In this document: positions 1-64,000 of the stretch, piece by piece | Numbering within the stretch: position 1 is the stretch's first letter | Layout of the letters: each line of letters begins with the position of its first letter | From: Neocallimastix sp. 'constans' | Taxonomy: Eukaryota | DNA length: 64,000 nucleotides | Assembly (NCBI GenBank): GCA_050613775.1 | Contig: JBODTK010000016.1 | Location: 620,001-684,000, forward strand | Direction of reading: 5' to 3' | Notes under the pieces: generated by a model | Seen by the model: the letters and a program-made list of their open reading frames with translations, nothing else | What the model was told of the DNA's origin: nothing | Databases searched by the model: none | Translations under genes and position numbers: made by a program

Positions 1-3000
1 ATAAAGGTAAATTTCGAAATTAAAAAATTAAAAGCAATTTTTGAGTAGAAAAATATAAAAGCAATGAATAAATATTAATTAGTAATAAATAAAGAAAAAA
101 ATGTATTTAATAATTATTTTTATTTATTTCTCTTTAATTAATATTTAATACTTTTCTTATTTATCAATTTATAATTTATTATTATCAATATATTACCATA
201 TTAATTATAAATAATTAATGACAATCCCTAGAAAATAGTAAAAATAAAAAGAAGTTGAATATAAATTAATTTAATCATAAGAATTATAATATATTGTTTT
301 ATATATTAATTTAAATATTTATATATTGATTTTATTTTAATATATTGTTTTTAATTTTTCATATATAAATTAATAGAGTTTATTATTAATATATTATAAT
401 TATATTAAAAATATAATAAAAACTATCCTTTTCATCTATTTTAATTTATTCTACAATAAATTAAAACATATATAAATTTGTTATAAATATGATTTTCAAT
501 ATTTAAATAATATAAATATCAATTTAATTAATAAATAAGAATAAGAATTAATAACTATATAAACGGTAATTATTAAATAATAATAAAATAAAAAAATATA
601 AACTTTATTAATTATCAATAATTTGATTGATATTTTTTTCAGAAAACAAATACAAATTGTAAATATAAATTGTTAGGACAAAAAAATATATATATATATA
701 TATTTATTTGACATGATAAAATAAAATGGATAGGACAAAAAAAAATAAATATGAGAATATATATATATATATTTACTTGATATGATTAAATAAAATGGAT
801 AAAGATAAAGATTTATCATTATAATAAATATACAATCTTTTAATTTATCTTAAAAAATTATTATATTGCATTTGCATTCTTTAAGTACTTTATTCTCGAT
901 TTATATATTTCATTAATAGTGGTTTATATAAAAAAATATTTATATCACTTAAAGATCTTTTATGTAAAACATATATATCAAGATAAAATACTTGACTATT
1001 ATATAATTTTTTTATCAACTCTCTAATTTATACATATTTTTGATATTACAAAAATATTTTATATAAATATAGAAATAAATTTATTAATAAACAACAAATA
1101 TAAATATTTTTTTTTAAAAATTTAAAATAATAATAATAACATTAATAATAATAATAAAAAGAATATAAATGGGAAAACTATCAGAAATTAATATAAACGT
1201 ATTTTTGGTATTTTAGCAAAATAAAAAATAAAACCATTTACATATATTTGTATTAAACTTTTTAAACTTTTGAGTAATAATTTGTATTTTAATTCTATTT
1301 TAATTTCTTTTTTTAATTCTATTTTAATTTTATTTTAATTTTATTTATGATCATTTAATTAAATTTAATTTAAATAAAAAAAAATAAAAAAAAAAAAAAA
1401 TTATAAAATTAAAAAAAATAAAAAGTTTTTTAAGTAGTTCTACCCTTTAATATATACCAAATTAAGTAATGGATTAAATTAAAAAAAAAAAAAAAAAAAT
1501 ATAATAATAAAATTCTTTATGTTATATTTTAAACATATATTGAATTACATATCATGTGATGTGGTAATTCATTAATTTAAAAAAAAAAAATAAAAAATAA
1601 AAAGTAAAAAGCATTCTTTAGAAAAAGAGTTTATTCCACCATTCAATAGTTTATATAAAAATGAATATATATATATAATATACATTCTTTATATTAATAA
1701 AGAAATAGAAACAAAATAAAACAAAACAAAAAAAAAAAAAACAATTTATTTATATATATATATATTTAAAAGGATATTAATATTAATATAAATAGATTAG
1801 CAACGTTAGTTCTTTTAGATGATTTATTTAAAATAGTTTAGATTTTAATTATTGTATTTATTATATATAAAATATATATAATAAATATTCTATAGCTATA
1901 CTATTTTGACTAATTCAACATTATTGTATTTTTTTTTTTTTTTTGTTATTACACTTATATTACTATTATTATTTTAAATATATATATTAATATAATTCAA
2001 CAAATATATGTATATAATTATTTTCATTTTTTGAGTTTTTGTTTATTTATACATTAATTTATTAGTAATTTGAAAAATGATGTAATGAAAAACTTTTTAA
2101 TATTCCAAATAATAACTATAAAATAGAAATTATAATAATAATAATATTATTATTATACACAAAATAAAATAATAAAAATATGATAAAATGTAGTAAAATT
2201 AAAATAAAAAATAAAATAAAATAATTAAAATACAATTAATATATATTATAATTCTATTAGTATTCAGAACGTTAAAAACATCAATGAAATAATTTTTTTT
2301 AATAATTTATTTTGTATTATATTTAATAATTATTTTAAAAAGTCATTTTAATTCTTATAATATATTCAAATCATTTTTATACAGAATTATATATTAAAAA
2401 ACAAGATATTTAGTTCAAACAAAAATTATGAACGTATTATTAAAATAAATTAAATTCATTATTAATTAAAATACTATTCAATATTTAAAATTTAAAATAG
2501 AATAATCAATTATGCATTTAATGCGTATATGTAGTTTTATATCAATCATTTACTGGTTTACTTTTCAGCATATTTTTTTTTTATTAAGACTGATTAAATG
2601 TTTATCAAAAAAAAAAAAATTATATATTCAATATAATATAATACATATTCAATTAAAGTTTTATTATTTTTTATAATAGCTTTCCTTAATTATTATTCTT
2701 ATAAGAAATAATAGTAACATTATGGTTATATAATTACTTAACAATAATATAAATCTATTATTAAGAAGTTTAAATTTTTATTTTTATAATTTTAAATTTA
2801 TATAATTTTAAATTTTTTTTAAAAAAAAAAAGTTTAAATGCAATCAGCAAATGAAAATTCAAAATCATTAAAATAACTAATTAAATTTGTGTCACTACAA
2901 ATATTATAATTATATTTAATAATAAAAATTTGTTACATGTGAGATATGAGAAAAAAAAAGTTTAAAATTCTATTACTTAATCTTCAAAATTTAAAGATTA

Positions 3001-3234
3001 TTCAAATGTTTATAAAAATTAAAAAAAATATGTATAAAAAATAATAAATAAATAAATAAAAATAAAATATTCTAAGTAAAAATAAATATTATATTTATAT
3101 TGAATTATTATATTTATTTTATTAAAATATAAAGATAATAAATTCAATTAAAATTTAAAAAAAATAAAATAAAATATTAATGATAATAATCAAAAAGTAA
3201 ATTGATAATACTATTATAAAAAAAAATAATAATA

Positions 3235-3939
3235 ATGTTAGTATTAAATACAACTATTATTTTTACATTATGTAACCTATATGTGGGTATCCTAATAATA
3301 AAAGAATATAAAAAAAATAAAATGAATTATATACTATTAATGGCTTTAATCTCATTTGGTTTATTTTATGATGCTTTTACAATATCATTGAGTGGATTAT
3401 TAAGTCTGTCTATAATAAAAACAAATTTATTTAAATTCTTATCTTCTTTAAGATATATATCTCATGGCATTTCAGTTCCATCATTATTTTTGATATGCGA
3501 AGAGAATTTACCAAAAAATAAGAAAAGACATCTATTCATTTTAATTATTACATTAATATTTATAATATGTGGTATTCTTCAAGGTATTTTTACTGATCTT
3601 GAAATAGTTAAAACCGGATTGATCAACAGATACGCTTCTAGTAAAAATACTCCAAAGTGGGCTTTATTTTTAGGGGCAATGGTTACTATTATTCCTATGA
3701 TATATTTACACATAGTAGGATTTATAATATTCAATAAAAAGAAAAATCCATATATGTTAATAGGGGGTGTATTTATGCTTATTTTTGCTTCATTAGGTGG
3801 TTCAGTTAAGTCAATTCGTGAATATAATTATTTTATTTCTATGATTGGAGAAGTACCTATGAATATATGTTTTTATTTACATATTATAAAAGAAAATAAT
3901 AAAAATCCTCAGGCGCAAAAAGTAAAAAAAGTCAAATAA
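3235..3939 (+). CDS. Intronless multi-pass membrane protein, 234 aa, function unknown
   Basis: Clean ATG-TAA ORF with higher GC than its flanks and about 7 hydrophobic segments. Confidence 0.8.
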   Translation: MLVLNTTIIFTLCNLYVGILIIKEYKKNKMNYILLMALISFGLFYDAFTISLSGLLSLSIIKTNLFKFLSSLRYISHGISVPSLFLICEENLPKNKKRHLFILIITLIFIICGILQGIFTDLEIVKTGLINRYASSKNTPKWALFLGAMVTIIPMIYLHIVGFIIFNKKKNPYMLIGGVFMLIFASLGGSVKSIREYNYFISMIGEVPMNICFYLHIIKENNKNPQAQKVKKVK

Positions 3940-4310
3940 AATTTATTATTATTAAAGTTGCAATAAATAATAATAATAATATAAGTGTAATAATTAAAAC
4001 ACTATTGTAATTAATATTATTTATATCAATTTAGAAATGCCTTAAAAAAAAAACTATTTTTATATAAATAAATCTATTGTAAATAAAAAAAAAATTAATA
4101 AATTAATTAAATTTTCATGACTTTGACGTTATAGAATTTTTATTGAAAAATAATTAGGGTTATTAATAACACCATAACACTTAATAATAAGAATAAAACT
4201 TTAATAATATATTTTTTTGTATTACGTTTTCGTTCAAAACTTATTTTGTTTATTGAATTTTAAAATATTAATTATCCTTTATTCAATTTAGTCTATTAAT
4301 AATTTTTTAA

Positions 4311-4364
4311 ATTATTATTAATTTTAATAACCTTATAATGAATTGATGGATTATAATATCATTT

Positions 4365-4396
<32 letters not shown>

Positions 4397-4479
4397 GAAA
4401 AAAATATATATATATATAATTATTATTAATTTTAATAACCTTATAATGAATTGATGGATTATAATATCATTTAAAAATT
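4311..4479. repeat. About 60-bp direct duplication separated by poly(A)/(TA)n
   Basis: ttattattaattttaataaccttataatgaattgatggattataatatcatttaaaaatt occurs at ~4311-4371 and ~4419-4479. Confidence 0.8.
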
Positions 4480-4604
4480 ATATATATATATATATATATT
4501 TTTTTCTTTTTTTCTTTTTGGTAATAATAAAGTTTTAATGGATTTTCTTTCTTTTTTTTTCAGTGTTGCCTATTGTTTTTACTATTAAGTGCTCTACCAC
4601 TTTA

Positions 4605-4930
4605 CAAATAAGTCGAATGAAATTAAAAGTTCATTATTTAGCCTTGTCGATGGCGTTTTGCATTTTCAAAAACGCATAATAGTACCATCCTCTCTCAAGG
4701 CATCAATTTTAAAAATATTTTATGACGCACCAACTAGTGGACACCAGGGGGTAGATAGGACCTATGAAAAATTAAAAAAGTACTGCTGGTGGCCCAATAT
4801 GAAAAAAGACATTTATAACTGTTTTATCTTGTGAAAACTGTTGCAAAAGCAAAACACGCAGCCATAAACCCTATGGTAAATTACAACCACTTCCCATTCC
4901 TACAAAATCCTGGGAAATAATAGGGGTCAA
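4605..4930 (+). pseudogene. Gypsy integrase zinc-binding-domain fragment, frameshifted, related to family E
   Basis: GVLHFQKRIIVPSSLK..GHQGVDRTYEKL..WWPNMKKDI, then KPYGKLQPLP in another frame; closely matches the ORF at 45877-49554. Confidence 0.85.
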
Positions 4931-4934
4931 CTAT

Positions 4935-6923
4935 ATATAGGATTCTTTTTATTCACATTTTTCTAATTTTGCATATAAGTTATTATTAATTAAAGCTTAA
5001 AGGATGTTTCTGACTTGATTATGATGCTCCTCCAAATCTTTGGAATAAATTAAAATATGATCTAAATATAAGATCACACATTTTTCCAAGTATGGTCTAA
5101 GAATAGAATTAATAAATGATTGGAAAGTGGCAGGCGCATTTTTTAAACCAAATGGCATAACTAAATATTCGTAATGACCATATTTAGTTCTAAACGCAGT
5201 TATATATTCGTCACCTTCTTTTATTCTTATTAAATTATAAGCAGAACATAAATCCAATTTCGTAAAATATTTTGCTCCCTTTACTTTTTCTATTATATCT
5301 GTTATTAGAGGGAGAGAATATGAATTTCTTATAGTTACTGCATTTAATTTTTTATAGTCCACACATAACCGAAGGGAACTATCTTTTTTCTTTTGGAAAA
5401 GGACAGGATATCCAGCAGGTGATTCTGTTGGTCTAATAAATCCTTTTTCTAAATTTTCTTTTATATAATCCTTAAGAACTTGTGATTCTTCTTCAGTTAA
5501 TGGAAAAATCGGGCCGTAATGGAGTGTAGCGTCTTTTTCTAAAACAATCTTACAGTCGGTTAAACGGTGAGGAGTTAATTTATCTATTAAATACGATTTC
5601 TAAATCTTGATATTGATGAGGAATTTCTTCAATTTTTGGATCCTCATTTTCAATATAAATTTTATCTTTCGTTGAAAGAAAACAATATATTAAAAAATTA
5701 TAACTAAATTCCTTTTATTATTATATAAATCTTAATGATTTTTGTTAAATTTTTTGGAAGAAAATTTACTTTTAGATTTATTTAAATATTTTACATATAC
5801 ATAAATTTTCGAATTTTTATCAATAAAATTTTTATATTTATTAAACTTTGGACTTTTTGAAAAATTGAAAAATTTTTTAAATTAAATTTTTTATCTATTT
5901 TTTTAATAATTTTTTTGATCTATTTTTTGAATAATTTTTATAATAAAATTTATTTTTTATTTTTCTTTTAAAAAATTTATTTTTAAAAATTTTTCTTTTC
6001 AACGAGTTTAAATAAAAATTGTTTCCCTTATTTTTTATGGATATATTTTTATGATCATTTAAAGAATTATAATTTAAATAAGAATATAAGGTGTTATTTT
6101 AATAATTGTAGTGTATTTTGAATTTCCTAATAAATTAATTTCCAAAAAGTAAATCAGTAGCAATAGAATTTAAGATTAAAAATTTTTCTTTAAAATCTTG
6201 AAAATAAAATTTATTATTTTTAAAAAATTTAATTTGGAAATTTAACCAAACAAATTGATCTAATTTGGTAGAGCTACCTGAAATACCTTTGACTAGGATT
6301 TTATTTTTTGTTTTTTGGACATTGAATTTTAATTTATTTACAAATTTTTCTGTAATAAAATTGCAAAAGGATCCTGAATCTAACATAGATTCAGATGTTA
6401 ATTTTTGAATTTTTGAAAATTTTTAATTGTAAAATTATTTAAAAATTTAATAGGAATATAGGATTTAAATAAAAGGAAAGTAAATGGGAGATTTGATTCA
6501 TTGAATGAATCAAGTGTAGGAAAATTATAATAAATTGTTTTTAAATTTTTTGATGTTCTGGACTCCTTTTGAAGCCCATCATTTATTATTTTTAGTTACT
6601 ATTTTGATTATTGTTGTTATTATTAAAATAATTATTGCTTGTTTTATTTTTAGTATAATAATTATTATTATTATTATAATTTTTGTTATTGTTTACCTGT
6701 GGGCTTGAATGTTTCTTTCTCAAATTTTTATTACCATTATTATTTCTTAATTGGTCCTTGCTTTTAATATTATTTTCAAATAAGATACACTTGGTATAAA
6801 TATCACCAAGCTTTGTAGGGAATTCTTCCATTTTATCTATTTCTTCTTGGAACTTTGGGTAAAGTCCATAATAGAAAAATAAGACTAAAGCTTCTTCATC
6901 CCAAGACAGACCAGTCTTTTCTA
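4935..6923 (-). pseudogene. Degraded Ty3/Gypsy gag-protease-RT remnant (family F), truncated at both ends
   Basis: gag piece WDEEALVLFFYYGL (~6850-6920), protease LDSGS (6135-6386), RT motifs [19 protein letters not shown] (4997-5362); contains stops and frameshifts. Confidence 0.85.
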
Positions 6924-7360
6924 TATATTAATAAAGATGAGTTTTAAAATGTTATTTTAATTACAATTTGTTTATAAAAGTTGAGTTATATAATAAATAA
7001 AATAATCATTATTTTAAATAAAAGTAACTTAAAGATGATTTAACTATATAATTTTAATTTTGAGATGTTTATAAGTTTGTTTATTTGTTATTTATAATTT
7101 ATTAAATTTGTTTATTATTTTGTTTATTTGTAGTTTTAGAAAAATATTATTTATTAATTTATTTTAGTTTTTAATTAAAACTATTAATGATTAATTAATT
7201 TATTATTATTTTATTTTAATTATTTTTTATTTAATTAAATTTTCTTTAATATGGATTTAATTTTTTTTTTTTTTTTTAGAATGGATTAATTTTTGGGTTA
7301 AGTTAAATAAGAATTTATTATTTGTTATTTATTTTAATTTTATAATTTCATTATTTATCA
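6924..7360 (-). mobile_element. Truncated LTR, family G
   Basis: Near-identical to ~10274-10701; ends ttatttatCA; left side fused to F gag. Confidence 0.8.
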
Positions 7361-7362
7361 AA

Positions 7363-8103
7363 TGACAAACGATTCTATTATCTTAATTTGAAGTTATTAC
7401 TTCAAAAGTGATAATAGATGTATCAAGTTTGATTTAATATAAAATTTAATATAAATGAATTTGTTTTATTATTATTAATAATTAAGTTATTATTATTCCA
7501 GCTTAACACTGAATTGTTATTAATTTTTCAAAATTATACATTTCTTTTGTGTTTAATATTAATTTTTATTATTATTTATTAATTTTTATTATTATTTATT
7601 AATTTTTATTATTATTTATTAATTTTTATTATTATTTATTAATTTAACATTTGGTTATTATTTTTTTTTATTACATTTCTAATAACAACGAGAAATTAAT
7701 TTTATAAAATATTTACAAGTATTTATATTTTTACAATAATTTAAAGTATTTACAATTTTTAATAATAAAACAATTAAGAATAATTATATTTATAAAAATA
7801 AACAATAAAATAAACAAATAAACAATTAATACAAGAATTATTATAAACAAAGAATTCAAAATAATAAAAAAAAAGAGAAAATTGTTTACAAACTATTTAC
7901 TTTTAATTAAAAAGAGAAATTAATTAACATTAGTATTTTATTATTTTAAAAATTAAAATAGAATTAAAGTATAATTTCGAGTTTTAGAATTTAATTAAAA
8001 TAAATTTTTTTTATTATGATTTTAATTTCAAATTTTTATTTATTAATTTGTTGTTGAATAGGTTAGATATTATTCAAGCTTTCTAATAATTTTATGCAAT
8101 CTG
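7363..8103 (-). mobile_element. Solo LTR family L, right terminus split by later insertions
   Basis: Starts TGACAAAC after CAAA; right end ggttagatattattcaagc..caatctg resembles the family A U3 end; missing terminal bases reappear at 8927-8932 and 10702-10708; internal 19-bp tandem repeat at ~7560-7625. Confidence 0.6.
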
Positions 8104-8926
8104 TGTTACAGTTCGTAACAATTTTTGGATTATAATATTTTAACACTTCAATGAATTAAATAAATAAATAAATATTTGTTTTATATAATTTTTATTAAAT
8201 TTATTTCAAATTAAAAAATTAAAAAAAATGTTTTATTAATTACTATCTTCTTAAAAAGTTATTTTAGAATTACATGTATTTATATTTTTTTTTTACATTT
8301 AAAATTTGTTAAGCCTATCTAAAATATTTTCTAAATATTTCTAACTAATTACTAAAATAATGTTTTATATTGATTTTAAATTATTAATATAATTATTATT
8401 TATTTCTAATAAATAATAGTTATATATTATTTAATTATAAAATATTTATTATTATTTAAAATTAATAATATATATAAAAGAAAAATATAAAATTTATACA
8501 GAATTTTTAAGTGTGGTTTAGTAAGTTTTTAGTAATTAAAAATTACCAAAAAAAATATGTTAAATTATCAATATAAAATTTAGTAATTAATTGAATTGAT
8601 TTTTAGAAATTATAATAAATAATATATTTTAGAAAATATAAAATATTAATAATATTGATATAATTATATAATTAATATTAATAATAAAGTGATATTGATA
8701 ATATATTGATATTAATAAAATAATTGAATATTAATAATAATTTTTCATCTTTAATTTGATATTAATAATATATAAAAATTTAATAATAAAATATTAATAA
8801 TAAAATTTAATCAAAGAATATAGGAAAGTTCCAAAGTTTTGAAGAATAAAATAATTTATTTGAGTGGTTAGGTAAGAAAATACAATTCTAACTAAAATAA
8901 TAAGATTATTTGTTCATTCTTTATCA
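8104..8926 (-). mobile_element. Solo LTR family I (related to A)
   Basis: TG..CA termini; TCTG on both sides (8100-8103, 8927-8930); shares blocks with LTR A (aattacatgtattta, gtggtttagt, ggaaagttcc, tgttcattct). Confidence 0.8.
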
Positions 8927-8932
8927 TCTGTA

Positions 8933-9722
8933 TGGTATGGTTCATATAGTTTTAGGAATATAATAATAATTAACACAAATAATAAAATTACAATAAAAAA
9001 AAAATAATTTATTTTAAAATCAATGTTTATTTATTTAAATTTATAAAAGAAAAATAATAATATAATTATTTATTTAATAAAAGTAAGTTATTGATTATTT
9101 TTTTATTTCACTAAAAATTACATGTATTTATATTTTTTTATCAGATTAAAATTTGTAAAGCCTAACTATTTTTTTAATAAACTAATTACTAATTATTTTA
9201 ATAAATGAAACATTTAAATTGAAATTGAATTATTATTTTAGTTAATAATATTATTGTTGTAAATAGTAGTTATATATATTGAATTATTAATTATTTAATA
9301 ATAGTTTAATATTAATATATATAAAATAAAAATAAAGAGATTATACAGAATATTTTAATTGTGGTTTAGTTAAATTTAGTAATTAAAAATAAATTTAAAT
9401 TGATAACGAAAATTTTAATAACTAATTAAATAGATTTGATTATTTTCAATATAACATAATACAAAAGAAATATAATATTAATATATTAAGTGGGCAAGGA
9501 CAATATTCTTGGCTAAAGATTTTTAATACATTATAATGGAATCGGATCGATAATTCAAAAAGGAATTATAAGTTAATTAGTGATTTATTAACTTAAGATT
9601 TCTATTTAGTAATATTTGAAGAATATTGGAAAGTTCCAATTATATAGAATAGAATAATCTATAAGGTTAGAATAATTTATATTATTCTAGCACAATTAGT
9701 ATTATTTGTTCATTCTGTATCA
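8933..9722 (-). mobile_element. Solo LTR family A (variant with canonical TG U3 end)
   Basis: Near-identical to the LTRs of 11551-18568; flanks TGTA / GGTA. Confidence 0.92.
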
Positions 9723-9726
9723 GGTA

Positions 9727-10701
9727 TGATTTATACCTAATATTCTTAATCTACAAAAATTAAATTTTGTAGAAGTGAATATTGGGATAAATACTGAATT
9801 AAATAGAATTAAGAAATTTAAAAAAAATAAATATGTTTTATTATTAAACACAAAAATGTTTTATTAAAAAAAATTTATTTTTATTTTAATATTAATCTTT
9901 ATTTATTTAATAATTAATTTTGTTTAAATTAATAAAATAATTGTTAAAACTAATAAAATAATAAAATAAAATATTTATTATTTATACTAATTTATTTTAA
10001 ATTTTAATAATAAAATTGATTATTAATAACTAATAAAAAATATAATAATTTATCAAAATAATTAATAATCATAAAAAAATTGATTATTAAAAACTAATAA
10101 AATATCTATAATAATTTATTAAATAATTAATAATAAAGAATAATTTATAAGAAATATTTACATGTTTTTATATTTTTCTTTGATTTTAAACTATTTACAT
10201 TAAAAATAATAAAATTAATAAAAGAGAAATAAAGAATAATTTATTATTAAATTAAACAATATTTACAATTAAAATATTAATAAAGATGAGTTTTAAAATG
10301 TTATTTTAATTACAATTTGTTTATAAAAGTTGAGTTATAAAATAAATAAAATAATCATTATTTTAAATAAAAGTAACTTAAAAATTATTTAACTATTTAA
10401 TTTTAATTTTGAGATGTTTATAAGTTTGTTTATTTGTTATTTATAATTTATTAAATTTGTTTATTATTTTGTTTATTTGTAGTTTTAGAAAAATATTATT
10501 TATTAATTTATTTTAGTTTTTAATTAAAACTATTAATGATTAATTAATTTATTATTATTTTATTTTAATTATTTTTTATTTAATTAAATTTTCTTTAATA
10601 TGGATTTAATTTTTTTTTAGAATGAATTAATTTTTGGGTTAAGTTAGACAAGAATTTGTTCTTTATTATTTATTTTAATTTAATAATTTTGTTATTTATC
10701 A
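9727..10701 (-). mobile_element. Solo LTR family G
   Basis: TGAT..ATCA termini; GGTA on both sides (9723-9726, 10702-10705); partial second copy at 6924-7360. Confidence 0.8.
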
Positions 10702-10711
10702 GGTATCACAA

Positions 10712-11546
10712 TGTTATGGTTCGGGTTTTATTAGAATTTTTATTTAATTATTTATTTTTAATATTTTTCTGTCTACATTTTAATTATTGAAAAACTTCAC
10801 TTATTTATACTTTTTGAAAAAAAATAAATATGTAAAGCCTTTCTACATTTTATTATCATATTTAAAAATAAATATTTACTATTACTAATTAATTAAAATT
10901 TTATATTAATTTAAATTAACTAATTCATAAGTATTTTTATTTTAATAAATTTTGTTTATATAATTTTATATTATTTTTCATATACTAAAACTAAATTATT
11001 TAATATATACGAAAAGTAACAAACAAAATTTAAAAAGATTTTACAGAAAAATAAAGTTATTTTAATCAAGAATGTTAATATAATATTCTTATATTTTATA
11101 TAAAATAAATTTAAAAACTATAATATATTTAATATTTATTATTAATCAATTAAGATTTGATTTTATTTGTGGGGAATAAAAATATTAAATAATCAATTTA
11201 AAAATAAAATAAAATACTAAAAAGAATACAAGTTTAATATTGATACAATATAATAATAATATAATAATATATTTGAAAATAAAAATAAAATATTAATATT
11301 GATAATAAACACTTTAATAAAATAATAAAATTTAAGGTTAAATTATAGATATTGATATTAATAATAAAAATATAAAATTATTGATAATATTTTAGAAACT
11401 TTTAATAAAAATAAAAAAAAATATATTTAGAAAATATTTTAGTATAGAAAATATAGTAAAGTAATATTAAGTAAAGAATAATATAATGGATTCTAAAGTA
11501 AGTTGAAATTCTAATTAATAATCCATTATATGTTCGTTCTTTACCA
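10712..11546 (-). mobile_element. Solo LTR family B
   Basis: Near-identical to 19138-19971; ACAA on both sides (10708-10711, 11547-11550). Confidence 0.93.
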
Positions 11547-12359
11547 ACAATGGTATGGTTCATATAGTTTTAGGAATATAATAATAATTAACACAAATAA
11601 TAAAATTACAATAAAAATAATTTTGTTTTAAAATCAATGTTTATTTATTTAAATTTATAAAAGAAAAATAATAATATAATTATTTATTTAATAAAAGTAA
11701 GTTATTGATTATATTTTATTTCACTAAAAATTACATGTATTTATATTTTTCTTATCAAATTAAAATTTGTAAAGCCTAACTATTTTTTTAATAAACTAAT
11801 TACTAATTATTTTTATAAATAAAACATTTAAATTGAAATTGAATTATTATTTTAGTTAATAATATTATTGTTATAAATAGTAGTTATATATTATTGAATT
11901 ATTAATTATTTAATAATAGTTTAATATTAATATATATAAAATAAAAATAAAGAGATTATACAGAATATTTTATTGTGGTTTAGTTAAATTTAGTAATTAA
12001 AAATAAATTTAAATTGATAACGAAAATTTTAATAACTAATTAAATAGATTTGATTATTTTCAATATAACATAATACAAAAGAAATATAATATTAATATAT
12101 TAAGTGGGCAAGGACAATATTCTTGGCTAAAGATTTTTAATACATTATAATGGAATCGGATCGATAATTCAAAAAGGAATTATAAGTTAATTAGTGATTT
12201 ATTAACTTAAGATTTCTATTTAGTAATATTTGAAGAATATTGGAAAGTTCCAATTATATAAAATAGAATAATCTATAAGGTTAGAATAATTTATATTATT
12301 CTAGCACAACTAGTATTATTTGTTCATTCTGTATTAAGATGCCCCCGCTAAGACTCAAG

Positions 12360-15300
12360 CTAGGTAGAAGCTGAGTTAAACTTGACAATATTTTTCAAAT
12401 GAACATTACGATTCATTTGTATATTAGTAGCAGGATCGGCTAAAGTGACTGTATTGAATTGTTTCTTTACCACTTTCATAGGTCCAACAAAGTAAGGTTC
12501 TAATTTAGTTCGATTAAAGTTTCTTACTAGTACTAAATCACCTGGTTTTATTCTTTTAGATTGATTCATACTGGTCTTTTCTTCTCTCCTAGTAGCCCAA
12601 TACTTCGAAGCATTTTTGATATTAGATGCGGCCTCCATTACCCATTGGTAGTGTGATACAAATTTTTCCAGTAGAATTTCGTCAGAAGACTTATTTATAC
12701 CCTTAGTTGGTCTGGCAGCAATGTCAAAAGGTTGTTGGTCCTCCCTTCCATAAACTAATTCAAAACTTGAATGGTTGGTGATTGAGTTTTTAGTAGTTCT
12801 TAAAGCCCAAAGTGCAGATGGTAAAATTTCATCCCATTCTTTGTGTTGTTGTCCTAGTAATCGTAATAATTTTCCAATTTCTTTATTACGATTCTCAACT
12901 AAACCATTGCTTTCAGGATGATATGGATTGATAAATTTAACATATACATCGTATAAATCAAGGAAGATTTTTGTCATATCTGATGTAAATTGTGTTCCAT
13001 TATCAGTAGTGATAATTTGAGGTACACCGTGTCGAGCAAATACATTAATTAAAAATTTTATCACATCCTGAGAAGTAACATTTTCAGTGGGCTCTGCCTC
13101 AACCCATTTAGTAAAATAATCAACCACAACGATTATATATTGATTATTATTTCTGGTTTTACTTAGAGGTCCTATAATGTCCAATCCTAAGTGTGTAAAT
13201 GGTCCTTCCACTTCAGTTGGTTTATCTTCCGTTGGTTCAGGGTATGATTGAGATTTATTTAATTGACATTTTTCACATTTACCTATAATTCGCTTAATGT
13301 CATTAACCATATTGTTCCAATAGTAGCTCTTTTTCAAACGTTGGTATGTCTTGTAATAGCCTTCGTGTCCTATACTGTGTGCTTGAAAAATTAATTGAAG
13401 TTTTTCTTTTGTATCTGTAACTAATTTTCTATAATTATTGCCATCAACAAAGTAGTCCACACCATCAATTGTCGTAAATTTTTCTTCAATAAATTCCTTA
13501 ATGGTCCTTGAAAGCAGGTTTTCATCTTGTTCCTTGATAATTTGTGTTGTTAAGACAACTTTTTCTTTTTCATTTTTCATTCTTGATAAAGCATCTGCGA
13601 CAACATTATTCTTTCCAGTTTCATATCGTAAATCAATTCCTAACATACTGACAGTCAAACACCATCTAGTATGACGAGAATTTTGTGGTTCTTTACTTTT
13701 AAGTAATCCGATTAATGGTCTATGATCTGTATATACTATAGTTTGCTTAGGATTTCCCATAATATAAGATTTTAATTTATTAATACAGTAAATTAGAGCA
13801 GCACCTTCTAGATCCGTAATTCCATAATTCTTTTCCGATTTAGATAAACTTCTACTAATATAATGAACCGGATGTTTCTTTCCAGTTTCATCATCCTTTT
13901 GTAAAAGCACACCGCCTATACAATCATAGGAAGCATCTGTTCTTATAATAAATTCTCTATCGAATCTAGGAAATCTTAATATTGGGGCATTGATTAATCT
14001 TTCCTTAAGAATTTTAAAACTTTCTTCTTGTTCCTTTTTCCATTCAAACTTAACACCTTTTCTTAATAGAGTGCATAGAGGTGCAGTAACTTTTGCAAAG
14101 TCCTTAATGAAATTTCTATAATATCCAATGGCTCCTAAAAATGATCGAAGTTCATGAATGTTAGAGGGAGCCTTCCATTCTTTAATAGCTTTAACTTTGT
14201 TTTCCAATGGACTTAAACCTTCTGAGGATACTTTATGTCCCAGTACTTCTACTTCAGTTTGCATGAAAGAACATTTTTCAATATTGATTTTTAACTTATG
14301 TTCCTTGAATATTTTTAAGACTTGTTTAAGATGTTCTAGGTGTTCTTCTTCAGTTCTTGAGTAGATTAAAATATCATCGATAAAGTTATAGACGCATTTT
14401 CCTATTAAGGGAAATAGTATACGGTTCATTTCTCTTTGGAATGTAGCTGGAGCACCTGTTAAACCGAAGAGCATTACCTTGAATTGGTAGTTTCCGAACT
14501 TAGTTGTAAAGGTAGTGATTTCAACACTATCATCATCCATTAATATTTGATGATAACCGGAATAAAGATCTAATGTTGAGAAGATTTTTGCTCCATCTAA
14601 GCTATCAAAAATTTCCTCAATATTTGGTAAAGAATAAGAATCCTTCATAGTTGCTTCATTTACTTTCCTATAGTCAATACACAGGCGCCATTTACCGTTC
14701 TTTTTAGGCACAAGTACTACTGGTGATGACCATTCTGAACATGAAGGTTCAATTAATCGTTTATATATGAGTTTGGTTAATTCTTCTTTTAAGATATCTG
14801 TTTTTAATTTACTAAGTCGATAAAATTTTTGTTTAATAGGTTTAACTCCTTCCTTAAGAATAATTTTGTGTGTTGATAAATCTGAAGGTGTTAATTCTTC
14901 AGAAGAAGTTGCAATTATATCAATATATTCTTCAAGTAATTTAGTAATAGCTTCTCTATAATTTGAATTAATTGTACTTTGAAAAACTGTGTCATATATA
15001 TATTTTATGGGTGGTAATCCTTCAATCGTTTTCAATTGTTGCTTAGCTTCTTGGTGATTCAATGCTTTGATTACACATAATAATTTTTCTTCGTCATCAT
15101 ATTCATTATTAATAGGTGCAATTTCTTCAATTAAACCTTGATCATTAAATCGACAAAGACTATATCTAATTGGATGTATAAATAACTGGTTATCAATTTG
15201 AGTTTTGAGGTTGATTAATATATCATAGAATGGATCCTCCTTGTCTATAATTCTACACGTAACAAGTAGTTCTAGTTCATTAATTTTTACGGGAACTTTG

Positions 15301-16361
15301 ATTAACACATCTTCTGAGTAATCATCATTCATCGTTGCTAAACGTATTCGTCCTGCACTAACTCCTATAGGTTCATACTGATAAGGTAATTTATCTAAAA
15401 ATTGCTTTGTGATAATACTTAAGTTGCTACATGAATCTATTAAAGCCTTACCACGAACTCCATCTACTATTACATCAACCATAGCAATATCATCTTCTTG
15501 TGGTTCATGATGTTTACTTTTATATGTATGATCTATATTGTTCGTTATTATTGTAGTAGCACACATATTATCCACTGCACCTGAAATTTTAGTATTATTC
15601 TTTTCTAATTTAAGTCCTTGTGATACTTGAGACCGTATCTTTGGAGCAACGTCCAATAATTGTCCAAATGTAATATTGCAATTACTGGAGTTTAAATCTT
15701 TGATCACGTCATAACTATCACAATCAGTTTGCATTTGTATTCTTCTTGGAATTCTAGTTGGCATAATTTCAGTTGACTTTTCTGATGATTTTTCTTGAAT
15801 TAATTTATTTAAAGTTTGTTTAGAATTATTTCCTTCCTGAGAGGTTTCTTCATTAATAATATTAACATTACTATTTTTATTATTTTCCACAGAAGTACTA
15901 GTACTAGCTCTTTCCTTATCTCTTAGCTCTTTCTCAATCCTCTTTTCTTTCTCTATTCTGGGTTGAGCCATAATCGAAGGATGTAATTGAGTTGTTGGCT
16001 TTTTGACTGGTCGCGATGTTCCCCTTAATTGATTTTCTTTTTGTTTTCGTAAACCTGGAGTAACTATTGGCTTAGGATCATCTCTTAGACTACGGTGAAC
16101 CCTCTTTCCTCTTTGGTCACTAGTCTCTTCATCTTTAGGATTTGCCTTTCTCTTTATAACGTTTACTAAGTAGTCCAATTCTTTGGAACCATCCGACTCA
16201 TCATCAAAATCTTCGTAATAATTCGTAGTAGTACCTTCTTGGAAATCAGCAGTTTCTTCATAATCATCATCTTCTTTTAAGTCAACTGTTTTGGAACGAT
16301 GGCAGACTGAAGCAATTTTTTTGACGATGGGAGTGCTTCTACTCCCTTTTAGTGGTTTAAA
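12360..16361 (-). CDS. pol: Pol (PR-RT-RNaseH-IN) of A1, entered by -1 frameshift; several substitutions at conserved sites
   Basis: Open from the slippery site; LIDSCS, FIDD, TDASY, HHCC and DDE motifs; MLFGL and YDCIG where copy 2 has MPFGL and YDGIG. Confidence 0.9.
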   Translation of the reverse strand, partial: FKPLKGSRSTPIVKKIASVCHRSKTVDLKEDDDYEETADFQEGTTTNYYEDFDDESDGSKELDYLVNVIKRKANPKDEETSDQRGKRVHRSLRDDPKPIVTPGLRKQKENQLRGTSRPVKKPTTQLHPSIMAQPRIEKEKRIEKELRDKERASTSTSVENNKNSNVNIINEETSQEGNNSKQTLNKLIQEKSSEKSTEIMPTRIPRRIQMQTDCDSYDVIKDLNSSNCNITFGQLLDVAPKIRSQVSQGLKLEKNNTKISGAVDNMCATTIITNNIDHTYKSKHHEPQEDDIAMVDVIVDGVRGKALIDSCSNLSIITKQFLDKLPYQYEPIGVSAGRIRLATMNDDYSEDVLIKVPVKINELELLVTCRIIDKEDPFYDILINLKTQIDNQLFIHPIRYSLCRFNDQGLIEEIAPINNEYDDEEKLLCVIKALNHQEAKQQLKTIEGLPPIKYIYDTVFQSTINSNYREAITKLLEEYIDIIATSSEELTPSDLSTHKIILKEGVKPIKQKFYRLSKLKTDILKEELTKLIYKRLIEPSCSEWSSPVVLVPKKNGKWRLCIDYRKVNEATMKDSYSLPNIEEIFDSLDGAKIFSTLDLYSGYHQILMDDDSVEITTFTTKFGNYQFKVMLFGLTGAPATFQREMNRILFPLIGKCVYNFIDDILIYSRTEEEHLEHLKQVLKIFKEHKLKINIEKCSFMQTEVEVLGHKVSSEGLSPLENKVKAIKEWKAPSNIHELRSFLGAIGYYRNFIKDFAKVTAPLCTLLRKGVKFEWKKEQEESFKILKERLINAPILRFPRFDREFIIRTDASYDCIGGVLLQKDDETGKKHPVHYISRSLSKSEKNYGITDLEGAALIYCINKLKSYIMGNPKQTIVYTDHRPLIGLLKSKEPQNSRHTRWCLTVSMLGIDLRYETGKNNVVADALSRMKNEKEKVVLTTQIIKEQDENLLSRTIKEFIEEKFTTIDGVDYFVDGNNYRKLVTDTKEKLQLIFQAHSIGHEGYYKTYQRLKKSYYWNNMVNDIKRIIGKCEKCQLNKSQSYPEPTEDKPTEVEGPFTHLGLDIIGPLSKTRNNNQYIIVVVDYFTKWVEAEPTENVTSQDVIKFLINVFARHGVPQIITTDNGTQFTSDMTKIFLDLYDVYVKFINPYHPESNGLVENRNKEIGKLLRLLGQQHKEWDEILPSALWALRTTKNSITNHSSFELVYGREDQQPFDIAARPTKGINKSSDEILLEKFVSHYQWVMEAASNIKNASKYWATRREEKTSMNQSKRIKPGDLVLVRNFNRTKLEPYFVGPMKVVKKQFNTVTLADPATNIQMNRNVHLKNIVKFNSAST

Positions 16362-17266
16362 TGATTTTCATAAAACTTCTTGCGGTTATTTTCCAATATA
16401 GAATTTAATTTAGGACAGTTTCGTTTGGAATGTCCTTCATTGCTACAAAACCCGCAAGTACTAATTTTCATTTCTTTCATCTTGTTAGTGAGATTTTCTA
16501 TAGATACATTTTTGTGGGTTTTTGGTTTGTTAAAATCATTTGAAATGTTCTTATTAAAATTACTTTTAGAGTTAAGGAGATTGTAACGAGTCTTATCATA
16601 ATATTCAGTACTATTTTTAATAGATAAACGATCAACTTTTTCAGCTATAGCGAACGCTTTGGTAATAGAAATATGGTCTTTAAGCATAACCTTTCTCCAT
16701 GCGTCAGGATTATTGGTTAAGGAATCTGCATAATCTAAAACACTAATTTTTCTTCTTCTCTTTTTATCCAATTTATGGTACAAAGATCTATAACGGACAT
16801 TAAAATCTTTAACTTTCTCGTTCTTCTTTATTTTCATGGAACGCAATTCTCGTAACAAGTTGGTTTGATCTTCTTTAAGTCCATAGAAATTCTTCAGATG
16901 ATTTATGATTTCATCAAGGCTTGGGTAGGTGGTAGTAGATTCACTTTCTTCATCATCTTCTCCTTCACTATCGCTATCGAAATCAGAATCTTCATCTTCA
17001 GTAAGGTCATTTCCATCTTCTAGTTCTTGGATAATTTCTCTTGGTTCTCCAGAAGCCGTTAATATACAAGCAGTAAAAATAGTTTCAGGATCCTTGATAT
17101 GTTGGTATTTTATCCATGCCTTTAACTCATTTGCCCAGGAGTTGATGTCAAGGTTTTGTTTAGTAAGCTTTTCAAAATCTTTTAATTCTTTCTTTAATTC
17201 TCTGAAGCTAAGCTTACTTTCTGGAGTACTCTCTGTTGGAGTACTGGAAGTACTGGATGTTCTCAT
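16349..17266 (-). CDS. gag: Gag of A1
   Basis: 305 aa with C-terminal CCHC knuckle CGFCSNEGHSKRNC. Confidence 0.92.
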   Translation of the reverse strand: MRTSSTSSTPTESTPESKLSFRELKKELKDFEKLTKQNLDINSWANELKAWIKYQHIKDPETIFTACILTASGEPREIIQELEDGNDLTEDEDSDFDSDSEGEDDEESESTTTYPSLDEIINHLKNFYGLKEDQTNLLRELRSMKIKKNEKVKDFNVRYRSLYHKLDKKRRRKISVLDYADSLTNNPDAWRKVMLKDHISITKAFAIAEKVDRLSIKNSTEYYDKTRYNLLNSKSNFNKNISNDFNKPKTHKNVSIENLTNKMKEMKISTCGFCSNEGHSKRNCPKLNSILENNRKKFYENHLNH

Positions 17267-17422
17267 AAAATAAAATTTATTGTATCTATTGAATGCTAAA
17301 CCTCGTAATGTATAAATTGTTATAAAAAAGTAAAAATAAAAAAAATTAAAATAAAATAAATCTTTTAACTAATAAAATTATTAATTATTTATTATTATTA
17401 ATCACTTATTAAATTATAATAA

Positions 17423-17588
17423 TCGTGCAATCTGATAGTACACACTGTCTGACGTGCAGCTTACCTCTTGAAAGGTGTCATGCCACGCGTGTGCCACGGT
17501 TACTATTTTCAATATAAAAAATAGCAGTCCAGAGCCTACTAGCCCAATTACTATGTAGGATAAACTTAACCCGGAAATCTATGCACGA
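17423..17588 (-). ncRNA. Conserved structured RNA motif in the family A 5' leader
   Basis: GC-rich island closed by TCGTGCA/TGCACGA; homologous to 27821-27966 with compensatory changes. Confidence 0.7.
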
Positions 17589-17753
17589 ATATTAGTTTAA
17601 TTTAATATTAATTAATATTTTTAACAATTAATAATAATTAGTTAAAAATATAAAAATTTTTTTTCTTTAAAAAAAATATTTTTTTTGTTTTATTAGAAAA
17701 ATTATTTATTAATATTATAATTTTATCCCTAATGTATTAATTTATTATTATAT

Positions 17754-17771
17754 TCCCCGATATCTCCACCA
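17754..17771 (-). promoter_or_regulatory. Primer binding site, tRNA-Ala-like (TGGTGGAGATATCGGGGA)
   Basis: 18 nt starting TGG, 8 nt from the LTR; complementary to a ..TCTCCACCA tRNA-Ala-type 3' end. Confidence 0.85.
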
Positions 17772-18572
17772 ATTTTTCATGGTATGGTTCATATAATTTT
17801 AGGAATATAATAATAATTAACACAAATAATAAAATTACAATAAAAAAAAAAATAATTTGTTTTAAAATCAATATTTATTTATTTAAATTTATAAAAAAAT
17901 AATAATATAATTATTTATTTAATAAAAAGAAAGTTATTGATTATATTTTATTTCACTAAAAATTACATATATTTATATTTTTTTATCAAATTAAAATTTG
18001 TAAAGCCTAACTATTTTTTTTAATAAACTAATTACTAATTATTTTTATAAATAAAACATTTAAATTGAAATTGAATTATTATTTTAGTTAATAATATTAT
18101 TGTTATAAATAGTAGTTATATATTATTGAATTATTAATTATTTAATAATAGTTTAATACTAATATATATAAAATAAAAATAAAGAGATTATACAGAATAT
18201 TTTATTGTGGTTTAGTTAAATTTAGTAATTAAAAATAAATTTATATTGATAACGAAAATTTTAATAACTAATTAAATAGATTTGATTATTTTCAATATAA
18301 CATAATACAAAAGAAATATAATATTAATATATTAAGTGGGCAAGGACAATATTCTTGGCTAAAGATTTTTAATACATTATAATGGAATCGGATCGATAAT
18401 TCAAAAAGGAATTATAAGTTAATTAGTGATTTATTAACTTAAGATTTCTATTTAGTAATATTTGAAGAATATTGGAAAGTTCCAATTATATAGAATAGAA
18501 TAATCTATAAGGTTAGAATAATTTATATTATTCTAGCACAATTAGTATTATTTTTTCATTCTGTATTATTCT

Positions 18573-19133
18573 TGGTACATTATTTTTATATATTGTACCT
18601 TTTATATGATTTGGGGAAAGCAAGTTGTAAAACTATAAAATAATATATTCTAATAAAAGAAATAAATAAAAAAAATTATAACACAAAATTAATAATAAAT
18701 TTTTAATAAATAATAATGTGTTACTTTTAAGTCTTTATTTTATTTATAAGTTTTGTTCTTTAAATAAGTACATTTAATTTTATTATAACTTTATTATATC
18801 TGTAAATTTATATTTTAATAATAATATTAATCAAAATATCCTAAATATTTATTCACCCGAATAAATATTTTATAATTCCTATTCTAACTATTATATTCTT
18901 TAAAGATATTAGATTATTAAGTTCCTCTTTTGTTAATATTTTATCTTTCACTTATTTTTATACTATAATTTATCTTAATTCTTATTGGTTATCTATTAAT
19001 TAAAATTATTTTTATTAATATTATATTTTTATATACTAATTAAACCTTATACCTATTATAATAAAATAACTAAAGAATTATTTATTTTCTTATATTTTTA
19101 ATAATTTATTCTATTTTAGTGAGTAACATACCA
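18573..19133. mobile_element. Solo LTR family H
   Basis: TGGTA..TACCA inverted termini; TTCT on both sides (18569-18572, 19134-19137). Confidence 0.8.
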
Positions 19134-19994
19134 TTCTTGTTATGGTTCGGGTTTTATTAGAATTTTTATTTTATTATTTATTTTTAATATTTTTCTGTCT
19201 ACATTTTAATTATTGAAAAACTTCACTTATTTATACTTTTTGAAAAAAAATAAATATGTAAAGCCTTTCTACATTTTATTATCATATTTAAAAAAAATAA
19301 TTTACTATTACTAATTAATTAAAATTTTATATTAATTTAAATTAACTAATTCATAAGTATTTTTATTTTAATAAATTTTGTTTATATAATTTTATATTAT
19401 TTTTCATATACTAAAACTAAATTATTTAATATATACGAAAAGTAACAAACAAAATTTAAAAAGATTTTACAGAAAAATAAAGTTATTTTAATCAAGAATG
19501 TTAATATAATATTCTTATATTTTATATAAAATAAATTTAAAAACTATAATATATTTAATATTTATTATTAATCAATTAAGATTTGATTTTATTTGTGGGG
19601 AATAAAAATATTAAATAATCAATTTAAAAATAAAATAAAATACTAAAAAGAATACAAGTTTAATATTGATACAATATAATAATAATATAATAATATATTT
19701 GAAAATAAAAATAAAATATTAATATTGATAATAAACACTTTAAAATAATAAAATTTAAGGTAAATTATAGATATTGATATTAATAATAAAAATATAGAAT
19801 TATTGATAATATTTTAGAAACTTTTAATAAAAATATAAAAAAAAAATATATTTAGAAAATATTTTAGTATAGAAAATATAGTAAAGTAATATTAAGTAAA
19901 GAATAATATAATGGATTCTAAAGTAAGTTAAAATTCTAATTAATAATCCATTATATGTTCGTTCTTGACCAAGATGCCCCCACTAAGACACAAG

Positions 19995-22900
19995 CTAATC
20001 TATAGCTGAGTTATACTTTACTATATTTTTCAAATGAACATTACGATTCATTTGAATCATAGTATTTGGGTCCGCAAGTGTTACGGTATTAAATTGTTTT
20101 TTTATTACTTTTAAAGGACCGACAAAATAAGGTTCTAATTTAGAACGACTAAAATTTCGAACAAGAACTAAATCACCGATTCTTATGTTTTTGGAATTTT
20201 TCATGCTATTTTTTTCTTCCCTTCGATTGGCCCAATATTTACTTGCGTTCTTTACATTTTCAGCTGCTTCCATGGTCCACCTATAATGTGAGATAAATTT
20301 TTCTAAAAGAATTTCATCTGAAGATTTATTCACTCCTTGTGTAGGTCTAGCAGCAATGTCGAAAGGCTGTTGATCCTCACGACCATAAACTAATTCGAAG
20401 CTAGAATGTTTGGTTACAGAATTCTTTGTAGTTCTAAGGGCCCACAAGGCTGAAGGTAATACCTCATCCCAGTCTTTATTTTCTTCACCAAGTAATCTCA
20501 ATAATTTACCAATTTCTTTATTCCTATTTTCAACCAATCCATTACTTTCTGGGTGATAGGTAGTGGTAAATTTTACGTAAACATCATATAAGTCCAGGAA
20601 TATTTTAGTCATATCCGATGTGAATTGAACGCCATTATCCGTTGTAATGACTTGAGGAACTCCATGTCTAGCGAAAACATTTATTAAAAACTTAATGATG
20701 TCCTTAGATGTAATATTTTCAGTAGGTTCAGCCTCCACCCACTTTGTGAAATAATCCACCGCAACAATGATATATTGGTTTTTATTACCAGTCTTTATTA
20801 AGGGACCAATAATATCAAGTCCAAGATGAGTAAAAGGGCCTTCAACTTCTGTTGGAATGTTTTCGGTTGGTTCTGGATATGGCTGAGGGCGATTTAACTG
20901 ACATTTTTCGCATTTTGAAATTATTCGTTTTATATCGTTGACCATATCATTCCAGTAGTAACTTTTTCTAAGTCTTTGATATGTTTTATAATAACCTTCA
21001 TGGCCAACATGATGTGCTTCGAGAATTAATTTTAGTTTTTCATTTGTTTCGGTAACAAGTTTTCTATAATTATTTCCATCTATAAAATAATCTATACCAT
21101 CAATCTTTGTAAATTTTTCTTCAATAAATTCTTTAATTACTTTAGAAAGTGAATCATTTTCATCATCTTTATTCGTTTTTATAGCTAATACCTTTTGTTC
21201 TTTATCGTTCTTCATTCTAGATAAAGCGTCGGCTACTACATTCTTTTTACCTTGCTCATAGCGAATATCCACTTTTAGCATACTTGCAGTCAAACACCAT
21301 CTTGTTTGTCGTGCATTATTCGGTTCCTTATTATTATATAAACCCAGTAGAGGTTTGTGATCTGTAAAACTATGGTTCTAAAGGGGCTTCCCATAATATA
21401 AGGTTTTAATTTAGTAATACAATAATATAAAGCCGTTCCTTCCAAATCGGTTATTCCATAATTCTTTTCTGCTTTGGTTAAGCTACGGCTAATGAAATGA
21501 ATCGTGTGTTCTATTTCCGATTCGTCTTTCTGCAATAAAACTCCACCAATACCTTCATATGATGCATCTGTTCGAATAATGAATTCTTTGGAGAAATCAG
21601 GATATTTTAAAATAGGAGCATTAATTAATTTTTTTTTAATTTGGTAAAACTTTGTTTTTGTTCATTATTCCATTTATATTTTACGCCTTTTCTTAATAGC
21701 TTACAAAGAGGAGCTGAGGTTTGAGCATATTCATTTATAAAGTTCCTATAATATCCTATAGCACCTAAGAATGATCTTAACTCATGTATATTCGTGGGTT
21801 CTTTCCAGGCTTTAATTGCTTCAATTTTACTATTTTGAGGACTAAGACCCTTAGTAGAAATCTTGTGACCAAGAACTTCAACTTCCGTTTGCATAAAGTG
21901 ACATTTTTCAATATTAATTTTTAATTTATGTGCCTTGAAGATTGCTAATACCTGTTTTATGTGTTGGATATGTTCTTCGACAGTTTTTGAATATATAAGT
22001 ATATCATCAATAAAGTTGAAAACACATTTTCCGATTAAAGGAAATAAAATTCTATTCATTTCCCGTTGGAAGGTAGCCGGAGCTCCAGTTAATCCGAAAG
22101 GCATAACTTTGAATTGGTAGTTGCCAAATTTGGTTGTAAAACTGGTTATTTCAACGCTTTCTTCGTCCATTAGGATTTGATGGTAACCTGAGTATAGATC
22201 CATAGTAGTAAAGATTTTGGCACCATCTAGACTGTCAAATATCTCGTCAATATATGGAAGGGCATAAGAGTCTTTTTCGGTTAGATCATTCACCTTGCGG
22301 TAGTCCACACACAATCTCCATTTTCCATTAGCCTTTGGGACCACAACAACAGGTGAAGACCATTCTGAATAAGATGGTACAACTAGCTTTTTCTTAATAA
22401 GTTTAATTAGTTCTTCTTTAATAATATCCGATTTAAATTTGGTTACCCTGTAACATCTTTGTTTAACAGGTTTTGCGTTCGCTTTCAAGTTAATCTTATG
22501 AGGTGCTAAGTCTGACGGGGTTAATTCTTCAGAAGATGTCGCTATAATGTCCAAGTTTTCTTCAAGTAATTTTACTATTACATCTTTATAATCTTTACAA
22601 AGACTTGCTATAAAGTTTTGGTAAAAAAAAAAAATAGATTATAAATCAACACTTCAATAATAACACTAAAACACAAAATAATAGTTTTAAAGAACAAGTT
22701 TTATTAATTTTTTAAATATTAAAATCTTTATTTATTTTAAAGTGTTATTAACAAGAAATCGTTAATAACAATTACATCGATTAAAATACATGAAATTTGA
22801 TAACTATTTATATTTTTATCTTATTACATTTATAATATATAATTCCTATTGAATTATATTATCTAGCTATTTATTTAAAAACAATACTAACCTAAACTAA

Positions 22901-24892
22901 TAATAAATAATTAACTATTACTAAATAAAGAGAACTATAATTAATAACTAAAATAAATATAATCAATTCTAATTGAGTTCATTTATTATTTATTTATTAT
23001 TTAAATATTATTAGTAAATTTATTATATATTTTCTATTTTAAAATAATATAAAAGTTGTCATAATTATTTAATATAAATTTAGCATAAAATGCCGTAAGT
23101 TTCAACATGACTAATTGCATAGTTTCATGTTGTTAATTTACCTTGTGAAAAACCTTAACTCTTATTATTTAAATTAAATTACATAAAAAGAAATGATTTT
23201 CAAATACTAGTTTCACAAGAGAAATTTTTAATTTATTAGTATGATTGGGAAAAAATCGAAATTATGTTAAAAATATTTTCAATAATTTTATACACGTGAT
23301 TTCAAATAAATTTATTTTAATTTTACTTAAATTTATGATTAAATTTAATTAAAATTATTTAAAGATATTAATAATATCTTTACACTTGCTAAAAATTTTT
23401 TATCATGGATATACTCTTGCGGAGATAGACCTTCAAGTTTCTTTAATTCATTAGTTGTGTCTTCATCTTCAAGTATTTTCCTTACTATACATACTAATTT
23501 TTCTTCTTCTTGGAAATTATTATTAATAGGAGCTATAACGTCGATTAGTCCTTGAGAATTAAATTGACATAAACTATATCTTATAGGATGGATAAAAAGA
23601 TTGTGTTCTACTTGAGTTTGAAAATTAATCAACAAATCATAAAATGGGTCATCATCATCAATTATACGAAAATCTACTATCATTTTATAATCATTAATCT
23701 TAACAGGTATTCGTACAATGATTCCTTCCGAATACTCATCATTCTTAGTCGCTAAACGTATCCTTCCACGACTAATACCTACTTCTTCATAATTTCCAGG
23801 TAATTTCTCATAAAATTTTTTTGTGATAACATTGAGATTGCTACAAGAATCAATTAGTGCTTTACCAGGAATTTTATCTACTGTTACATCAACCATGGCA
23901 ATATCTTCTTCTGAGGTTTCCTTACTTTTGCTAATATAAGAGTGATCAATATTATTTACCAAAGTAGCAGCAGCAATAGTATTGTTTAATGCACCTATTA
24001 TTTTCTTTTCAGGTTTTTCTAATTTTAATCCTTGACTTACTTGACTTCTGACTTTTGGAGAAACATTGAGGAGCTGACCGAAACTAATATTACACTTGGT
24101 TTCATTCAAATCTTGTAAAACATCATATTCTTCCAGATCCTTACACATCTTGATGTTCCTAAGCGTTCTACTAATTGTTGCTTTTTCTTTAGGCTCTTGA
24201 AAATCTATGAGTTTCTGTAATGTAATATTCTCATGACCTGCGTCATTAAGCTTTTCAGGAATTTCAATAACTTCCATTTCCTTGATTTGTTTTGTTTTAA
24301 TAATTTTATCTTTTTCATCATCAATTAATTTATTTAATCGTTGATGCATTTTATCACTAGTAGTACTGATGCTATTTCTTTGTTTTGAAGAATCCAGACT
24401 TTGCTTTTCTCTTATAGTAATATTATCCTCCCTTTCCTTCCCTTTTCCCTTGTTATTTCCAAAGTTAGCTCTTTCTTTATTTCGAATTTGTTTTTCTTTG
24501 GCTTTCTCAATATTTATATTAGGCTGCGCCATTATCGAAGGATGTAGTTGATTTTTATTTTTAACAATTATTCTATTTTCTATTTCTTTCTCTTTTATCT
24601 TTCTTATTGCAGGAGTTGTTATAGGGGTAGGATTATCTTTGAGACTTTTACGTTGTCTCTTTTCATTATTTTCACTAGTTTCATCGTTAGTCGTCAACTT
24701 CCTTTTTGTCGCACTAACTATAAATTCTACATCATTCTCATTATCGGATTCTTTGTGAGTTTCATTAGTGTAGGAAGCATCTTCTATTTCTTCCTTATTA
24801 TAATCTTTTGTACTACTAGGAATAGATTTGTATTGTAATGAAGCTATTTTATTTTTATAGGGAGTGCTTCCTCTCCCTTTTAGTGGTTTAAA
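19995..24892 (-). pseudogene. pol: pol of family B, frameshifted and interrupted by solo LTR O
   Basis: ORF pieces 23345-24697 (PR), 21625-22554 (RT, FIDD), 21290-21535 (RH), 19995-21293 (IN). Confidence 0.92.
22609..23384. mobile_element. Solo LTR family O nested in B pol
   Basis: T(A)TAAAG..CTTTACA termini; 5-bp TSD CTTGC (22604-22608, 23385-23389); removing it restores KFLASLCKDY. Confidence 0.88.
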
Positions 24893-25772
24893 GATTTTCC
24901 ACTATATAACCGTTTCTTATTTTCTTGAATAATTGCATTTAACTTAGGACAATTATACTGCAAATGTCCTGGATCGCTACAATAAAAACAGGCTTTAATG
25001 GTAAGATTTTTCATTTTTTTTGTTAAGTCCTCCAATTCGTAATCTTTATTTCTTTTTGGGCTTCTAACTTCATAATTCTCTCTTACTACCTTTCTGTTGT
25101 TTTGATAATTATTCCTGATATTTATTCTTGGGTTGACAATTTCAGTTGAGTACTCTTTTGAGGGTCTCAAATTCATTACTCTATCAACCTTTTCGGCAAT
25201 GACAAACTCCCGATTTAAAGAAATGTTATCCTTAAGGGAGACCCTTTTCCAAGCTTCTTCATTGTTCCTAAGAGCATCAATATAATCGAGAACACTGACT
25301 CCATCTTTCTTTTCTTATCTAATTTCAAATATATGGATCGGAAACGAGTATTAAAGTCTTTTACTCGCTCATTTCTTTTAATTCTTAAGGTACGGAGCTC
25401 ACGAAGTAACATATTCTGGTCTTCTTTAAGACCATAAAAAGTTTCTAGTGCTTCTACAATTTCCTTTAAGGAAGGATATTCATTTTTTTTCTTTTCTTCT
25501 GAATCAGATTCTTCTTCTTCTTAGTCCTCACTTTCTGATTCAGAATAGGTACTGTAACTGTCAATTAAATCCTGGATAACTTCGCGAGGCTCTCCAGTAG
25601 ACGTGAGTAAGCAGGCGGTAAAAATCTTTTTGGGATCAGTAACTTCCTCAAGTTTTATCCATAATCGGATTTCTGATTCCCAAGATTTGATATCGAGATT
25701 TTCCTTTGAAATTTTCTCGATATCTTTTAATTCTTTTTTTAATTCTTTAAAATTGATTTTATTTTCAGCCAT
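24880..25772 (-). pseudogene. gag: gag of family B, broken
   Basis: Three ORF pieces homologous to A gag; CCHC knuckle CFYCSDPGHLQYNC. Confidence 0.9.
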
Positions 25773-25891
25773 TTGAAAATTTAAAAATGGTATTAATGCT
25801 ATGATATCCAATTTAAAAATATGTTTACTTTAAAAATATATTTAATAACAAAAAAAAATAAATTTATCTTTGTTTTATAATAATATAATTA

Positions 25892-26062
25892 TGGACTCAG
25901 AAAACCCTCTGACAATCCAATTCTTTATTCCAATAATAATTCAGACTCAGAATCTCTCTCTGAAAATCTGATAAATTAATTCAGACTCGAAAACACCCTT
26001 CGAAAATCTGAAACTAAAAAAAAAATAAATTCAGACTCAAAAACGCAATTTGAAAATCTGAA
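25892..26062 (-). repeat. Array of four homologous stem-loops just upstream of B gag
   Basis: Sense units TCAGA-TTT-stem-loop-stem-G-TCTGA; inner stems TCAAA/TTTGA, TCGAA/TTCGA, TCAGA/TCTGA. Confidence 0.8.
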
Positions 26063-27100
26063 GCTTTTTATTATGAATTTTAATGTTTATTATATTCTCT
26101 TAAGCATTAATACACAAAATATGTATATCTTAATCTTTTTTTTAAATTTATTTGTAGTAATAACTTCTTTATTTAATTTTATTTAATATATTTATTTCCT
26201 TTATTAAAATAATTAATATAACATAAAGCAAATTGTATAAATACTTAAATAATAATAATAATGTATATTTATTTTTATTTTTATTTCTTTTTTGTATATA
26301 TTTATTATTCTATTAATTCTTTGTTATAACATTTAATGAAATATTAAATAAAAAGTTAAAATACAAGCCAAACTATATAGTGTTGAACCATCAAATATAT
26401 AGCTTGTTAACCCTTCTTACAATAAGTCCCCTTAGCTCTTTATTGATAAGTTGATAATGTCGATTGTTAATTATTAAGAAACTTAATAAAAAGAAGGTAG
26501 CAATATTAAATTCTTTTTAATTTGGCTAACTTATTGTTAGTAATAAAGAAGATAATAACGTATCCTTCCCAGTATCAACAAGATCAAAACAATAAAGTAT
26601 TATGTGTGGGTGTTCAACTATCCCGCGTAGAGAGTTGTAAGACAGCTTATTTATATTTTTCTTTTTAATTAAAATTTAATTAATTATATAACGAATAATA
26701 GAAAATTTAACACACACAAAAAAAAAATTTCAATTATAAAAATTTCAAAAAAAAAAATTTAATTATATAAAATCATAAAAATAATACTCTTATTTGAAAA
26801 ATAATAATAATAATCTAATTTTATATATTCTATATATATATATATTGTACATGTATATTAAAAAAAATAAAATAAACTGATAAACATAAAAAAAATTACA
26901 ATTTATTATTTAGAATTATTAATATAAAAAAAAAATTTATTTATAAAATTTATTCTTATTTAAAAAAAAATTAAAAATTTGTACTACAAAAAAAAAAAAT
27001 TTTTTTTGCTTATTATTTTAATATTTATCATTAATTAAATTTTTTTTTTTTTTTTTTACATATATAAATCTATATCTATGATAATACTATTGGTTAAAAA

Positions 27101-27141
<41 letters not shown>

Positions 27142-27349
27142 GTTTGTTCTACACTAAAGAAAAATTTAATTTATTATTTATTAAAAAAAAATTTATTAAT
27201 GAAATATTTATTATTTTAATAAAAGGAAAAAAAATATATATATTTTTATTTTATTGCAAAAAAAAAAATAATAATAATAATAATAATAATAGGTGAACAA
27301 ATTTATAAAAGCCTAAAATAAAAATAAAAAAAAAAACTATATATTTTAA

Positions 27350-27630
27350 CGTCACTTCGCAAGAATGACCAGGGTTTTATCAGGGATCGAACCTGACCCA
27401 CCTCTTATTTTCTGCGCGAGTGAACAAACTATCACCTGTTGAAGTGTGTAATTGCCTTCAGCGTGAAGGTTTTATAGTTCTAGGGCGTATTTGCCTAATT
27501 GTCAAGGATTTGTTCCTTGAGATACTCGCGTTTACAATCTACAAAACCTTGCAAAATTGTAAATAAGAGTTTATGAAATTAATATCCTGCAAGCTAACAC
27601 TGTCTTACTCGAATATTAACTTCGTAAATT
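27350..27630 (-). ncRNA. Large multibranch structured region with a tRNA-like T-arm in the B leader
   Basis: Nested pairings ctcttattt/aaataagag, cgcgagt/actcgcg, tcaagga/tccttga, gccttca/tgaaggt; sense TCAGG-TTCGATC-CCTGA. Confidence 0.55.
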
Positions 27631-27718
27631 TGTTAACTTTTTATTATTTTTTTTATTATTATTTTTTATCTTTAATCTATAATTAAATAAAGTTACTACA
27701 AAAACTAAAGTTTTCCAA

Positions 27719-27752
<34 letters not shown>

Positions 27753-27820
27753 ATAACTTTTATTATTATTAATATTGATATTAAATTATTAATTATTATT
27801 ATTTAACAAAACTTATGGAT

Positions 27821-27966
27821 AATCTGATAGTATACCCTGTCTGACGTGCAGCTTGCCTCTTCACGGCGTCATGCCACGCGGGTAACACGGCTACTGTATT
27901 CAATACAGCAGTCCAGAGCCTACTAGCCCAATTACTATGTAGGTTAAACTTAGCCCGGAAATCTAT
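27821..27966 (-). ncRNA. Conserved structured RNA motif in the family B 5' leader (homolog of the A motif)
   Basis: Only segment of the B leader, besides the PBS, that aligns to the A leader; compensatory stem changes. Confidence 0.7.
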
Positions 27967-28027
27967 ATTCAAGGCTTTGTTAAATAATTTAATTAATAAA
28001 TAATATTAAATTTTTTTTTTCTAATAT

Positions 28028-28045
28028 TCCCCGATATCTCCACCA
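28028..28045 (-). promoter_or_regulatory. Primer binding site, tRNA-Ala-like
   Basis: Identical to the A PBS; 7 nt from the LTR. Confidence 0.85.
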
Positions 28046-28843
28046 TAAATTATGTTATGGTTCGGGTTTTATTAGAATTTTTATTTAATTATTTATTTTT
28101 AATATTTTTCTGTCTACATTTTAATTATTGAAAAACTTCACTTATTTATACTTTTTGAAAAAAAATAAATATGTAAAGCCTTTCTACATTTTATTATCAT
28201 ATTTAAAAATAAATATTTACTATTACTAATTACTTAAAATTTTATATTAATTTAAATTAACTAATTCATAAGTATTTTTATTTTAATAAATTTTGTTTAC
28301 ATAATTTTATATTATTTTTCATATACTAAAACTAAATTATTTAATATATACGAAAAGTAACAAACAAAATTTAAAAAGATTTTACAGAAAAATAAAGTTA
28401 TTTTAATCAAGAATGTTAATATAATATTCTTATATTTTATATAAAATAAATTTAAAAACTATAATATATTTAATATTTATTATTAATCAATTAAGATTTG
28501 ATTTTATTTGTGGGGAATAAAAATATAAAATAATCAATTTAAAAATAAAATAAAATACTAAAAAGAATACAAGTTTAATATTGATACAATATAATAATAA
28601 TATAATAATATATTTGAAAATAAAAATAAAATATTAATATTGATAATAAACACTTTAATAAAATAATAAAATTTAAGGTTAAATTATAGATATTGATATT
28701 AATAATAAAAATATAAAATTATTGATAATGTTTTAGAAACTTTTAATAAAAATATAAAAAAAAATATATTTAGAAAATATTTTAGTATAGAAAATATAGT
28801 AAAGTAATATTAATTAAAGAATAATATAATGGATTCTAAAGTA

Positions 28844-29579
28844 TGTTAAAATTAAGATATAAAATAGTTTTATGATTAATAACGTTACTAGGTTAATATG
28901 TTGAATTATATATTAATAATCCAACAATAATTAATTAATAATAATATAAAAATAATATAAGATAAATAGTTAAGTTATTTAAACACTTAATATCTAAGAA
29001 TATTTTAAATAATAATTTCTTTGAAGGATTTATGAAAATATTTATTTATTGAATTATTAGTATATAATTATTGTAATTACAATAACCTTACAAAGAACAT
29101 AAAAGATAGATTTTTACATCTTTCTTTTATACTTTGTAAGTTACATAATAATAATATTTAATTATAAGATATTAATAATATAGTAATATGAATATTAATA
29201 AAATATTAAGATAATAACAATATCGATATGTTTAAAATATTTAATATAACTAAATAAATTTAATTTATAATTATATAATTAATTTGAATAATTAAAAATA
29301 GTAGTTAATATATATGATGTAAACATATATATAAACATAATATAAATAAATACATGTGACGTCATATGTAGATAATTGAAATTTTTAATATAAATCTTAT
29401 TTACTAATATTCTCAGAATTATTAGGCCTTAGATAATTCTTTAAATATTAAATAAGAATTTATATTAATTATTAATTATTTAAATATATATATTATTTAT
29501 AATTAAATAAATAATATTTTTTAACTATTGAAATGTAAATAACTGAAATTGAGATTTCAATTCAGTTATAATTTCAACA
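28844..29579. mobile_element. Solo LTR family N nested in the B 5' LTR
   Basis: TGTT..AACA termini; 5-bp TSD AAGTA (28839-28843, 29580-29584). Confidence 0.88.
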
Positions 29580-29634
29580 AAGTAAGTTGAAATTCTAATT
29601 AATAATCCATTATATGTTCGTTCTTTACCATCTG

Positions 29635-30654
29635 TGGTAGACTCGGGGTGATTCTTATTGATTTAAAATCAAGCAGGGGGGGACGGGTATTACCCTGCTT
29701 TGATTTTAACAAAGAAAAATTTTTTTTATAAAAAAAAAATATTTATTATTTATTAATATAAAATTTTATTTTTTTTTTGTGAAGTACACATTTTTAATTT
29801 TTAAGAAATATTTACAATATTTATATTTTTTTATGAATTTAAAGTATAATTATTTGTTTATAATTTAAGTAATTTTATAGAATTATTGAATTAATTTTAT
29901 ATCAATAATTCATTTTTGTTTTAATTTTTATAAATATAATAATATAATATTCAAATATAATTTAATTAAAAATAATTATAAAATAAATATATAGAAAATA
30001 GTTTTTACTATTTTCTTTGATATTTTTAAGTTAAATAAATTGTTTTTAAAGATTAATATAATAAATTTAATAATCTTTAATTATTTTAAATAATACTTGT
30101 AATTATTTTCAAAAATAAAATAAAATTTTTATAATATTTAATTAATAAATTTGATAATATTTAAATAATAATTTTTATAATAAGTAATAATTTTTAATAA
30201 TAATTTTTAATAATAAATTTAATTAATAATCTTAATAATTTTATAATAATATTTAATAGTTATAATAAATAAATTTTTATAATAATATTTAATAATTTTA
30301 ATAATTTTATAATATTAATAGTTTATAATAATTTTTAGAATAATATTTAATTAATAATTTTAATAATTTTATAATAATTTTTATAATAATATTTAATTAA
30401 TAATTTTAATAATTTAGTATCTTAAAAGTATAATTTTAATATTTACAATTGTATTTTAATATATACATATATTTAATAATATAACAATAAAGTAATTAAT
30501 TAAAATTTATTTACATTATTTACAAGTTAAAATTAATTTATATCAAAATAAATTAAATTTACAATGAGGTTTAGGTTATGAAGAATATAGGAAAGTACAA
30601 TTTAGTAAAAAATTATTAATAATAAAATAAAGGTTATTAATTCATTCTTTACCA
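29635..30654 (-). mobile_element. Solo LTR family J
   Basis: TGGTA..TACCA termini; TCTG on both sides; inverted copy at 39499-40509. Confidence 0.92.
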
Positions 30655-30658
30655 TCTG

Positions 30659-33240
30659 TGGTACGTGTTATTGTACCTTGGGCTTTTTTGACACTTCTCT
30701 AGTTAAGATAAATTATTCTAAATTGAATAAACACATAAATTAAGAACTTTTATTTATTTATTATTAAAATATTTTTTTATTATTATTTTATTAATATTTT
30801 TTTTTTATTTATTATATTACTTAATTATACATTATTTTAATTACTACATTTTTATTATAATCTAACTAACTATATATTTTTATTTCTTATTATATCTCCA
30901 TTCTACACTACGTTTTTTTATATTTTTGTCCTATTTATATTTTTTTTTCTTTCTTTTCTTTCTGATCTCTCTCTCCCCCTTTATAATTATTTTCTTATTT
31001 ACATCTTTTTATATTCTTTTTTATCTAATTTAAGGTTATAATTGTTTATTTTTTAAAAATTTAAATATTTAATCTTATAACTTTATTCTCAAATTTATTG
31101 CTTATTTCATAGTTATCAGGGCGTCCCGTACCATGACTTCCCTCCTAAATTTAGACTTCATCCTTTGAAGTCTCAATTTACTTAAATATGGGTCTTTTTC
31201 TTCTTTCTAATTTTATAATTACGTTCTAAAGTTTTAGTATCCTTTCTATTATTACAAGTTTTACTCAAAATTTCCTTTAGAACAATAATTTTAATATTCT
31301 TTGCTTTATTTTTATTAAGAATTATATTATTATGTTTCTTAGAATTAATTTTTATTATTTTTTTTATTCTTGACTTAATCAAAGTTGAATTAGTATTTTC
31401 TTCTTTTTTTTCTTTATTAACAGGTTTAATCTTCATCACTATTGATTTTTCTTTCTTAACATTATCGCTTTTCTTTTCTTCTTCTCCACAAACTCTTTGT
31501 AGACTCTCATTTCTATGACTTGGTTCTTGCTCCCTAATTTCGTTATCGCCCTGTATATAAGATGTTCTTTTATCAACTACACTTGGTTTATTCTCGACTT
31601 CTTTCACACAAATAATATTTTCCTTTCTTTTATTATTATTAATATTATCTTCCGAATTATAATAACTTCTGAATCTTTTAAGTAGGTTAAAATTACTATT
31701 ATTTCTATTAATTATAATTTGTTCCTCTTGTATGGAGATTTTATTTTTGGTTTGTATCTTATTGAATTTTAAGTATTTTTCTAACCTTCCAACATCTCTA
31801 CAATTCTCAACATAATAAATTTTAAAAATTTTATTATTATTTCGGATTACAGATTTCGAATATTTAGGAGGTTTTATTTCTGATATATAATTTTTATACA
31901 AATTAATAGTTATAATATCATTAGATAAATTTTCAAATTCTTTTATAATGGTTTTATTGAAGTCGTTACACTTTTTGCACAATTGATTTAATTTCTTTAT
32001 TAAATTCTCAGATAATTCCATTTTGATTATTCATTCAAATTTTTATTCACTTGTAATTAGTTATATTTTTAGTTAGTAATTTTTAATAATGATATATAAT
32101 TTTATAATGTCTTGTAATTATTTAATTATTATAAATTTAATATAATAAATATATATAAATACTAATCAAGTAATTCTATTATTAATATAATTTAATTCCT
32201 ATTATAATTGATTAAATATTTTTATTTAGTTTTATTTTTTTTTAATTACTAATTTTTTTTTTTTTTTTTTTTTTTTATTTTTATATATATATATATATCC
32301 ACCGAATTATAGTATTTTATTTTATATAATATTTGTATATAATTTTATATTTGAATATAATTTGAAAAATTCCTTTCTAATCAATATATAATTTTATTAT
32401 AATCTATTAATTATCATTAGCTTATCTCATCTCTATAAGCCTATAATATAGTAATTATACCTAAAATTTATATTCTCTTAAAATTTTATTTATTTTATTT
32501 TACACCTTTCCTATTAAATATATATAATTAATTATTATTATTATTATTTTTATTATTATTATTTCCTATATAAATTTAATACTAAAATATTATTTGAATA
32601 ATTTCTTTTTAATCAATATACAATTTTATTATAATCTAATATTTATTATAGCTTATACTCCCTATAAGCCTATAATATAATAATTATACCTAAAATTTAT
32701 ATTCTCTTAAAATTTTATTTACTCAATAATATTTCTTTACTATTAAATCTATATAACTAATTATTATTATTATTTATATATTTTTTTTAAGTATTAATGA
32801 ATACCAACAATTAATTTTTTTTTTTTTTTTTTTTTTTAATTATGATAATTATATCTATCTATATATTTTTTTATTATAATTTTTTTTTTTTTTTTTTTTT
32901 ATTTTTATTAATACTCTTTATTTATTATATTACTATCTTATACATTATTTTAATTACTACATTTTTATTATAATCTAACTAACTATATATTTTTATTTCT
33001 TATTATATTTCCATTCTACACTACATTTTTTATATTTTTATCCTATTTATATTTTTTTTCTTTCTTTTCTTTCTGATCTCTCTCCCCTTTATAATTATTT
33101 TCTTATTTACATCTTTTTATATTTTTTTTTATCTAATTTAAGGTTATAATTGTTTATTTCTTAAAAATTTAAATATCTAATCTTATAACTTTATTCTCAA
33201 ATTTATTGCTTATTTCATAGTTATCAGGGCGTCCGTACCA
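30659..33240 (-). mobile_element. Short LTR element family K (LTR 30659-31133; partial LTR ~32895-33240); no gag/pol, one orphan ORF
   Basis: Direct terminal repeats; TCTG on both sides; PPT aggagggaagtca at 31134-31146; U5 and PBS of the 5' LTR are missing. Confidence 0.85.
31182..32021 (-). CDS. Orphan 279-aa K/N-rich ORF inside element K
   Basis: Long ATG-initiated ORF in very AT-rich DNA, ending just before the PPT; no motif recognised. Confidence 0.55.
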   Translation of the reverse strand: MELSENLIKKLNQLCKKCNDFNKTIIKEFENLSNDIITINLYKNYISEIKPPKYSKSVIRNNNKIFKIYYVENCRDVGRLEKYLKFNKIQTKNKISIQEEQIIINRNNSNFNLLKRFRSYYNSEDNINNNKRKENIICVKEVENKPSVVDKRTSYIQGDNEIREQEPSHRNESLQRVCGEEEKKSDNVKKEKSIVMKIKPVNKEKKEENTNSTLIKSRIKKIIKINSKKHNNIILNKNKAKNIKIIVLKEILSKTCNNRKDTKTLERNYKIRKKKKTHI

Positions 33241-33751
33241 TCTGTGGAACAACACAGGTAATTATTAAAATTTATTATAGTAATAATTTATTCGATTATA
33301 TTTATTTATCTTTATTAAATAATATTTTATTTTTGAAAGAGAGAGTTTTTAATTATTTTATTTTCATAATTTCTTAAATATTTAATATTCTATCAATTTA
33401 ATTTGTTAGTATTAAAAATTTTAATTTAATTGGTTTCAAATTTATATATAAAATTATTATAAATCATTAATATAAATTATTATAAAATTTTAATATAAAT
33501 TATCACAAGATTTTAATATAAAACTATTATAGAATATTAATATAAAACTATTATAAAATATTAATATAAAACTATTATAAAATATTGATATAAAACTATT
33601 ATAAAATATTGATATAAAACTATTATAAAATACTAATATAAATTATTATAAAGTATTGTTAACAAATATTATAATTTTTTTTGTATATAATTGAATATTT
33701 AATTATTATTCATTTTTTTTATTGTCTCGTAACAAGATGCCCACGCCAAAA

Positions 33752-36700
33752 TCAGACTTCGTCCCTTGAAGTCGGTAGTTCGCACAACCTATATGGGATA
33801 ACGTTCTTAAGATGCACATTCCTGTCCGCAATTTCATTAGTGACAGGATCACAAACCGTGATAGTGTTAAATTGTTTTTTCACAATTTTCATAGGGCCAA
33901 TGAAATAAGGATCAAGCTTTCTTCTGTTAATATACTTTATAAGTACAACCTTGGTTTATAGTCGGACTTAAGCCTTCTTATTTGTTTCCTGCGATCTTCC
34001 CAAATTTTGTTGGCTGTTTGAATGTTATTTATTGCTTCTTTTATCCAACGATGATGGCGAACAAATTTCCGAAACATGAATTCTTCGTCAGTTTCGCAAT
34101 CTTCTTTTTGATCAATGTTAATGGTCAATTCGAATGGTTGTAAATCTCTAAGACCATAGAGTAATTCAAAGCTAGAAAATTGAGTAGTTTCATTTTTACA
34201 AGTTCGCAAGGCCCATAAAGCGCTAGGAAGTATTTCATCCCAATTTTGAGTGTTCTTGTTGCATAGTAGGCTTAAATACTTTCCTATTTGTTTGTTACGA
34301 TTTTCAACCATGCCATTAGATTCCGGATGATACACCGTAACAAATTGTACCAACACACCATACAAGTCAAGAAAAGTTTTTGTTTTGTCTGAACAAAACT
34401 GAGGACCGTTATCGGTGACAATAACCTCTGGAATTCCGTGGCGTGCAAATACTTTCATTAGGAAACTAATGACGTCCTTAGATTCGATGGTAGAAAGTGG
34501 GTCGGCTTCAACCCATTTTGTCAGGTAGTCGACTAGTACTATAATATATTGGTTCCCTTTGTTAGTCTGAGGCAGCGGGCCTATGATATCAAGTCCTACT
34601 TTTGTGAAAGGTCTACCCGGTTTGGTTGGAATATTTTCAACGTAAGCATTTTATGGTTGTGGCTTGAATTTTTGACATCTATCACACGTATTGACAATAT
34701 ATTTAACGTCTAAGATCATGTTTATCCAAAAATAGTCTCTTTTTAGGCGATTGTAAGTCTTAAACACACCTTCGTGACCAACTCTGTGTGCATCAAGTAT
34801 TAGTTGTAGCTTTTGATTATCATTATTAATTACCTTCCTATAAGTACCATTGTCTAAGTAATATTCTTCGTCATTTATTGTAATAAATTTGCTCTTGATA
34901 GGGTTCAGTAAGTTTCCTTCATCAATAGAATTGATCTCCGACAAGACATTTGAAACTATTGGATTGGAAGATTTTAATCTCGAAAGCGCATCTGCAAGCA
35001 CATTCTTCTTGCCAAGTTCATAGATTACTTCAACCTTAAGCATTGAGAGTAGCAATACCCATCTGGTCTGCCTAGAGTTATTAGTTTCCTTGTTCTTAAA
35101 TAAGCTTACTAACGGTTTATGGTCTGTGAACAACAAGGTAGTATGTGGGTTTCCTCCGATATAGGATTTGAATTTCTTTACGCAGTACGCTGCTGCGGTT
35201 CCCTCAAGATCTGTGATTCCATAATTTTGTTCTGATGGCTTCAGAGATCTACTAATATAATGGATGGGTCGTTCCTTGCCAAATTCGTCTTTTCGCAGTA
35301 ACACTCCGCCAATGCCATCGAAAGATGCATCCGTACGGATTATAAATTGGTTCTTGAAGTCAGGCATCATTAATATGGGAGCCGTAATCATCCTGTACTT
35401 TAACTCTTCGAAACTATTATTTTCAGCTTTTCCCCACTTGAATTCAACGTTCTTCTTTAACAACTTAAATAAAGGTTTCGCAATTGTAGCAAAGTTAAGA
35501 ATAAATTTACGATAATAGCCAATAGCACCGAGAAAAGATTGAAGTTGGGATGTGGTAGCTGGGGGCAACCATTGGGCTATAACCTTTACTTTATCTGATA
35601 ATGGTGAAATGCCATCAGTTGAAACAGTGTGACCCAACAGTTCAACTTTATCTTTGAAAAAATGGCATTTCTCTAAATTCAATTTGATACCGTTTTCCTT
35701 TAAGATGGTAAATACTTTCTCTAAATCTCTTAAGTGGTCTTCAATAGTTTCGGAAAATATAATTAAGTCATCTATATTATACAAAAAGACATTGCCCGAT
35801 TAAAGGGTAGAAGATTCGGTTCATTTCTCGTTGGAATGTTCCTGGGGCATTACATAACCCGAATGGCATTACGAGAAATTGGTAGTTCCCAAAAGCCGTG
35901 GTAAAGCTAGTTTTTGGAATATCTTTTGGGTTCATTGGTATTTGATGGAACCCAGAAAATAGATCAATAGTAGTAAACACTTTAATTGTTCGTCTTATAA
36001 AGAAAAGAATGTCATCAATTAGAGGAATAGCATAAGCATCCTTTAGTGTAACGTTGTTCAACTTCCGGTAATCCACGCCCATACGCCACTTACCATTCTT
36101 CTTAAGTACTAAAATGACTGGTGACGACCATGGTGAACTAGAGGGTTCAATTAATTTATTGTTAAGTAGTTTGGTAATTTCAGCCTTTAATGCCTCAGCT
36201 TGAGCTTTAGATAAACGGTAGGCTTTTTGTTTAATTGGTAGAGTGTCTTTTTCTAATATTATTGAGTGTGGTAATAACTTTGATCCGCCTAATTCTTCTA
36301 TATTTATGGCCAATACTTCCTTGTAGTCATTAAAAAGGCGTCCTAATTGTCTTCGAATTCCTCTAGGAACCTGTTCTAGAATATTTCCAAGTAGAGCTTC
36401 TTTCTCTTCGCTGACCAGCATGACTAATGATGACTTGGCAGATTTTCCTTTTAGATTTCTCTTTTCACAAATGAAGCAATGAAGTATAGAATCCTTTGTT
36501 AAATCAATCTGATTATTTTTATCATGGATATCTTCCTCAAAGTCAGTTTGAACTTCTTCTTCACTAGGTTGATCTTCGTCTTCACTAGTTGGAACTTCTT
36601 CGTCTGCGGATAAAGGTGCTATTCTTGTCCATGTTTCATCATCATTCATTTTACAAAGGTAGTTGTCATAAGGATTAATAAATAACTTGTTTTCTTTAAG

Positions 36701-37629
36701 TGTTTTATAACCTACTAATACATCAAACAATCCTTGATTATCATCGATTACTCTGAATACGTCTGAAATTGTAAGATTACCAAAGGTTACCGTTAAAACG
36801 TACAATTCCGAAGACATTCTAGTCTTAGAAGTTACTTGGATGATATTATTTGTGGTAAATCCAAAAGGTCTTATTCCCTTTAAATTTTTTAGAAAACTAC
36901 GAGTTACGATATTGATACTTGCACACGGGTCGAGAAATGCAAAGCCCTTTACGCCATTGATTAGGCACTCTGTAGTAGCTATATCATCTTTGGAAATTGT
37001 TGACAACATAATTTTTTCCATACCTTCTTCCTTAAATTCAATGTTTTTTAGTCTGAGAGCCTTATTCAACTGTGCCCTTAATTTCGGACAAATGTCCAGT
37101 AATTGTCCAAAGGTGATATCAGCAACTTTGTGGTTGAGATCCTCTTTGATGTCGTAAGTTTTAATCCCTTGGGCCAATTCTATGTGCTTAACACCTCTTT
37201 TCTCAGTGTTAAAAGGTTTCGGTGTTTTGTTTAGATTTCGTCTAATAAAGTACTTGGTAATTTTGTAGTGCTAGTCTTAGATTTCTTATTGTTATCACTA
37301 AGTTCATGTGCTTGCTTCATTATTTCTTGCTGTTTTTGTTCTTTGGCTTTTATTTTACTATTTCTTATTGATGGCTGAGCTATAACTGAAACATCAATTT
37401 CATTTAATGCCTCAGTATTTGGTACAGGATTCTGAAACGACAGGGATGGTTCTGGGACTTGTTCGTGGTTTCTTGGTAATGGGATAGGGACTGGATTGTC
37501 TTTTAATGAAGTAATTTTTGTATATGGTTTATTTGGAGGTTTGTCGGATCTATTTCTTCTAACGGCGGTAGCAACTAGATCCTCGGTTTGTTTAGAGGAA
37601 GTTTTCCTTCTTCCTTCCATTAGTTTAAA
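33752..37629 (-). pseudogene. pol: pol of family C, several frameshifts
   Basis: Pieces 37231-37620, 35777-37177, 34651-35784, 33937-34458 carry PR, RT, RH and IN motifs. Confidence 0.92.
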
Positions 37630-38441
37630 GATCTTCTATTTTCTTCTAACTTTCCGGATTCCTCCATCTCAGCAAGTTCCTTATAAGAGTAAGGGCATGA
37701 CTTCATTATATGACCTAATTGATAGCATTTGTAACATCTAATTTCTTTGTTTTTATTAACTTTCTTGCTTTCAGTTTTTCCTGTTCTGTTTGATTGAATG
37801 CTCTTAACATCGTTCCTTCTTGACGAGTAATTACTTCTAAATAAACTAAATGGATGTTGGTGACTTCCTTTGTTAGCAGGATAAATGGTGGTGAAAACTT
37901 TATCACTAGAGAAATTTTTAGCGTTCGTCTCAGCTCTCTCGGCCAATTCAGCTTCCTCAAAGGCTTCTTCTAAGTCAACGCATTGGTTGGTAATCACTTG
38001 TGCCCTCGCATATGGTCTATACGAAATAGATTCAGCGTAATCATCTACGGTAATGAATTCTTGGTATAACCTTGGCAGATTGTTGTATAACTTCTTGTAC
38101 CTCCAGTTGAAGTTCTTAATAGTCTCGTTCTTTTTTATCTTTAGTTTTTGCAATCTTTTGCATTTCAACTGTGGGGTCACTTCTAATGCATCTTCCAGAG
38201 CCTTTTTCATTTGTTTAACATTAGGATAAACTTCTTCACCATCTTCGTTAATAGTAACCAAGTCTTGAAGGACACCTCGTAGCTTCCCTTCTACACACTC
38301 CATAGCCCAAGTATGTATTGAAGATGGAGTGTTAATATCTGCTAACTTCATAAGTCTAACGAATTTTTCCAACCAAGTGTCAACATCTTTGTCAGATTCA
38401 TCTAGTCTAGGTAAAAGATCTTCTAATTCCAATATTTTCAT
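37620..38441 (-). CDS. gag: Gag of family C
   Basis: 273 aa; CCHC knuckle CYKCYQLGHIMKSC; ends TCT TTA AAC TAA. Confidence 0.9.
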   Translation of the reverse strand: MKILELEDLLPRLDESDKDVDTWLEKFVRLMKLADINTPSSIHTWAMECVEGKLRGVLQDLVTINEDGEEVYPNVKQMKKALEDALEVTPQLKCKRLQKLKIKKNETIKNFNWRYKKLYNNLPRLYQEFITVDDYAESISYRPYARAQVITNQCVDLEEAFEEAELAERAETNAKNFSSDKVFTTIYPANKGSHQHPFSLFRSNYSSRRNDVKSIQSNRTGKTESKKVNKNKEIRCYKCYQLGHIMKSCPYSYKELAEMEESGKLEENRRSLN

Positions 38442-38592
38442 TATTAACTTTATGTTTATTACTAATTAAATATTATTATTATTATTACTCAATATATAAT
38501 TTTCTTTTTATATTTTTTTTGTTCTATTATTCATCCATCAATCTTTGAAATTTTCTAATTTTATAATCTTTTCATATTATTACTATTTTGGG

Positions 38593-38609
38593 TCCTGCAT
38601 AGCTCGCCA
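38593..38609 (-). promoter_or_regulatory. Primer binding site of C, probably tRNA-Arg (TGGCGAGCTATGCAGGA)
   Basis: TGG start 5 nt from the LTR; ..GCTCGCCA resembles tRNA-Arg(ACG) 3' ends. Confidence 0.7.
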
Positions 38610-39410
38610 GATTTTGGGACAACACAGGTAATTATTAAAATTTATTATAGTAATAATTTATTCGATTATATTTATTTATCTTTATTAAATAATTTTTTAT
38701 TTTTGAAAGAGAGAGTTTTTAATTATTTTATTTTCATAATTTCTTAAATATTTAATATTCTATCAATTTAATTTGTTAGTATTAAAAATTTTAATTTAAT
38801 TGGTTTCAAATTTATATATAAAATTATTATAAATCATTAATATAAATTATTATAAAATTTTAATATAAATTATCACAAGATTTTAATATAAAACTATTAT
38901 AGAATATTAATATAAAACTATTATAAAATATTAATTGTAACAAATCTTAATGTTACTTAAGATTGTTATAAGTTTTTTTACACAAAAGGTTCTCGACACT
39001 AAAGTAATTCAAAATATGTTTTATTAAAATAAGTTTTTTTTTTATTAGTAAAAATATAAATTATTATTTTATTAATTAATCATTGTAATATTTTAAATTA
39101 CTTTAAAATTAATTAATAAAAGCACAAGTAAAAATATTTTATTATGAAATTTTACACCTATTTATAGTTTTTCAGGAAAATTAATTATTTTAAGTTATCA
39201 GTTGTTATTAGTAATTATTAGAAATAAAAGAAAATTAAAGAAAATTAAAGAAAACAAGTTTTCTTTCTAGAAAATGAATCTTAGATAAAAAATGATAAAA
39301 AATATTAATAAAATAGATTTTTCTAGTTTTATCGGTTCAATTGTTTAACCGATAAACACTAGTAATTTCTTTAATATTCTAGTTATAATAAATAAAAAGT
39401 TATTAAAATT

Positions 39411-39483
39411 TGGAAAGAGTGGTTGTAGAACCCTAAGGGTTCAGCCCGATGGTTATGGTAACTTACCATTGAACCATAGTTAC
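39411..39483 (-). promoter_or_regulatory. tRNA-like Pol III internal promoter in LTR M copy 1
   Basis: A box TGGTTCAATGG at +8..18; degenerate B box GGTTCTACAAC at +52..62; CCA at +71..73, then T runs. Confidence 0.65.
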
Positions 39484-39498
39484 TAATTTACTAGTTAT

Positions 39499-40509
39499 TG
39501 GTAAAGAATGAATTAATAACCTTTATTTTATTATTAATAATTCTTTACTAAATTGTACTTTCCTATATTCTTCATAACCTAAACCTCATTGTAAATTTAA
39601 TTTATTTTGATATAAATTAATTTTAATTTGTAAATAATGTAAATAAATTTTAATTAATCACTTTATTGTTATATTATTAAATATATGTATATATTAAAAT
39701 ACAATTGTAAATATTAAAATTATACTTTTAAGATACTAAATTATTAAAAATATTAATTAAATATTATTATAAAAATTATTATAAAATTATTAAAATTATT
39801 AATTAAATATTATTCTAAAAATTATTATAAATTATTAATATTATAAAATTATTAAAATTATTAAATATTATTATAAAAATTTATTTATTATAACTATTAA
39901 ATATTATTATAAAATTATTAAGATTATTAATTAAATTTATTATTAAAAATTATTATTAAAAATTATTACTTATTATAAAAATTATTATTTAAATATTATC
40001 AAATTTATTAATTAAATATTATAAAAATTTTATTTTATTTTGAAAATAATTACAAGTATTATTTAAAATAATTAAAGATTATTAAATTTATTATATTAAT
40101 CTTTAAAAACAATTTATTTAACTTAAAAATATTAAAGAAAATAGTAAAAACTATTTTCTATATATTTATTTTATAATTATTTTTAATTAAATTATATTTG
40201 AATATTATATTATTATATTTATAAAAATTAAAACAAAAATGAATTATTGATATAAAATTAATTCAATAATTCTATAAAATTACTTAAATTATAAACAATT
40301 AATTATACTTTAAATTTATAAAAAAATATAAATATTGTAACAATTTCTTAAAAATTAAATATGTGTACTTTAAATAAAAAACTTTTATATTAATAAAAAA
40401 AAATAAATAATTTTTAATCAAGAATTATTTTTTTTAAAATCAAAGCAGGGTAATACCCGTCCCCCCCTGCTTGATTTTAAATATCTAAGTGTCAACCCCG
40501 AGTCTACCA
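39499..40509 (+). mobile_element. Solo LTR family J, inverted, inside M copy 1
   Basis: Reverse complement of 29635-30654; 4-bp TSD TTAT (39495-39498, 40510-40513). Confidence 0.93.
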
Positions 40510-40526
40510 TTATGAGTTTCGTTACA

Positions 40527-41048
40527 TGTGTAAAATATTTGTAAAATATTTAATAATTTGAATACGTATTTAAATGTAATGTAATATAAATTATTGTGGA
40601 TAAAAATGTTTTCCAAATTTTTAATATAAATTTAAATGTATTCCGAATTATTAATTTAAATAATTTTCTCAAAAATTTATGACTAAATTATTTGGAGAAT
40701 TTACGTAACAATTACTCAGTTGAATCACGAAACTTCATAAATTAAAAAATAATTAGTCATTAATTAGTTAAATTAAAATAATTAAAGGAATATTGCCTTT
40801 TCCGTTTGTTTACAAAAACTTGCCGTTTTGTTTACTTGTCTTTTAAATTATAGAAATTCTAAAAATAAAAATAGCAAGTTGTGGTTTAGTAAATTGGTTT
40901 TCACAACTTGGCAAAATTTAAATTAAATATATGGATAGAATATATTTAATCATATAATTAATGAATTAAACTCTAAATTTTCTTCATAGAAAATTTTAGA
41001 AAAATTAGATAGTTTTAAATAGGATTTATATTAAAATAATTCATAACA
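40527..41048. mobile_element. Probable truncated LTR fragment (family P)
   Basis: Ends ..CATAACA, five bases before a TG; contains hairpin caagttgtg/cacaacttg; single copy only. Confidence 0.35.
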
Positions 41049-41053
41049 TTTCA

Positions 41054-44000
41054 TGTAATTTATTATATAATGTAATTGATAATATAAAATAATATGTTTA
41101 TGTAATTTATTAAAATTTATTTTGATTTAAAACTTTATTTTGAAAAAGTATAAAAAGAGTTAATTTTTCAACTATTGAACGATAGTTGGAAAATCGTATA
41201 GAATAGGAAAATCGTATAGAATAGGAAAATTTAAATTTTATTATTAGTTTCGTAACTATTATTAGAATAGTTACTTTCTTATAAAACAATTATATTATAG
41301 TTTGTAAAACCTTAACTGCTAGTGGGAACTCCGGAAAGGACCCTGCGTTACCCAGTTAAGTGGTTGTTGAAAATTAGTTAATAAATAAAATAAATAAATA
41401 AAAGAAATTAAAAAAGAAAATAATTAATTAAATAATAGAGGTTTAAGATATAGTGTTATTAGTGTAGTAAAGTTAGTTTAGAATAGCCACAAACCTAGAC
41501 TTGATAAGTATTTTATTTTACAACATGGTCCTCCTCTAGGATTCGGATACCAGACGAATCTCAAAACTAGGCTAAACTATACTAAGAAAATTTTATTTAA
41601 TTATTTTAATATATAAATTATTTTAATAGTTATTTGGTGTAAAATTTCAATACATGATAAACATAAAAATACATTATTAATAATAAGGTTACATGAATTT
41701 AAATAATATTTATATTAATAAGTAAAAATAATAAAGATTATTGATATTGATATTAATAGAAATAAATTTGATATTAATAAATATAAATTTTTGTATAATT
41801 AATATTATAGATTCATTTTCTAAATATAAGTTTATTTGTTTGATTTATTAAATTTTTTGAGTATTTCTGGACAGTTGAGGTTTTCTTCCGGTTCCCAAGA
41901 TGCTTCAGATAAAGGATATCCTTTCCACTTAATAAGATATTGAATCTTTCCATAATGTTTTCTTTTATCAAGTATTTCTTCTACTTCATATTCTTCTTCA
42001 TCATTAACTATAATTGGAGGTGGAGGTTCCTTTTTTCTTTTAAAATTGTCTTTGTAGTATGGCTCAAGTTCTGATACATGGATAATTGGGTGTATTCTTA
42101 TATTTTTTGGAAAATCAATTTTGTATGTTACTGGAGAGACTTTTTCAATTATTTTATAAGGTCCTAACTTTCTTGGTTTTAATTTTTTATTTTTATTTCT
42201 TAATATGAGTGAACTGTTTATCCAAACTTTGTCGTTTACTTTGAATTCAGGTGCTTTAATTCTGTGTTGGTTGGCGAATTTTTCTTGTTTATTTCTTGCT
42301 TGTTTTAAATTTTCTTTTAATTGTTTGAAAAGTTTCGCTAAGTTTGTTGTAAATTCTTCAGCACGCGGAACATCAATAGAACTTGGCACAGCTGGTGAGA
42401 AGCGAGGGTTGTAACCATAATTTGCGTAGAAAGGTGATTTATTTAATGATTCTTGAATAGAATTGTTGTAGCAGAATTCAGCAAGGAATAGATAATTATG
42501 CCAATTTGAACCTTTAAAATTAGAGTAACATCTGAGAAATTGTTCTACAACGGAGTTCACCCTCTCCGTTAAACCGTTAGTTTGATGGTGAAAGGGAGAA
42601 GAAAGTTTCATTGAGATATTGAGAGTTTTGCAAATAGAAGTCCAGAATTTAGAAGTGAATTGAGTACCTCTATCGGAAAGAATTTCATTTGGTAATCCAT
42701 GAAGTCTGAAAATATGAGTCATGAATGCCTTAGCAGTATCTTCATAAGAAGGAACGTTAGGAAATGGGATGAAGTGACCCATTTTTGTGAATCTATCGAG
42801 AACAACAAAAATACAAGTATATCCATTAGATGAAGGGAGATCAGTGATGAAATCCATGGAAAGCGAAGTCCAAGGTCGGTCAGGAATTTCTAGTGGGTTC
42901 AGAAATCCATAAGGTTTGTGTCTAGAATCCTTTGAACGACAACAGATTTCATAAGATTTAATATAGTCTTTAATATCTTTTTGCATAGATGACCACCAAA
43001 AGTCACGATTGATTAAGGAGAAAGTTTTCTTGAAACCAAAATGACCAGCAGATGGGGAGTCATGACAGATATTTAATACGGAAGAACGACAGTTAAGGGG
43101 AACATAAATTTTTCCATCAAAGAGTAAGAAGTTGTTGCTTAAAGAAAATTTAATAGATTCTGGGAAGTCTTCTTTAAAGTTGAGTTTTTTGCAGATTTCA
43201 TTATAATATTTATCTTTCTTGTATTCATGGAGTATTTGATCATTTAAAGAGGCAATGGAAGTGGTAGCGCAAAAATTTTCAGGTTTTAAGACGTTGAAAG
43301 GAATGTCAGAGGACAGTTCTTCTTCATTTGATGCATAATCAGGTCTTCGAGAAAGTGCATCAGGTTTACCATTAGCAGATCCTGCACGATAAGTGATTTT
43401 GAAGTTAAATTCTGATAAGAAAAGAGCCCAACGAACAAGTCTTTGTGACATTTTCTCGGGTTTCTTTTGGTATAAAAGGTTACGATGGTCAGAGAAAATA
43501 GTGAATGGGATTGAAGTTCCTTTTAAGAGATGTCTCCATTGTTCTAAAGCTTCAACGATTGCTAAAAGTTCTTTATCATAAATTGGGTAGTTTTTCTCAG
43601 CAGCAGTAAGAGATCTTGAGAAGAATGCAATAGGATGAATTTTATTGTCCTTTTGAGAAGCTTGGGAAAGTATAGCGCCAATAGCAAAATTACTACTATC
43701 TGTTTCGACAAGAAAGGGTAAATCACGATTTGGGTATGCGAGTACAGAATCAGAAGAAAATTTGGATTTTAAATCGTCAAATGCTTTTTGAGTTTCAGAT
43801 GTCCAAACGAATTTCTCATTTTTCTTCAAAAGTGAATGAAGTGGATGTGTTAAAGCCGCAAATCCTGGAATAAAACGTCTGTAATAGTTGGCAAGTCCTA
43901 AGAAGGATTGGAGTTGTTTTATATCAGTGGGAACAGGCCATTCAAGAATAGAGGAAACTTTTTTAGGGTCCATAAGGATACCATCAGAGGAAATTCTATG

Positions 44001-45134
44001 TCCAAGGAAATCCAAATAGGGAATGCAAAATTCACATTTCTCGAGTTTAGCGTACAAACCGGCTTTTCTGAGTTTTGAAAGAACTTTAATAAGATGTTCA
44101 TAGTGTGTTTCTAAGTCAGGAGAGAAAATTATAATATCATCAATGTAACAAAAGACAAATTTTCCGAGAAAGTCTTCGAGAACGTCATTGATAAAGTGTT
44201 GGAATACGGCAGGAGCATTCTTCAGACCGAAAGGCATAACTAAGTATTCAAAATGACCATATTTGCAGTTAAAAGCTGTTTTGTACTCATCTCCTTCTTT
44301 TATTCTGACAAGATTATAGGCAGATCGAAGATCGAGTTTTGAAAAGACTTTTCCTTTGGCAAGGTGTTCGAGCATGTCATTGATTAATGGCAAAGGGTAA
44401 GAATCGCGAATTGTAATATCGTTCAAATGTCGGTAGTCAACAACCATCCTTAATTCACCATTCTTTTTAAGTACAAAGAAAACGGGTGCACCAGCAGGGG
44501 ATTTTGATTTTCTTATGAATCCTTTTGCTAACATTTCATCTATATATTCTTTAAGTGTAGTAGATTCTTTTTCTGTTAAAGGGTAAATAGGTCCATAGAA
44601 AAGAACAGTATTAGGCATAAGTTTTATTTCACAATCATAAGGTCTATGGGGAGGTAATTCATTCGCATATATTTCGCTAAAGACATCCTTAAATGGAAGT
44701 AATTTCTTTGGTAACGATTTATTTATTTTATTACTTTCTTTATCTTCTTCTTCTTTATCATTCTTTTTAATAGTATTTAAAGGAACATAAGTAGTGAAGG
44801 CGCTTGGAAGTACAAGACAATTGGAAATACAATAGTTGGATTTGAAAGAGAGTTCTTTTGAGGCAAAGTCTATAGTGGGATTATGAGTTTCTAGCCAGTC
44901 AATGCCTAAAATAGCACAATACGAAGGAAGGTCAACAACATAGAAACTTGTTTTACATATATGGTTTTTATATTTTAAGGATATTGGTGCAGTTTTACCT
45001 ATGATTGACTGAATACCGCCGATTCCAGATACATTAGGGAGATTACATTCACTAGAGTAAGGAATATTGTTTTCTTTTGCGAAGTATACATCCATTAAAT
45101 TAAGTTGAGAGCCGCAGTCCAGAAGAATTTAAAC
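41054..45134 (-). mobile_element. Chromovirus-type Gypsy element family D, 5'-truncated (putative 3' LTR 41054-41525)
   Basis: PPT agaggaggacca (41526-41537) followed by TGTTGTA; far LTR boundary is inferred. Confidence 0.8.
41832..45128 (-). CDS. pol: Pol of D: PR-RT-RH-IN-chromodomain
   Basis: ILLDCGS just upstream of the ORF-track start; YIDD; TDSS; GPY; C-terminal [28 protein letters not shown] chromodomain. Confidence 0.93.
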
Positions 45135-48100
45135 TATTAAGATTAAATAAAAATTAAAATAAAAATTAAAATAAAAATAAGAATTTAATACTTATCTTTA
45201 AAATTAGAGCTTATTATAAGAAAATATAATAGATCTTAAATGAATGAGAAATAAAATATGTTTTTATCAAAAGAACTTTATTAATCTATTTTATTATTAA
45301 ATATTTTATTATTTTTTTTGACAAATTTTAAAATAACTATTTTATATTAATTGAAATATTAATGTCTTTTATTGTTATTATATTTTTCTTAAAATAATAA
45401 CTCTTGATTTTCTAAAGACGAAAATCAACAGCTATTTATATTTTTACAAAAATAAATGTATTTTTCTAATCTTAACAATGATTCTTTCCAGAAAAAGATT
45501 AGAAGAAAAAACTGGAAAGATTTTTGATCAATAATCTATACTTATTGATCATCGTGTTATTAAATAAAACCAATTATAATTAATCGGAAAAACTTTAATA
45601 ACCGATTTTAATAACTAAAAGAATTAAAAAGAAAAAGGATAAAAAAGAGAAGGATAAAATAATGCAGAAATTTTATTAAATACATTTTTTCTATGAAATA
45701 ATACAGAAGTTATATTAAATACATTTTTTCATATAACAATTAATACATTAATTGGTATAATTGTTTTTAAATGAAATAAATTTTTTTAAAGAATAATAAT
45801 TATGAAATAATTATTAATTAATAAGAAATAGAAATAAATTATAAAAATTTATATCAATTTCTTACATTGCACCTCCTTATGATGCATCCACTAGTTCCGG
45901 ATTTCTTTTTGTATAAGGCTCCAACTGGGAAACATGAAATACCGGATGTAAATGTAGATTTTCTGGCAAATCTAAACGGTAATTCATTCTCTCCCTCACT
46001 TCCAAAACTCTAAACGGCCCAAGATATTGTGAAGAAAGTTTTTTGGATGGCTCATTTGTAAAATAATATCTTTTTAGCCATACAAAATCATTTACTTTGA
46101 ATGAAGGTCCTGTAGCTTTCTTCGAATCTCCAAACTTCTTAAAATTTTCTTTAGCTTTTTGTAAGTGTCTCTTCAATGCTTCGAAATGTGAGGACCAATC
46201 CCTGGTTAAAGCGGAAGCATTATCCTTTAGAAGAACAGGAGGCGACTCTATAGTACAGGAAGGATTAAAGCCATAATTAGCAAAGAATGGTGATTTACCT
46301 ATGGACTTATGCAGGGAGTTGTTATAGGCCATTTCACATAAAGGAACATAATAACACCATTCATTTTGGGACGTTGAACAATAACATCGGAGATACTGCT
46401 CAATTACTGAATTTGCACGCTCAATTTGTCCATTGGATTGTTGATGGTGAGCTGTGGCAAGTCTTGGATTAGCGTTAATAGCAGAGCACAACGAAGTCCA
46501 AAATTCTGATGAAAATTGAGAACCATGGTCCGAAACAATTATTTTAGGGAATCCATGGTAGCGAAAAACATTGAATAGAAGCATTTTGGCCGTCAGATCA
46601 GCGGAGGGAACATCAGAACAAGGGACAAGGTGAATCATTTTGGTCAGATGGTCAGCTACAACCATTAAACATGTACAATCTTGCGAACTGGGAAGTGAAG
46701 TGATAAAGTCAACGCCAATTATTTCCCAAGGTCTACTGGGAACCGGTAAAGGTTGTATTTTACCATATGGCTTGTGTCTTCGGAGCTTATTTCTTCCACA
46801 AACATCGCATGAGGATATGTAATTCTTGATGTCTTTTTTCATATTTGGCCACCAATAATTTCTTCTTAATTTTTCAAAAGTTTTATCTACTCCTTGGTGA
46901 CCATTAGTTGGACCATCATGATACATATTCAATACCTTGGCCTTGAGTGAAGAAGGGACAATTATTCGGTTCTGAAAATGCAGAACCCCTTCGACGATGG
47001 TAAAAAGCGAACTTTTTACTTCATTTGACCTTGTTTTAATTTTATTGAGTGTATCCTTACAGTATGTGTCAGACTTCTGAGCTTCAATTAAGGCTTTTAA
47101 GTTGTCAGAAGGTGCACAACAAAATATCTCTTCATCTAACAGAGGATAACCTTCATTGGTCGAATCCTTGTTGACGTAATCAGGGCGTCTTGATAAAGAG
47201 TCAGGTTTACCACTCTTAATACCGGAGCGAAATGAAATCCCATAAGTGAACTTTGAGAGAAAGAGACTCCATCTAATTTGTCTTTGGTTTAATTTTTGAG
47301 GTTGCTTAAAATATAACAGATTTCTGTGATCTGTGACTACTTGTACTGGGAATTTAGCACCTTCTAGGTGATGGCGCCAGGTTTCAAAAGCTACGATTAT
47401 TGCAAGTAATTCCTTGTCGTAAATAGTATAATTGATTTCAGAAGAAGACAAGGACCTAGAGTAGAAAGCAACCGGATGGAGTTTATTGTCTTTGTTACTA
47501 ATTTGAGATAAAACACAACCAACAGCGAAATTGCTAGCGTCCGTTTCTACAAAGAATTCTTTCTCTGGATCTGGATAAACTAGGATTTCTTCCGTCGTAA
47601 AAGCTTCTTTGAGTTTGTTGAAAGCATTGTCTGCCCTAACATCCCAAATGAAGGAAGAGTTCTTCTTCAAAAGCCGACGGAGAGGTTCAATGATCTCGGC
47701 AAAATTATTTATAAACTTCCTATAGAAGTTACAAAGTCCTAGAAACCCTTGGAGTTCTTTAATATTTTTTGGGATAGGCCAGTCGATAACAGCTTTAACC
47801 TTATTCTTGTCCATTGAAAGACCATTTACAGACACCACAAACCCTAAAAAAGTAGTTTCTTTAACATGAAAATCACATTTTTCCAATTTCACGTAAAGAC
47901 CATTTTTAATTAGAAGCGACAATATTTTACGAACATGTTGAATATGTTCGTCCAAACTTTTTGAATAAATTATTATATCATCCAAGTATACTTGAACAAA
48001 TATGCCAATTGCATCAGATAAAACATCTTGGATGAATCTTTGAAACACCGAGGGGGCATTTCTTAGGCCAAAGGGCATTACCAGATATTCAAATTGGCCT

Positions 48101-49979
48101 AAAGGTGTTCTAAAAGCAGTTAAATATTCATGACCTTCTTTAACGCGGACAAGGTTATACGCAGATCGAAGGTCCAAACGAGTGAATATTACTGCCCCCT
48201 TAAACGATTCAATCAAGTCAACCAATCTTGGGATAGGGTAGCTATTCCTAATTGTAATAGAATTTAATTTCCTATAATCAACGCAGAGTCGTAAGCTTCC
48301 ATCTTGTTTTTTTACAAACAGGACAGGGGCACCAGCAGGTGATTTTGACTTCCTTATAAACCCCTTATCTAAATTTTCTTTTAAATAGTTTTTAAGAGCT
48401 TCCATTTCGACAATCGTAAGAGAGTACACAGGTCCATAATATAATTGACCACCAGGGACTAGGTCAATTGATATATCATATTCACGATGTGGAGGCAATT
48501 TGTCTGCCTCTTTCTTTTCAAATACAATTTTCAAATCTTGATAGTATATGTTGATAATTTCATCTTTATCAGTTTCATTTACTAAAGCGGCGCAAATATC
48601 TATATCAAAAAGTTCGTCACCAGATATTGAGTATGTTTCTGTTTTATCTTTTGATACATTGTTGTTTTTGTTGTTTGGCAAAATTGCAGCAGTAACATCT
48701 TTAGAGTGAAAAATGAATTTATTCCCTTTTGCTGAAGGGCAGTGATTTCCGCAGTGGTTCTCTAAAAAGTAAATCTTATTATTTTTGAAATCTACGTATG
48801 GCATATGAATACTCAACCAATCTCTTCCAAGGATGGCTGATATTCCCTGAAGTTGTAAGGTAGCTACGTAGAATTCATAGCTTTCCTTGTGGTCCATGAA
48901 GGCAAGGCCTAATTTCTTCGTTACTTGTCTTATATTCATACTTTTGTTGTTCGGTAACTGAATGTTCAATGGTGAAGACAAGGTAGATAATTGAATTCTG
49001 TTGGCGTTTACAAAGTCTCTACAGATGTAACTTCTTGCAGAACCAGAATCAATAAGGACGTTTATTTTCATTTTCTTTCCATTATTATTTAATATAAATG
49101 TAGTGGTCATTGAATTTGAGGTGTTTGGTGTATAGTTAGCCGAAAGGATGCTTTCTTTGTTTTGATTTTTTCTGAATTTCTTGTGTACTTTGTTGTTCTT
49201 GAATTCCTGTTTTGGATGCTCATCTCTTTTTCTTTTTTGCGACTTGTTGGTTGACTTATTTGTTTTGGCTAGGTTGTTAATGAAACATTTTTTATCGATG
49301 CTGATGATTGAATTTGTTGCTTCAAAAAGGGTCTTTGGTCTTTCGATTTTATCGAACTCCAGACGAACCTCCTCAAGAAGGCCTCTCCGGATAAGGTCAA
49401 TAAAAACATCGTCGTTCCAACCAATTCTTGACGCTAATCTTCTGAATTCAATAGTAAAGAAAGCTGCCTTTCCGAGGTGAAGCTGTTTAAGGTTCAAAAG
49501 TTCTTCAATTAAAACAAACCTTTGTTCCTTTGTATCTCCAAAATTTTCTAACAATAACCTCTTAAATTCCTCATAGGTGAGAGAATTAAGTGTTCCATCA
49601 GCCTTGAGAGATAATCCCTATTTTTTAGCTGGTCCATAAAGTTTGCTGATAACGAAAGCGTTTCTAAAGTTGTCATTTGGGAACGAATTGGCATGTTCAT
49701 CAAAGAACAATTCACACTGTTCCGTTAGTTCGTTTAGATTAAGCTTTGTGTTGTCTTCATTGCGGGCCAACACACCGTTAGGTGAAAAAAATGTGGGAAT
49801 AAATTCGGTAATTGCAGAAATTAATTTTGACGCTTCAGCTTCCTTAGTAGCTTCCATACTGATTGAATTCATTAAAATACTAAATAGACTTTTTTAATAT
49901 AGATCTTTAAAATATCTTTAATATATCTTTAAAATATCTTTAAAATATCTTTAATATATCTTTAATATATTAATATAAT
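45135..49979 (-). mobile_element. Gypsy element family E inserted in D; 3' LTR ~45135-45866, 5' LTR lost
   Basis: PPT aaggaggtgcaa then TGTAAG at 45866; left LTR boundary is approximate. Confidence 0.85.
45877..49872 (-). pseudogene. Single-frame gag-pol of E with one premature TAG (49618-49620)
   Basis: ORFs 49618-49872 and 45877-49554 are in frame; LIDSGS, YLDD, TDAS, GPF; no chromodomain. Confidence 0.88.
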
Positions 49980-50539
49980 TGTAACAAATCTTAATGTTAC
50001 TTAAGATTGTTATAAGGTTTTTTACACAAAAGGTTCTCGACACTAAAGTAATTCAAAATATGTTTTATTAAAATAAGTTTTTTTATTAGTAAAAATATAA
50101 ATTATTATTTTATTAATTAATCATTGTAATATTTTAAATTACTTTAAAATTAATTAATAAAAGCACAAGTAAAAATATTTTATTATGAAATTTTACACCT
50201 ATTTATAGTTTTTCAGGAAAATTAATTATTTTAAGTTATCAGTTGTTATTAGTAATTATTAGAAATAAAAGAAAATTAAAGAAAATTAAAGAAAACAAGT
50301 TTTCTTTCTAGAAAATGAATCTTAGATAAAAAATGATAAAAAATATTAATAAAATAGATTTTTCTAGTTTTATCGGTTCAATTGTTTAACCGATAAACAC
50401 TAGTAATTTTTTTAATATTCTAGTTATAATAAATAAAAAGTTATTAAAATTTGGAAAGAGTGGGTGTCGAACCCTAAGGGTTCAGCCCGATGGTTATGGT
50501 AACTTACCATTGAATCATAGTTACTAATTTATTATTTAT
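49980..50539 (-). mobile_element. LTR family M copy 2, interrupted by element A2
   Basis: Near-identical to 38936-39498 and broken at the same nucleotide. Confidence 0.9.
50452..50524 (-). promoter_or_regulatory. tRNA-like Pol III internal promoter in LTR M copy 2
   Basis: A box TGATTCAATGG at +8..18; B box GGTTCGACACC at +52..62; CCA at +71..73, then TTTT. Confidence 0.7.
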
Positions 50540-51507
50540 TAATACAGAATGAACAAATAATACTAATTGTGCTAGAATAATATAAATTATTCTAACCTTA
50601 TAGATTATTCTATTCTATATAATTGGAACTTTCCAATATTCTTCAAATATTACTAAATAGAAATCTTAAGTTAATAAATCACTAATTAACTTATAATTCC
50701 TTTTTGAATTATCGATCCGATTCCATTATAATGTATTAAAAATCTTTAGCCAAGAATATTGTCCTTGCCCACTTAATATATTAATATTATATTTCTTTTG
50801 TATTATGTTATATTGAAAATAATCAAATCTATTTAATTAGTTATTAAAATTTTCGTTATCAATTTAAATTTATTTTTAATTACTAAATTTAACTAAACCA
50901 CAATAAAATATTCTGTATAATCTCTTTATTTTTATTTTATATATATTAGTATTAAACTATTATTAAATAATTAATAATTCAATAATATATAACTACTATT
51001 TATAACAATAATATTATTAACTAAAATAATAATTCAATTTCAATTTAAATGTTTTATTTATAAAAATAATTAGTAATTAGTTTATTAAAAAAATAGTTAG
51101 GCTTTACAAATTTTAATTTGATAAAAAATATAAATACATGTAATTTTAGTGAAATAAAATATAATCAATAACTTTCTTTTTTATTAAATAAATAATTATA
51201 TTATTATTTTTCTTTTATAAATTTAAATAAATAAATATTGATTTTAAAACAAAATTATTTTTATTGTAATTTTATTATTTGTGTTAATTATTATTATATT
51301 CCTAAAATTATATGAACCATACCATGAAAAATTGGTGGAGATATCGGGGAATATAATAATAAATTAATACATTGGGGATAAAATTATAATATTAATAAAT
51401 AATTTTTCTAATAAAACAAATAATTTTTTTAAAAAACAATTTTTATATTTTTAACTAATTATTATTAATTGTTAAAAATATTAATTAATATTAAATTAAA
51501 CTAATAT

Positions 51508-51673
51508 TCGTGCATAGATTTCCGGGTTAAGTTTATCCTACATAGTAATTGGGCTAGTAGGCTCTGGACTGCTATTTTTTATATTGAAAATAGTAACCGT
51601 GGCACACGCGTGGCATGACACCTTTCAAGAGGTAAGCTGCACGTCAGACAGTGTGTACTATCAGATTGCACGA
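51508..51673 (+). ncRNA. Conserved structured leader RNA motif (A2 copy; another copy at 57741-57906)
   Basis: Same motif as 17423-17588. Confidence 0.7.
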
Positions 51674-51829
51674 TTATTATAATTTAATAAATGATTAATA
51701 ATAATAAATAATTAATAATTTTATTAGTTAAAAGATTTATTTTTTTTTAATTTTTTTTTATTTTTACTTTTTATAACAATTTATACATTACGAGGTTTAG
51801 CATTCTATAGATACAATAAATTTTATTTA

Positions 51830-52747
51830 ATGAGAACATCCAGTACTTCCAGTACTCCAACAGAGAGTACTCCAGAAAGTAAGCTTAGCTTCCGAGAATT
51901 AAAGAAAGAATTAAAAGATTTTGAAAAGCTTACTAAACAAAACCTAGACATCAATTCCTGGGCAAACGAGTTAAAGGCATGGATAAAATACCAACATATC
52001 AAGGATCCTGAAACTATTTTTACTGCTTGTATATTAACGGCTTCTGGAGAACCAAGAGAAATTATCCAAGAACTAGAAGATGGAAATGACCTTACTGAAG
52101 ATGAAGATTCTGATTTCGATAGCGATAGTGAAGGAGAAGATGATGAAGAAAGTGAATCTACTACCACCTACCCAAGCCTTGATGAAATCATAAATCATCT
52201 GAAGACTTTCTATGGACTTAAAGAAGATCAAACCAATTTGTTACGAGAATTACGTTCCATGAAAATAAAGAAGAACGAGAAAGTTAAAGATTTTAATGTC
52301 CGTTATAGATCTTTGTACCATAAATTGGATAAAAAGAGAAGAAGAAAAATTAGTGTTTTAGATTATGCAGATTCCTTAACCAATAATCCTGACGCATGGA
52401 GAAAGGTTATGCTTAAAGACCATATTTCTATTACCAAAGCGTTCGCTATAGCCGAAAAAGTTGATCGTTTATCTATTAAAAATAGTACTGAATATTATGA
52501 TAAGACTCATTACAATCTCCTTAACTCTAAAAGTAATTTTAATAAGAACATTTCAAATGATTTTAACAAACCAAAAACCCACAAAAATGTATCTATAGAA
52601 AATATCACTAACAAGATGAAAGAAATGAAAATTAGTACTTGCTGGTTTTGTAGCAATGAAGGACATACCAAACGAAACTGTCCTAAATTAAATTCTATAT
52701 TGGAAAATAACCGCAAGAAGTTTTATGAAAATCATTTAAACCACTAA
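51830..52747 (+). CDS. gag: Gag of A2
   Basis: 305 aa; CCHC knuckle CWFCSNEGHTKRNC. Confidence 0.93.
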   Translation: MRTSSTSSTPTESTPESKLSFRELKKELKDFEKLTKQNLDINSWANELKAWIKYQHIKDPETIFTACILTASGEPREIIQELEDGNDLTEDEDSDFDSDSEGEDDEESESTTTYPSLDEIINHLKTFYGLKEDQTNLLRELRSMKIKKNEKVKDFNVRYRSLYHKLDKKRRRKISVLDYADSLTNNPDAWRKVMLKDHISITKAFAIAEKVDRLSIKNSTEYYDKTHYNLLNSKSNFNKNISNDFNKPKTHKNVSIENITNKMKEMKISTCWFCSNEGHTKRNCPKLNSILENNRKKFYENHLNH

Positions 52748-52767
52748 AAGGGAGTAGAAGCACTCCC
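52735..52767 (+). promoter_or_regulatory. -1 ribosomal frameshift signal
   Basis: T TTA AAC in gag phase, followed 8 nt later by hairpin GGGAGT-AGAAGC-ACTCCC; pol is in the -1 frame. Confidence 0.85.
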
Positions 52768-55700
52768 ATCGTCAAAAAAATTGCTTCAGTCTGCCATCGT
52801 TCCAAAATAGTTGACTTAAAAGAAGATGATGATTATGAAGAAACTGCTGATTTCCAAGAATGTACTACTACGGATTATTACGAAGATTTTGATGATAAGT
52901 CGGATGGTTCCAAAGAATTGAATTACTTAGTAAACGTTATAAAGAGAAAGGCAAATCATAAAGATGAAGAGACTAGTGACCAAAGAGAAAAGAGGGTTCA
53001 CCGTAGTCTAAGAGATGATCCTAAGCCAATAGTTACTCCAGGTTTACGAAAACAAAAAGAAAATCAATTAAGGGGAACATCGCGACCAGTCAAAAAGCCA
53101 ACAACTCAATTACATCCTTCGATTATGGTTCAACCTAGAATAGAAAAAGAAAAGAGAATTGAGAAAGAGCTAAGAGATAAGGAAAGAGCTAGTACTAGTA
53201 CTTCTGTGGAAAATAATAATAATAATAGTAATGTTAATGTTATTAATGAAGAAACTTCTCAGGAAGAAAATAATTCTAAACAAACTTTAAATAAATTAAT
53301 TCAAGAAAAATCATCAGAAAAGTCAACTGAAATTATGCCAACTAGAATTCCAAGAAGAATACAAATGCAAACTGATTGTGATAGTTATGACGTGATCAAA
53401 GATTTAAACTCCAGTAATTGCAATATTACATTTGGACAATTATTGGACGTTGCTCCAAAGATACGGTCTCAAGTATCACAAGGACTTAAATTAGAAAAGA
53501 ATAATACTAAAATTTCAGGTGCAGTGGATAATATGTGTGCTACTACAATAATAACGAACAATATAGATCATACATATAAAAGTAAACATCATGAACCACA
53601 AGAAGATGATATTGCTATGGTTGATGTAATAGTAGATGGAGTTCGTGGTAAGGCTTTAATAGATTCATGTAGCAACTTAAGTATTATCACAAAGCAATTT
53701 TTAGATAAATTACCTTATCAGTATGAACCTATAGGAGTTAGTGCAGGACGAATACGTTTAGCAACAATGAATGATGATTACTCAGAAGATGTGTTAATCA
53801 AAGTTCCCGTAAAAATTAATGAACTAGAACTACTTGTTACGTGTAGAATTATAGACAAGGAGGATCCATTCTATGATATATTAATCAACCTCAAAACTCA
53901 AATTGATAACCAGTTATTTATACATCCAATTAGATATAGTCTTTGTCGATTTAATGATCAAGGTTTAATTGAAGAAATTACACCTATTAATAATGAATAT
54001 GATGACGAAGAAAAATTATTATGTGTAATCAAAGCATTGAATCACCAAGAAGCTAAGCAACAATTGAAAACGATTGAAGGATTACCACCCATAAAATATA
54101 TATATGACACAGTTTTTCAAAGTACAATTAATTCAAATTATAGAGAAGCTATTACTAAATTACTTGAAGAATATATTGATATAATTGCAACTTCTTCTGA
54201 AGAATTAACACCTTCAGATTTATCACCACACAAAATTATTCTTAAGGAAGGAGTTAAACCTATTAAACAAAAATTTTATCGACTTAGTAAATTAAAAACA
54301 GATATCTTAAAAGAAGAATTAACCAAACTCATATATAAACGATTAATTGAACCTTCATGTTCAGAATGGTCATCACCAGTAGTACTTGTGCCTAAAAAGA
54401 ACGGTAAATGGCGCCTGTGTATTGACTATAGGAAAGTAAATGAAGCAACTAAGAAGGATTCTTATTCTTTACCAAATATTGAGGAAATTTTTGATAGCTT
54501 AGATGGAGCAAAAATCTTCTCAACATTAGATCTTTATTCCGGTTATCATCAAATATTAATGGATGATGATAGTGTTGAAATCACTACCTTTACAACTAAG
54601 TTCGGAAACTACCAATTCAAGGTAATGCCCTTCGGTTTAACAGGTGCTCCAGCTACATTCCAAAGAGAAATGAACCGTATACTATTTCCCTTAATAGGAA
54701 AATGCGTCTATAACTTTATAGATGATATTTTAATCTACTCAAGAACTGAAGAAGAACACCTAGAACATCTTAAACAAGTCTTAGAAATATTCAAGGAACA
54801 TAAGTTAAAAATCAATATCGAAAAGTGTTCTTTCATGCAAACTGAAGTAGAAGTACTTGGACATAAAGTATCCTCAGAAGGTTTAAGTCCATTGGAAAAC
54901 AAAGTTGAAGCTATTAAAGAATGGAAGGCTCCCTCTAACATTCATGAACTTCGATCATTTTTAGGAGCCATTGGATATTATAGAAATTTTATTAAGGACT
55001 TTGCAAAAGTTACTGCTCCTCTCTGCACTCTATTAAGAAAAGGTATTAAGTTTGAATGGAAAAAGGAACAAGAAGAAAGTTTTAAAATTCTTAAGGAAAG
55101 ATTAATCAATGCCCCAATATTAAGATTTCCTAGATTTGATAGAGAATTTATTATAAGAACAGATGCTTCCTATGATGGAATAGGCGGTGTGCTTTTACAA
55201 AAGGATGATGAAACTGGAAAGGAGCATCCGGTTCATTATATTAGTAGAAGTTTATCTAAATCGGAAAAGAATTATGGAATTACGGATCTAGAAGGTGCCG
55301 CTCTAATTTACTGTATTAATAAATTAAAATCTTATATTATGGGAAATCCTAAGCAAACTATAGTATATACAGACCATAGACCCTTAATCGGATTACTTAA
55401 AAATAAGGAACCACAAAACTCTCGCCATACAAGATGGTGTTTGACTGTCAGTATGTTAGGAATTGATTTACGATATGAAGCTGGGAAGAATAATGTTGTT
55501 GCAGACGCTTTATCAAGAATGAAAAATGAAAAAGAAAAAGTTATCTTAACAACACAAATTATCAAAGAACAAGATGAAAACCTGCTTTCAAGAACCATTA
55601 AGGAATTTATTGAAGAAAAATTTACGACAATTGATGGTGTGGACTACTTTGTTGATGGCAATAATTATAGAAAATTAGTTACAGATACAAAAGAAAAACT

Positions 55701-56739
55701 TCAATTAATTTTTCAAGCGCACAGTATAGGACACGAAGGCTATTACAAGACATATCAACGTTTGAAAAAGAGCTACTATTGGAACAATATGGTTAATGAC
55801 ATTAAGCGAATTATAGGTAAATGTGAAAAATGTCAATTAAATAAATCTCAATCATACCCTGAACCAACGGAAGATAAACCAACTGAAGTGGAAGGACCAT
55901 TTACACACTTAGGATTGGACATTATAGGACCTCTAAGTAAAACCAGAAATAATAATCAATATATAATCGTTGTGGTTGATTATTTTACTAAATGGGTTGA
56001 GGCAGAGCCCACTGAAAATGTTACTTCTCAGGATGTGATAAAATTTTTAATTAATGTATTTGCTCGACACGGTGTACCTCAAATTATCACTACTGATAAT
56101 GGAACACAATTTACATCAGATATGACAAAAATCTTCCTTGATTTATATGATGTATATGTTAAATTTATCACTCCATATCATCCTGAAAGCAATGGTTTAG
56201 TTGAGAATCGTAATAAAGAAATTGGAAAATTATTACGATTACTAGGAAAACAACACAAAGAGTGGGATGAAATTTTACCATCTGCACTTTGGGCTTTAAG
56301 AACTACTAAAAACTCAATTACCAACCATTCAAGCTTTGAATTAGTTTATGGAAGGGAGGACCAACAACCTTTTGACATTGCTGCCAGACCAACTAAGGGT
56401 ATAAATAAGTCTTCTGACGAAATTCTACTGGAAAAATTTGTATCACACTACCAATGGGTAATGGAGGCCGCATCTAATATCAAAAATGCTTCGAAGTATT
56501 GGGCTACTAGGAGAGAAGAAAAGACCAGTATGAATCAAGCTAAAAGAATAAAACCAGGTGATTTAGTACTAGTAAGAAACTTTAATCGAACTAAATTAGA
56601 ACCTTACTTTGTTGGACCTATGAAAGTGGTAAAGAAACAATTCAATACAGTCACTTTAGCTGATCCTGCTACTAATATACAAATGAATCGTAATGTTCAT
56701 TTGAAAAATATTGTCAAGTTTAACTCAGCTTCTACCTAG
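52735..56739 (+). CDS. pol: Pol of A2 (-1 frame, PR-RT-RH-IN)
   Basis: Open from T-TTA-AAC to TAG; catalytic motifs present. Confidence 0.93.
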   Translation, partial: FKPLKGSRSTPIVKKIASVCHRSKIVDLKEDDDYEETADFQECTTTDYYEDFDDKSDGSKELNYLVNVIKRKANHKDEETSDQREKRVHRSLRDDPKPIVTPGLRKQKENQLRGTSRPVKKPTTQLHPSIMVQPRIEKEKRIEKELRDKERASTSTSVENNNNNSNVNVINEETSQEENNSKQTLNKLIQEKSSEKSTEIMPTRIPRRIQMQTDCDSYDVIKDLNSSNCNITFGQLLDVAPKIRSQVSQGLKLEKNNTKISGAVDNMCATTIITNNIDHTYKSKHHEPQEDDIAMVDVIVDGVRGKALIDSCSNLSIITKQFLDKLPYQYEPIGVSAGRIRLATMNDDYSEDVLIKVPVKINELELLVTCRIIDKEDPFYDILINLKTQIDNQLFIHPIRYSLCRFNDQGLIEEITPINNEYDDEEKLLCVIKALNHQEAKQQLKTIEGLPPIKYIYDTVFQSTINSNYREAITKLLEEYIDIIATSSEELTPSDLSPHKIILKEGVKPIKQKFYRLSKLKTDILKEELTKLIYKRLIEPSCSEWSSPVVLVPKKNGKWRLCIDYRKVNEATKKDSYSLPNIEEIFDSLDGAKIFSTLDLYSGYHQILMDDDSVEITTFTTKFGNYQFKVMPFGLTGAPATFQREMNRILFPLIGKCVYNFIDDILIYSRTEEEHLEHLKQVLEIFKEHKLKINIEKCSFMQTEVEVLGHKVSSEGLSPLENKVEAIKEWKAPSNIHELRSFLGAIGYYRNFIKDFAKVTAPLCTLLRKGIKFEWKKEQEESFKILKERLINAPILRFPRFDREFIIRTDASYDGIGGVLLQKDDETGKEHPVHYISRSLSKSEKNYGITDLEGAALIYCINKLKSYIMGNPKQTIVYTDHRPLIGLLKNKEPQNSRHTRWCLTVSMLGIDLRYEAGKNNVVADALSRMKNEKEKVILTTQIIKEQDENLLSRTIKEFIEEKFTTIDGVDYFVDGNNYRKLVTDTKEKLQLIFQAHSIGHEGYYKTYQRLKKSYYWNNMVNDIKRIIGKCEKCQLNKSQSYPEPTEDKPTEVEGPFTHLGLDIIGPLSKTRNNNQYIIVVVDYFTKWVEAEPTENVTSQDVIKFLINVFARHGVPQIITTDNGTQFTSDMTKIFLDLYDVYVKFITPYHPESNGLVENRNKEIGKLLRLLGKQHKEWDEILPSALWALRTTKNSITNHSSFELVYGREDQQPFDIAARPTKGINKSSDEILLEKFVSHYQWVMEAASNIKNASKYWATRREEKTSMNQAKRIKPGDLVLVRNFNRTKLEPYFVGPMKVVKKQFNTVTLADPATNIQMNRNVHLKNIVKFNSAST

Positions 56740-57551
56740 CTTGAGTCTTAGCGGGGGCATCTTAATACAGAATGAACAAATAATACTAATTGTGCTAGAA
56801 TAATATAAATTATTCTAACCTTATAGATTATTCTATTCTATATAATTGGAACTTTCCAATATTCTTCAAATATTACTAAATAGAAATCTTAAGTTAATAA
56901 ATCACTAATTAACTTATAATTCCTTTTTGAATTATCGATCCGATTCCATTATAATGTATTAAAAATCTTTAGCCAAGAATATTGTCCTTGCCCACTTAAT
57001 ATATTAATATTATATTTCTTTTGTATTATGTTATATTGAAAATAATCAAATCTATTTAATTAGTTATTAAAATTTTCGTTATCAATTTAAATTTATTTTT
57101 AATTACTAAATTTAACTAAACCACAATAAAATATTCTGTATAATCTCTTTATTTTTATTTTATATATATTAGTATTAAACTATTATTAAATAATTAATAA
57201 TTCAATAATATATAACTACTATTTATAACAATAATATTATTAACTAAAATAATAATTCAATTTCAATTTAAATGTTTTATTTATAAAAATAATTAGTAAT
57301 TAGTTTATTAAAAAAATAGTTAGGCTTTACAAATTTTAATTTGATAAAAAATATAAATACATGTAATTTTAGTGAAATAAAATATAATCAATAACTTACT
57401 TTTATTAAATAAATAATTATATTATTATTTTTTCTTTTATAAATTTAAATAAATAAATATTGATTTTAAAACAAATTATTTTTTTTATTATTGTAATTTT
57501 ATTATTTGTGTTAATTATTATTATATTCCTAAAATTATATGAACCATACCA

Positions 57552-58095
57552 TGAAAAATTGGTGGAGATATCGGGGAATATAATAATAAATTAATACATT
57601 GGGGATAAAATTATAATATTAATAAATAATTTTTCTAATAAAACAAATATTTTTTTGAAAAAAAAAAAACAATTTTTATATTTTTAACTAATTATTATTA
57701 ATTGTTAAAAATATTAATTAATATTAAATTAAACTAATATTCGTGCATAGATTTCCGGGTTAAGTTTATCCTACATAGTAATTGGGCTAGTAGGCTCTGG
57801 ACTGCTATTTTTTATATTGAAAATAGTAACCGTGGCACACGCGTGGCATGACACCTTTCAAGAGGTAAGCTGCACGTCAGACAGTGTGTATTATCAGATT
57901 GCACGATTATTATAATTTAATAAATGATTAATAATAATAAATAATTAATAATTTTATTAGTTAAAAGATTTATTTTTTTTAATTTTTTTTTACTTTTACT
58001 TTTTATAACAATTTATACATTACGAGGTTTAGCATTCTATAGATACAATAAATTTTATTTAATGAGAACATCCAGTACTTCCAGTACTCCAACAG
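57552..58095 (+). mobile_element. Start of a tandem family A copy sharing the A2 3' LTR (PBS, leader, first ~11 gag codons)
   Basis: Repeat of 51325-51863; PBS 57560-57577; ATG at 58062. Confidence 0.92.
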
Positions 58096-58159
58096 GAAAG
58101 TACAATTTAGTAAAGAATTATTAATAATAAAATAAAGGTTATTAATTCATTCTTTACCA
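58094..58159 (-). mobile_element. Terminal fragment of a family J LTR
   Basis: Matches ~30589-30654; followed by CAAA. Confidence 0.88.
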
Positions 58160-58163
58160 CAAA

Positions 58164-58952
58164 TGGTATGGTTCATATAATTTTAGGAATATAATAATAA
58201 TTAACACAAATAATAAAATTACAATAATAAAAAAAATAATTTGTTTTAAAATCAATATTTATTTATTTAAATTTATAAAAGAAAAAATAATAATATAATT
58301 ATTTATTTAATAAAAGTAAGTTATTGATTATATTTTATTTCACTAAAATTACATGTATTTATATTTTTTATCAAATTAAAATTTGTAAAGCCTAACTATT
58401 TTTTTAATAAACTAATTACTAATTATTTTTATAAATAAAACATTTAAATTGAAATTGAATTATTATTTTAGTTAATAATATTATTGTTATAAATAGTAGT
58501 TATATATTATTGAATTATTAATTATTTAATAATAGTTTAATACTAATATATATAAAATAAAAATAAAGAGATTATACAGAATATTTTATTGTGGTTTAGT
58601 TAAATTTAGTAATTAAAAATAAATTTAAATTGATAACGAAAATTTTAATAACTAATTAAATAGATTTGATTATTTTCAATATAACATAATACAAAAGAAA
58701 TATAATATTAATATATTAAGTGGGCAAGGACAATATTCTTGGCTAAAGATTTTTAATACATTATAATGGAATCGGATCGATAATTCAAAAAGGAATTATA
58801 AGTTAATTAGTGATTTATTAACTTAAGATTTCTATTTAGTAATATTTGAAGAATATTGGAAAGTTCCAATTATATAGAATAGAATAATCTATAAGGTTAG
58901 AATAATTTATATTATTCTAGCACAATTAGTATTATTTGTTCATTCTGTATTA
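58164..58952 (-). mobile_element. Solo LTR family A, 15 bp upstream of tRNA-Pro
   Basis: CAAA TSD (58160-58163, 58953-58956); reverse complement of 56763-57551. Confidence 0.95.
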
Positions 58953-58967
58953 CAAAACCAAAGGATT

Positions 58968-59039
58968 GGCTCAATGGTTTAGTGGTATAATTCTCGCTTA
59001 GGGTGCGAGAGGTCCCGGGTTCAATTCCCGGTTGAGCCC
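58968..59039 (+). tRNA. tRNA-Pro (AGG)
   Basis: Acceptor GGCTCAA/TTGAGCC, anticodon arm CTCGC-TTAGGGT-GCGAG, T arm CCGGG-TTCAATT-CCCGG; T-run terminator follows. Confidence 0.97.
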
Positions 59040-59860
59040 ATTTATTTTTGTTATTTTTATTAATAAAAATCAAAAATGTTGTTTTATTAATTACAGTATA
59101 TAGAAGTGATTAATATCTTTAATTTATTTTATTTTTATTTTTATTTTTTTCTTTTTTTACTTATTTCAAATGAATAATAATGTATTTTATTATTATTATT
59201 ATTATTAATTGACAAATTACTAATTATTTATACAATTTACAATATAAATATATCAAATTCATCATAATATTAATATGAATATAAAGTAGAGAAGAATGTT
59301 TATGAACATAGATAAAAAGATATATATATATATATATATATATTAATTAACAATAGCAAGTTTAATAAAAATTTATATTTATAAATTAAAAGACATAATA
59401 TATCTAAATAATTTGTTTAAACATATAAAATAAATAAAGAATAATAATAATAAATAAAAAATAATATGAATTTCTAATATATAGATATGAAATAATATAT
59501 ATATTTTTATTACAAATAATGAAGTGTTTAATTTTATCTAATTAATACATTATTATATATAGATGTATATATAATAATTATTAAAATATCATAATTTAAT
59601 ACATATTTATTTTATAATTTATTTAAGAATATGTATAAATGTTAATAATAAAATTAATTTAATTATAATTATAATGAAGAAATTTTTGAAAATATTTAAA
59701 TTTATTAAGTCATGAACTGTATATTGTATATTAAGTACAAAAATGGAAGCAACTTATAATTTTCTATGTTAATTTTGGAGTTTAATTACTTTTATTCATG
59801 CTTTATATATATATATATATGTATATAACATATGTAAATATAAAAACCTAGATAGATAAT

Positions 59861-60633
59861 TTAAAATATCAGTGATTCTGATTCAGGCCAAACTAAATCT
59901 AATTTTCATTTGTTATAATTTATTATAATAAATAATATAATTTTTGTTATTTTAGTATATATAAATCATTTAAAGTTTAAAATAATTTAATAATATACGT
60001 ATATATATTATAAATTTTATTAATTCAAACAAATTTTTTTTATTTTTTATTTTTTTTTTTCTAAACTTTTTACTATTTACATATATTATTTTTTATTCTT
60101 TATTTTTTTAATTATATTTTATCATAAACATACCACTTTCCAATACTAGGTTATAATCTGGGGAAAATATTGTATTCCATTCGTTAAATGAAATAATATT
60201 AACATCTGGTTTCATAAATTGCTCTAATTGTGTAGCAGATGGAATATAATCACTATGCTTTGTTCCTAATTCTTCTAACGTAACTTTTATCTCATCCTTT
60301 TATTAATTTATTTTTTTGTTTATTATTATAATTTTTTTATATATTTTTATATATAGAATTAATAAATGAAAAATATCATTATTATTAAAATTGTTATAAT
60401 AAAATTCAAAGATAATTTATTTATTATTATATAATTATTTGTAATTTGAGTTTTCTTATCATTAATATATTTATTAATATATATTAAAATTGATGATACT
60501 TTTGTAATTGTTGATAAAGTTTCACCTAACGAAACCAAGTTTTTAATCAAATTAAATACCTTGAATATTAATTATATATATATATTATTAATTATATTTA
60601 AAATATAAATATATATATATTAATAATATTTAA

Positions 60634-60667
<34 letters not shown>

Positions 60668-61743
60668 CAATATATATTATTAATAATATTAAAAAAATAT
60701 ATAATATTATGAAATTTTATAACATTTTTTATATATAAATTATTACTGTTTCATCAATATGCTCATCAGTTAATTCATCATCTATATATATTTTATCAAG
60801 CTTGGGTAAAGATCTATTAATCCAAAAAGGAAATGATCTATTTTCTATGTAAAGTTAGAAGTTAAGATTAATTTTTATTCTTTAAAATAATAATGATTTC
60901 ATTAAATTTATAGTATTGAAAAAGGATATATAGTCATTGTAATATAAATATCTAATGGAATCAGTATCAATTAAAATGTTGTCTTTAATATCATTATTTA
61001 TTAAATTTGTAATTTTTTGTGAGGCCTTTTATATATATATATATATATATATATTGAAATGTATATTATATTTTTTATGAAAAATTATATTAATTGATGG
61101 GGTTACTTTGAATTTAATTTTATTTAATTTTATTTCTTTATATATTTTAATACCTCTAGGAAATGAATAAATACTCTATCAGAGTATAAAAATAAACCAG
61201 TGATAATTGAATCTGTGTTTTGATGTTTTTTAATAATGTTTGCATAATATACTATTAAATTTATTTGTTAATTTATAAAATGAAAATTATATATGATTAA
61301 TATTAGAATTTATTATAGCTTTTATGATATCATTTTTTTAATCACAATATATAATATATATATATAAATATATATATAATTTTTTTTCTTTTTATTCAAA
61401 AAAGAGTAATAATAAAAAAAAGTTTTTAATCACGTAATTTACCTCCTAAATCTGGCTGAATGATTTTACTTTTTTCTTCCTCAGTTAAATTATCATAGGA
61501 ATTAACCTTACCGCAGATAACAGTTCGACATAAAATTTCTTTCTTTTATATATAATAATAAATTTATTTAAAAATATTCCGAAAAATTATTGTAATATAT
61601 CAATAATATTAATAATAATATTTATAATATTAATATTAATTATCAGTATCTTCATTAATTATTATTTAAAGCAAAAATATATATATATATTTTTCTATTT
61701 TATTTTATCATAATGATATTTTTTACATTATTATATATATATG

Positions 61744-61782
<39 letters not shown>

Positions 61783-61947
61783 TTGTTTATTACTTACTCG
61801 ATTATGATTTGTATTTTCTCGAATTATATCTAAATAATTTAATCTTTTTTCATCAATATCAATATCAGTTATTGCTAATGATCTTTTATCATTTTCACTT
61901 GGTGCCTTATTTTGACTATTTTTATTATTGCTATTATCAGAAACCAT
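59861..61947 (-). CDS. TEX47: TEX47/MOT7(DYBLUP)-like BLUF-fold flagellar protein, 8 exons: 61798-61947, 61443-61542, 61154-61251, 60930-61025, 60747-60848, 60500-60559, 60134-60296, 59861-59898 (268 aa)
   Basis: Exons join in frame (807 nt); motifs RLNYLD, ILCRTVICGKV, ITGLFLY..FIHFLEAS, RSFPFW, LESDLVWP match TEX47 as I recall it. Confidence 0.75.
60849..60929 (-). other. AT-AC U12-type (minor) intron
   Basis: 5' ATATCCTTT, branch-like AATCTTAAC 12 nt before the 3' end, terminal TAC; phase 0; removal restores the frame. Confidence 0.8.
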
Positions 61948-62871
61948 TTTTTTTAATAATATAAAATATTATATAGAATCTCTATATTTGTGTAGAGTTT
62001 AATTTTTTTGTTTTTGTTTATAAATATTTTATAATATTTATTATTAAATTATATAATATACAATAATAATATACTTTAATGTAGTACATTTCTATTACAT
62101 TTTAAACTCAGAATTATTAAAATATTTTATTTATAAAAATAAATAAAATATTTTATAAATAAAATATTTATAAAATAAATTTTTAAAAATAATTATTTAA
62201 TAAATTTTATAAAGATATACCAAGAACTTTAAAAACTTTATGTAGCCATAATAAAATTATAATCATAATGATTTTTTACCAACTTAAAAAATTAATAAAA
62301 TTTATGTAATTTAAATATAAATTTCAATTTAATATGTCATATTATTTAAATAAAATTTATTGTTAATATAGAAAACTAAAGATATAATATAATATAATAA
62401 TATAAGCAACCAATGAATTACAAGTTAATGTTTTATAAGTAAAAAATATTAAAAATTAATTGAATTAATTATAATATTCTTTATTTATTAGGTTTCTCTA
62501 TTTTTTTCCTTTTTAAACATATGGGATTAAATTTTTCTATTATTTTAATTTCTACATATTTATCCATCTATATTATCTATCTAATTAATACAATGTTCTC
62601 AAAATTATTAAAAATTTTAATTTATATTTTTTAAAAATTAGAACATAGATACTTTTAAAAATTTATATACTTTTTAGTTCTTCATATATACTATAAAAAA
62701 ATATTAATTAAATACAAAAGTTTTTAAGTTTTTGAATATTATTTATAACATATAAAAAAAATTTTTTTTAAAATAGCTACATTAATAAAATATTAAATAT
62801 CGTTATTTTTTTTTTTATCATTATTCATATTTTTTTCTAATTTTCTTATAACTATTTTTCATATATATATA

Positions 62872-63633
62872 TTAAATATTCCATGAATTCTTTTTGTTTT
62901 GGAAATCAACTTCTTGCCATTTTAAGAATTTTTGGTACTTATTACGTTCGTAATTATCAAATTCAATTTTTTCATGGCATCTAATTTGTTGACGATAAAC
63001 TTCTAATTCAACCCTTTTTTTATATTCATCAACACTTAATGGTTCTTTCTTAATATTTGAATTTCCACAACTGTAAGAATAAGAACGATTTCTAGTAATG
63101 ATCTTTTTTTGTTTCTTTTCTTGTTCTTCAATTTGGTTGTTTATTAAGTCCTCGATACTTAAAACATCATCTTCTGAAATGAAAGAAAGAGATTTAGAAC
63201 GAGTGTGTGTATCCATTTTACTTGAAATCTTTCTTAATTCTGCATTTAATAATGGATCAGTAGACACTATACCACTATTTGACCTTTGATTTGTAATTTT
63301 GAATTCACCTTCTTCTTGAATTGGCTCAATAGAAAATTTAGATAACATAGTATTATTATTCATATTATTTACTTCCTTAACATTATATCCTGACAAGAGA
63401 GTAGCTGGAACACTATTAGAACGTGGTCTTACTAATGTACATTCAATATCACATTGTCTACGAGATGACCCATACAATCCATATGAATTTGGTGGAGCCA
63501 TAGACCTTGTTCTTTGATGTTTTTTAACTTCTTTTTTATTTAATTGATCTATTTCTTCCTTATTTTCAAGAATAAGTTTGTCGAAAATTTCTTGACACTT
63601 TTTAGTTAATTCTTCGTAATTGTTTGTAGCCAT
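62872..63633 (-). CDS. Intronless hypothetical protein, 253 aa, with repeated RxRSxS-like motifs
   Basis: Clean ORF with coding-like GC content; no domain recognised. Confidence 0.8.
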   Translation of the reverse strand: MATNNYEELTKKCQEIFDKLILENKEEIDQLNKKEVKKHQRTRSMAPPNSYGLYGSSRRQCDIECTLVRPRSNSVPATLLSGYNVKEVNNMNNNTMLSKFSIEPIQEEGEFKITNQRSNSGIVSTDPLLNAELRKISSKMDTHTRSKSLSFISEDDVLSIEDLINNQIEEQEKKQKKIITRNRSYSYSCGNSNIKKEPLSVDEYKKRVELEVYRQQIRCHEKIEFDNYERNKYQKFLKWQEVDFQNKKNSWNI

Positions 63634-64000
63634 TTTAATATTTTTGATTTATATTATAGGTTTGGATAATGAATTAATTTTTTTTTTCTTCTTTAAATAT
63701 ATGTTTACAATTATTAATATTCTTATGTAAAATTAATATTTGTTTTAATATTACTTTTTTTATATACAAAATTTTACAAATAATTTTATATTAATAATTA
63801 TAGTTTTAATAGAGAGAATCCTTTTAATGTTCTATCTGTAACTTTAAAACTACAGTGATATAAAATCTTTTAACTATATAGAGAATTAATAATTTTCTCT
63901 TAATATTTAAAATTAATTTATATAAATATGATATATACTTTTAATTACATATATACTCTAAGAATTTAAAAATTAATATGAAAAAAAAAAAGAGAAAAAG

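What the first reader, a model, noticed from the sequence alone, without database searches (positions are those of the whole stretch)
6924..59039. A ~52-kb retrotransposon stack built by serial insertion 13-26 bp upstream of one tRNA-Pro gene
Seen: nine LTR families (G, L, I, A, B, H, J, K, C) abut each other, separated only by 2-6 nt: G'-AA-L..TCTG-I-TCTGTA-A-GGTA-G-GGTATCACAA-B-ACAA-A1-TTCT-H-TTCT-B-TCTG-J-TCTG-K-TCTG-C ... J-CAAA-A-CAAAACCAAAGGATT-tRNA. Collapsing the 4-bp duplications gives one target, ..TCTGTATCA|CAAAACCAAAGGATT|tRNA, i.e. the terminus of a previous LTR plus the tRNA 5' flank. Reconstructed distances at insertion: 13 (G'), 15 (L, J, last A), 16 (B, A), 22 (A, G), 24 (I), and about 25-26 for the TCTG/TTCT set. 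The last set is less certain because it needs LTR-LTR recombination. All orientable members point U3 toward the tRNA. Known: yeast Ty3 and Dictyostelium DGLT-A integrate just upstream of tRNA genes via Pol III factors. Inference: a multi-family tRNA-targeting Gypsy radiation whose stack records insertion order, oldest farthest from the tRNA.
Basis: partly seen in the sequence, partly recalled or inferred. Interest (0 to 1): 0.9.

Follow-up and report, generated by a model that had tools for sequence, protein, structure and literature searches.

The report
Retrotransposons queue at tRNA start site
In what is likely an anaerobic gut fungus, 14 copies or remnants of nine kinds of jumping gene are packed end to end in front of one tRNA gene, and two of these kinds also sit at the same spacing in front of a tRNA-like promoter inside another jumping gene's end repeat, which likely means that this lineage aims at RNA polymerase III start sites, as yeast Ty3 does but without the protein part Ty3 uses for aiming.

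Summary
The stack is real. All quoted junctions are there, 8 of 11 bounded units have exact 4-bp duplications, and a replay reproduces the distances of 13-26 nt with two inferred LTR-LTR recombinations, both backed by LTR variants. Two corrections: 19 of the 52 kb (38936-58093) is a nested block, not part of the tRNA queue, and in it J and A copies face the other way. They sit in two copies of an unrelated LTR (M) that carries tRNA-type A/B boxes. The U3 end lies 23 nt before the A box at both M copies and at tRNA-Pro: the best evidence for Pol III-directed integration. Host: likely Neocallimastigomycota. The elements are Ty3/Gypsy, with 4-bp duplications and no integrase chromodomain, so they are DGLT-A-like rather than Ty3. 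No genome-wide test, empty allele or read support was obtained; the link of the left stack to this tRNA crosses a deletion. The scan noted stacks and LTR-borne boxes before, on three other pieces of this genome. New variant of a known kind.

The parts
6925..7360 (.). G', left-truncated LTR of family G; reconstructed first insertion, 13 nt upstream of the tRNA (weak: two spacer bases)
   Evidence: 95% match to the right part of G; 13 substitutions in 428 sites
7363..8099 (.). L, solo LTR, not orientable; its last 9 nt are dispersed in later spacers; left duplication CAAA equals tRNA flank -15..-12
8104..8926 (-). I, solo LTR related to A, TSD TCTG/TCTG, reconstructed -24
8933..9722 (-). A0, solo LTR of family A, TSD TGTA/GGTA (one mismatch), -22
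9727..10701 (.). G, solo LTR, TSD GGTA/GGTA, -22
10712..11546 (-). B0, solo LTR of family B, TSD ACAA/ACAA, -16
11551..18568 (-). A1, full-length Ty3/Gypsy element (gag 16349-17368, pol 12360-16367, both open); flanks ACAA/TTCT; inferred recombinant of two A copies (-16 and -26)
   Evidence: its 3' LTR shares 3 diagnostic sites with A0, its 5' LTR with A2/A4
18573..19133 (.). H, solo LTR, TSD TTCT/TTCT, -26
19138..29630 (-). B1, full-length element with broken pol; flanks TTCT/TCTG; inferred recombinant (-26 and -25)
   Evidence: its LTRs differ by 12 of 833 sites, each is closer to B0
28844..29579 (.). Q, unrelated solo LTR with 5-bp TSD AAGTA inside B1's 5' LTR
29635..30654 (-). J1, solo LTR, TSD TCTG/TCTG, -25
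   Evidence: U3 end fixed by PPT and integrase end in L098
30659..33240 (-). K, non-autonomous two-LTR unit with a 282-codon ORF of no Pfam family, TSD TCTG/TCTG, -25
33245..38935 (-). C, full-length element with broken pol; 5' LTR cut after 320 nt by M1; left flank TCTG, -25
38936..40526 (-). M1, 576-nt LTR with inverted 6-nt termini and tRNA-type A box (39476) and B box 44 nt further (2 mismatches), interrupted by J2
39499..40509 (+). J2, inverted solo LTR, TSD TTAT/TTAT, U3 end 23 nt before M1's A box
40527..45128 (-). N, chromovirus 3' LTR (40527-41525) and pol with SH3 and chromodomain
45129..49979 (-). O, chromovirus-clade element without chromodomain (3' LTR from about 45866, gag-pol 45877-49617)
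49980..50539 (-). M2, second M copy, A box (50517) and perfect B box (50473); its U3 tip is lost
50540..58093 (+). A2 (full length, open gag 51728-52747 and pol 52729-56739) and tandem stub A3 sharing the LTR 56763-57551; U3 end 23 nt before M2's A box; ends at a deletion junction with short microhomology to J
58094..58159 (-). J3, last 66 nt of a J LTR, right flank CAAA, -15
58164..58952 (-). A4, solo LTR, TSD CAAA/CAAA, 15 nt before tRNA +1, 23 nt before its A box
58968..59039 (+). tRNA-Pro(AGG) gene with a T5 run just downstream

Best explanation
A gut-fungal lineage of Ty3/Gypsy retrotransposons without an integrase chromodomain lies stacked 13-26 nt upstream of a tRNA gene and at the same spacing before tRNA-type A/B boxes in another LTR, likely because its integration complex is tethered to the RNA polymerase III initiation factors assembled on these promoters. 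Shown: abutting elements, 4-bp duplications, a 23-nt U3-to-A-box offset at three sites, U3 facing the promoter in every orientable copy. Inferred: each new copy lands between the promoter and the previous copy, because the internal promoter survives every insertion, so older copies are pushed away; LTR-LTR recombination makes solo LTRs, chimeras (A1, B1) and a tandem (A2/A3); LTR M inserted into C's 5' LTR and opened a second, oppositely oriented landing site; one deletion then removed the right-hand ends of the nested block. Predicted: the tether is TFIIIC or TFIIIB bound through RNase H, the integrase N-terminal extension or the SH3 fold, as proposed for DGLT-A, not through a Ty3-type chromodomain.
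For: Exact 4-bp TSDs in 8 of 11 bounded units, P about 4e-14. Forward replay places all 16 events (14 seen, 2 inferred) at 13-26 nt; TTCT and TCTG are found at 26 and 25 in A1's independently read LTR end, and L's left 4-mer equals the tRNA flank CAAA (site frequency 0.005 in flanking host DNA). With at most one B-box mismatch a both-strand scan of the window finds A+B box pairs only at tRNA-Pro and M2 (shuffles: mean 0.1); with two mismatches M1 and two coding-region hits are added (shuffles: mean 1.55); U3 ends of A4, A2 and J2 are each 23 nt from the A-box T. J2 and A2 are different families in two M copies with different left neighbours. Both inferred recombinants show discordant LTRs. A-family divergence from A4 falls with distance: 11, 8, 5 substitutions. 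A, B, C group with gut-fungal relatives apart from N and O (quick tree, SH-aLRT 90 and 99). Integrase ends 36 residues after GPY/F in A and B, 17-58 in 75 of 103 relatives with a detectable motif, 105 in chromodomain-bearing N; Ty3 runs 108 residues past the last aligned position, A only 10. Known precedent: Ty3, DGLT-A, Tj1, Tca8 (PMC5911963, PMC5006619, passages).
Against: One window only: no genome is held, collection scans gave no LTR-flank junction, and no reads were laid (searches returned no data). The residue that would tie the TTCT/TCTG set and the left stack to this tRNA lies in a deleted segment; the tie rests on 4-mers. Two recombinations and one substitution must be assumed. Values for I, A0, G use a reconstructed L end. 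M1's B box has two mismatches, at which level chance hits occur. K's LTR copies differ by 27 of 377 sites although K is placed late. Every insertion also lies within 0-17 nt of an older LTR end, except the first. No binding or transcription of M was shown. The 38-row group holding A, B, C is below the tool's 95 threshold, and Ty3 and DGLT-A were not in the tree.
Confidence: 0.82

Rival explanations
1. The elements target the ends of existing LTRs (or a shared U3-end motif), and the tRNA only marks where the first copy fell.
For: All insertions after G' lie within about 10 nt of a previous LTR end, and J2/A2 lie 13-17 nt from M's terminus. A, I, B, J share a U3-end motif.
Against: The offset to the A box is the same at three sites (23) while the offset to the LTR end differs (0 at the tRNA, 13 in M). 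M's end does not carry the shared motif. The many LTR ends already buried in the stack (I, A0, B0, A1 3', J1) are intact, and all duplications can be drawn from one 26-nt segment.
Confidence: 0.08
2. The block is a heterochromatic or gene-poor pile-up of retrotransposons; closeness to a tRNA and to box-like motifs is chance.
For: The genome is repeat-rich; M, N, O, Q and a chromovirus fragment at 4600-5600 lie here without the 13-26 nt spacing.
Against: Random nesting does not give end-to-end abutment with shared 4-mers, one orientation per target, or the same 23-nt offset three times; Q, with a 5-bp duplication, inserted inside an LTR body as ordinary nesting does.
Confidence: 0.03
3. Part of the structure is an assembly artefact, above all the link between the left stack and the tRNA end across 38936-58159.
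For: A4 and A2's 3' LTR are identical inverted 789-nt copies 612 nt apart (0 substitutions, 0 indels); the junction at 58093 joins unrelated sequences; no reads were laid.
Against: Copies of each family differ by 0.5-7% and carry informative variants; the junction has microhomology; L's CAAA matches the tRNA flank 51 kb away; the host gene's protein is on record on a 2.46-Mb contig. The local evidence at A4, J2 and A2 would survive a mis-join.
Confidence: 0.07

Closest known systems
DGLT-A of Dictyostelium (Ty3/gypsy; PMC5006619 and PMC6101501, passages; PMC5911963, part 1 and passages)
   Same: Window of 13-33 nt upstream of the mature tRNA, mean 15; no integrase chromodomain; CCHC gag; TGG-type PBS and PPT; several related families per genome.
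   Different: DGLT-A has one ORF and inserts in either orientation, about 20 copies at separate tRNA genes in a compact genome; here gag and pol overlap in the -1 frame, all orientable copies face U3 to the promoter, nine families queue at one gene, and an LTR-borne promoter is also used. Relationship untested: no DGLT-A sequence was available.
Ty3 of Saccharomyces cerevisiae (PMC6673722, PMC8632968, passages; PDB 7q5b, 4ol8)
   Same: Gypsy domain order, insertion near the Pol III start site about 15 nt before the mature tRNA; best solved-structure match of A pol.
   Different: 5-bp TSD and +1 frameshift in Ty3; here 4-bp. Ty3's Brf1-binding vestigial chromodomain has no counterpart: A ends 10 residues after the last aligned position, Ty3 108. 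The untargeted N and O score higher against Ty3 (513, 488 bits) than A does (350; queries differ in length; RT-RNase H chain 313, 304, 286).
Tj1 (S. japonicus), Tca8/beta (C. albicans), Tyl3/Tyl6/Ylt1 (Y. lipolytica) (PMC5911963, passages)
   Same: Gypsy elements just upstream of tRNA genes; beta spans 6-30 nt.
   Different: All are ascomycete yeasts; the passages seen list no early-diverging fungus and no multi-family stack.
Helenus and Cassandra, LTRs with Pol III promoters (PMC10886601, abstract and passages)
   Same: LTR M carries tRNA-type A and B boxes at tRNA spacing without a cloverleaf.
   Different: Helenus is a TRIM known in rusts, agarics, animals and plants; the text has no mention of Neocallimast* and the passages seen do not describe it as a target of other elements. 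M's parent element (PBS, PPT, internal part) is not in this window.

Membership tests
Ty3/Gypsy LTR retrotransposon | gag, then PR-RT-RNase H-integrase order between LTRs, PBS and PPT | tested here: met
   Pfam on A1, A2, B1, C (protease hit in C, weak in B, none in A); PBS/PPT
Pol III start-site-targeting gypsy elements (functional class) | insertion about 13-33 nt upstream of mature tRNA | tested here: met
   A4 directly at 15; 16 replayed events at 13-26
Pol III start-site-targeting gypsy elements (functional class) | most genomic copies adjacent to Pol III genes | not testable with these tools
   no genome held; scans gave no flanks
Pol III start-site-targeting gypsy elements (functional class) | physical tether to TFIIIB or TFIIIC | not tested
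   no host factor sequence in hand; no complex prediction sent
Ty3 | 5-bp target-site duplication | tested here: not met
   4 bp in 8 of 11 units, no 5-bp match in any of the 11; Ty3 value from PMC6673722
Ty3 | vestigial chromodomain after the integrase SH3 fold | tested here: not met
   PMC8632968 passages
Ty3 | +1 gag-pol frameshift | tested here: not met
   A pol is in the -1 frame, with a heptamer at 52735-52741 that fits the recalled -1 slippage pattern
DGLT-A | no integrase C-terminal extension or chromodomain | tested here: met
DGLT-A | single gag-pol ORF | tested here: not met
   separate overlapping ORFs in A1 and A2
DGLT-A | same clade in an RT-RNH-IN tree | not testable with these tools
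   no DGLT-A or Ty3 sequence was stored; tree lacks both
Chromovirus | chromodomain or placement in the chromovirus clade | tested here: not met
   A, B, C lie apart from N, O and plant gypsy rows in the quick tree; no Chromo hit
Helenus-type LTR (for M) | tRNA-type A and B boxes inside the LTR, no functional tRNA | tested here: met
Helenus-type LTR (for M) | miniature non-coding element with PBS, PPT and 5-bp TSD | tested here: inconclusive
   only solo or cut copies, flanks discordant

The most novel reading that the evidence does not exclude
Anaerobic gut fungi hold an independently evolved radiation of chromodomain-less gypsy elements that integrate in one orientation at Pol III start sites, build tens-of-kilobase ordered queues at single promoters, and treat tRNA-type boxes carried by an unrelated mobile LTR as targets, so that one transposon spreads landing sites for another; the two distance classes (13-16 and 22-26 nt) may read out two alternative promoter registers of this tRNA gene.
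Probability: 0.55. Interest if true: 0.82.

Novelty: new variant of a known kind. Interest (0 to 1): 0.72.

Why it matters
Pol III-directed integration is usually explained as a safe-harbour strategy of compact genomes (PMC5006619, passages). Here it appears in a repeat-rich early-diverging fungus, in a many-family lineage that lacks Ty3's aiming domain, which offers a further natural solution to compare with Ty3 and DGLT-A. The same two families hit a real tRNA gene and an LTR-borne promoter at the same offset in one window, which makes the role of the A/B boxes directly testable. Ordered stacks give relative ages of families without a clock. A2 has open frames, and gut fungi lack gene-insertion tools (PMC5796279, start of abstract), so a site-specific native element could be useful.

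Tried and rejected
Read laying gave no data: junction support and empty alleles stay open. Representatives search was dominated by multi-domain fusions; 20 look-ups gave one named protein, an arachnid fusion. ESM Atlas for K's ORF did not answer. M as a tRNA gene: rejected (no ARAGORN or Rfam hit, no cloverleaf). M as 5' LTR of O: not supported, O has its own PPT-linked 3' LTR with no similarity to M. Navaratna et al. 2024 (PMID 38750926, LTR retrotransposons of anaerobic fungi) is not held; I saw only its citation, and it may bear on novelty. Paper searches for tRNA targeting in gut fungi or for such stacks listed no report (listings only). No paper supplements were opened; the DGLT-A alignments in those of PMC5006619 and PMC6101501 bear on the relationship to DGLT-A.
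Full report
Setting. The window is 23% G+C. A host membrane-protein ORF (3235-3939) has 3 hits among 529 candidates, one a 75% identical Orpinomyces gene model, and is on record on a 2.46-Mb contig. The nearest named relative of the A polymerase among 120 listed hits is also an Orpinomyces model (P0084, 50%), beside about 100 unnamed metagenome proteins at 46-99%. The host is therefore likely an anaerobic gut fungus (Neocallimastigomycota). One tRNA gene is present, tRNA-Pro(AGG) 58968-59039, followed by a T5 run.

Observation. Self-comparison and boundary read-outs confirm the nine LTR families and all spacers. Of 11 units with both flanks, 8 have exact 4-bp duplications, A0 has one mismatch, A1 and B1 are discordant; none of the 11 has a 5-bp duplication, whereas the unrelated solo LTR Q does. 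With a chance rate of 0.011 the count has P about 4e-14. A forward replay starting from G' at 13 nt gives L 15, I 24, A0 22, G 22, B0 16, A1 16, an inferred A 26, H 26, B1 26, an inferred B 25, J1 25, K 25, C 25, J3 15, A4 15 (element end to tRNA +1, duplication included). The non-circular parts are: A4's 15 nt, read directly; L's left CAAA equal to the tRNA flank at -15; ACAA at -16; TTCT and TCTG found at 26 and 25 in the A terminus. The circular part is L's last 9 nt, rebuilt from later spacers. Some 4-mers also match at a second distance (9, 36, 51, 54). The two inferred recombinations are backed: A1's LTRs differ at 12 of 782 sites, its 3' LTR shares three variants with A0 and its 5' LTR sides with A2/A4; B1's LTRs differ at 12 of 833 sites and each is closer to B0 (7 and 5). 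A-family substitutions relative to A4 fall along the stack (11, 8, 5); C's LTRs differ at 2 of 321 sites; K's at 27 of 377, which does not fit its late position unless K is a composite.

From 38936 to 58093 (19.2 kb) lies a nested block. LTR M1 cuts C's 5' LTR after 320 nt; next to it are N (pol with SH3 and chromodomain) and O (same clade, no chromodomain), then a second copy M2, 7 substitutions from M1 in 559 sites. J2 sits in M1 with a TTAT duplication, and full-length A2 with a tandem stub A3 sits in M2 at the same position; both face U3 to the left, away from the tRNA. The block ends at 58093 in a junction from A3's gag into the last 66 nt of a J LTR, with short microhomology; one deletion accounts for all missing right-hand ends (inferred). 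M carries on its minus strand a tRNA-type A box and, 44 nt on, a B box (43 nt in tRNA-Pro). With recalled box consensus patterns and at most one B-box mismatch, the both-strand scan finds only tRNA-Pro and M2 (20 shuffles: mean 0.1, maximum 1); with two mismatches M1 and two hits in coding DNA join (shuffles: mean 1.55). The U3 ends of A4, A2 and J2 each lie 23 nt before the A-box T. M is not a tRNA gene; it resembles Helenus-type LTRs (PMC10886601, abstract and passages). I noted this before opening the scan's notes; those notes then showed two reports of LTR-borne boxes with insertions in front and one 19-element stack on other pieces of this genome. They are unchecked AI notes and are not counted as support.

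The elements. A, B and C have gag with a zinc knuckle (A, C), RT, RNase H and integrase, TGG-type PBS and a shared PPT. A1 and A2 have open gag and pol, pol in the -1 frame. In a quick tree of 82 RT rows (202 columns; chosen from 261 eligible rows, every third close and every fourth distant one; careful search unfinished) A, B, C fall in a 38-row group with P0084 (SH-aLRT 90, under the 95 mark), N, O and the fragment at 5000-5599 in a separate group (99). Ty3 and DGLT-A were not in the tree. Against Ty3 Gag-Pol the untargeted N and O score 513 and 488 bits, A 350 (unequal query lengths). The integrase ends 36 residues after GPY/F in A and B and 17-58 residues in 75 of 103 relatives where the motif was detected, against 105 in N. 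Ty3's Brf1-binding chromodomain (PMC8632968, passages) thus has no counterpart.

Mechanism. Shown: geometry, duplications, offsets, orientation. From established knowledge: tRNA promoters are internal, TFIIIC binds the boxes and places TFIIIB upstream, and Ty3 and DGLT-A integrate about 15 nt before the mature tRNA through contacts with TFIIIB or Tfc4 (PMC5911963, PMC6101501, passages). Inferred: the same factors tether these intasomes; since insertion leaves the promoter intact, the site is reused and older copies are displaced; recombination between adjacent same-family LTRs trims the queue; M spreads new targets. The tethering surface is unknown; a DGLT-A-like route through RNase H or the integrase N-terminal extension is my first guess. 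Distances fall in two classes, 13-16 (6 events, plus both M sites) and 22-26 (10 events). A second A-box match begins at 58967, 8 nt before the true one, and would predict 23; one helical turn would predict about 25. Neither is tested.

Rivals. Targeting of LTR ends (0.08) fits the closeness of every later insertion to an older end, but not the fixed A-box offset or the untouched buried ends. Chance pile-up (0.03) fits neither duplications nor orientation. Mis-assembly (0.07) could affect the long-range link, given the identical inverted A4 and A2 LTRs, but not the three local offsets.

Limits. No genome-wide test, empty allele or read support was obtained. Six paper searches listed no report of tRNA targeting in gut fungi or of such stacks, but the one paper devoted to LTR retrotransposons of these fungi (Navaratna et al. 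2024) could not be read.

Verdict. Observation partly confirmed, interpretation partly supported and extended. It works like DGLT-A and Ty3; it fails membership tests for Ty3 (TSD, chromodomain, frameshift) and for DGLT-A (single ORF). New variant of a known kind; interest 0.72.

Noticed in passing
   Followed up: partly
window 27370-27450 (-): A perfect B box in a 5-bp stem like a tRNA T arm inside B1's long 5' region, without an A box; could be a TFIIIC-only site or a tRNA-derived remnant.
   Followed up: partly
window 58967-58977: The start of the tRNA-Pro gene with the preceding T forms a second A-box match 8 nt before the true one; may explain the 22-26 nt class.
   Followed up: partly
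window 56763-57551 and 58164-58952: Two identical inverted 789-nt A LTRs 612 nt apart: very recent copies, gene conversion or assembly polishing.
   Followed up: partly
window 12336, 18568, 50540, 56763, 58952: Five of six A LTRs have TA instead of the canonical CA at the U3 end (only A0 has CA), yet A4 has a clean 4-bp duplication.
   Followed up: no
window 30659-33240: K is a non-autonomous unit with a 282-codon ORF without Pfam match; its right LTR lacks about the first 92 nt.
   Followed up: partly
window 40526/40527: The end of chromovirus N's LTR abuts M1's first base exactly, 28 nt before the box-defined start; chance or deletion, unexplained.
   Followed up: no
window 4612-5599: Chromovirus-clade relic with an integrase piece on + and an RT piece on -, i.e. 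rearranged.
   Followed up: partly
window 3235-3939: Host multi-pass membrane protein with only three database hits and no Pfam family.
   Followed up: partly
window 62872-63648 (-): 258-codon host ORF without Pfam match.
   Followed up: no
L098:1-538: Metagenome contig that joins the J LTR to a PPT and an integrase end 79% like A and B: J belongs to an autonomous element of the same lineage.
   Followed up: yes

Follow-up and report, generated by a model that had tools for sequence, protein, structure and literature searches.

Why should the long terminal repeat (LTR) of a chromodomain retrotransposon carry the boxes of a tRNA promoter, and how did two further retrotransposon families come to insert at one and the same nucleotide beside them? 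Both questions are raised by a window of 64,000 nt from Neocallimastix sp. 'constans' (GCA_050613775.1, contig JBODTK010000016.1, 620,001..684,000 of the forward strand), in which retrotransposons are stacked at a tRNA-Pro gene. The features on which the argument draws are collected in Table 1.

Table 1. Positions of the M repeats, their tRNA-like units and the neighbouring elements within the 64,000-nt window.
Feature	Position	Strand	Remarks
M1, main part	38936..39498	-	U5 end at 38936; inserted into element K of the stack, within its 5' LTR
T4 and T5 runs	39394..39408	-	+76..79 and +86..90; Pol III terminator-like
Unit of M1	39411..39483	-	A box 39466-39476; B box 39422-39432, privately altered at +57 and +61
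Target duplication TTAT	39495..39498	+	promoter-proximal; partner copy 40510-40513
J solo LTR	39499..40509	+	inverted relative to the stack; U3 toward unit; 15-nt spacer
M1, remainder of U3 end	40514..40526	-	13 nt; terminal inverted repeat matches 38936
Solo LTR 'P'	40529..41522		at M1 LTR/polypurine-tract junction; 5-bp duplication 40524-40528 / 41523-41527
Polypurine tract of M	41526..41545	-	
M pol ORF	41832..45128	-	protease part, RT, RNase H, integrase, Tf2-type SH3, chromodomain; gag lost at 45128 junction
Element O	45129..49872	-	3' LTR cut; gag-pol, with 44% identity to M pol; leader adjoins M2
M2	49980..50539	-	cut at A insertion; rest of U3 lost
Unit of M2	50452..50524	-	A box 50507-50517, privately altered at +10; B box 50463-50473 as in the consensus
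A element, full-length	50540..57551	+	Ty3/gypsy without chromodomain; inverted relative to the stack; U3 toward unit; 15-nt spacer
Second A internal region, partial	57552..58159		A to 58103; beyond a deletion, U3 tip of a J LTR from the stack (58104-58159)
A solo LTR	58164..58952	-	CAAA duplication; 15 nt upstream of tRNA-Pro, U3 toward gene
tRNA-Pro(AGG)	58968..59039	+	reference target

The M repeat and its tRNA-like unit

M is the LTR, about 576 bp long, of a chromodomain Ty3/gypsy element. The first of its two copies in the window, M1, is the 3' LTR of a chromovirus whose pol had been missed in the earlier note: the polypurine tract of M1 leads into an ORF of 1098 aa with the order RT, RNase H, integrase and a C-terminal chromodomain (PF00385, E 4e-17; PF24626), and the LTR itself has TG..CA ends with the tract adjoining. 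In a public contig of data set X5 the U3 end of M is joined straight onto the letters of this tract, and the 13 nt of the M1 U3 end beyond the J insertion recur behind the empty site in three public data sets. Relatives at 72–88% are mostly 1260–1430 aa long, and relatives encode a gag-pol of about 1400 aa. The domains of M pol, identified with Pfam as RT, RNase H, integrase, SH3_Tf2-1 and Chromo, are those of fungal chromoviruses of the Tf1/Tf2 type. What sets M apart is the tRNA-type promoter where U3 begins, of which no description was found in the literature searched. No M copy in the window retains both flanks or the leader, which bears on the 5-bp duplication and the priming site. The two copies are not one duplicated locus, because their U5 flanks differ and the gag next to M2 shares only 22–30% identity with M-family gag. 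The same gag speaks against taking M2 simply for the 5' LTR that belongs to the M1 element, a reading therefore rejected, and homology of M with the LTR of O was rejected, since the alignment score equals that of shuffles.

The unit comprises 73 nt and begins about 28 nt inside U3. Its coordinates, as previously given, hold: with pseudo +1 at 39483 and 50524, boxes A and B occupy +8..18 and +52..62, a distance of 44 nt where tRNA-Pro has 43. Judged by sequence, A and B boxes at tRNA-like spacing followed by a T-run terminator make it a candidate type-2 Pol III promoter. It is nevertheless no tRNA, and the lack of a cloverleaf noted earlier is confirmed: with ARAGORN and Rfam (covariance model) tRNA-Pro is the sole match in the window, the four sub-threshold Rfam matches at E up to 10 include no tRNA, and the predicted fold consists of two local hairpins (z about -2.0). 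An exact A+B pair is present in the window at tRNA-Pro and M2 only, and arose in 0/5000 shuffles of the M LTR, in 0/20000 when only its GC-rich 95 nt were shuffled and, on average, 0.0 times in 100 block shuffles of the window. Neither M copy carries both best boxes, however; the B box of M1 is damaged, being two letters off, and pairs as loose as that of M1 number 0.57 per shuffled window. Between M1 and M2 there are differences at +10 and, within the spacer, at -7 and -10. In three public DNA data sets, compared for the U3 part, the majority B box is the intact consensus form, and in two contigs of about 87% identity, a figure inferred from summed depths, it is changed only at the free position +60.

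Two insertions at one nucleotide

The identical nucleotide of M is occupied by J in M1 and by A in M2, two different families, each with its own intact terminus. The insertion starts at 39499 and 50540 reported earlier are correct, and the spacer between inserted LTR and mature or pseudo +1 is 15 nt at M1, M2 and tRNA-Pro alike, with 2 changes in the 15 nt of M2. That U3 faces the boxes at both sites follows from the polypurine tract, which lies before the terminus of A at 56763 and, in public contigs, before that of J; these are also the only plus-strand J or A copies in the window. In M1 the 4-bp duplication TTAT is intact on both sides of J. At M2, A starts after TTAT, and its far duplication is uncheckable because a later deletion removed it; the two LTRs of A differ by 2 substitutions. 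Two random insertions would both fall within an 11-nt window in this orientation with a chance of about 9e-5, and would hit the same M nucleotide with a chance of 1/576. These figures concern n = 2 occupied sites, both less than 20 kb from a real tRNA gene and within one heavily rearranged stack.

The tRNA-targeting habit of J and A is likewise seen at a single tRNA locus, where the group inserts about 15 nt upstream of the mature tRNA; A has Ty3 as its best PDB match (7q5b, E 9e-106). Spacers at tRNA-Pro seem to span about 15 to 24 nt, so exactly 15 nt is not the only setting of the group.

Taken together, we assign a probability of about 0.78 to the reading that the unit at the U3 start of M serves as a target, and that J and A each landed 15 nt upstream of it, likely through binding of TFIIIC and TFIIIB. 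Of the landing pad proposed in the earlier note, the geometry stands (two families at one nucleotide, with the spacer and orientation found at tRNA-Pro, and M1 bearing a clean duplication), while factor binding is something we infer. To judge from the two insertions, host TFIIIC and TFIIIB would bind the M unit as they do a tRNA gene and would likely guide the Ty3/DGLT-A-like integrases of J and A there, with a putative integrase–TFIIIB contact. The further proposal that M spreads target sites gained no support: the two M copies that hold an insertion belong to the tRNA-Pro stack, and all nine listed public contigs with loose ends at the site (seven in X1, one each in X5 and X8) show empty-site sequence; no occupied M site outside the window was found among the public contigs listed.

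Other explanations and the possible role of the unit

Two explanations dispense with Pol III targeting at M. One is a rearrangement artefact, in which a single insertion, or a deletion junction at M2, mimics two targeted events. The stack does bear signs of such processes, namely the deletion junctions at 45128 and 58103, the tandem A, mixed duplications, inverted A LTRs at 56763 and 58164 that are identical (0 substitutions), and differences from M1 at two of the eight nucleotides ahead of the TTAT-side end of A. But the two junctions involve different families with their own termini, recombination between LTRs preserves junctions and creates none, and a deletion would have to end both at the first base of A and at the very M nucleotide used by J, which leaves this explanation with little probability. 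It is also improbable that the J and A integrases recognise local DNA sequence or an LTR end rather than Pol III factors. Both insertions are indeed 17 nt from the U3 terminus of M, and stack elements do insert beside one another's U3 ends; yet the spacers are little alike (TTAT at M, CAAA at tRNA-Pro), and the nearest LTR end is 4 nt away in the stack whereas the M sites lie inside an LTR, the A-box distance being 22 nt in both.

Other explanations accept the target and concern the purpose of the unit. That it is the promoter of M's own genomic RNA, as proposed for Helenus (PMC10886601) and shown for Cassandra, would suit its sense orientation near the 5' end of the LTR. We consider this highly unlikely: T4 and T5 follow directly behind the unit, runs of at least five T number five in the LTR and four in the 3.6 kb of internal sequence, M carries a long pol with relatives of gag-pol length, and autonomous elements must use Pol II, as is argued in the available part of PMC10886601. 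Any Pol III product would rather be an RNA of about 90–100 nt that stops at the T-runs. A small CCA-ended RNA priming reverse transcription of M or of another element is very unlikely too. The sequence CCA does stand at +71..73 ahead of the T-runs, and an RNA of about 75 nt ending there had been suggested, but the suggestion finds no support because the tRNA-Pro gene reads CCA at the same coordinates, the end of the gene body. Moreover, the 9-nt complement is found in the window only inside the two M copies, the primer-binding sites of A, F and K do not match, one weak X8 loose end lacks CCA, and the accessible text on Helenus describes no such complementarity (PMC10886601).

An appreciable possibility is that the mechanism of targeting is as we propose and the unit is useless to M, being a captured piece of a tRNA or SINE that still binds TFIIIC and TFIIIB while it decays; this is a rival as to why the unit is there only. 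All six polarised private changes in M1 and M2 run from G/C to A/T, and five of seven substitutions fall in unit and spacer (p = 0.037, allowing for G/C sites). Divergent M-like LTRs are hinted at by the depth table and by one loose end of X8 at position 39398 (3 contigs with an agreement of 0.59), and the distant M-clade element L110, whose LTR limits are not defined, has no near-consensus B box in the 1 kb upstream of gag. Against mere decay, boxes, spacing and T-runs have been retained although the middle has no tRNA fold, and the B-box core appears retained in the relatives of about 87% identity.

If the promoter cannot make the genomic RNA of the chromovirus, it therefore needs another purpose. 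Our tentative proposal, held at somewhat less than even odds, is that the unit is kept as a chromatin barrier. Elements with a chromodomain can be expected to insert where clustered repeats are silenced, and by binding TFIIIC/TFIIIB at the upstream border of its LTR, M would shield its own Pol II promoter, which a TATAAA at +318 suggests. On this view the landing pad would be a by-product. A more far-reaching version, which we regard as unlikely to hold in full, sees in M an autonomous chromovirus with a tRNA promoter as built-in boundary element, which would carry a TFIIIB site wherever it jumps and seed targets for the tRNA-targeting guild in repeat clusters, with a passenger LTR in the U3 of the 3' LTR (J in M1) being co-copied; one transposon would thus engineer the niche of others.

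Relation to known elements and occurrence elsewhere

Neither ingredient of the proposed landing pad is new, since tRNA-type boxes in LTRs are known from Helenus, and targeting of non-tRNA A/B boxes from ZOD1 and Dictyostelium rDNA. The earlier note had likened M to Cassandra, and an LTR-borne Pol III promoter is indeed common to M, Cassandra and Ajax; the latter two, however, are short non-autonomous TRIMs with a 5S-type promoter (via PMC10886601), and the closest analogue is Helenus, which is already tRNA-type. Helenus (TRIMp3; Kojima 2024, PMC10886601), described from Pucciniales and Agaricomycetes, resembles M in occurring in fungi and in having in its LTR a tRNA-like sequence with conserved A and B boxes that is no functional tRNA; in Helenus this sequence does not match the element's own primer-binding site. 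Helenus differs in being non-coding, 311–1263 bp long and, in fungi, dependent on Copia, whereas M belongs to a pol-encoding chromovirus, beyond the size and nature of a short non-coding TRIM (up to about 1.3 kb), with its own gypsy-order RT and integrase rather than mobilisation in trans; Helenus is also thought to be read through by Pol III, against which the terminators at +76 and +86 argue in M. In its available text no other element is reported to have inserted at the unit, and its supplement, searched for six anaerobic-fungus genera, names none (PMC10886601).

The inserting elements recall Ty3 of S. cerevisiae, Tj1, Tca8, Tyl3/Tyl6 and DGLT-A, which share with A, J and the stack the Ty3/gypsy order, a preference for sites some 15 nt upstream of mature +1 and stacking at one gene; differences are the duplication (5 bp in Ty3, 4 bp here), the single orientation of the stack, the start of A with TA instead of TG and the fungal phylum (PMC5911963, PMC5006619, bioRxiv 10.1101/2021.07.27.453949). 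The distance from mature +1 averages 15 bp for DGLT-A and is about 15 bp for Ty3 (PMC5006619). Ty3 requires boxes A and B and TFIIIB, and also uses the tRNA relic ZOD1 (PMC5911963), while TRE5-A uses A/B boxes without tRNA context (PMC5391098). ZOD1 and the A/B-box loci on the Dictyostelium rDNA palindrome (PMC5391098, PMC3159450) draw tRNA-targeting retroelements without a tRNA fold, as the M unit likely does, but they are host loci, whereas here the proposed target is borne by the LTR of another retrotransposon.

No tRNA-type unit in a protein-coding chromovirus was found in the literature searched, nor were natural insertions marking an LTR-borne unit as a target. If our main reading is true, the J and A insertions are a natural footprint of TFIIIB loading on an LTR-borne tRNA-type promoter, a point left unvalidated in the Helenus paper, and such promoters are no longer confined to short non-coding TRIMs but occur in a protein-coding chromovirus as well. 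It would also offer a route by which 'safe-site' elements escape tRNA genes and one by which nested, inverted repeat clusters grow and rearrange. The stack contains about seven tRNA-stacking Ty3-like families and so documents a guild in this fungal group of which the literature searched holds no report.

Beyond the window, pattern scans for M gave no matches in viral contigs or prokaryote genomes, and all 26 matches in metagenome contigs were chance ones in sequence of 37–70% GC. A related-locus scan found neither M pol nor A pol in viral contigs; its 59 distant loci (26–32% identity) were left out of the analysis. LTR DNA of M or A was matched in 0/314 related genomes, and protein searches of the same genomes gave matches in 2/314 and 3/314. 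RNA run X24 had 0 of 10.4 million reads at the locus, which is no test of transcription. M-clade genes are present on fungus-like contigs within two archaeal MAG records (L027, L028); neither contig extends to an M LTR, and among the other contigs of these genomes the unit matched nothing but short AT-rich stretches; the one distant 5' region that they yielded, that of L110, has no B box. Words of M are present in the RNA runs X3 and X16–X20.

Two groups of elements upstream of tRNA-Pro

When considered along the window, whose GC content per 2-kb bin ranges from 11 to 37%, the sequence upstream of tRNA-Pro consists of about 50 kb of nested Ty3/gypsy elements that fall into two groups. Group one includes the tRNA-stacking families A, F, J and K plus three unnamed LTRs, strung head to tail along the minus strand with 4-nt junctions and with their U3 pointing at tRNA-Pro; the pol of A lacks a chromodomain, and its best solved-structure match is Ty3. 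Group two includes M, O and the solo LTRs P and Q, with TG..CA termini and 5-bp duplications wherever both flanks remain. For both A pol and M pol, gut-type contigs make up most of the closest relatives, the closest named ones being gene models of Orpsp1 (50% for A pol, 67% for M pol), an anaerobic gut fungus; M is also present in public runs from coded organisms and in faeces metagenomes. The host is therefore probably a member of the Neocallimastigomycota.

On sequence grounds, the family whose LTR is M is a protein-coding chromovirus. Beyond J and the duplicated TTAT, 13 further bases (40514-40526) finish the first copy, M1, with a terminal repeat that matches the one at 38936. Because of the order of M1, P and the polypurine tract, and because a contig from the public read set X5 fuses M's end straight to the tract with no P between, M1 is assigned as the ~576-bp, minus-strand 3' LTR of the element encoding the M pol ORF, whose best 16 relatives show 68-88% identity, most of them with a gag. 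The second copy, M2, adjoins the leader of a different family, O, whose pol shares 44% identity with M pol and whose gag at M2 is 22-30% identical to M-family gag.

Coordinates of the main features in the window
Feature	Position	Remarks
tRNA-Pro	58968-59039	sole tRNA gene of the window
A solo LTR	58164-58952	CAAA on either side; end 15 nt short of tRNA-Pro
M1 unit	39411-39483	pseudo +1 at 39483
M2 unit	50452-50524	pseudo +1 at 50524
P	40529-41522	solo LTR, 5-bp duplication; at M1 LTR/tract junction
Polypurine tract	from 41526	beyond P
M pol ORF	41832-45128	RT, RNase H, integrase, SH3_Tf2-1 and Chromo domains
Q	28850-29585	solo LTR, 5-bp duplication; in F's 5' LTR, ~45 nt off U3 end
Element L	30659-33240	two LTRs flanking a 282-aa ORF (31182-32030), no Pfam match

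Within the stack itself (8104-38935 and 58104-58952), Ty3-like LTRs of some seven families, every one on the minus strand and with 4-nt duplication joints, lie upstream of tRNA-Pro. Their duplications at ~8100, 8927-8932, 9723, 10702-10711, 11547 and 58160 overlap as if derived from one target, which suggests spacers near 24, 22, 16 and 15 nt at tRNA-Pro. In the full-length A (11551-18568) and F (19138-29630), the left and right duplications do not agree with each other, which suggests that alleles or loci have recombined.

The tRNA-mimic unit and the insertions in front of it

The 73-nt unit of M is a real feature. Its pseudo +1 lies ~28 nt inward of the U3 end, re-measurement again placed the A box at +8..18 and the B box at +52..62, and T-runs follow (T4 at +76, T5 at +86). 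An exact pair of boxes occurs in the window only at tRNA-Pro (with two overlapping A-box readings) and in M2, and never in shuffles (0/5000, 0/20000; mean 0.0 per shuffled window); allowing two B-box mismatches adds M1 and one pol site, the chance expectation being 0.57 per window. As the earlier note held, the unit does not fold as a cloverleaf, and it is not a tRNA: tRNA and covariance-model searches match tRNA-Pro only. In its fold, each box makes up one side of a local hairpin.

At 39423 and 39427, three DNA data sets mostly carry the letters of M2; the family B box therefore has the consensus form, M1 being the mutated copy. The M2 changes at +10, -7, -10 and +115 match no variant among the rows reported for public contigs and look private to M2. 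All six private M1/M2 changes are G/C to A/T, their clustering being weak after G/C-content correction (p = 0.037). Minor B-box variants occur at +56 (46/3517 depth in read set X1; 148 and 20 of 832 in X8) and also at +60. Within the B box, two X8 contigs of ~87% identity appear changed only at +60; their A box lay below the reporting limit. A sub-threshold Rfam match (E 4.1) at 50452-50485 (+) to a plastid 3'-UTR family, one that partly coincides with the reverse complement of a tRNA-Ser end, is a weak lead on the unit's origin.

J (39499-40509) and A (from 50540) meet M at the identical base, 15 nt off +1 and with U3 leading, and they are the only plus-strand J/A sequences in the window, both as first described. 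The J duplication at M1 is complete; at M2 the far side of A is gone, and a second partial internal region joins the tip of a stack J at 58103. Two random insertions would share one base with a chance of 1/576, and both would fall in an 11-nt window with the observed orientation with a chance of ~9e-5, this window being chosen because the stack duplications suggest spacers of ~15 to 24 nt at tRNA-Pro. A single ancestral insertion behind both junctions, the earlier note's own alternative, does not account for them even in this rearranged region, since different families stand at the two junctions and the U5 flanks of M1 and M2 differ. Both cases lie within one tRNA stack, and no occupied site appeared among the loose-end contigs listed at the insertion position, at least nine in number (X1 7, X5 1, X8 1); the sequence of each of these rows is the empty site, with an agreement of 0.82 for the X1 row; short junction contigs may escape alignment to M.

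Disregarding J, P sits ~30 nt upstream of the M1 pseudo +1, possibly a second, looser use of this landing site, or chance. Two inverted A LTRs, 56763-57551 (+) and 58164-58952 (-), lie 0.6 kb apart with 0 substitutions and adjoin the 58103 deletion junction, compared with 2 differences in the other LTR of A; such identity would fit inverted repeats that recently underwent conversion or inversion.

Proposed mechanism and role of the unit

The simplest reading, with a probability of roughly 0.78, is that the M unit would load TFIIIB and that the J and A integrases would follow TFIIIB to it, by analogy with Ty3, DGLT-A and TRE5-A. According to passages of PMC5911963, Ty3 requires boxes A and B plus TFIIIB; the relic ZOD1 is among its targets, whereas sites with TFIIIC alone are passed over; excerpts of PMC5006619 place Ty3 and DGLT-A insertions ~15 bp from the mature +1, and the Ty3 structure (bioRxiv 10.1101/2021.07.27.453949) has the cut at the start site with TFIIIB placed upstream. 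For TRE5-A, bare A/B boxes serve as targets, as stated in parts of PMC5391098 and PMC3159450.

Why M carries the unit is a separate matter. Because of its T-runs, it could hardly make M's genomic RNA, and the CCA-ending RNA formerly proposed is unsupported: the CCA is not a tail, the tRNA-Pro gene also having CCA at +71..73, and as a primer it finds no complement in the window except within M copies. M may keep the unit as a barrier against silencing, by analogy with the boundary activity of TFIIIC sites mentioned in PMC3159450; this is slightly favoured over the option, almost as likely, that M carries the unit neutrally.

A tRNA-type counterpart of Cassandra has already been published: Helenus, defined by tRNA-type boxes in its LTRs (PMC10886601). 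The LTR of M is like that of Helenus, but the defining TRIM features are lacking, so that M is not a member. Searches of openly available full texts gave no report of a tRNA-type unit in an autonomous chromovirus, of insertions by tRNA-targeting LTR elements at a unit that an LTR carries, or of tRNA-targeting elements in anaerobic fungi.

Further features of the locus

A perfect B box at 27383-27393 (-), in F's 5' internal region, lies in a T-arm-like hairpin of 5-6 bp; it lacks an upstream A box and nothing has inserted before it, so that it is an unused B-box-only site. The U3 of A starts with TA, not TG, at 50540, 56763, 58952 and 18568; J, F and L start with TGGT. A (51332-51350) and F (28020-28045) have a common TGG-type primer-binding site ~7 nt off the LTR, unlike that of K (38585-38610), and beyond it a conserved, structured-looking stretch (A 51590-51670, F 27830-27960). 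A 773-bp AT-rich insert (22619-23391) interrupts F pol; its duplication, of ~15 bp, is imperfect, and the surroundings lack A/B boxes. The insert weakly resembles A-group LTRs via the related record L028 and has no clear match within the window. Element L is possibly non-autonomous. Left of the stack, 3220-3939 holds an intronless hydrophobic 239-aa ORF with no Pfam match. Finally, the archaeal MAG records L027, L028, L100, L102, L108, L110 and L117 hold fungus-like Ty3/gypsy contigs, with M pol identity of up to 92%, probably as binning contamination.
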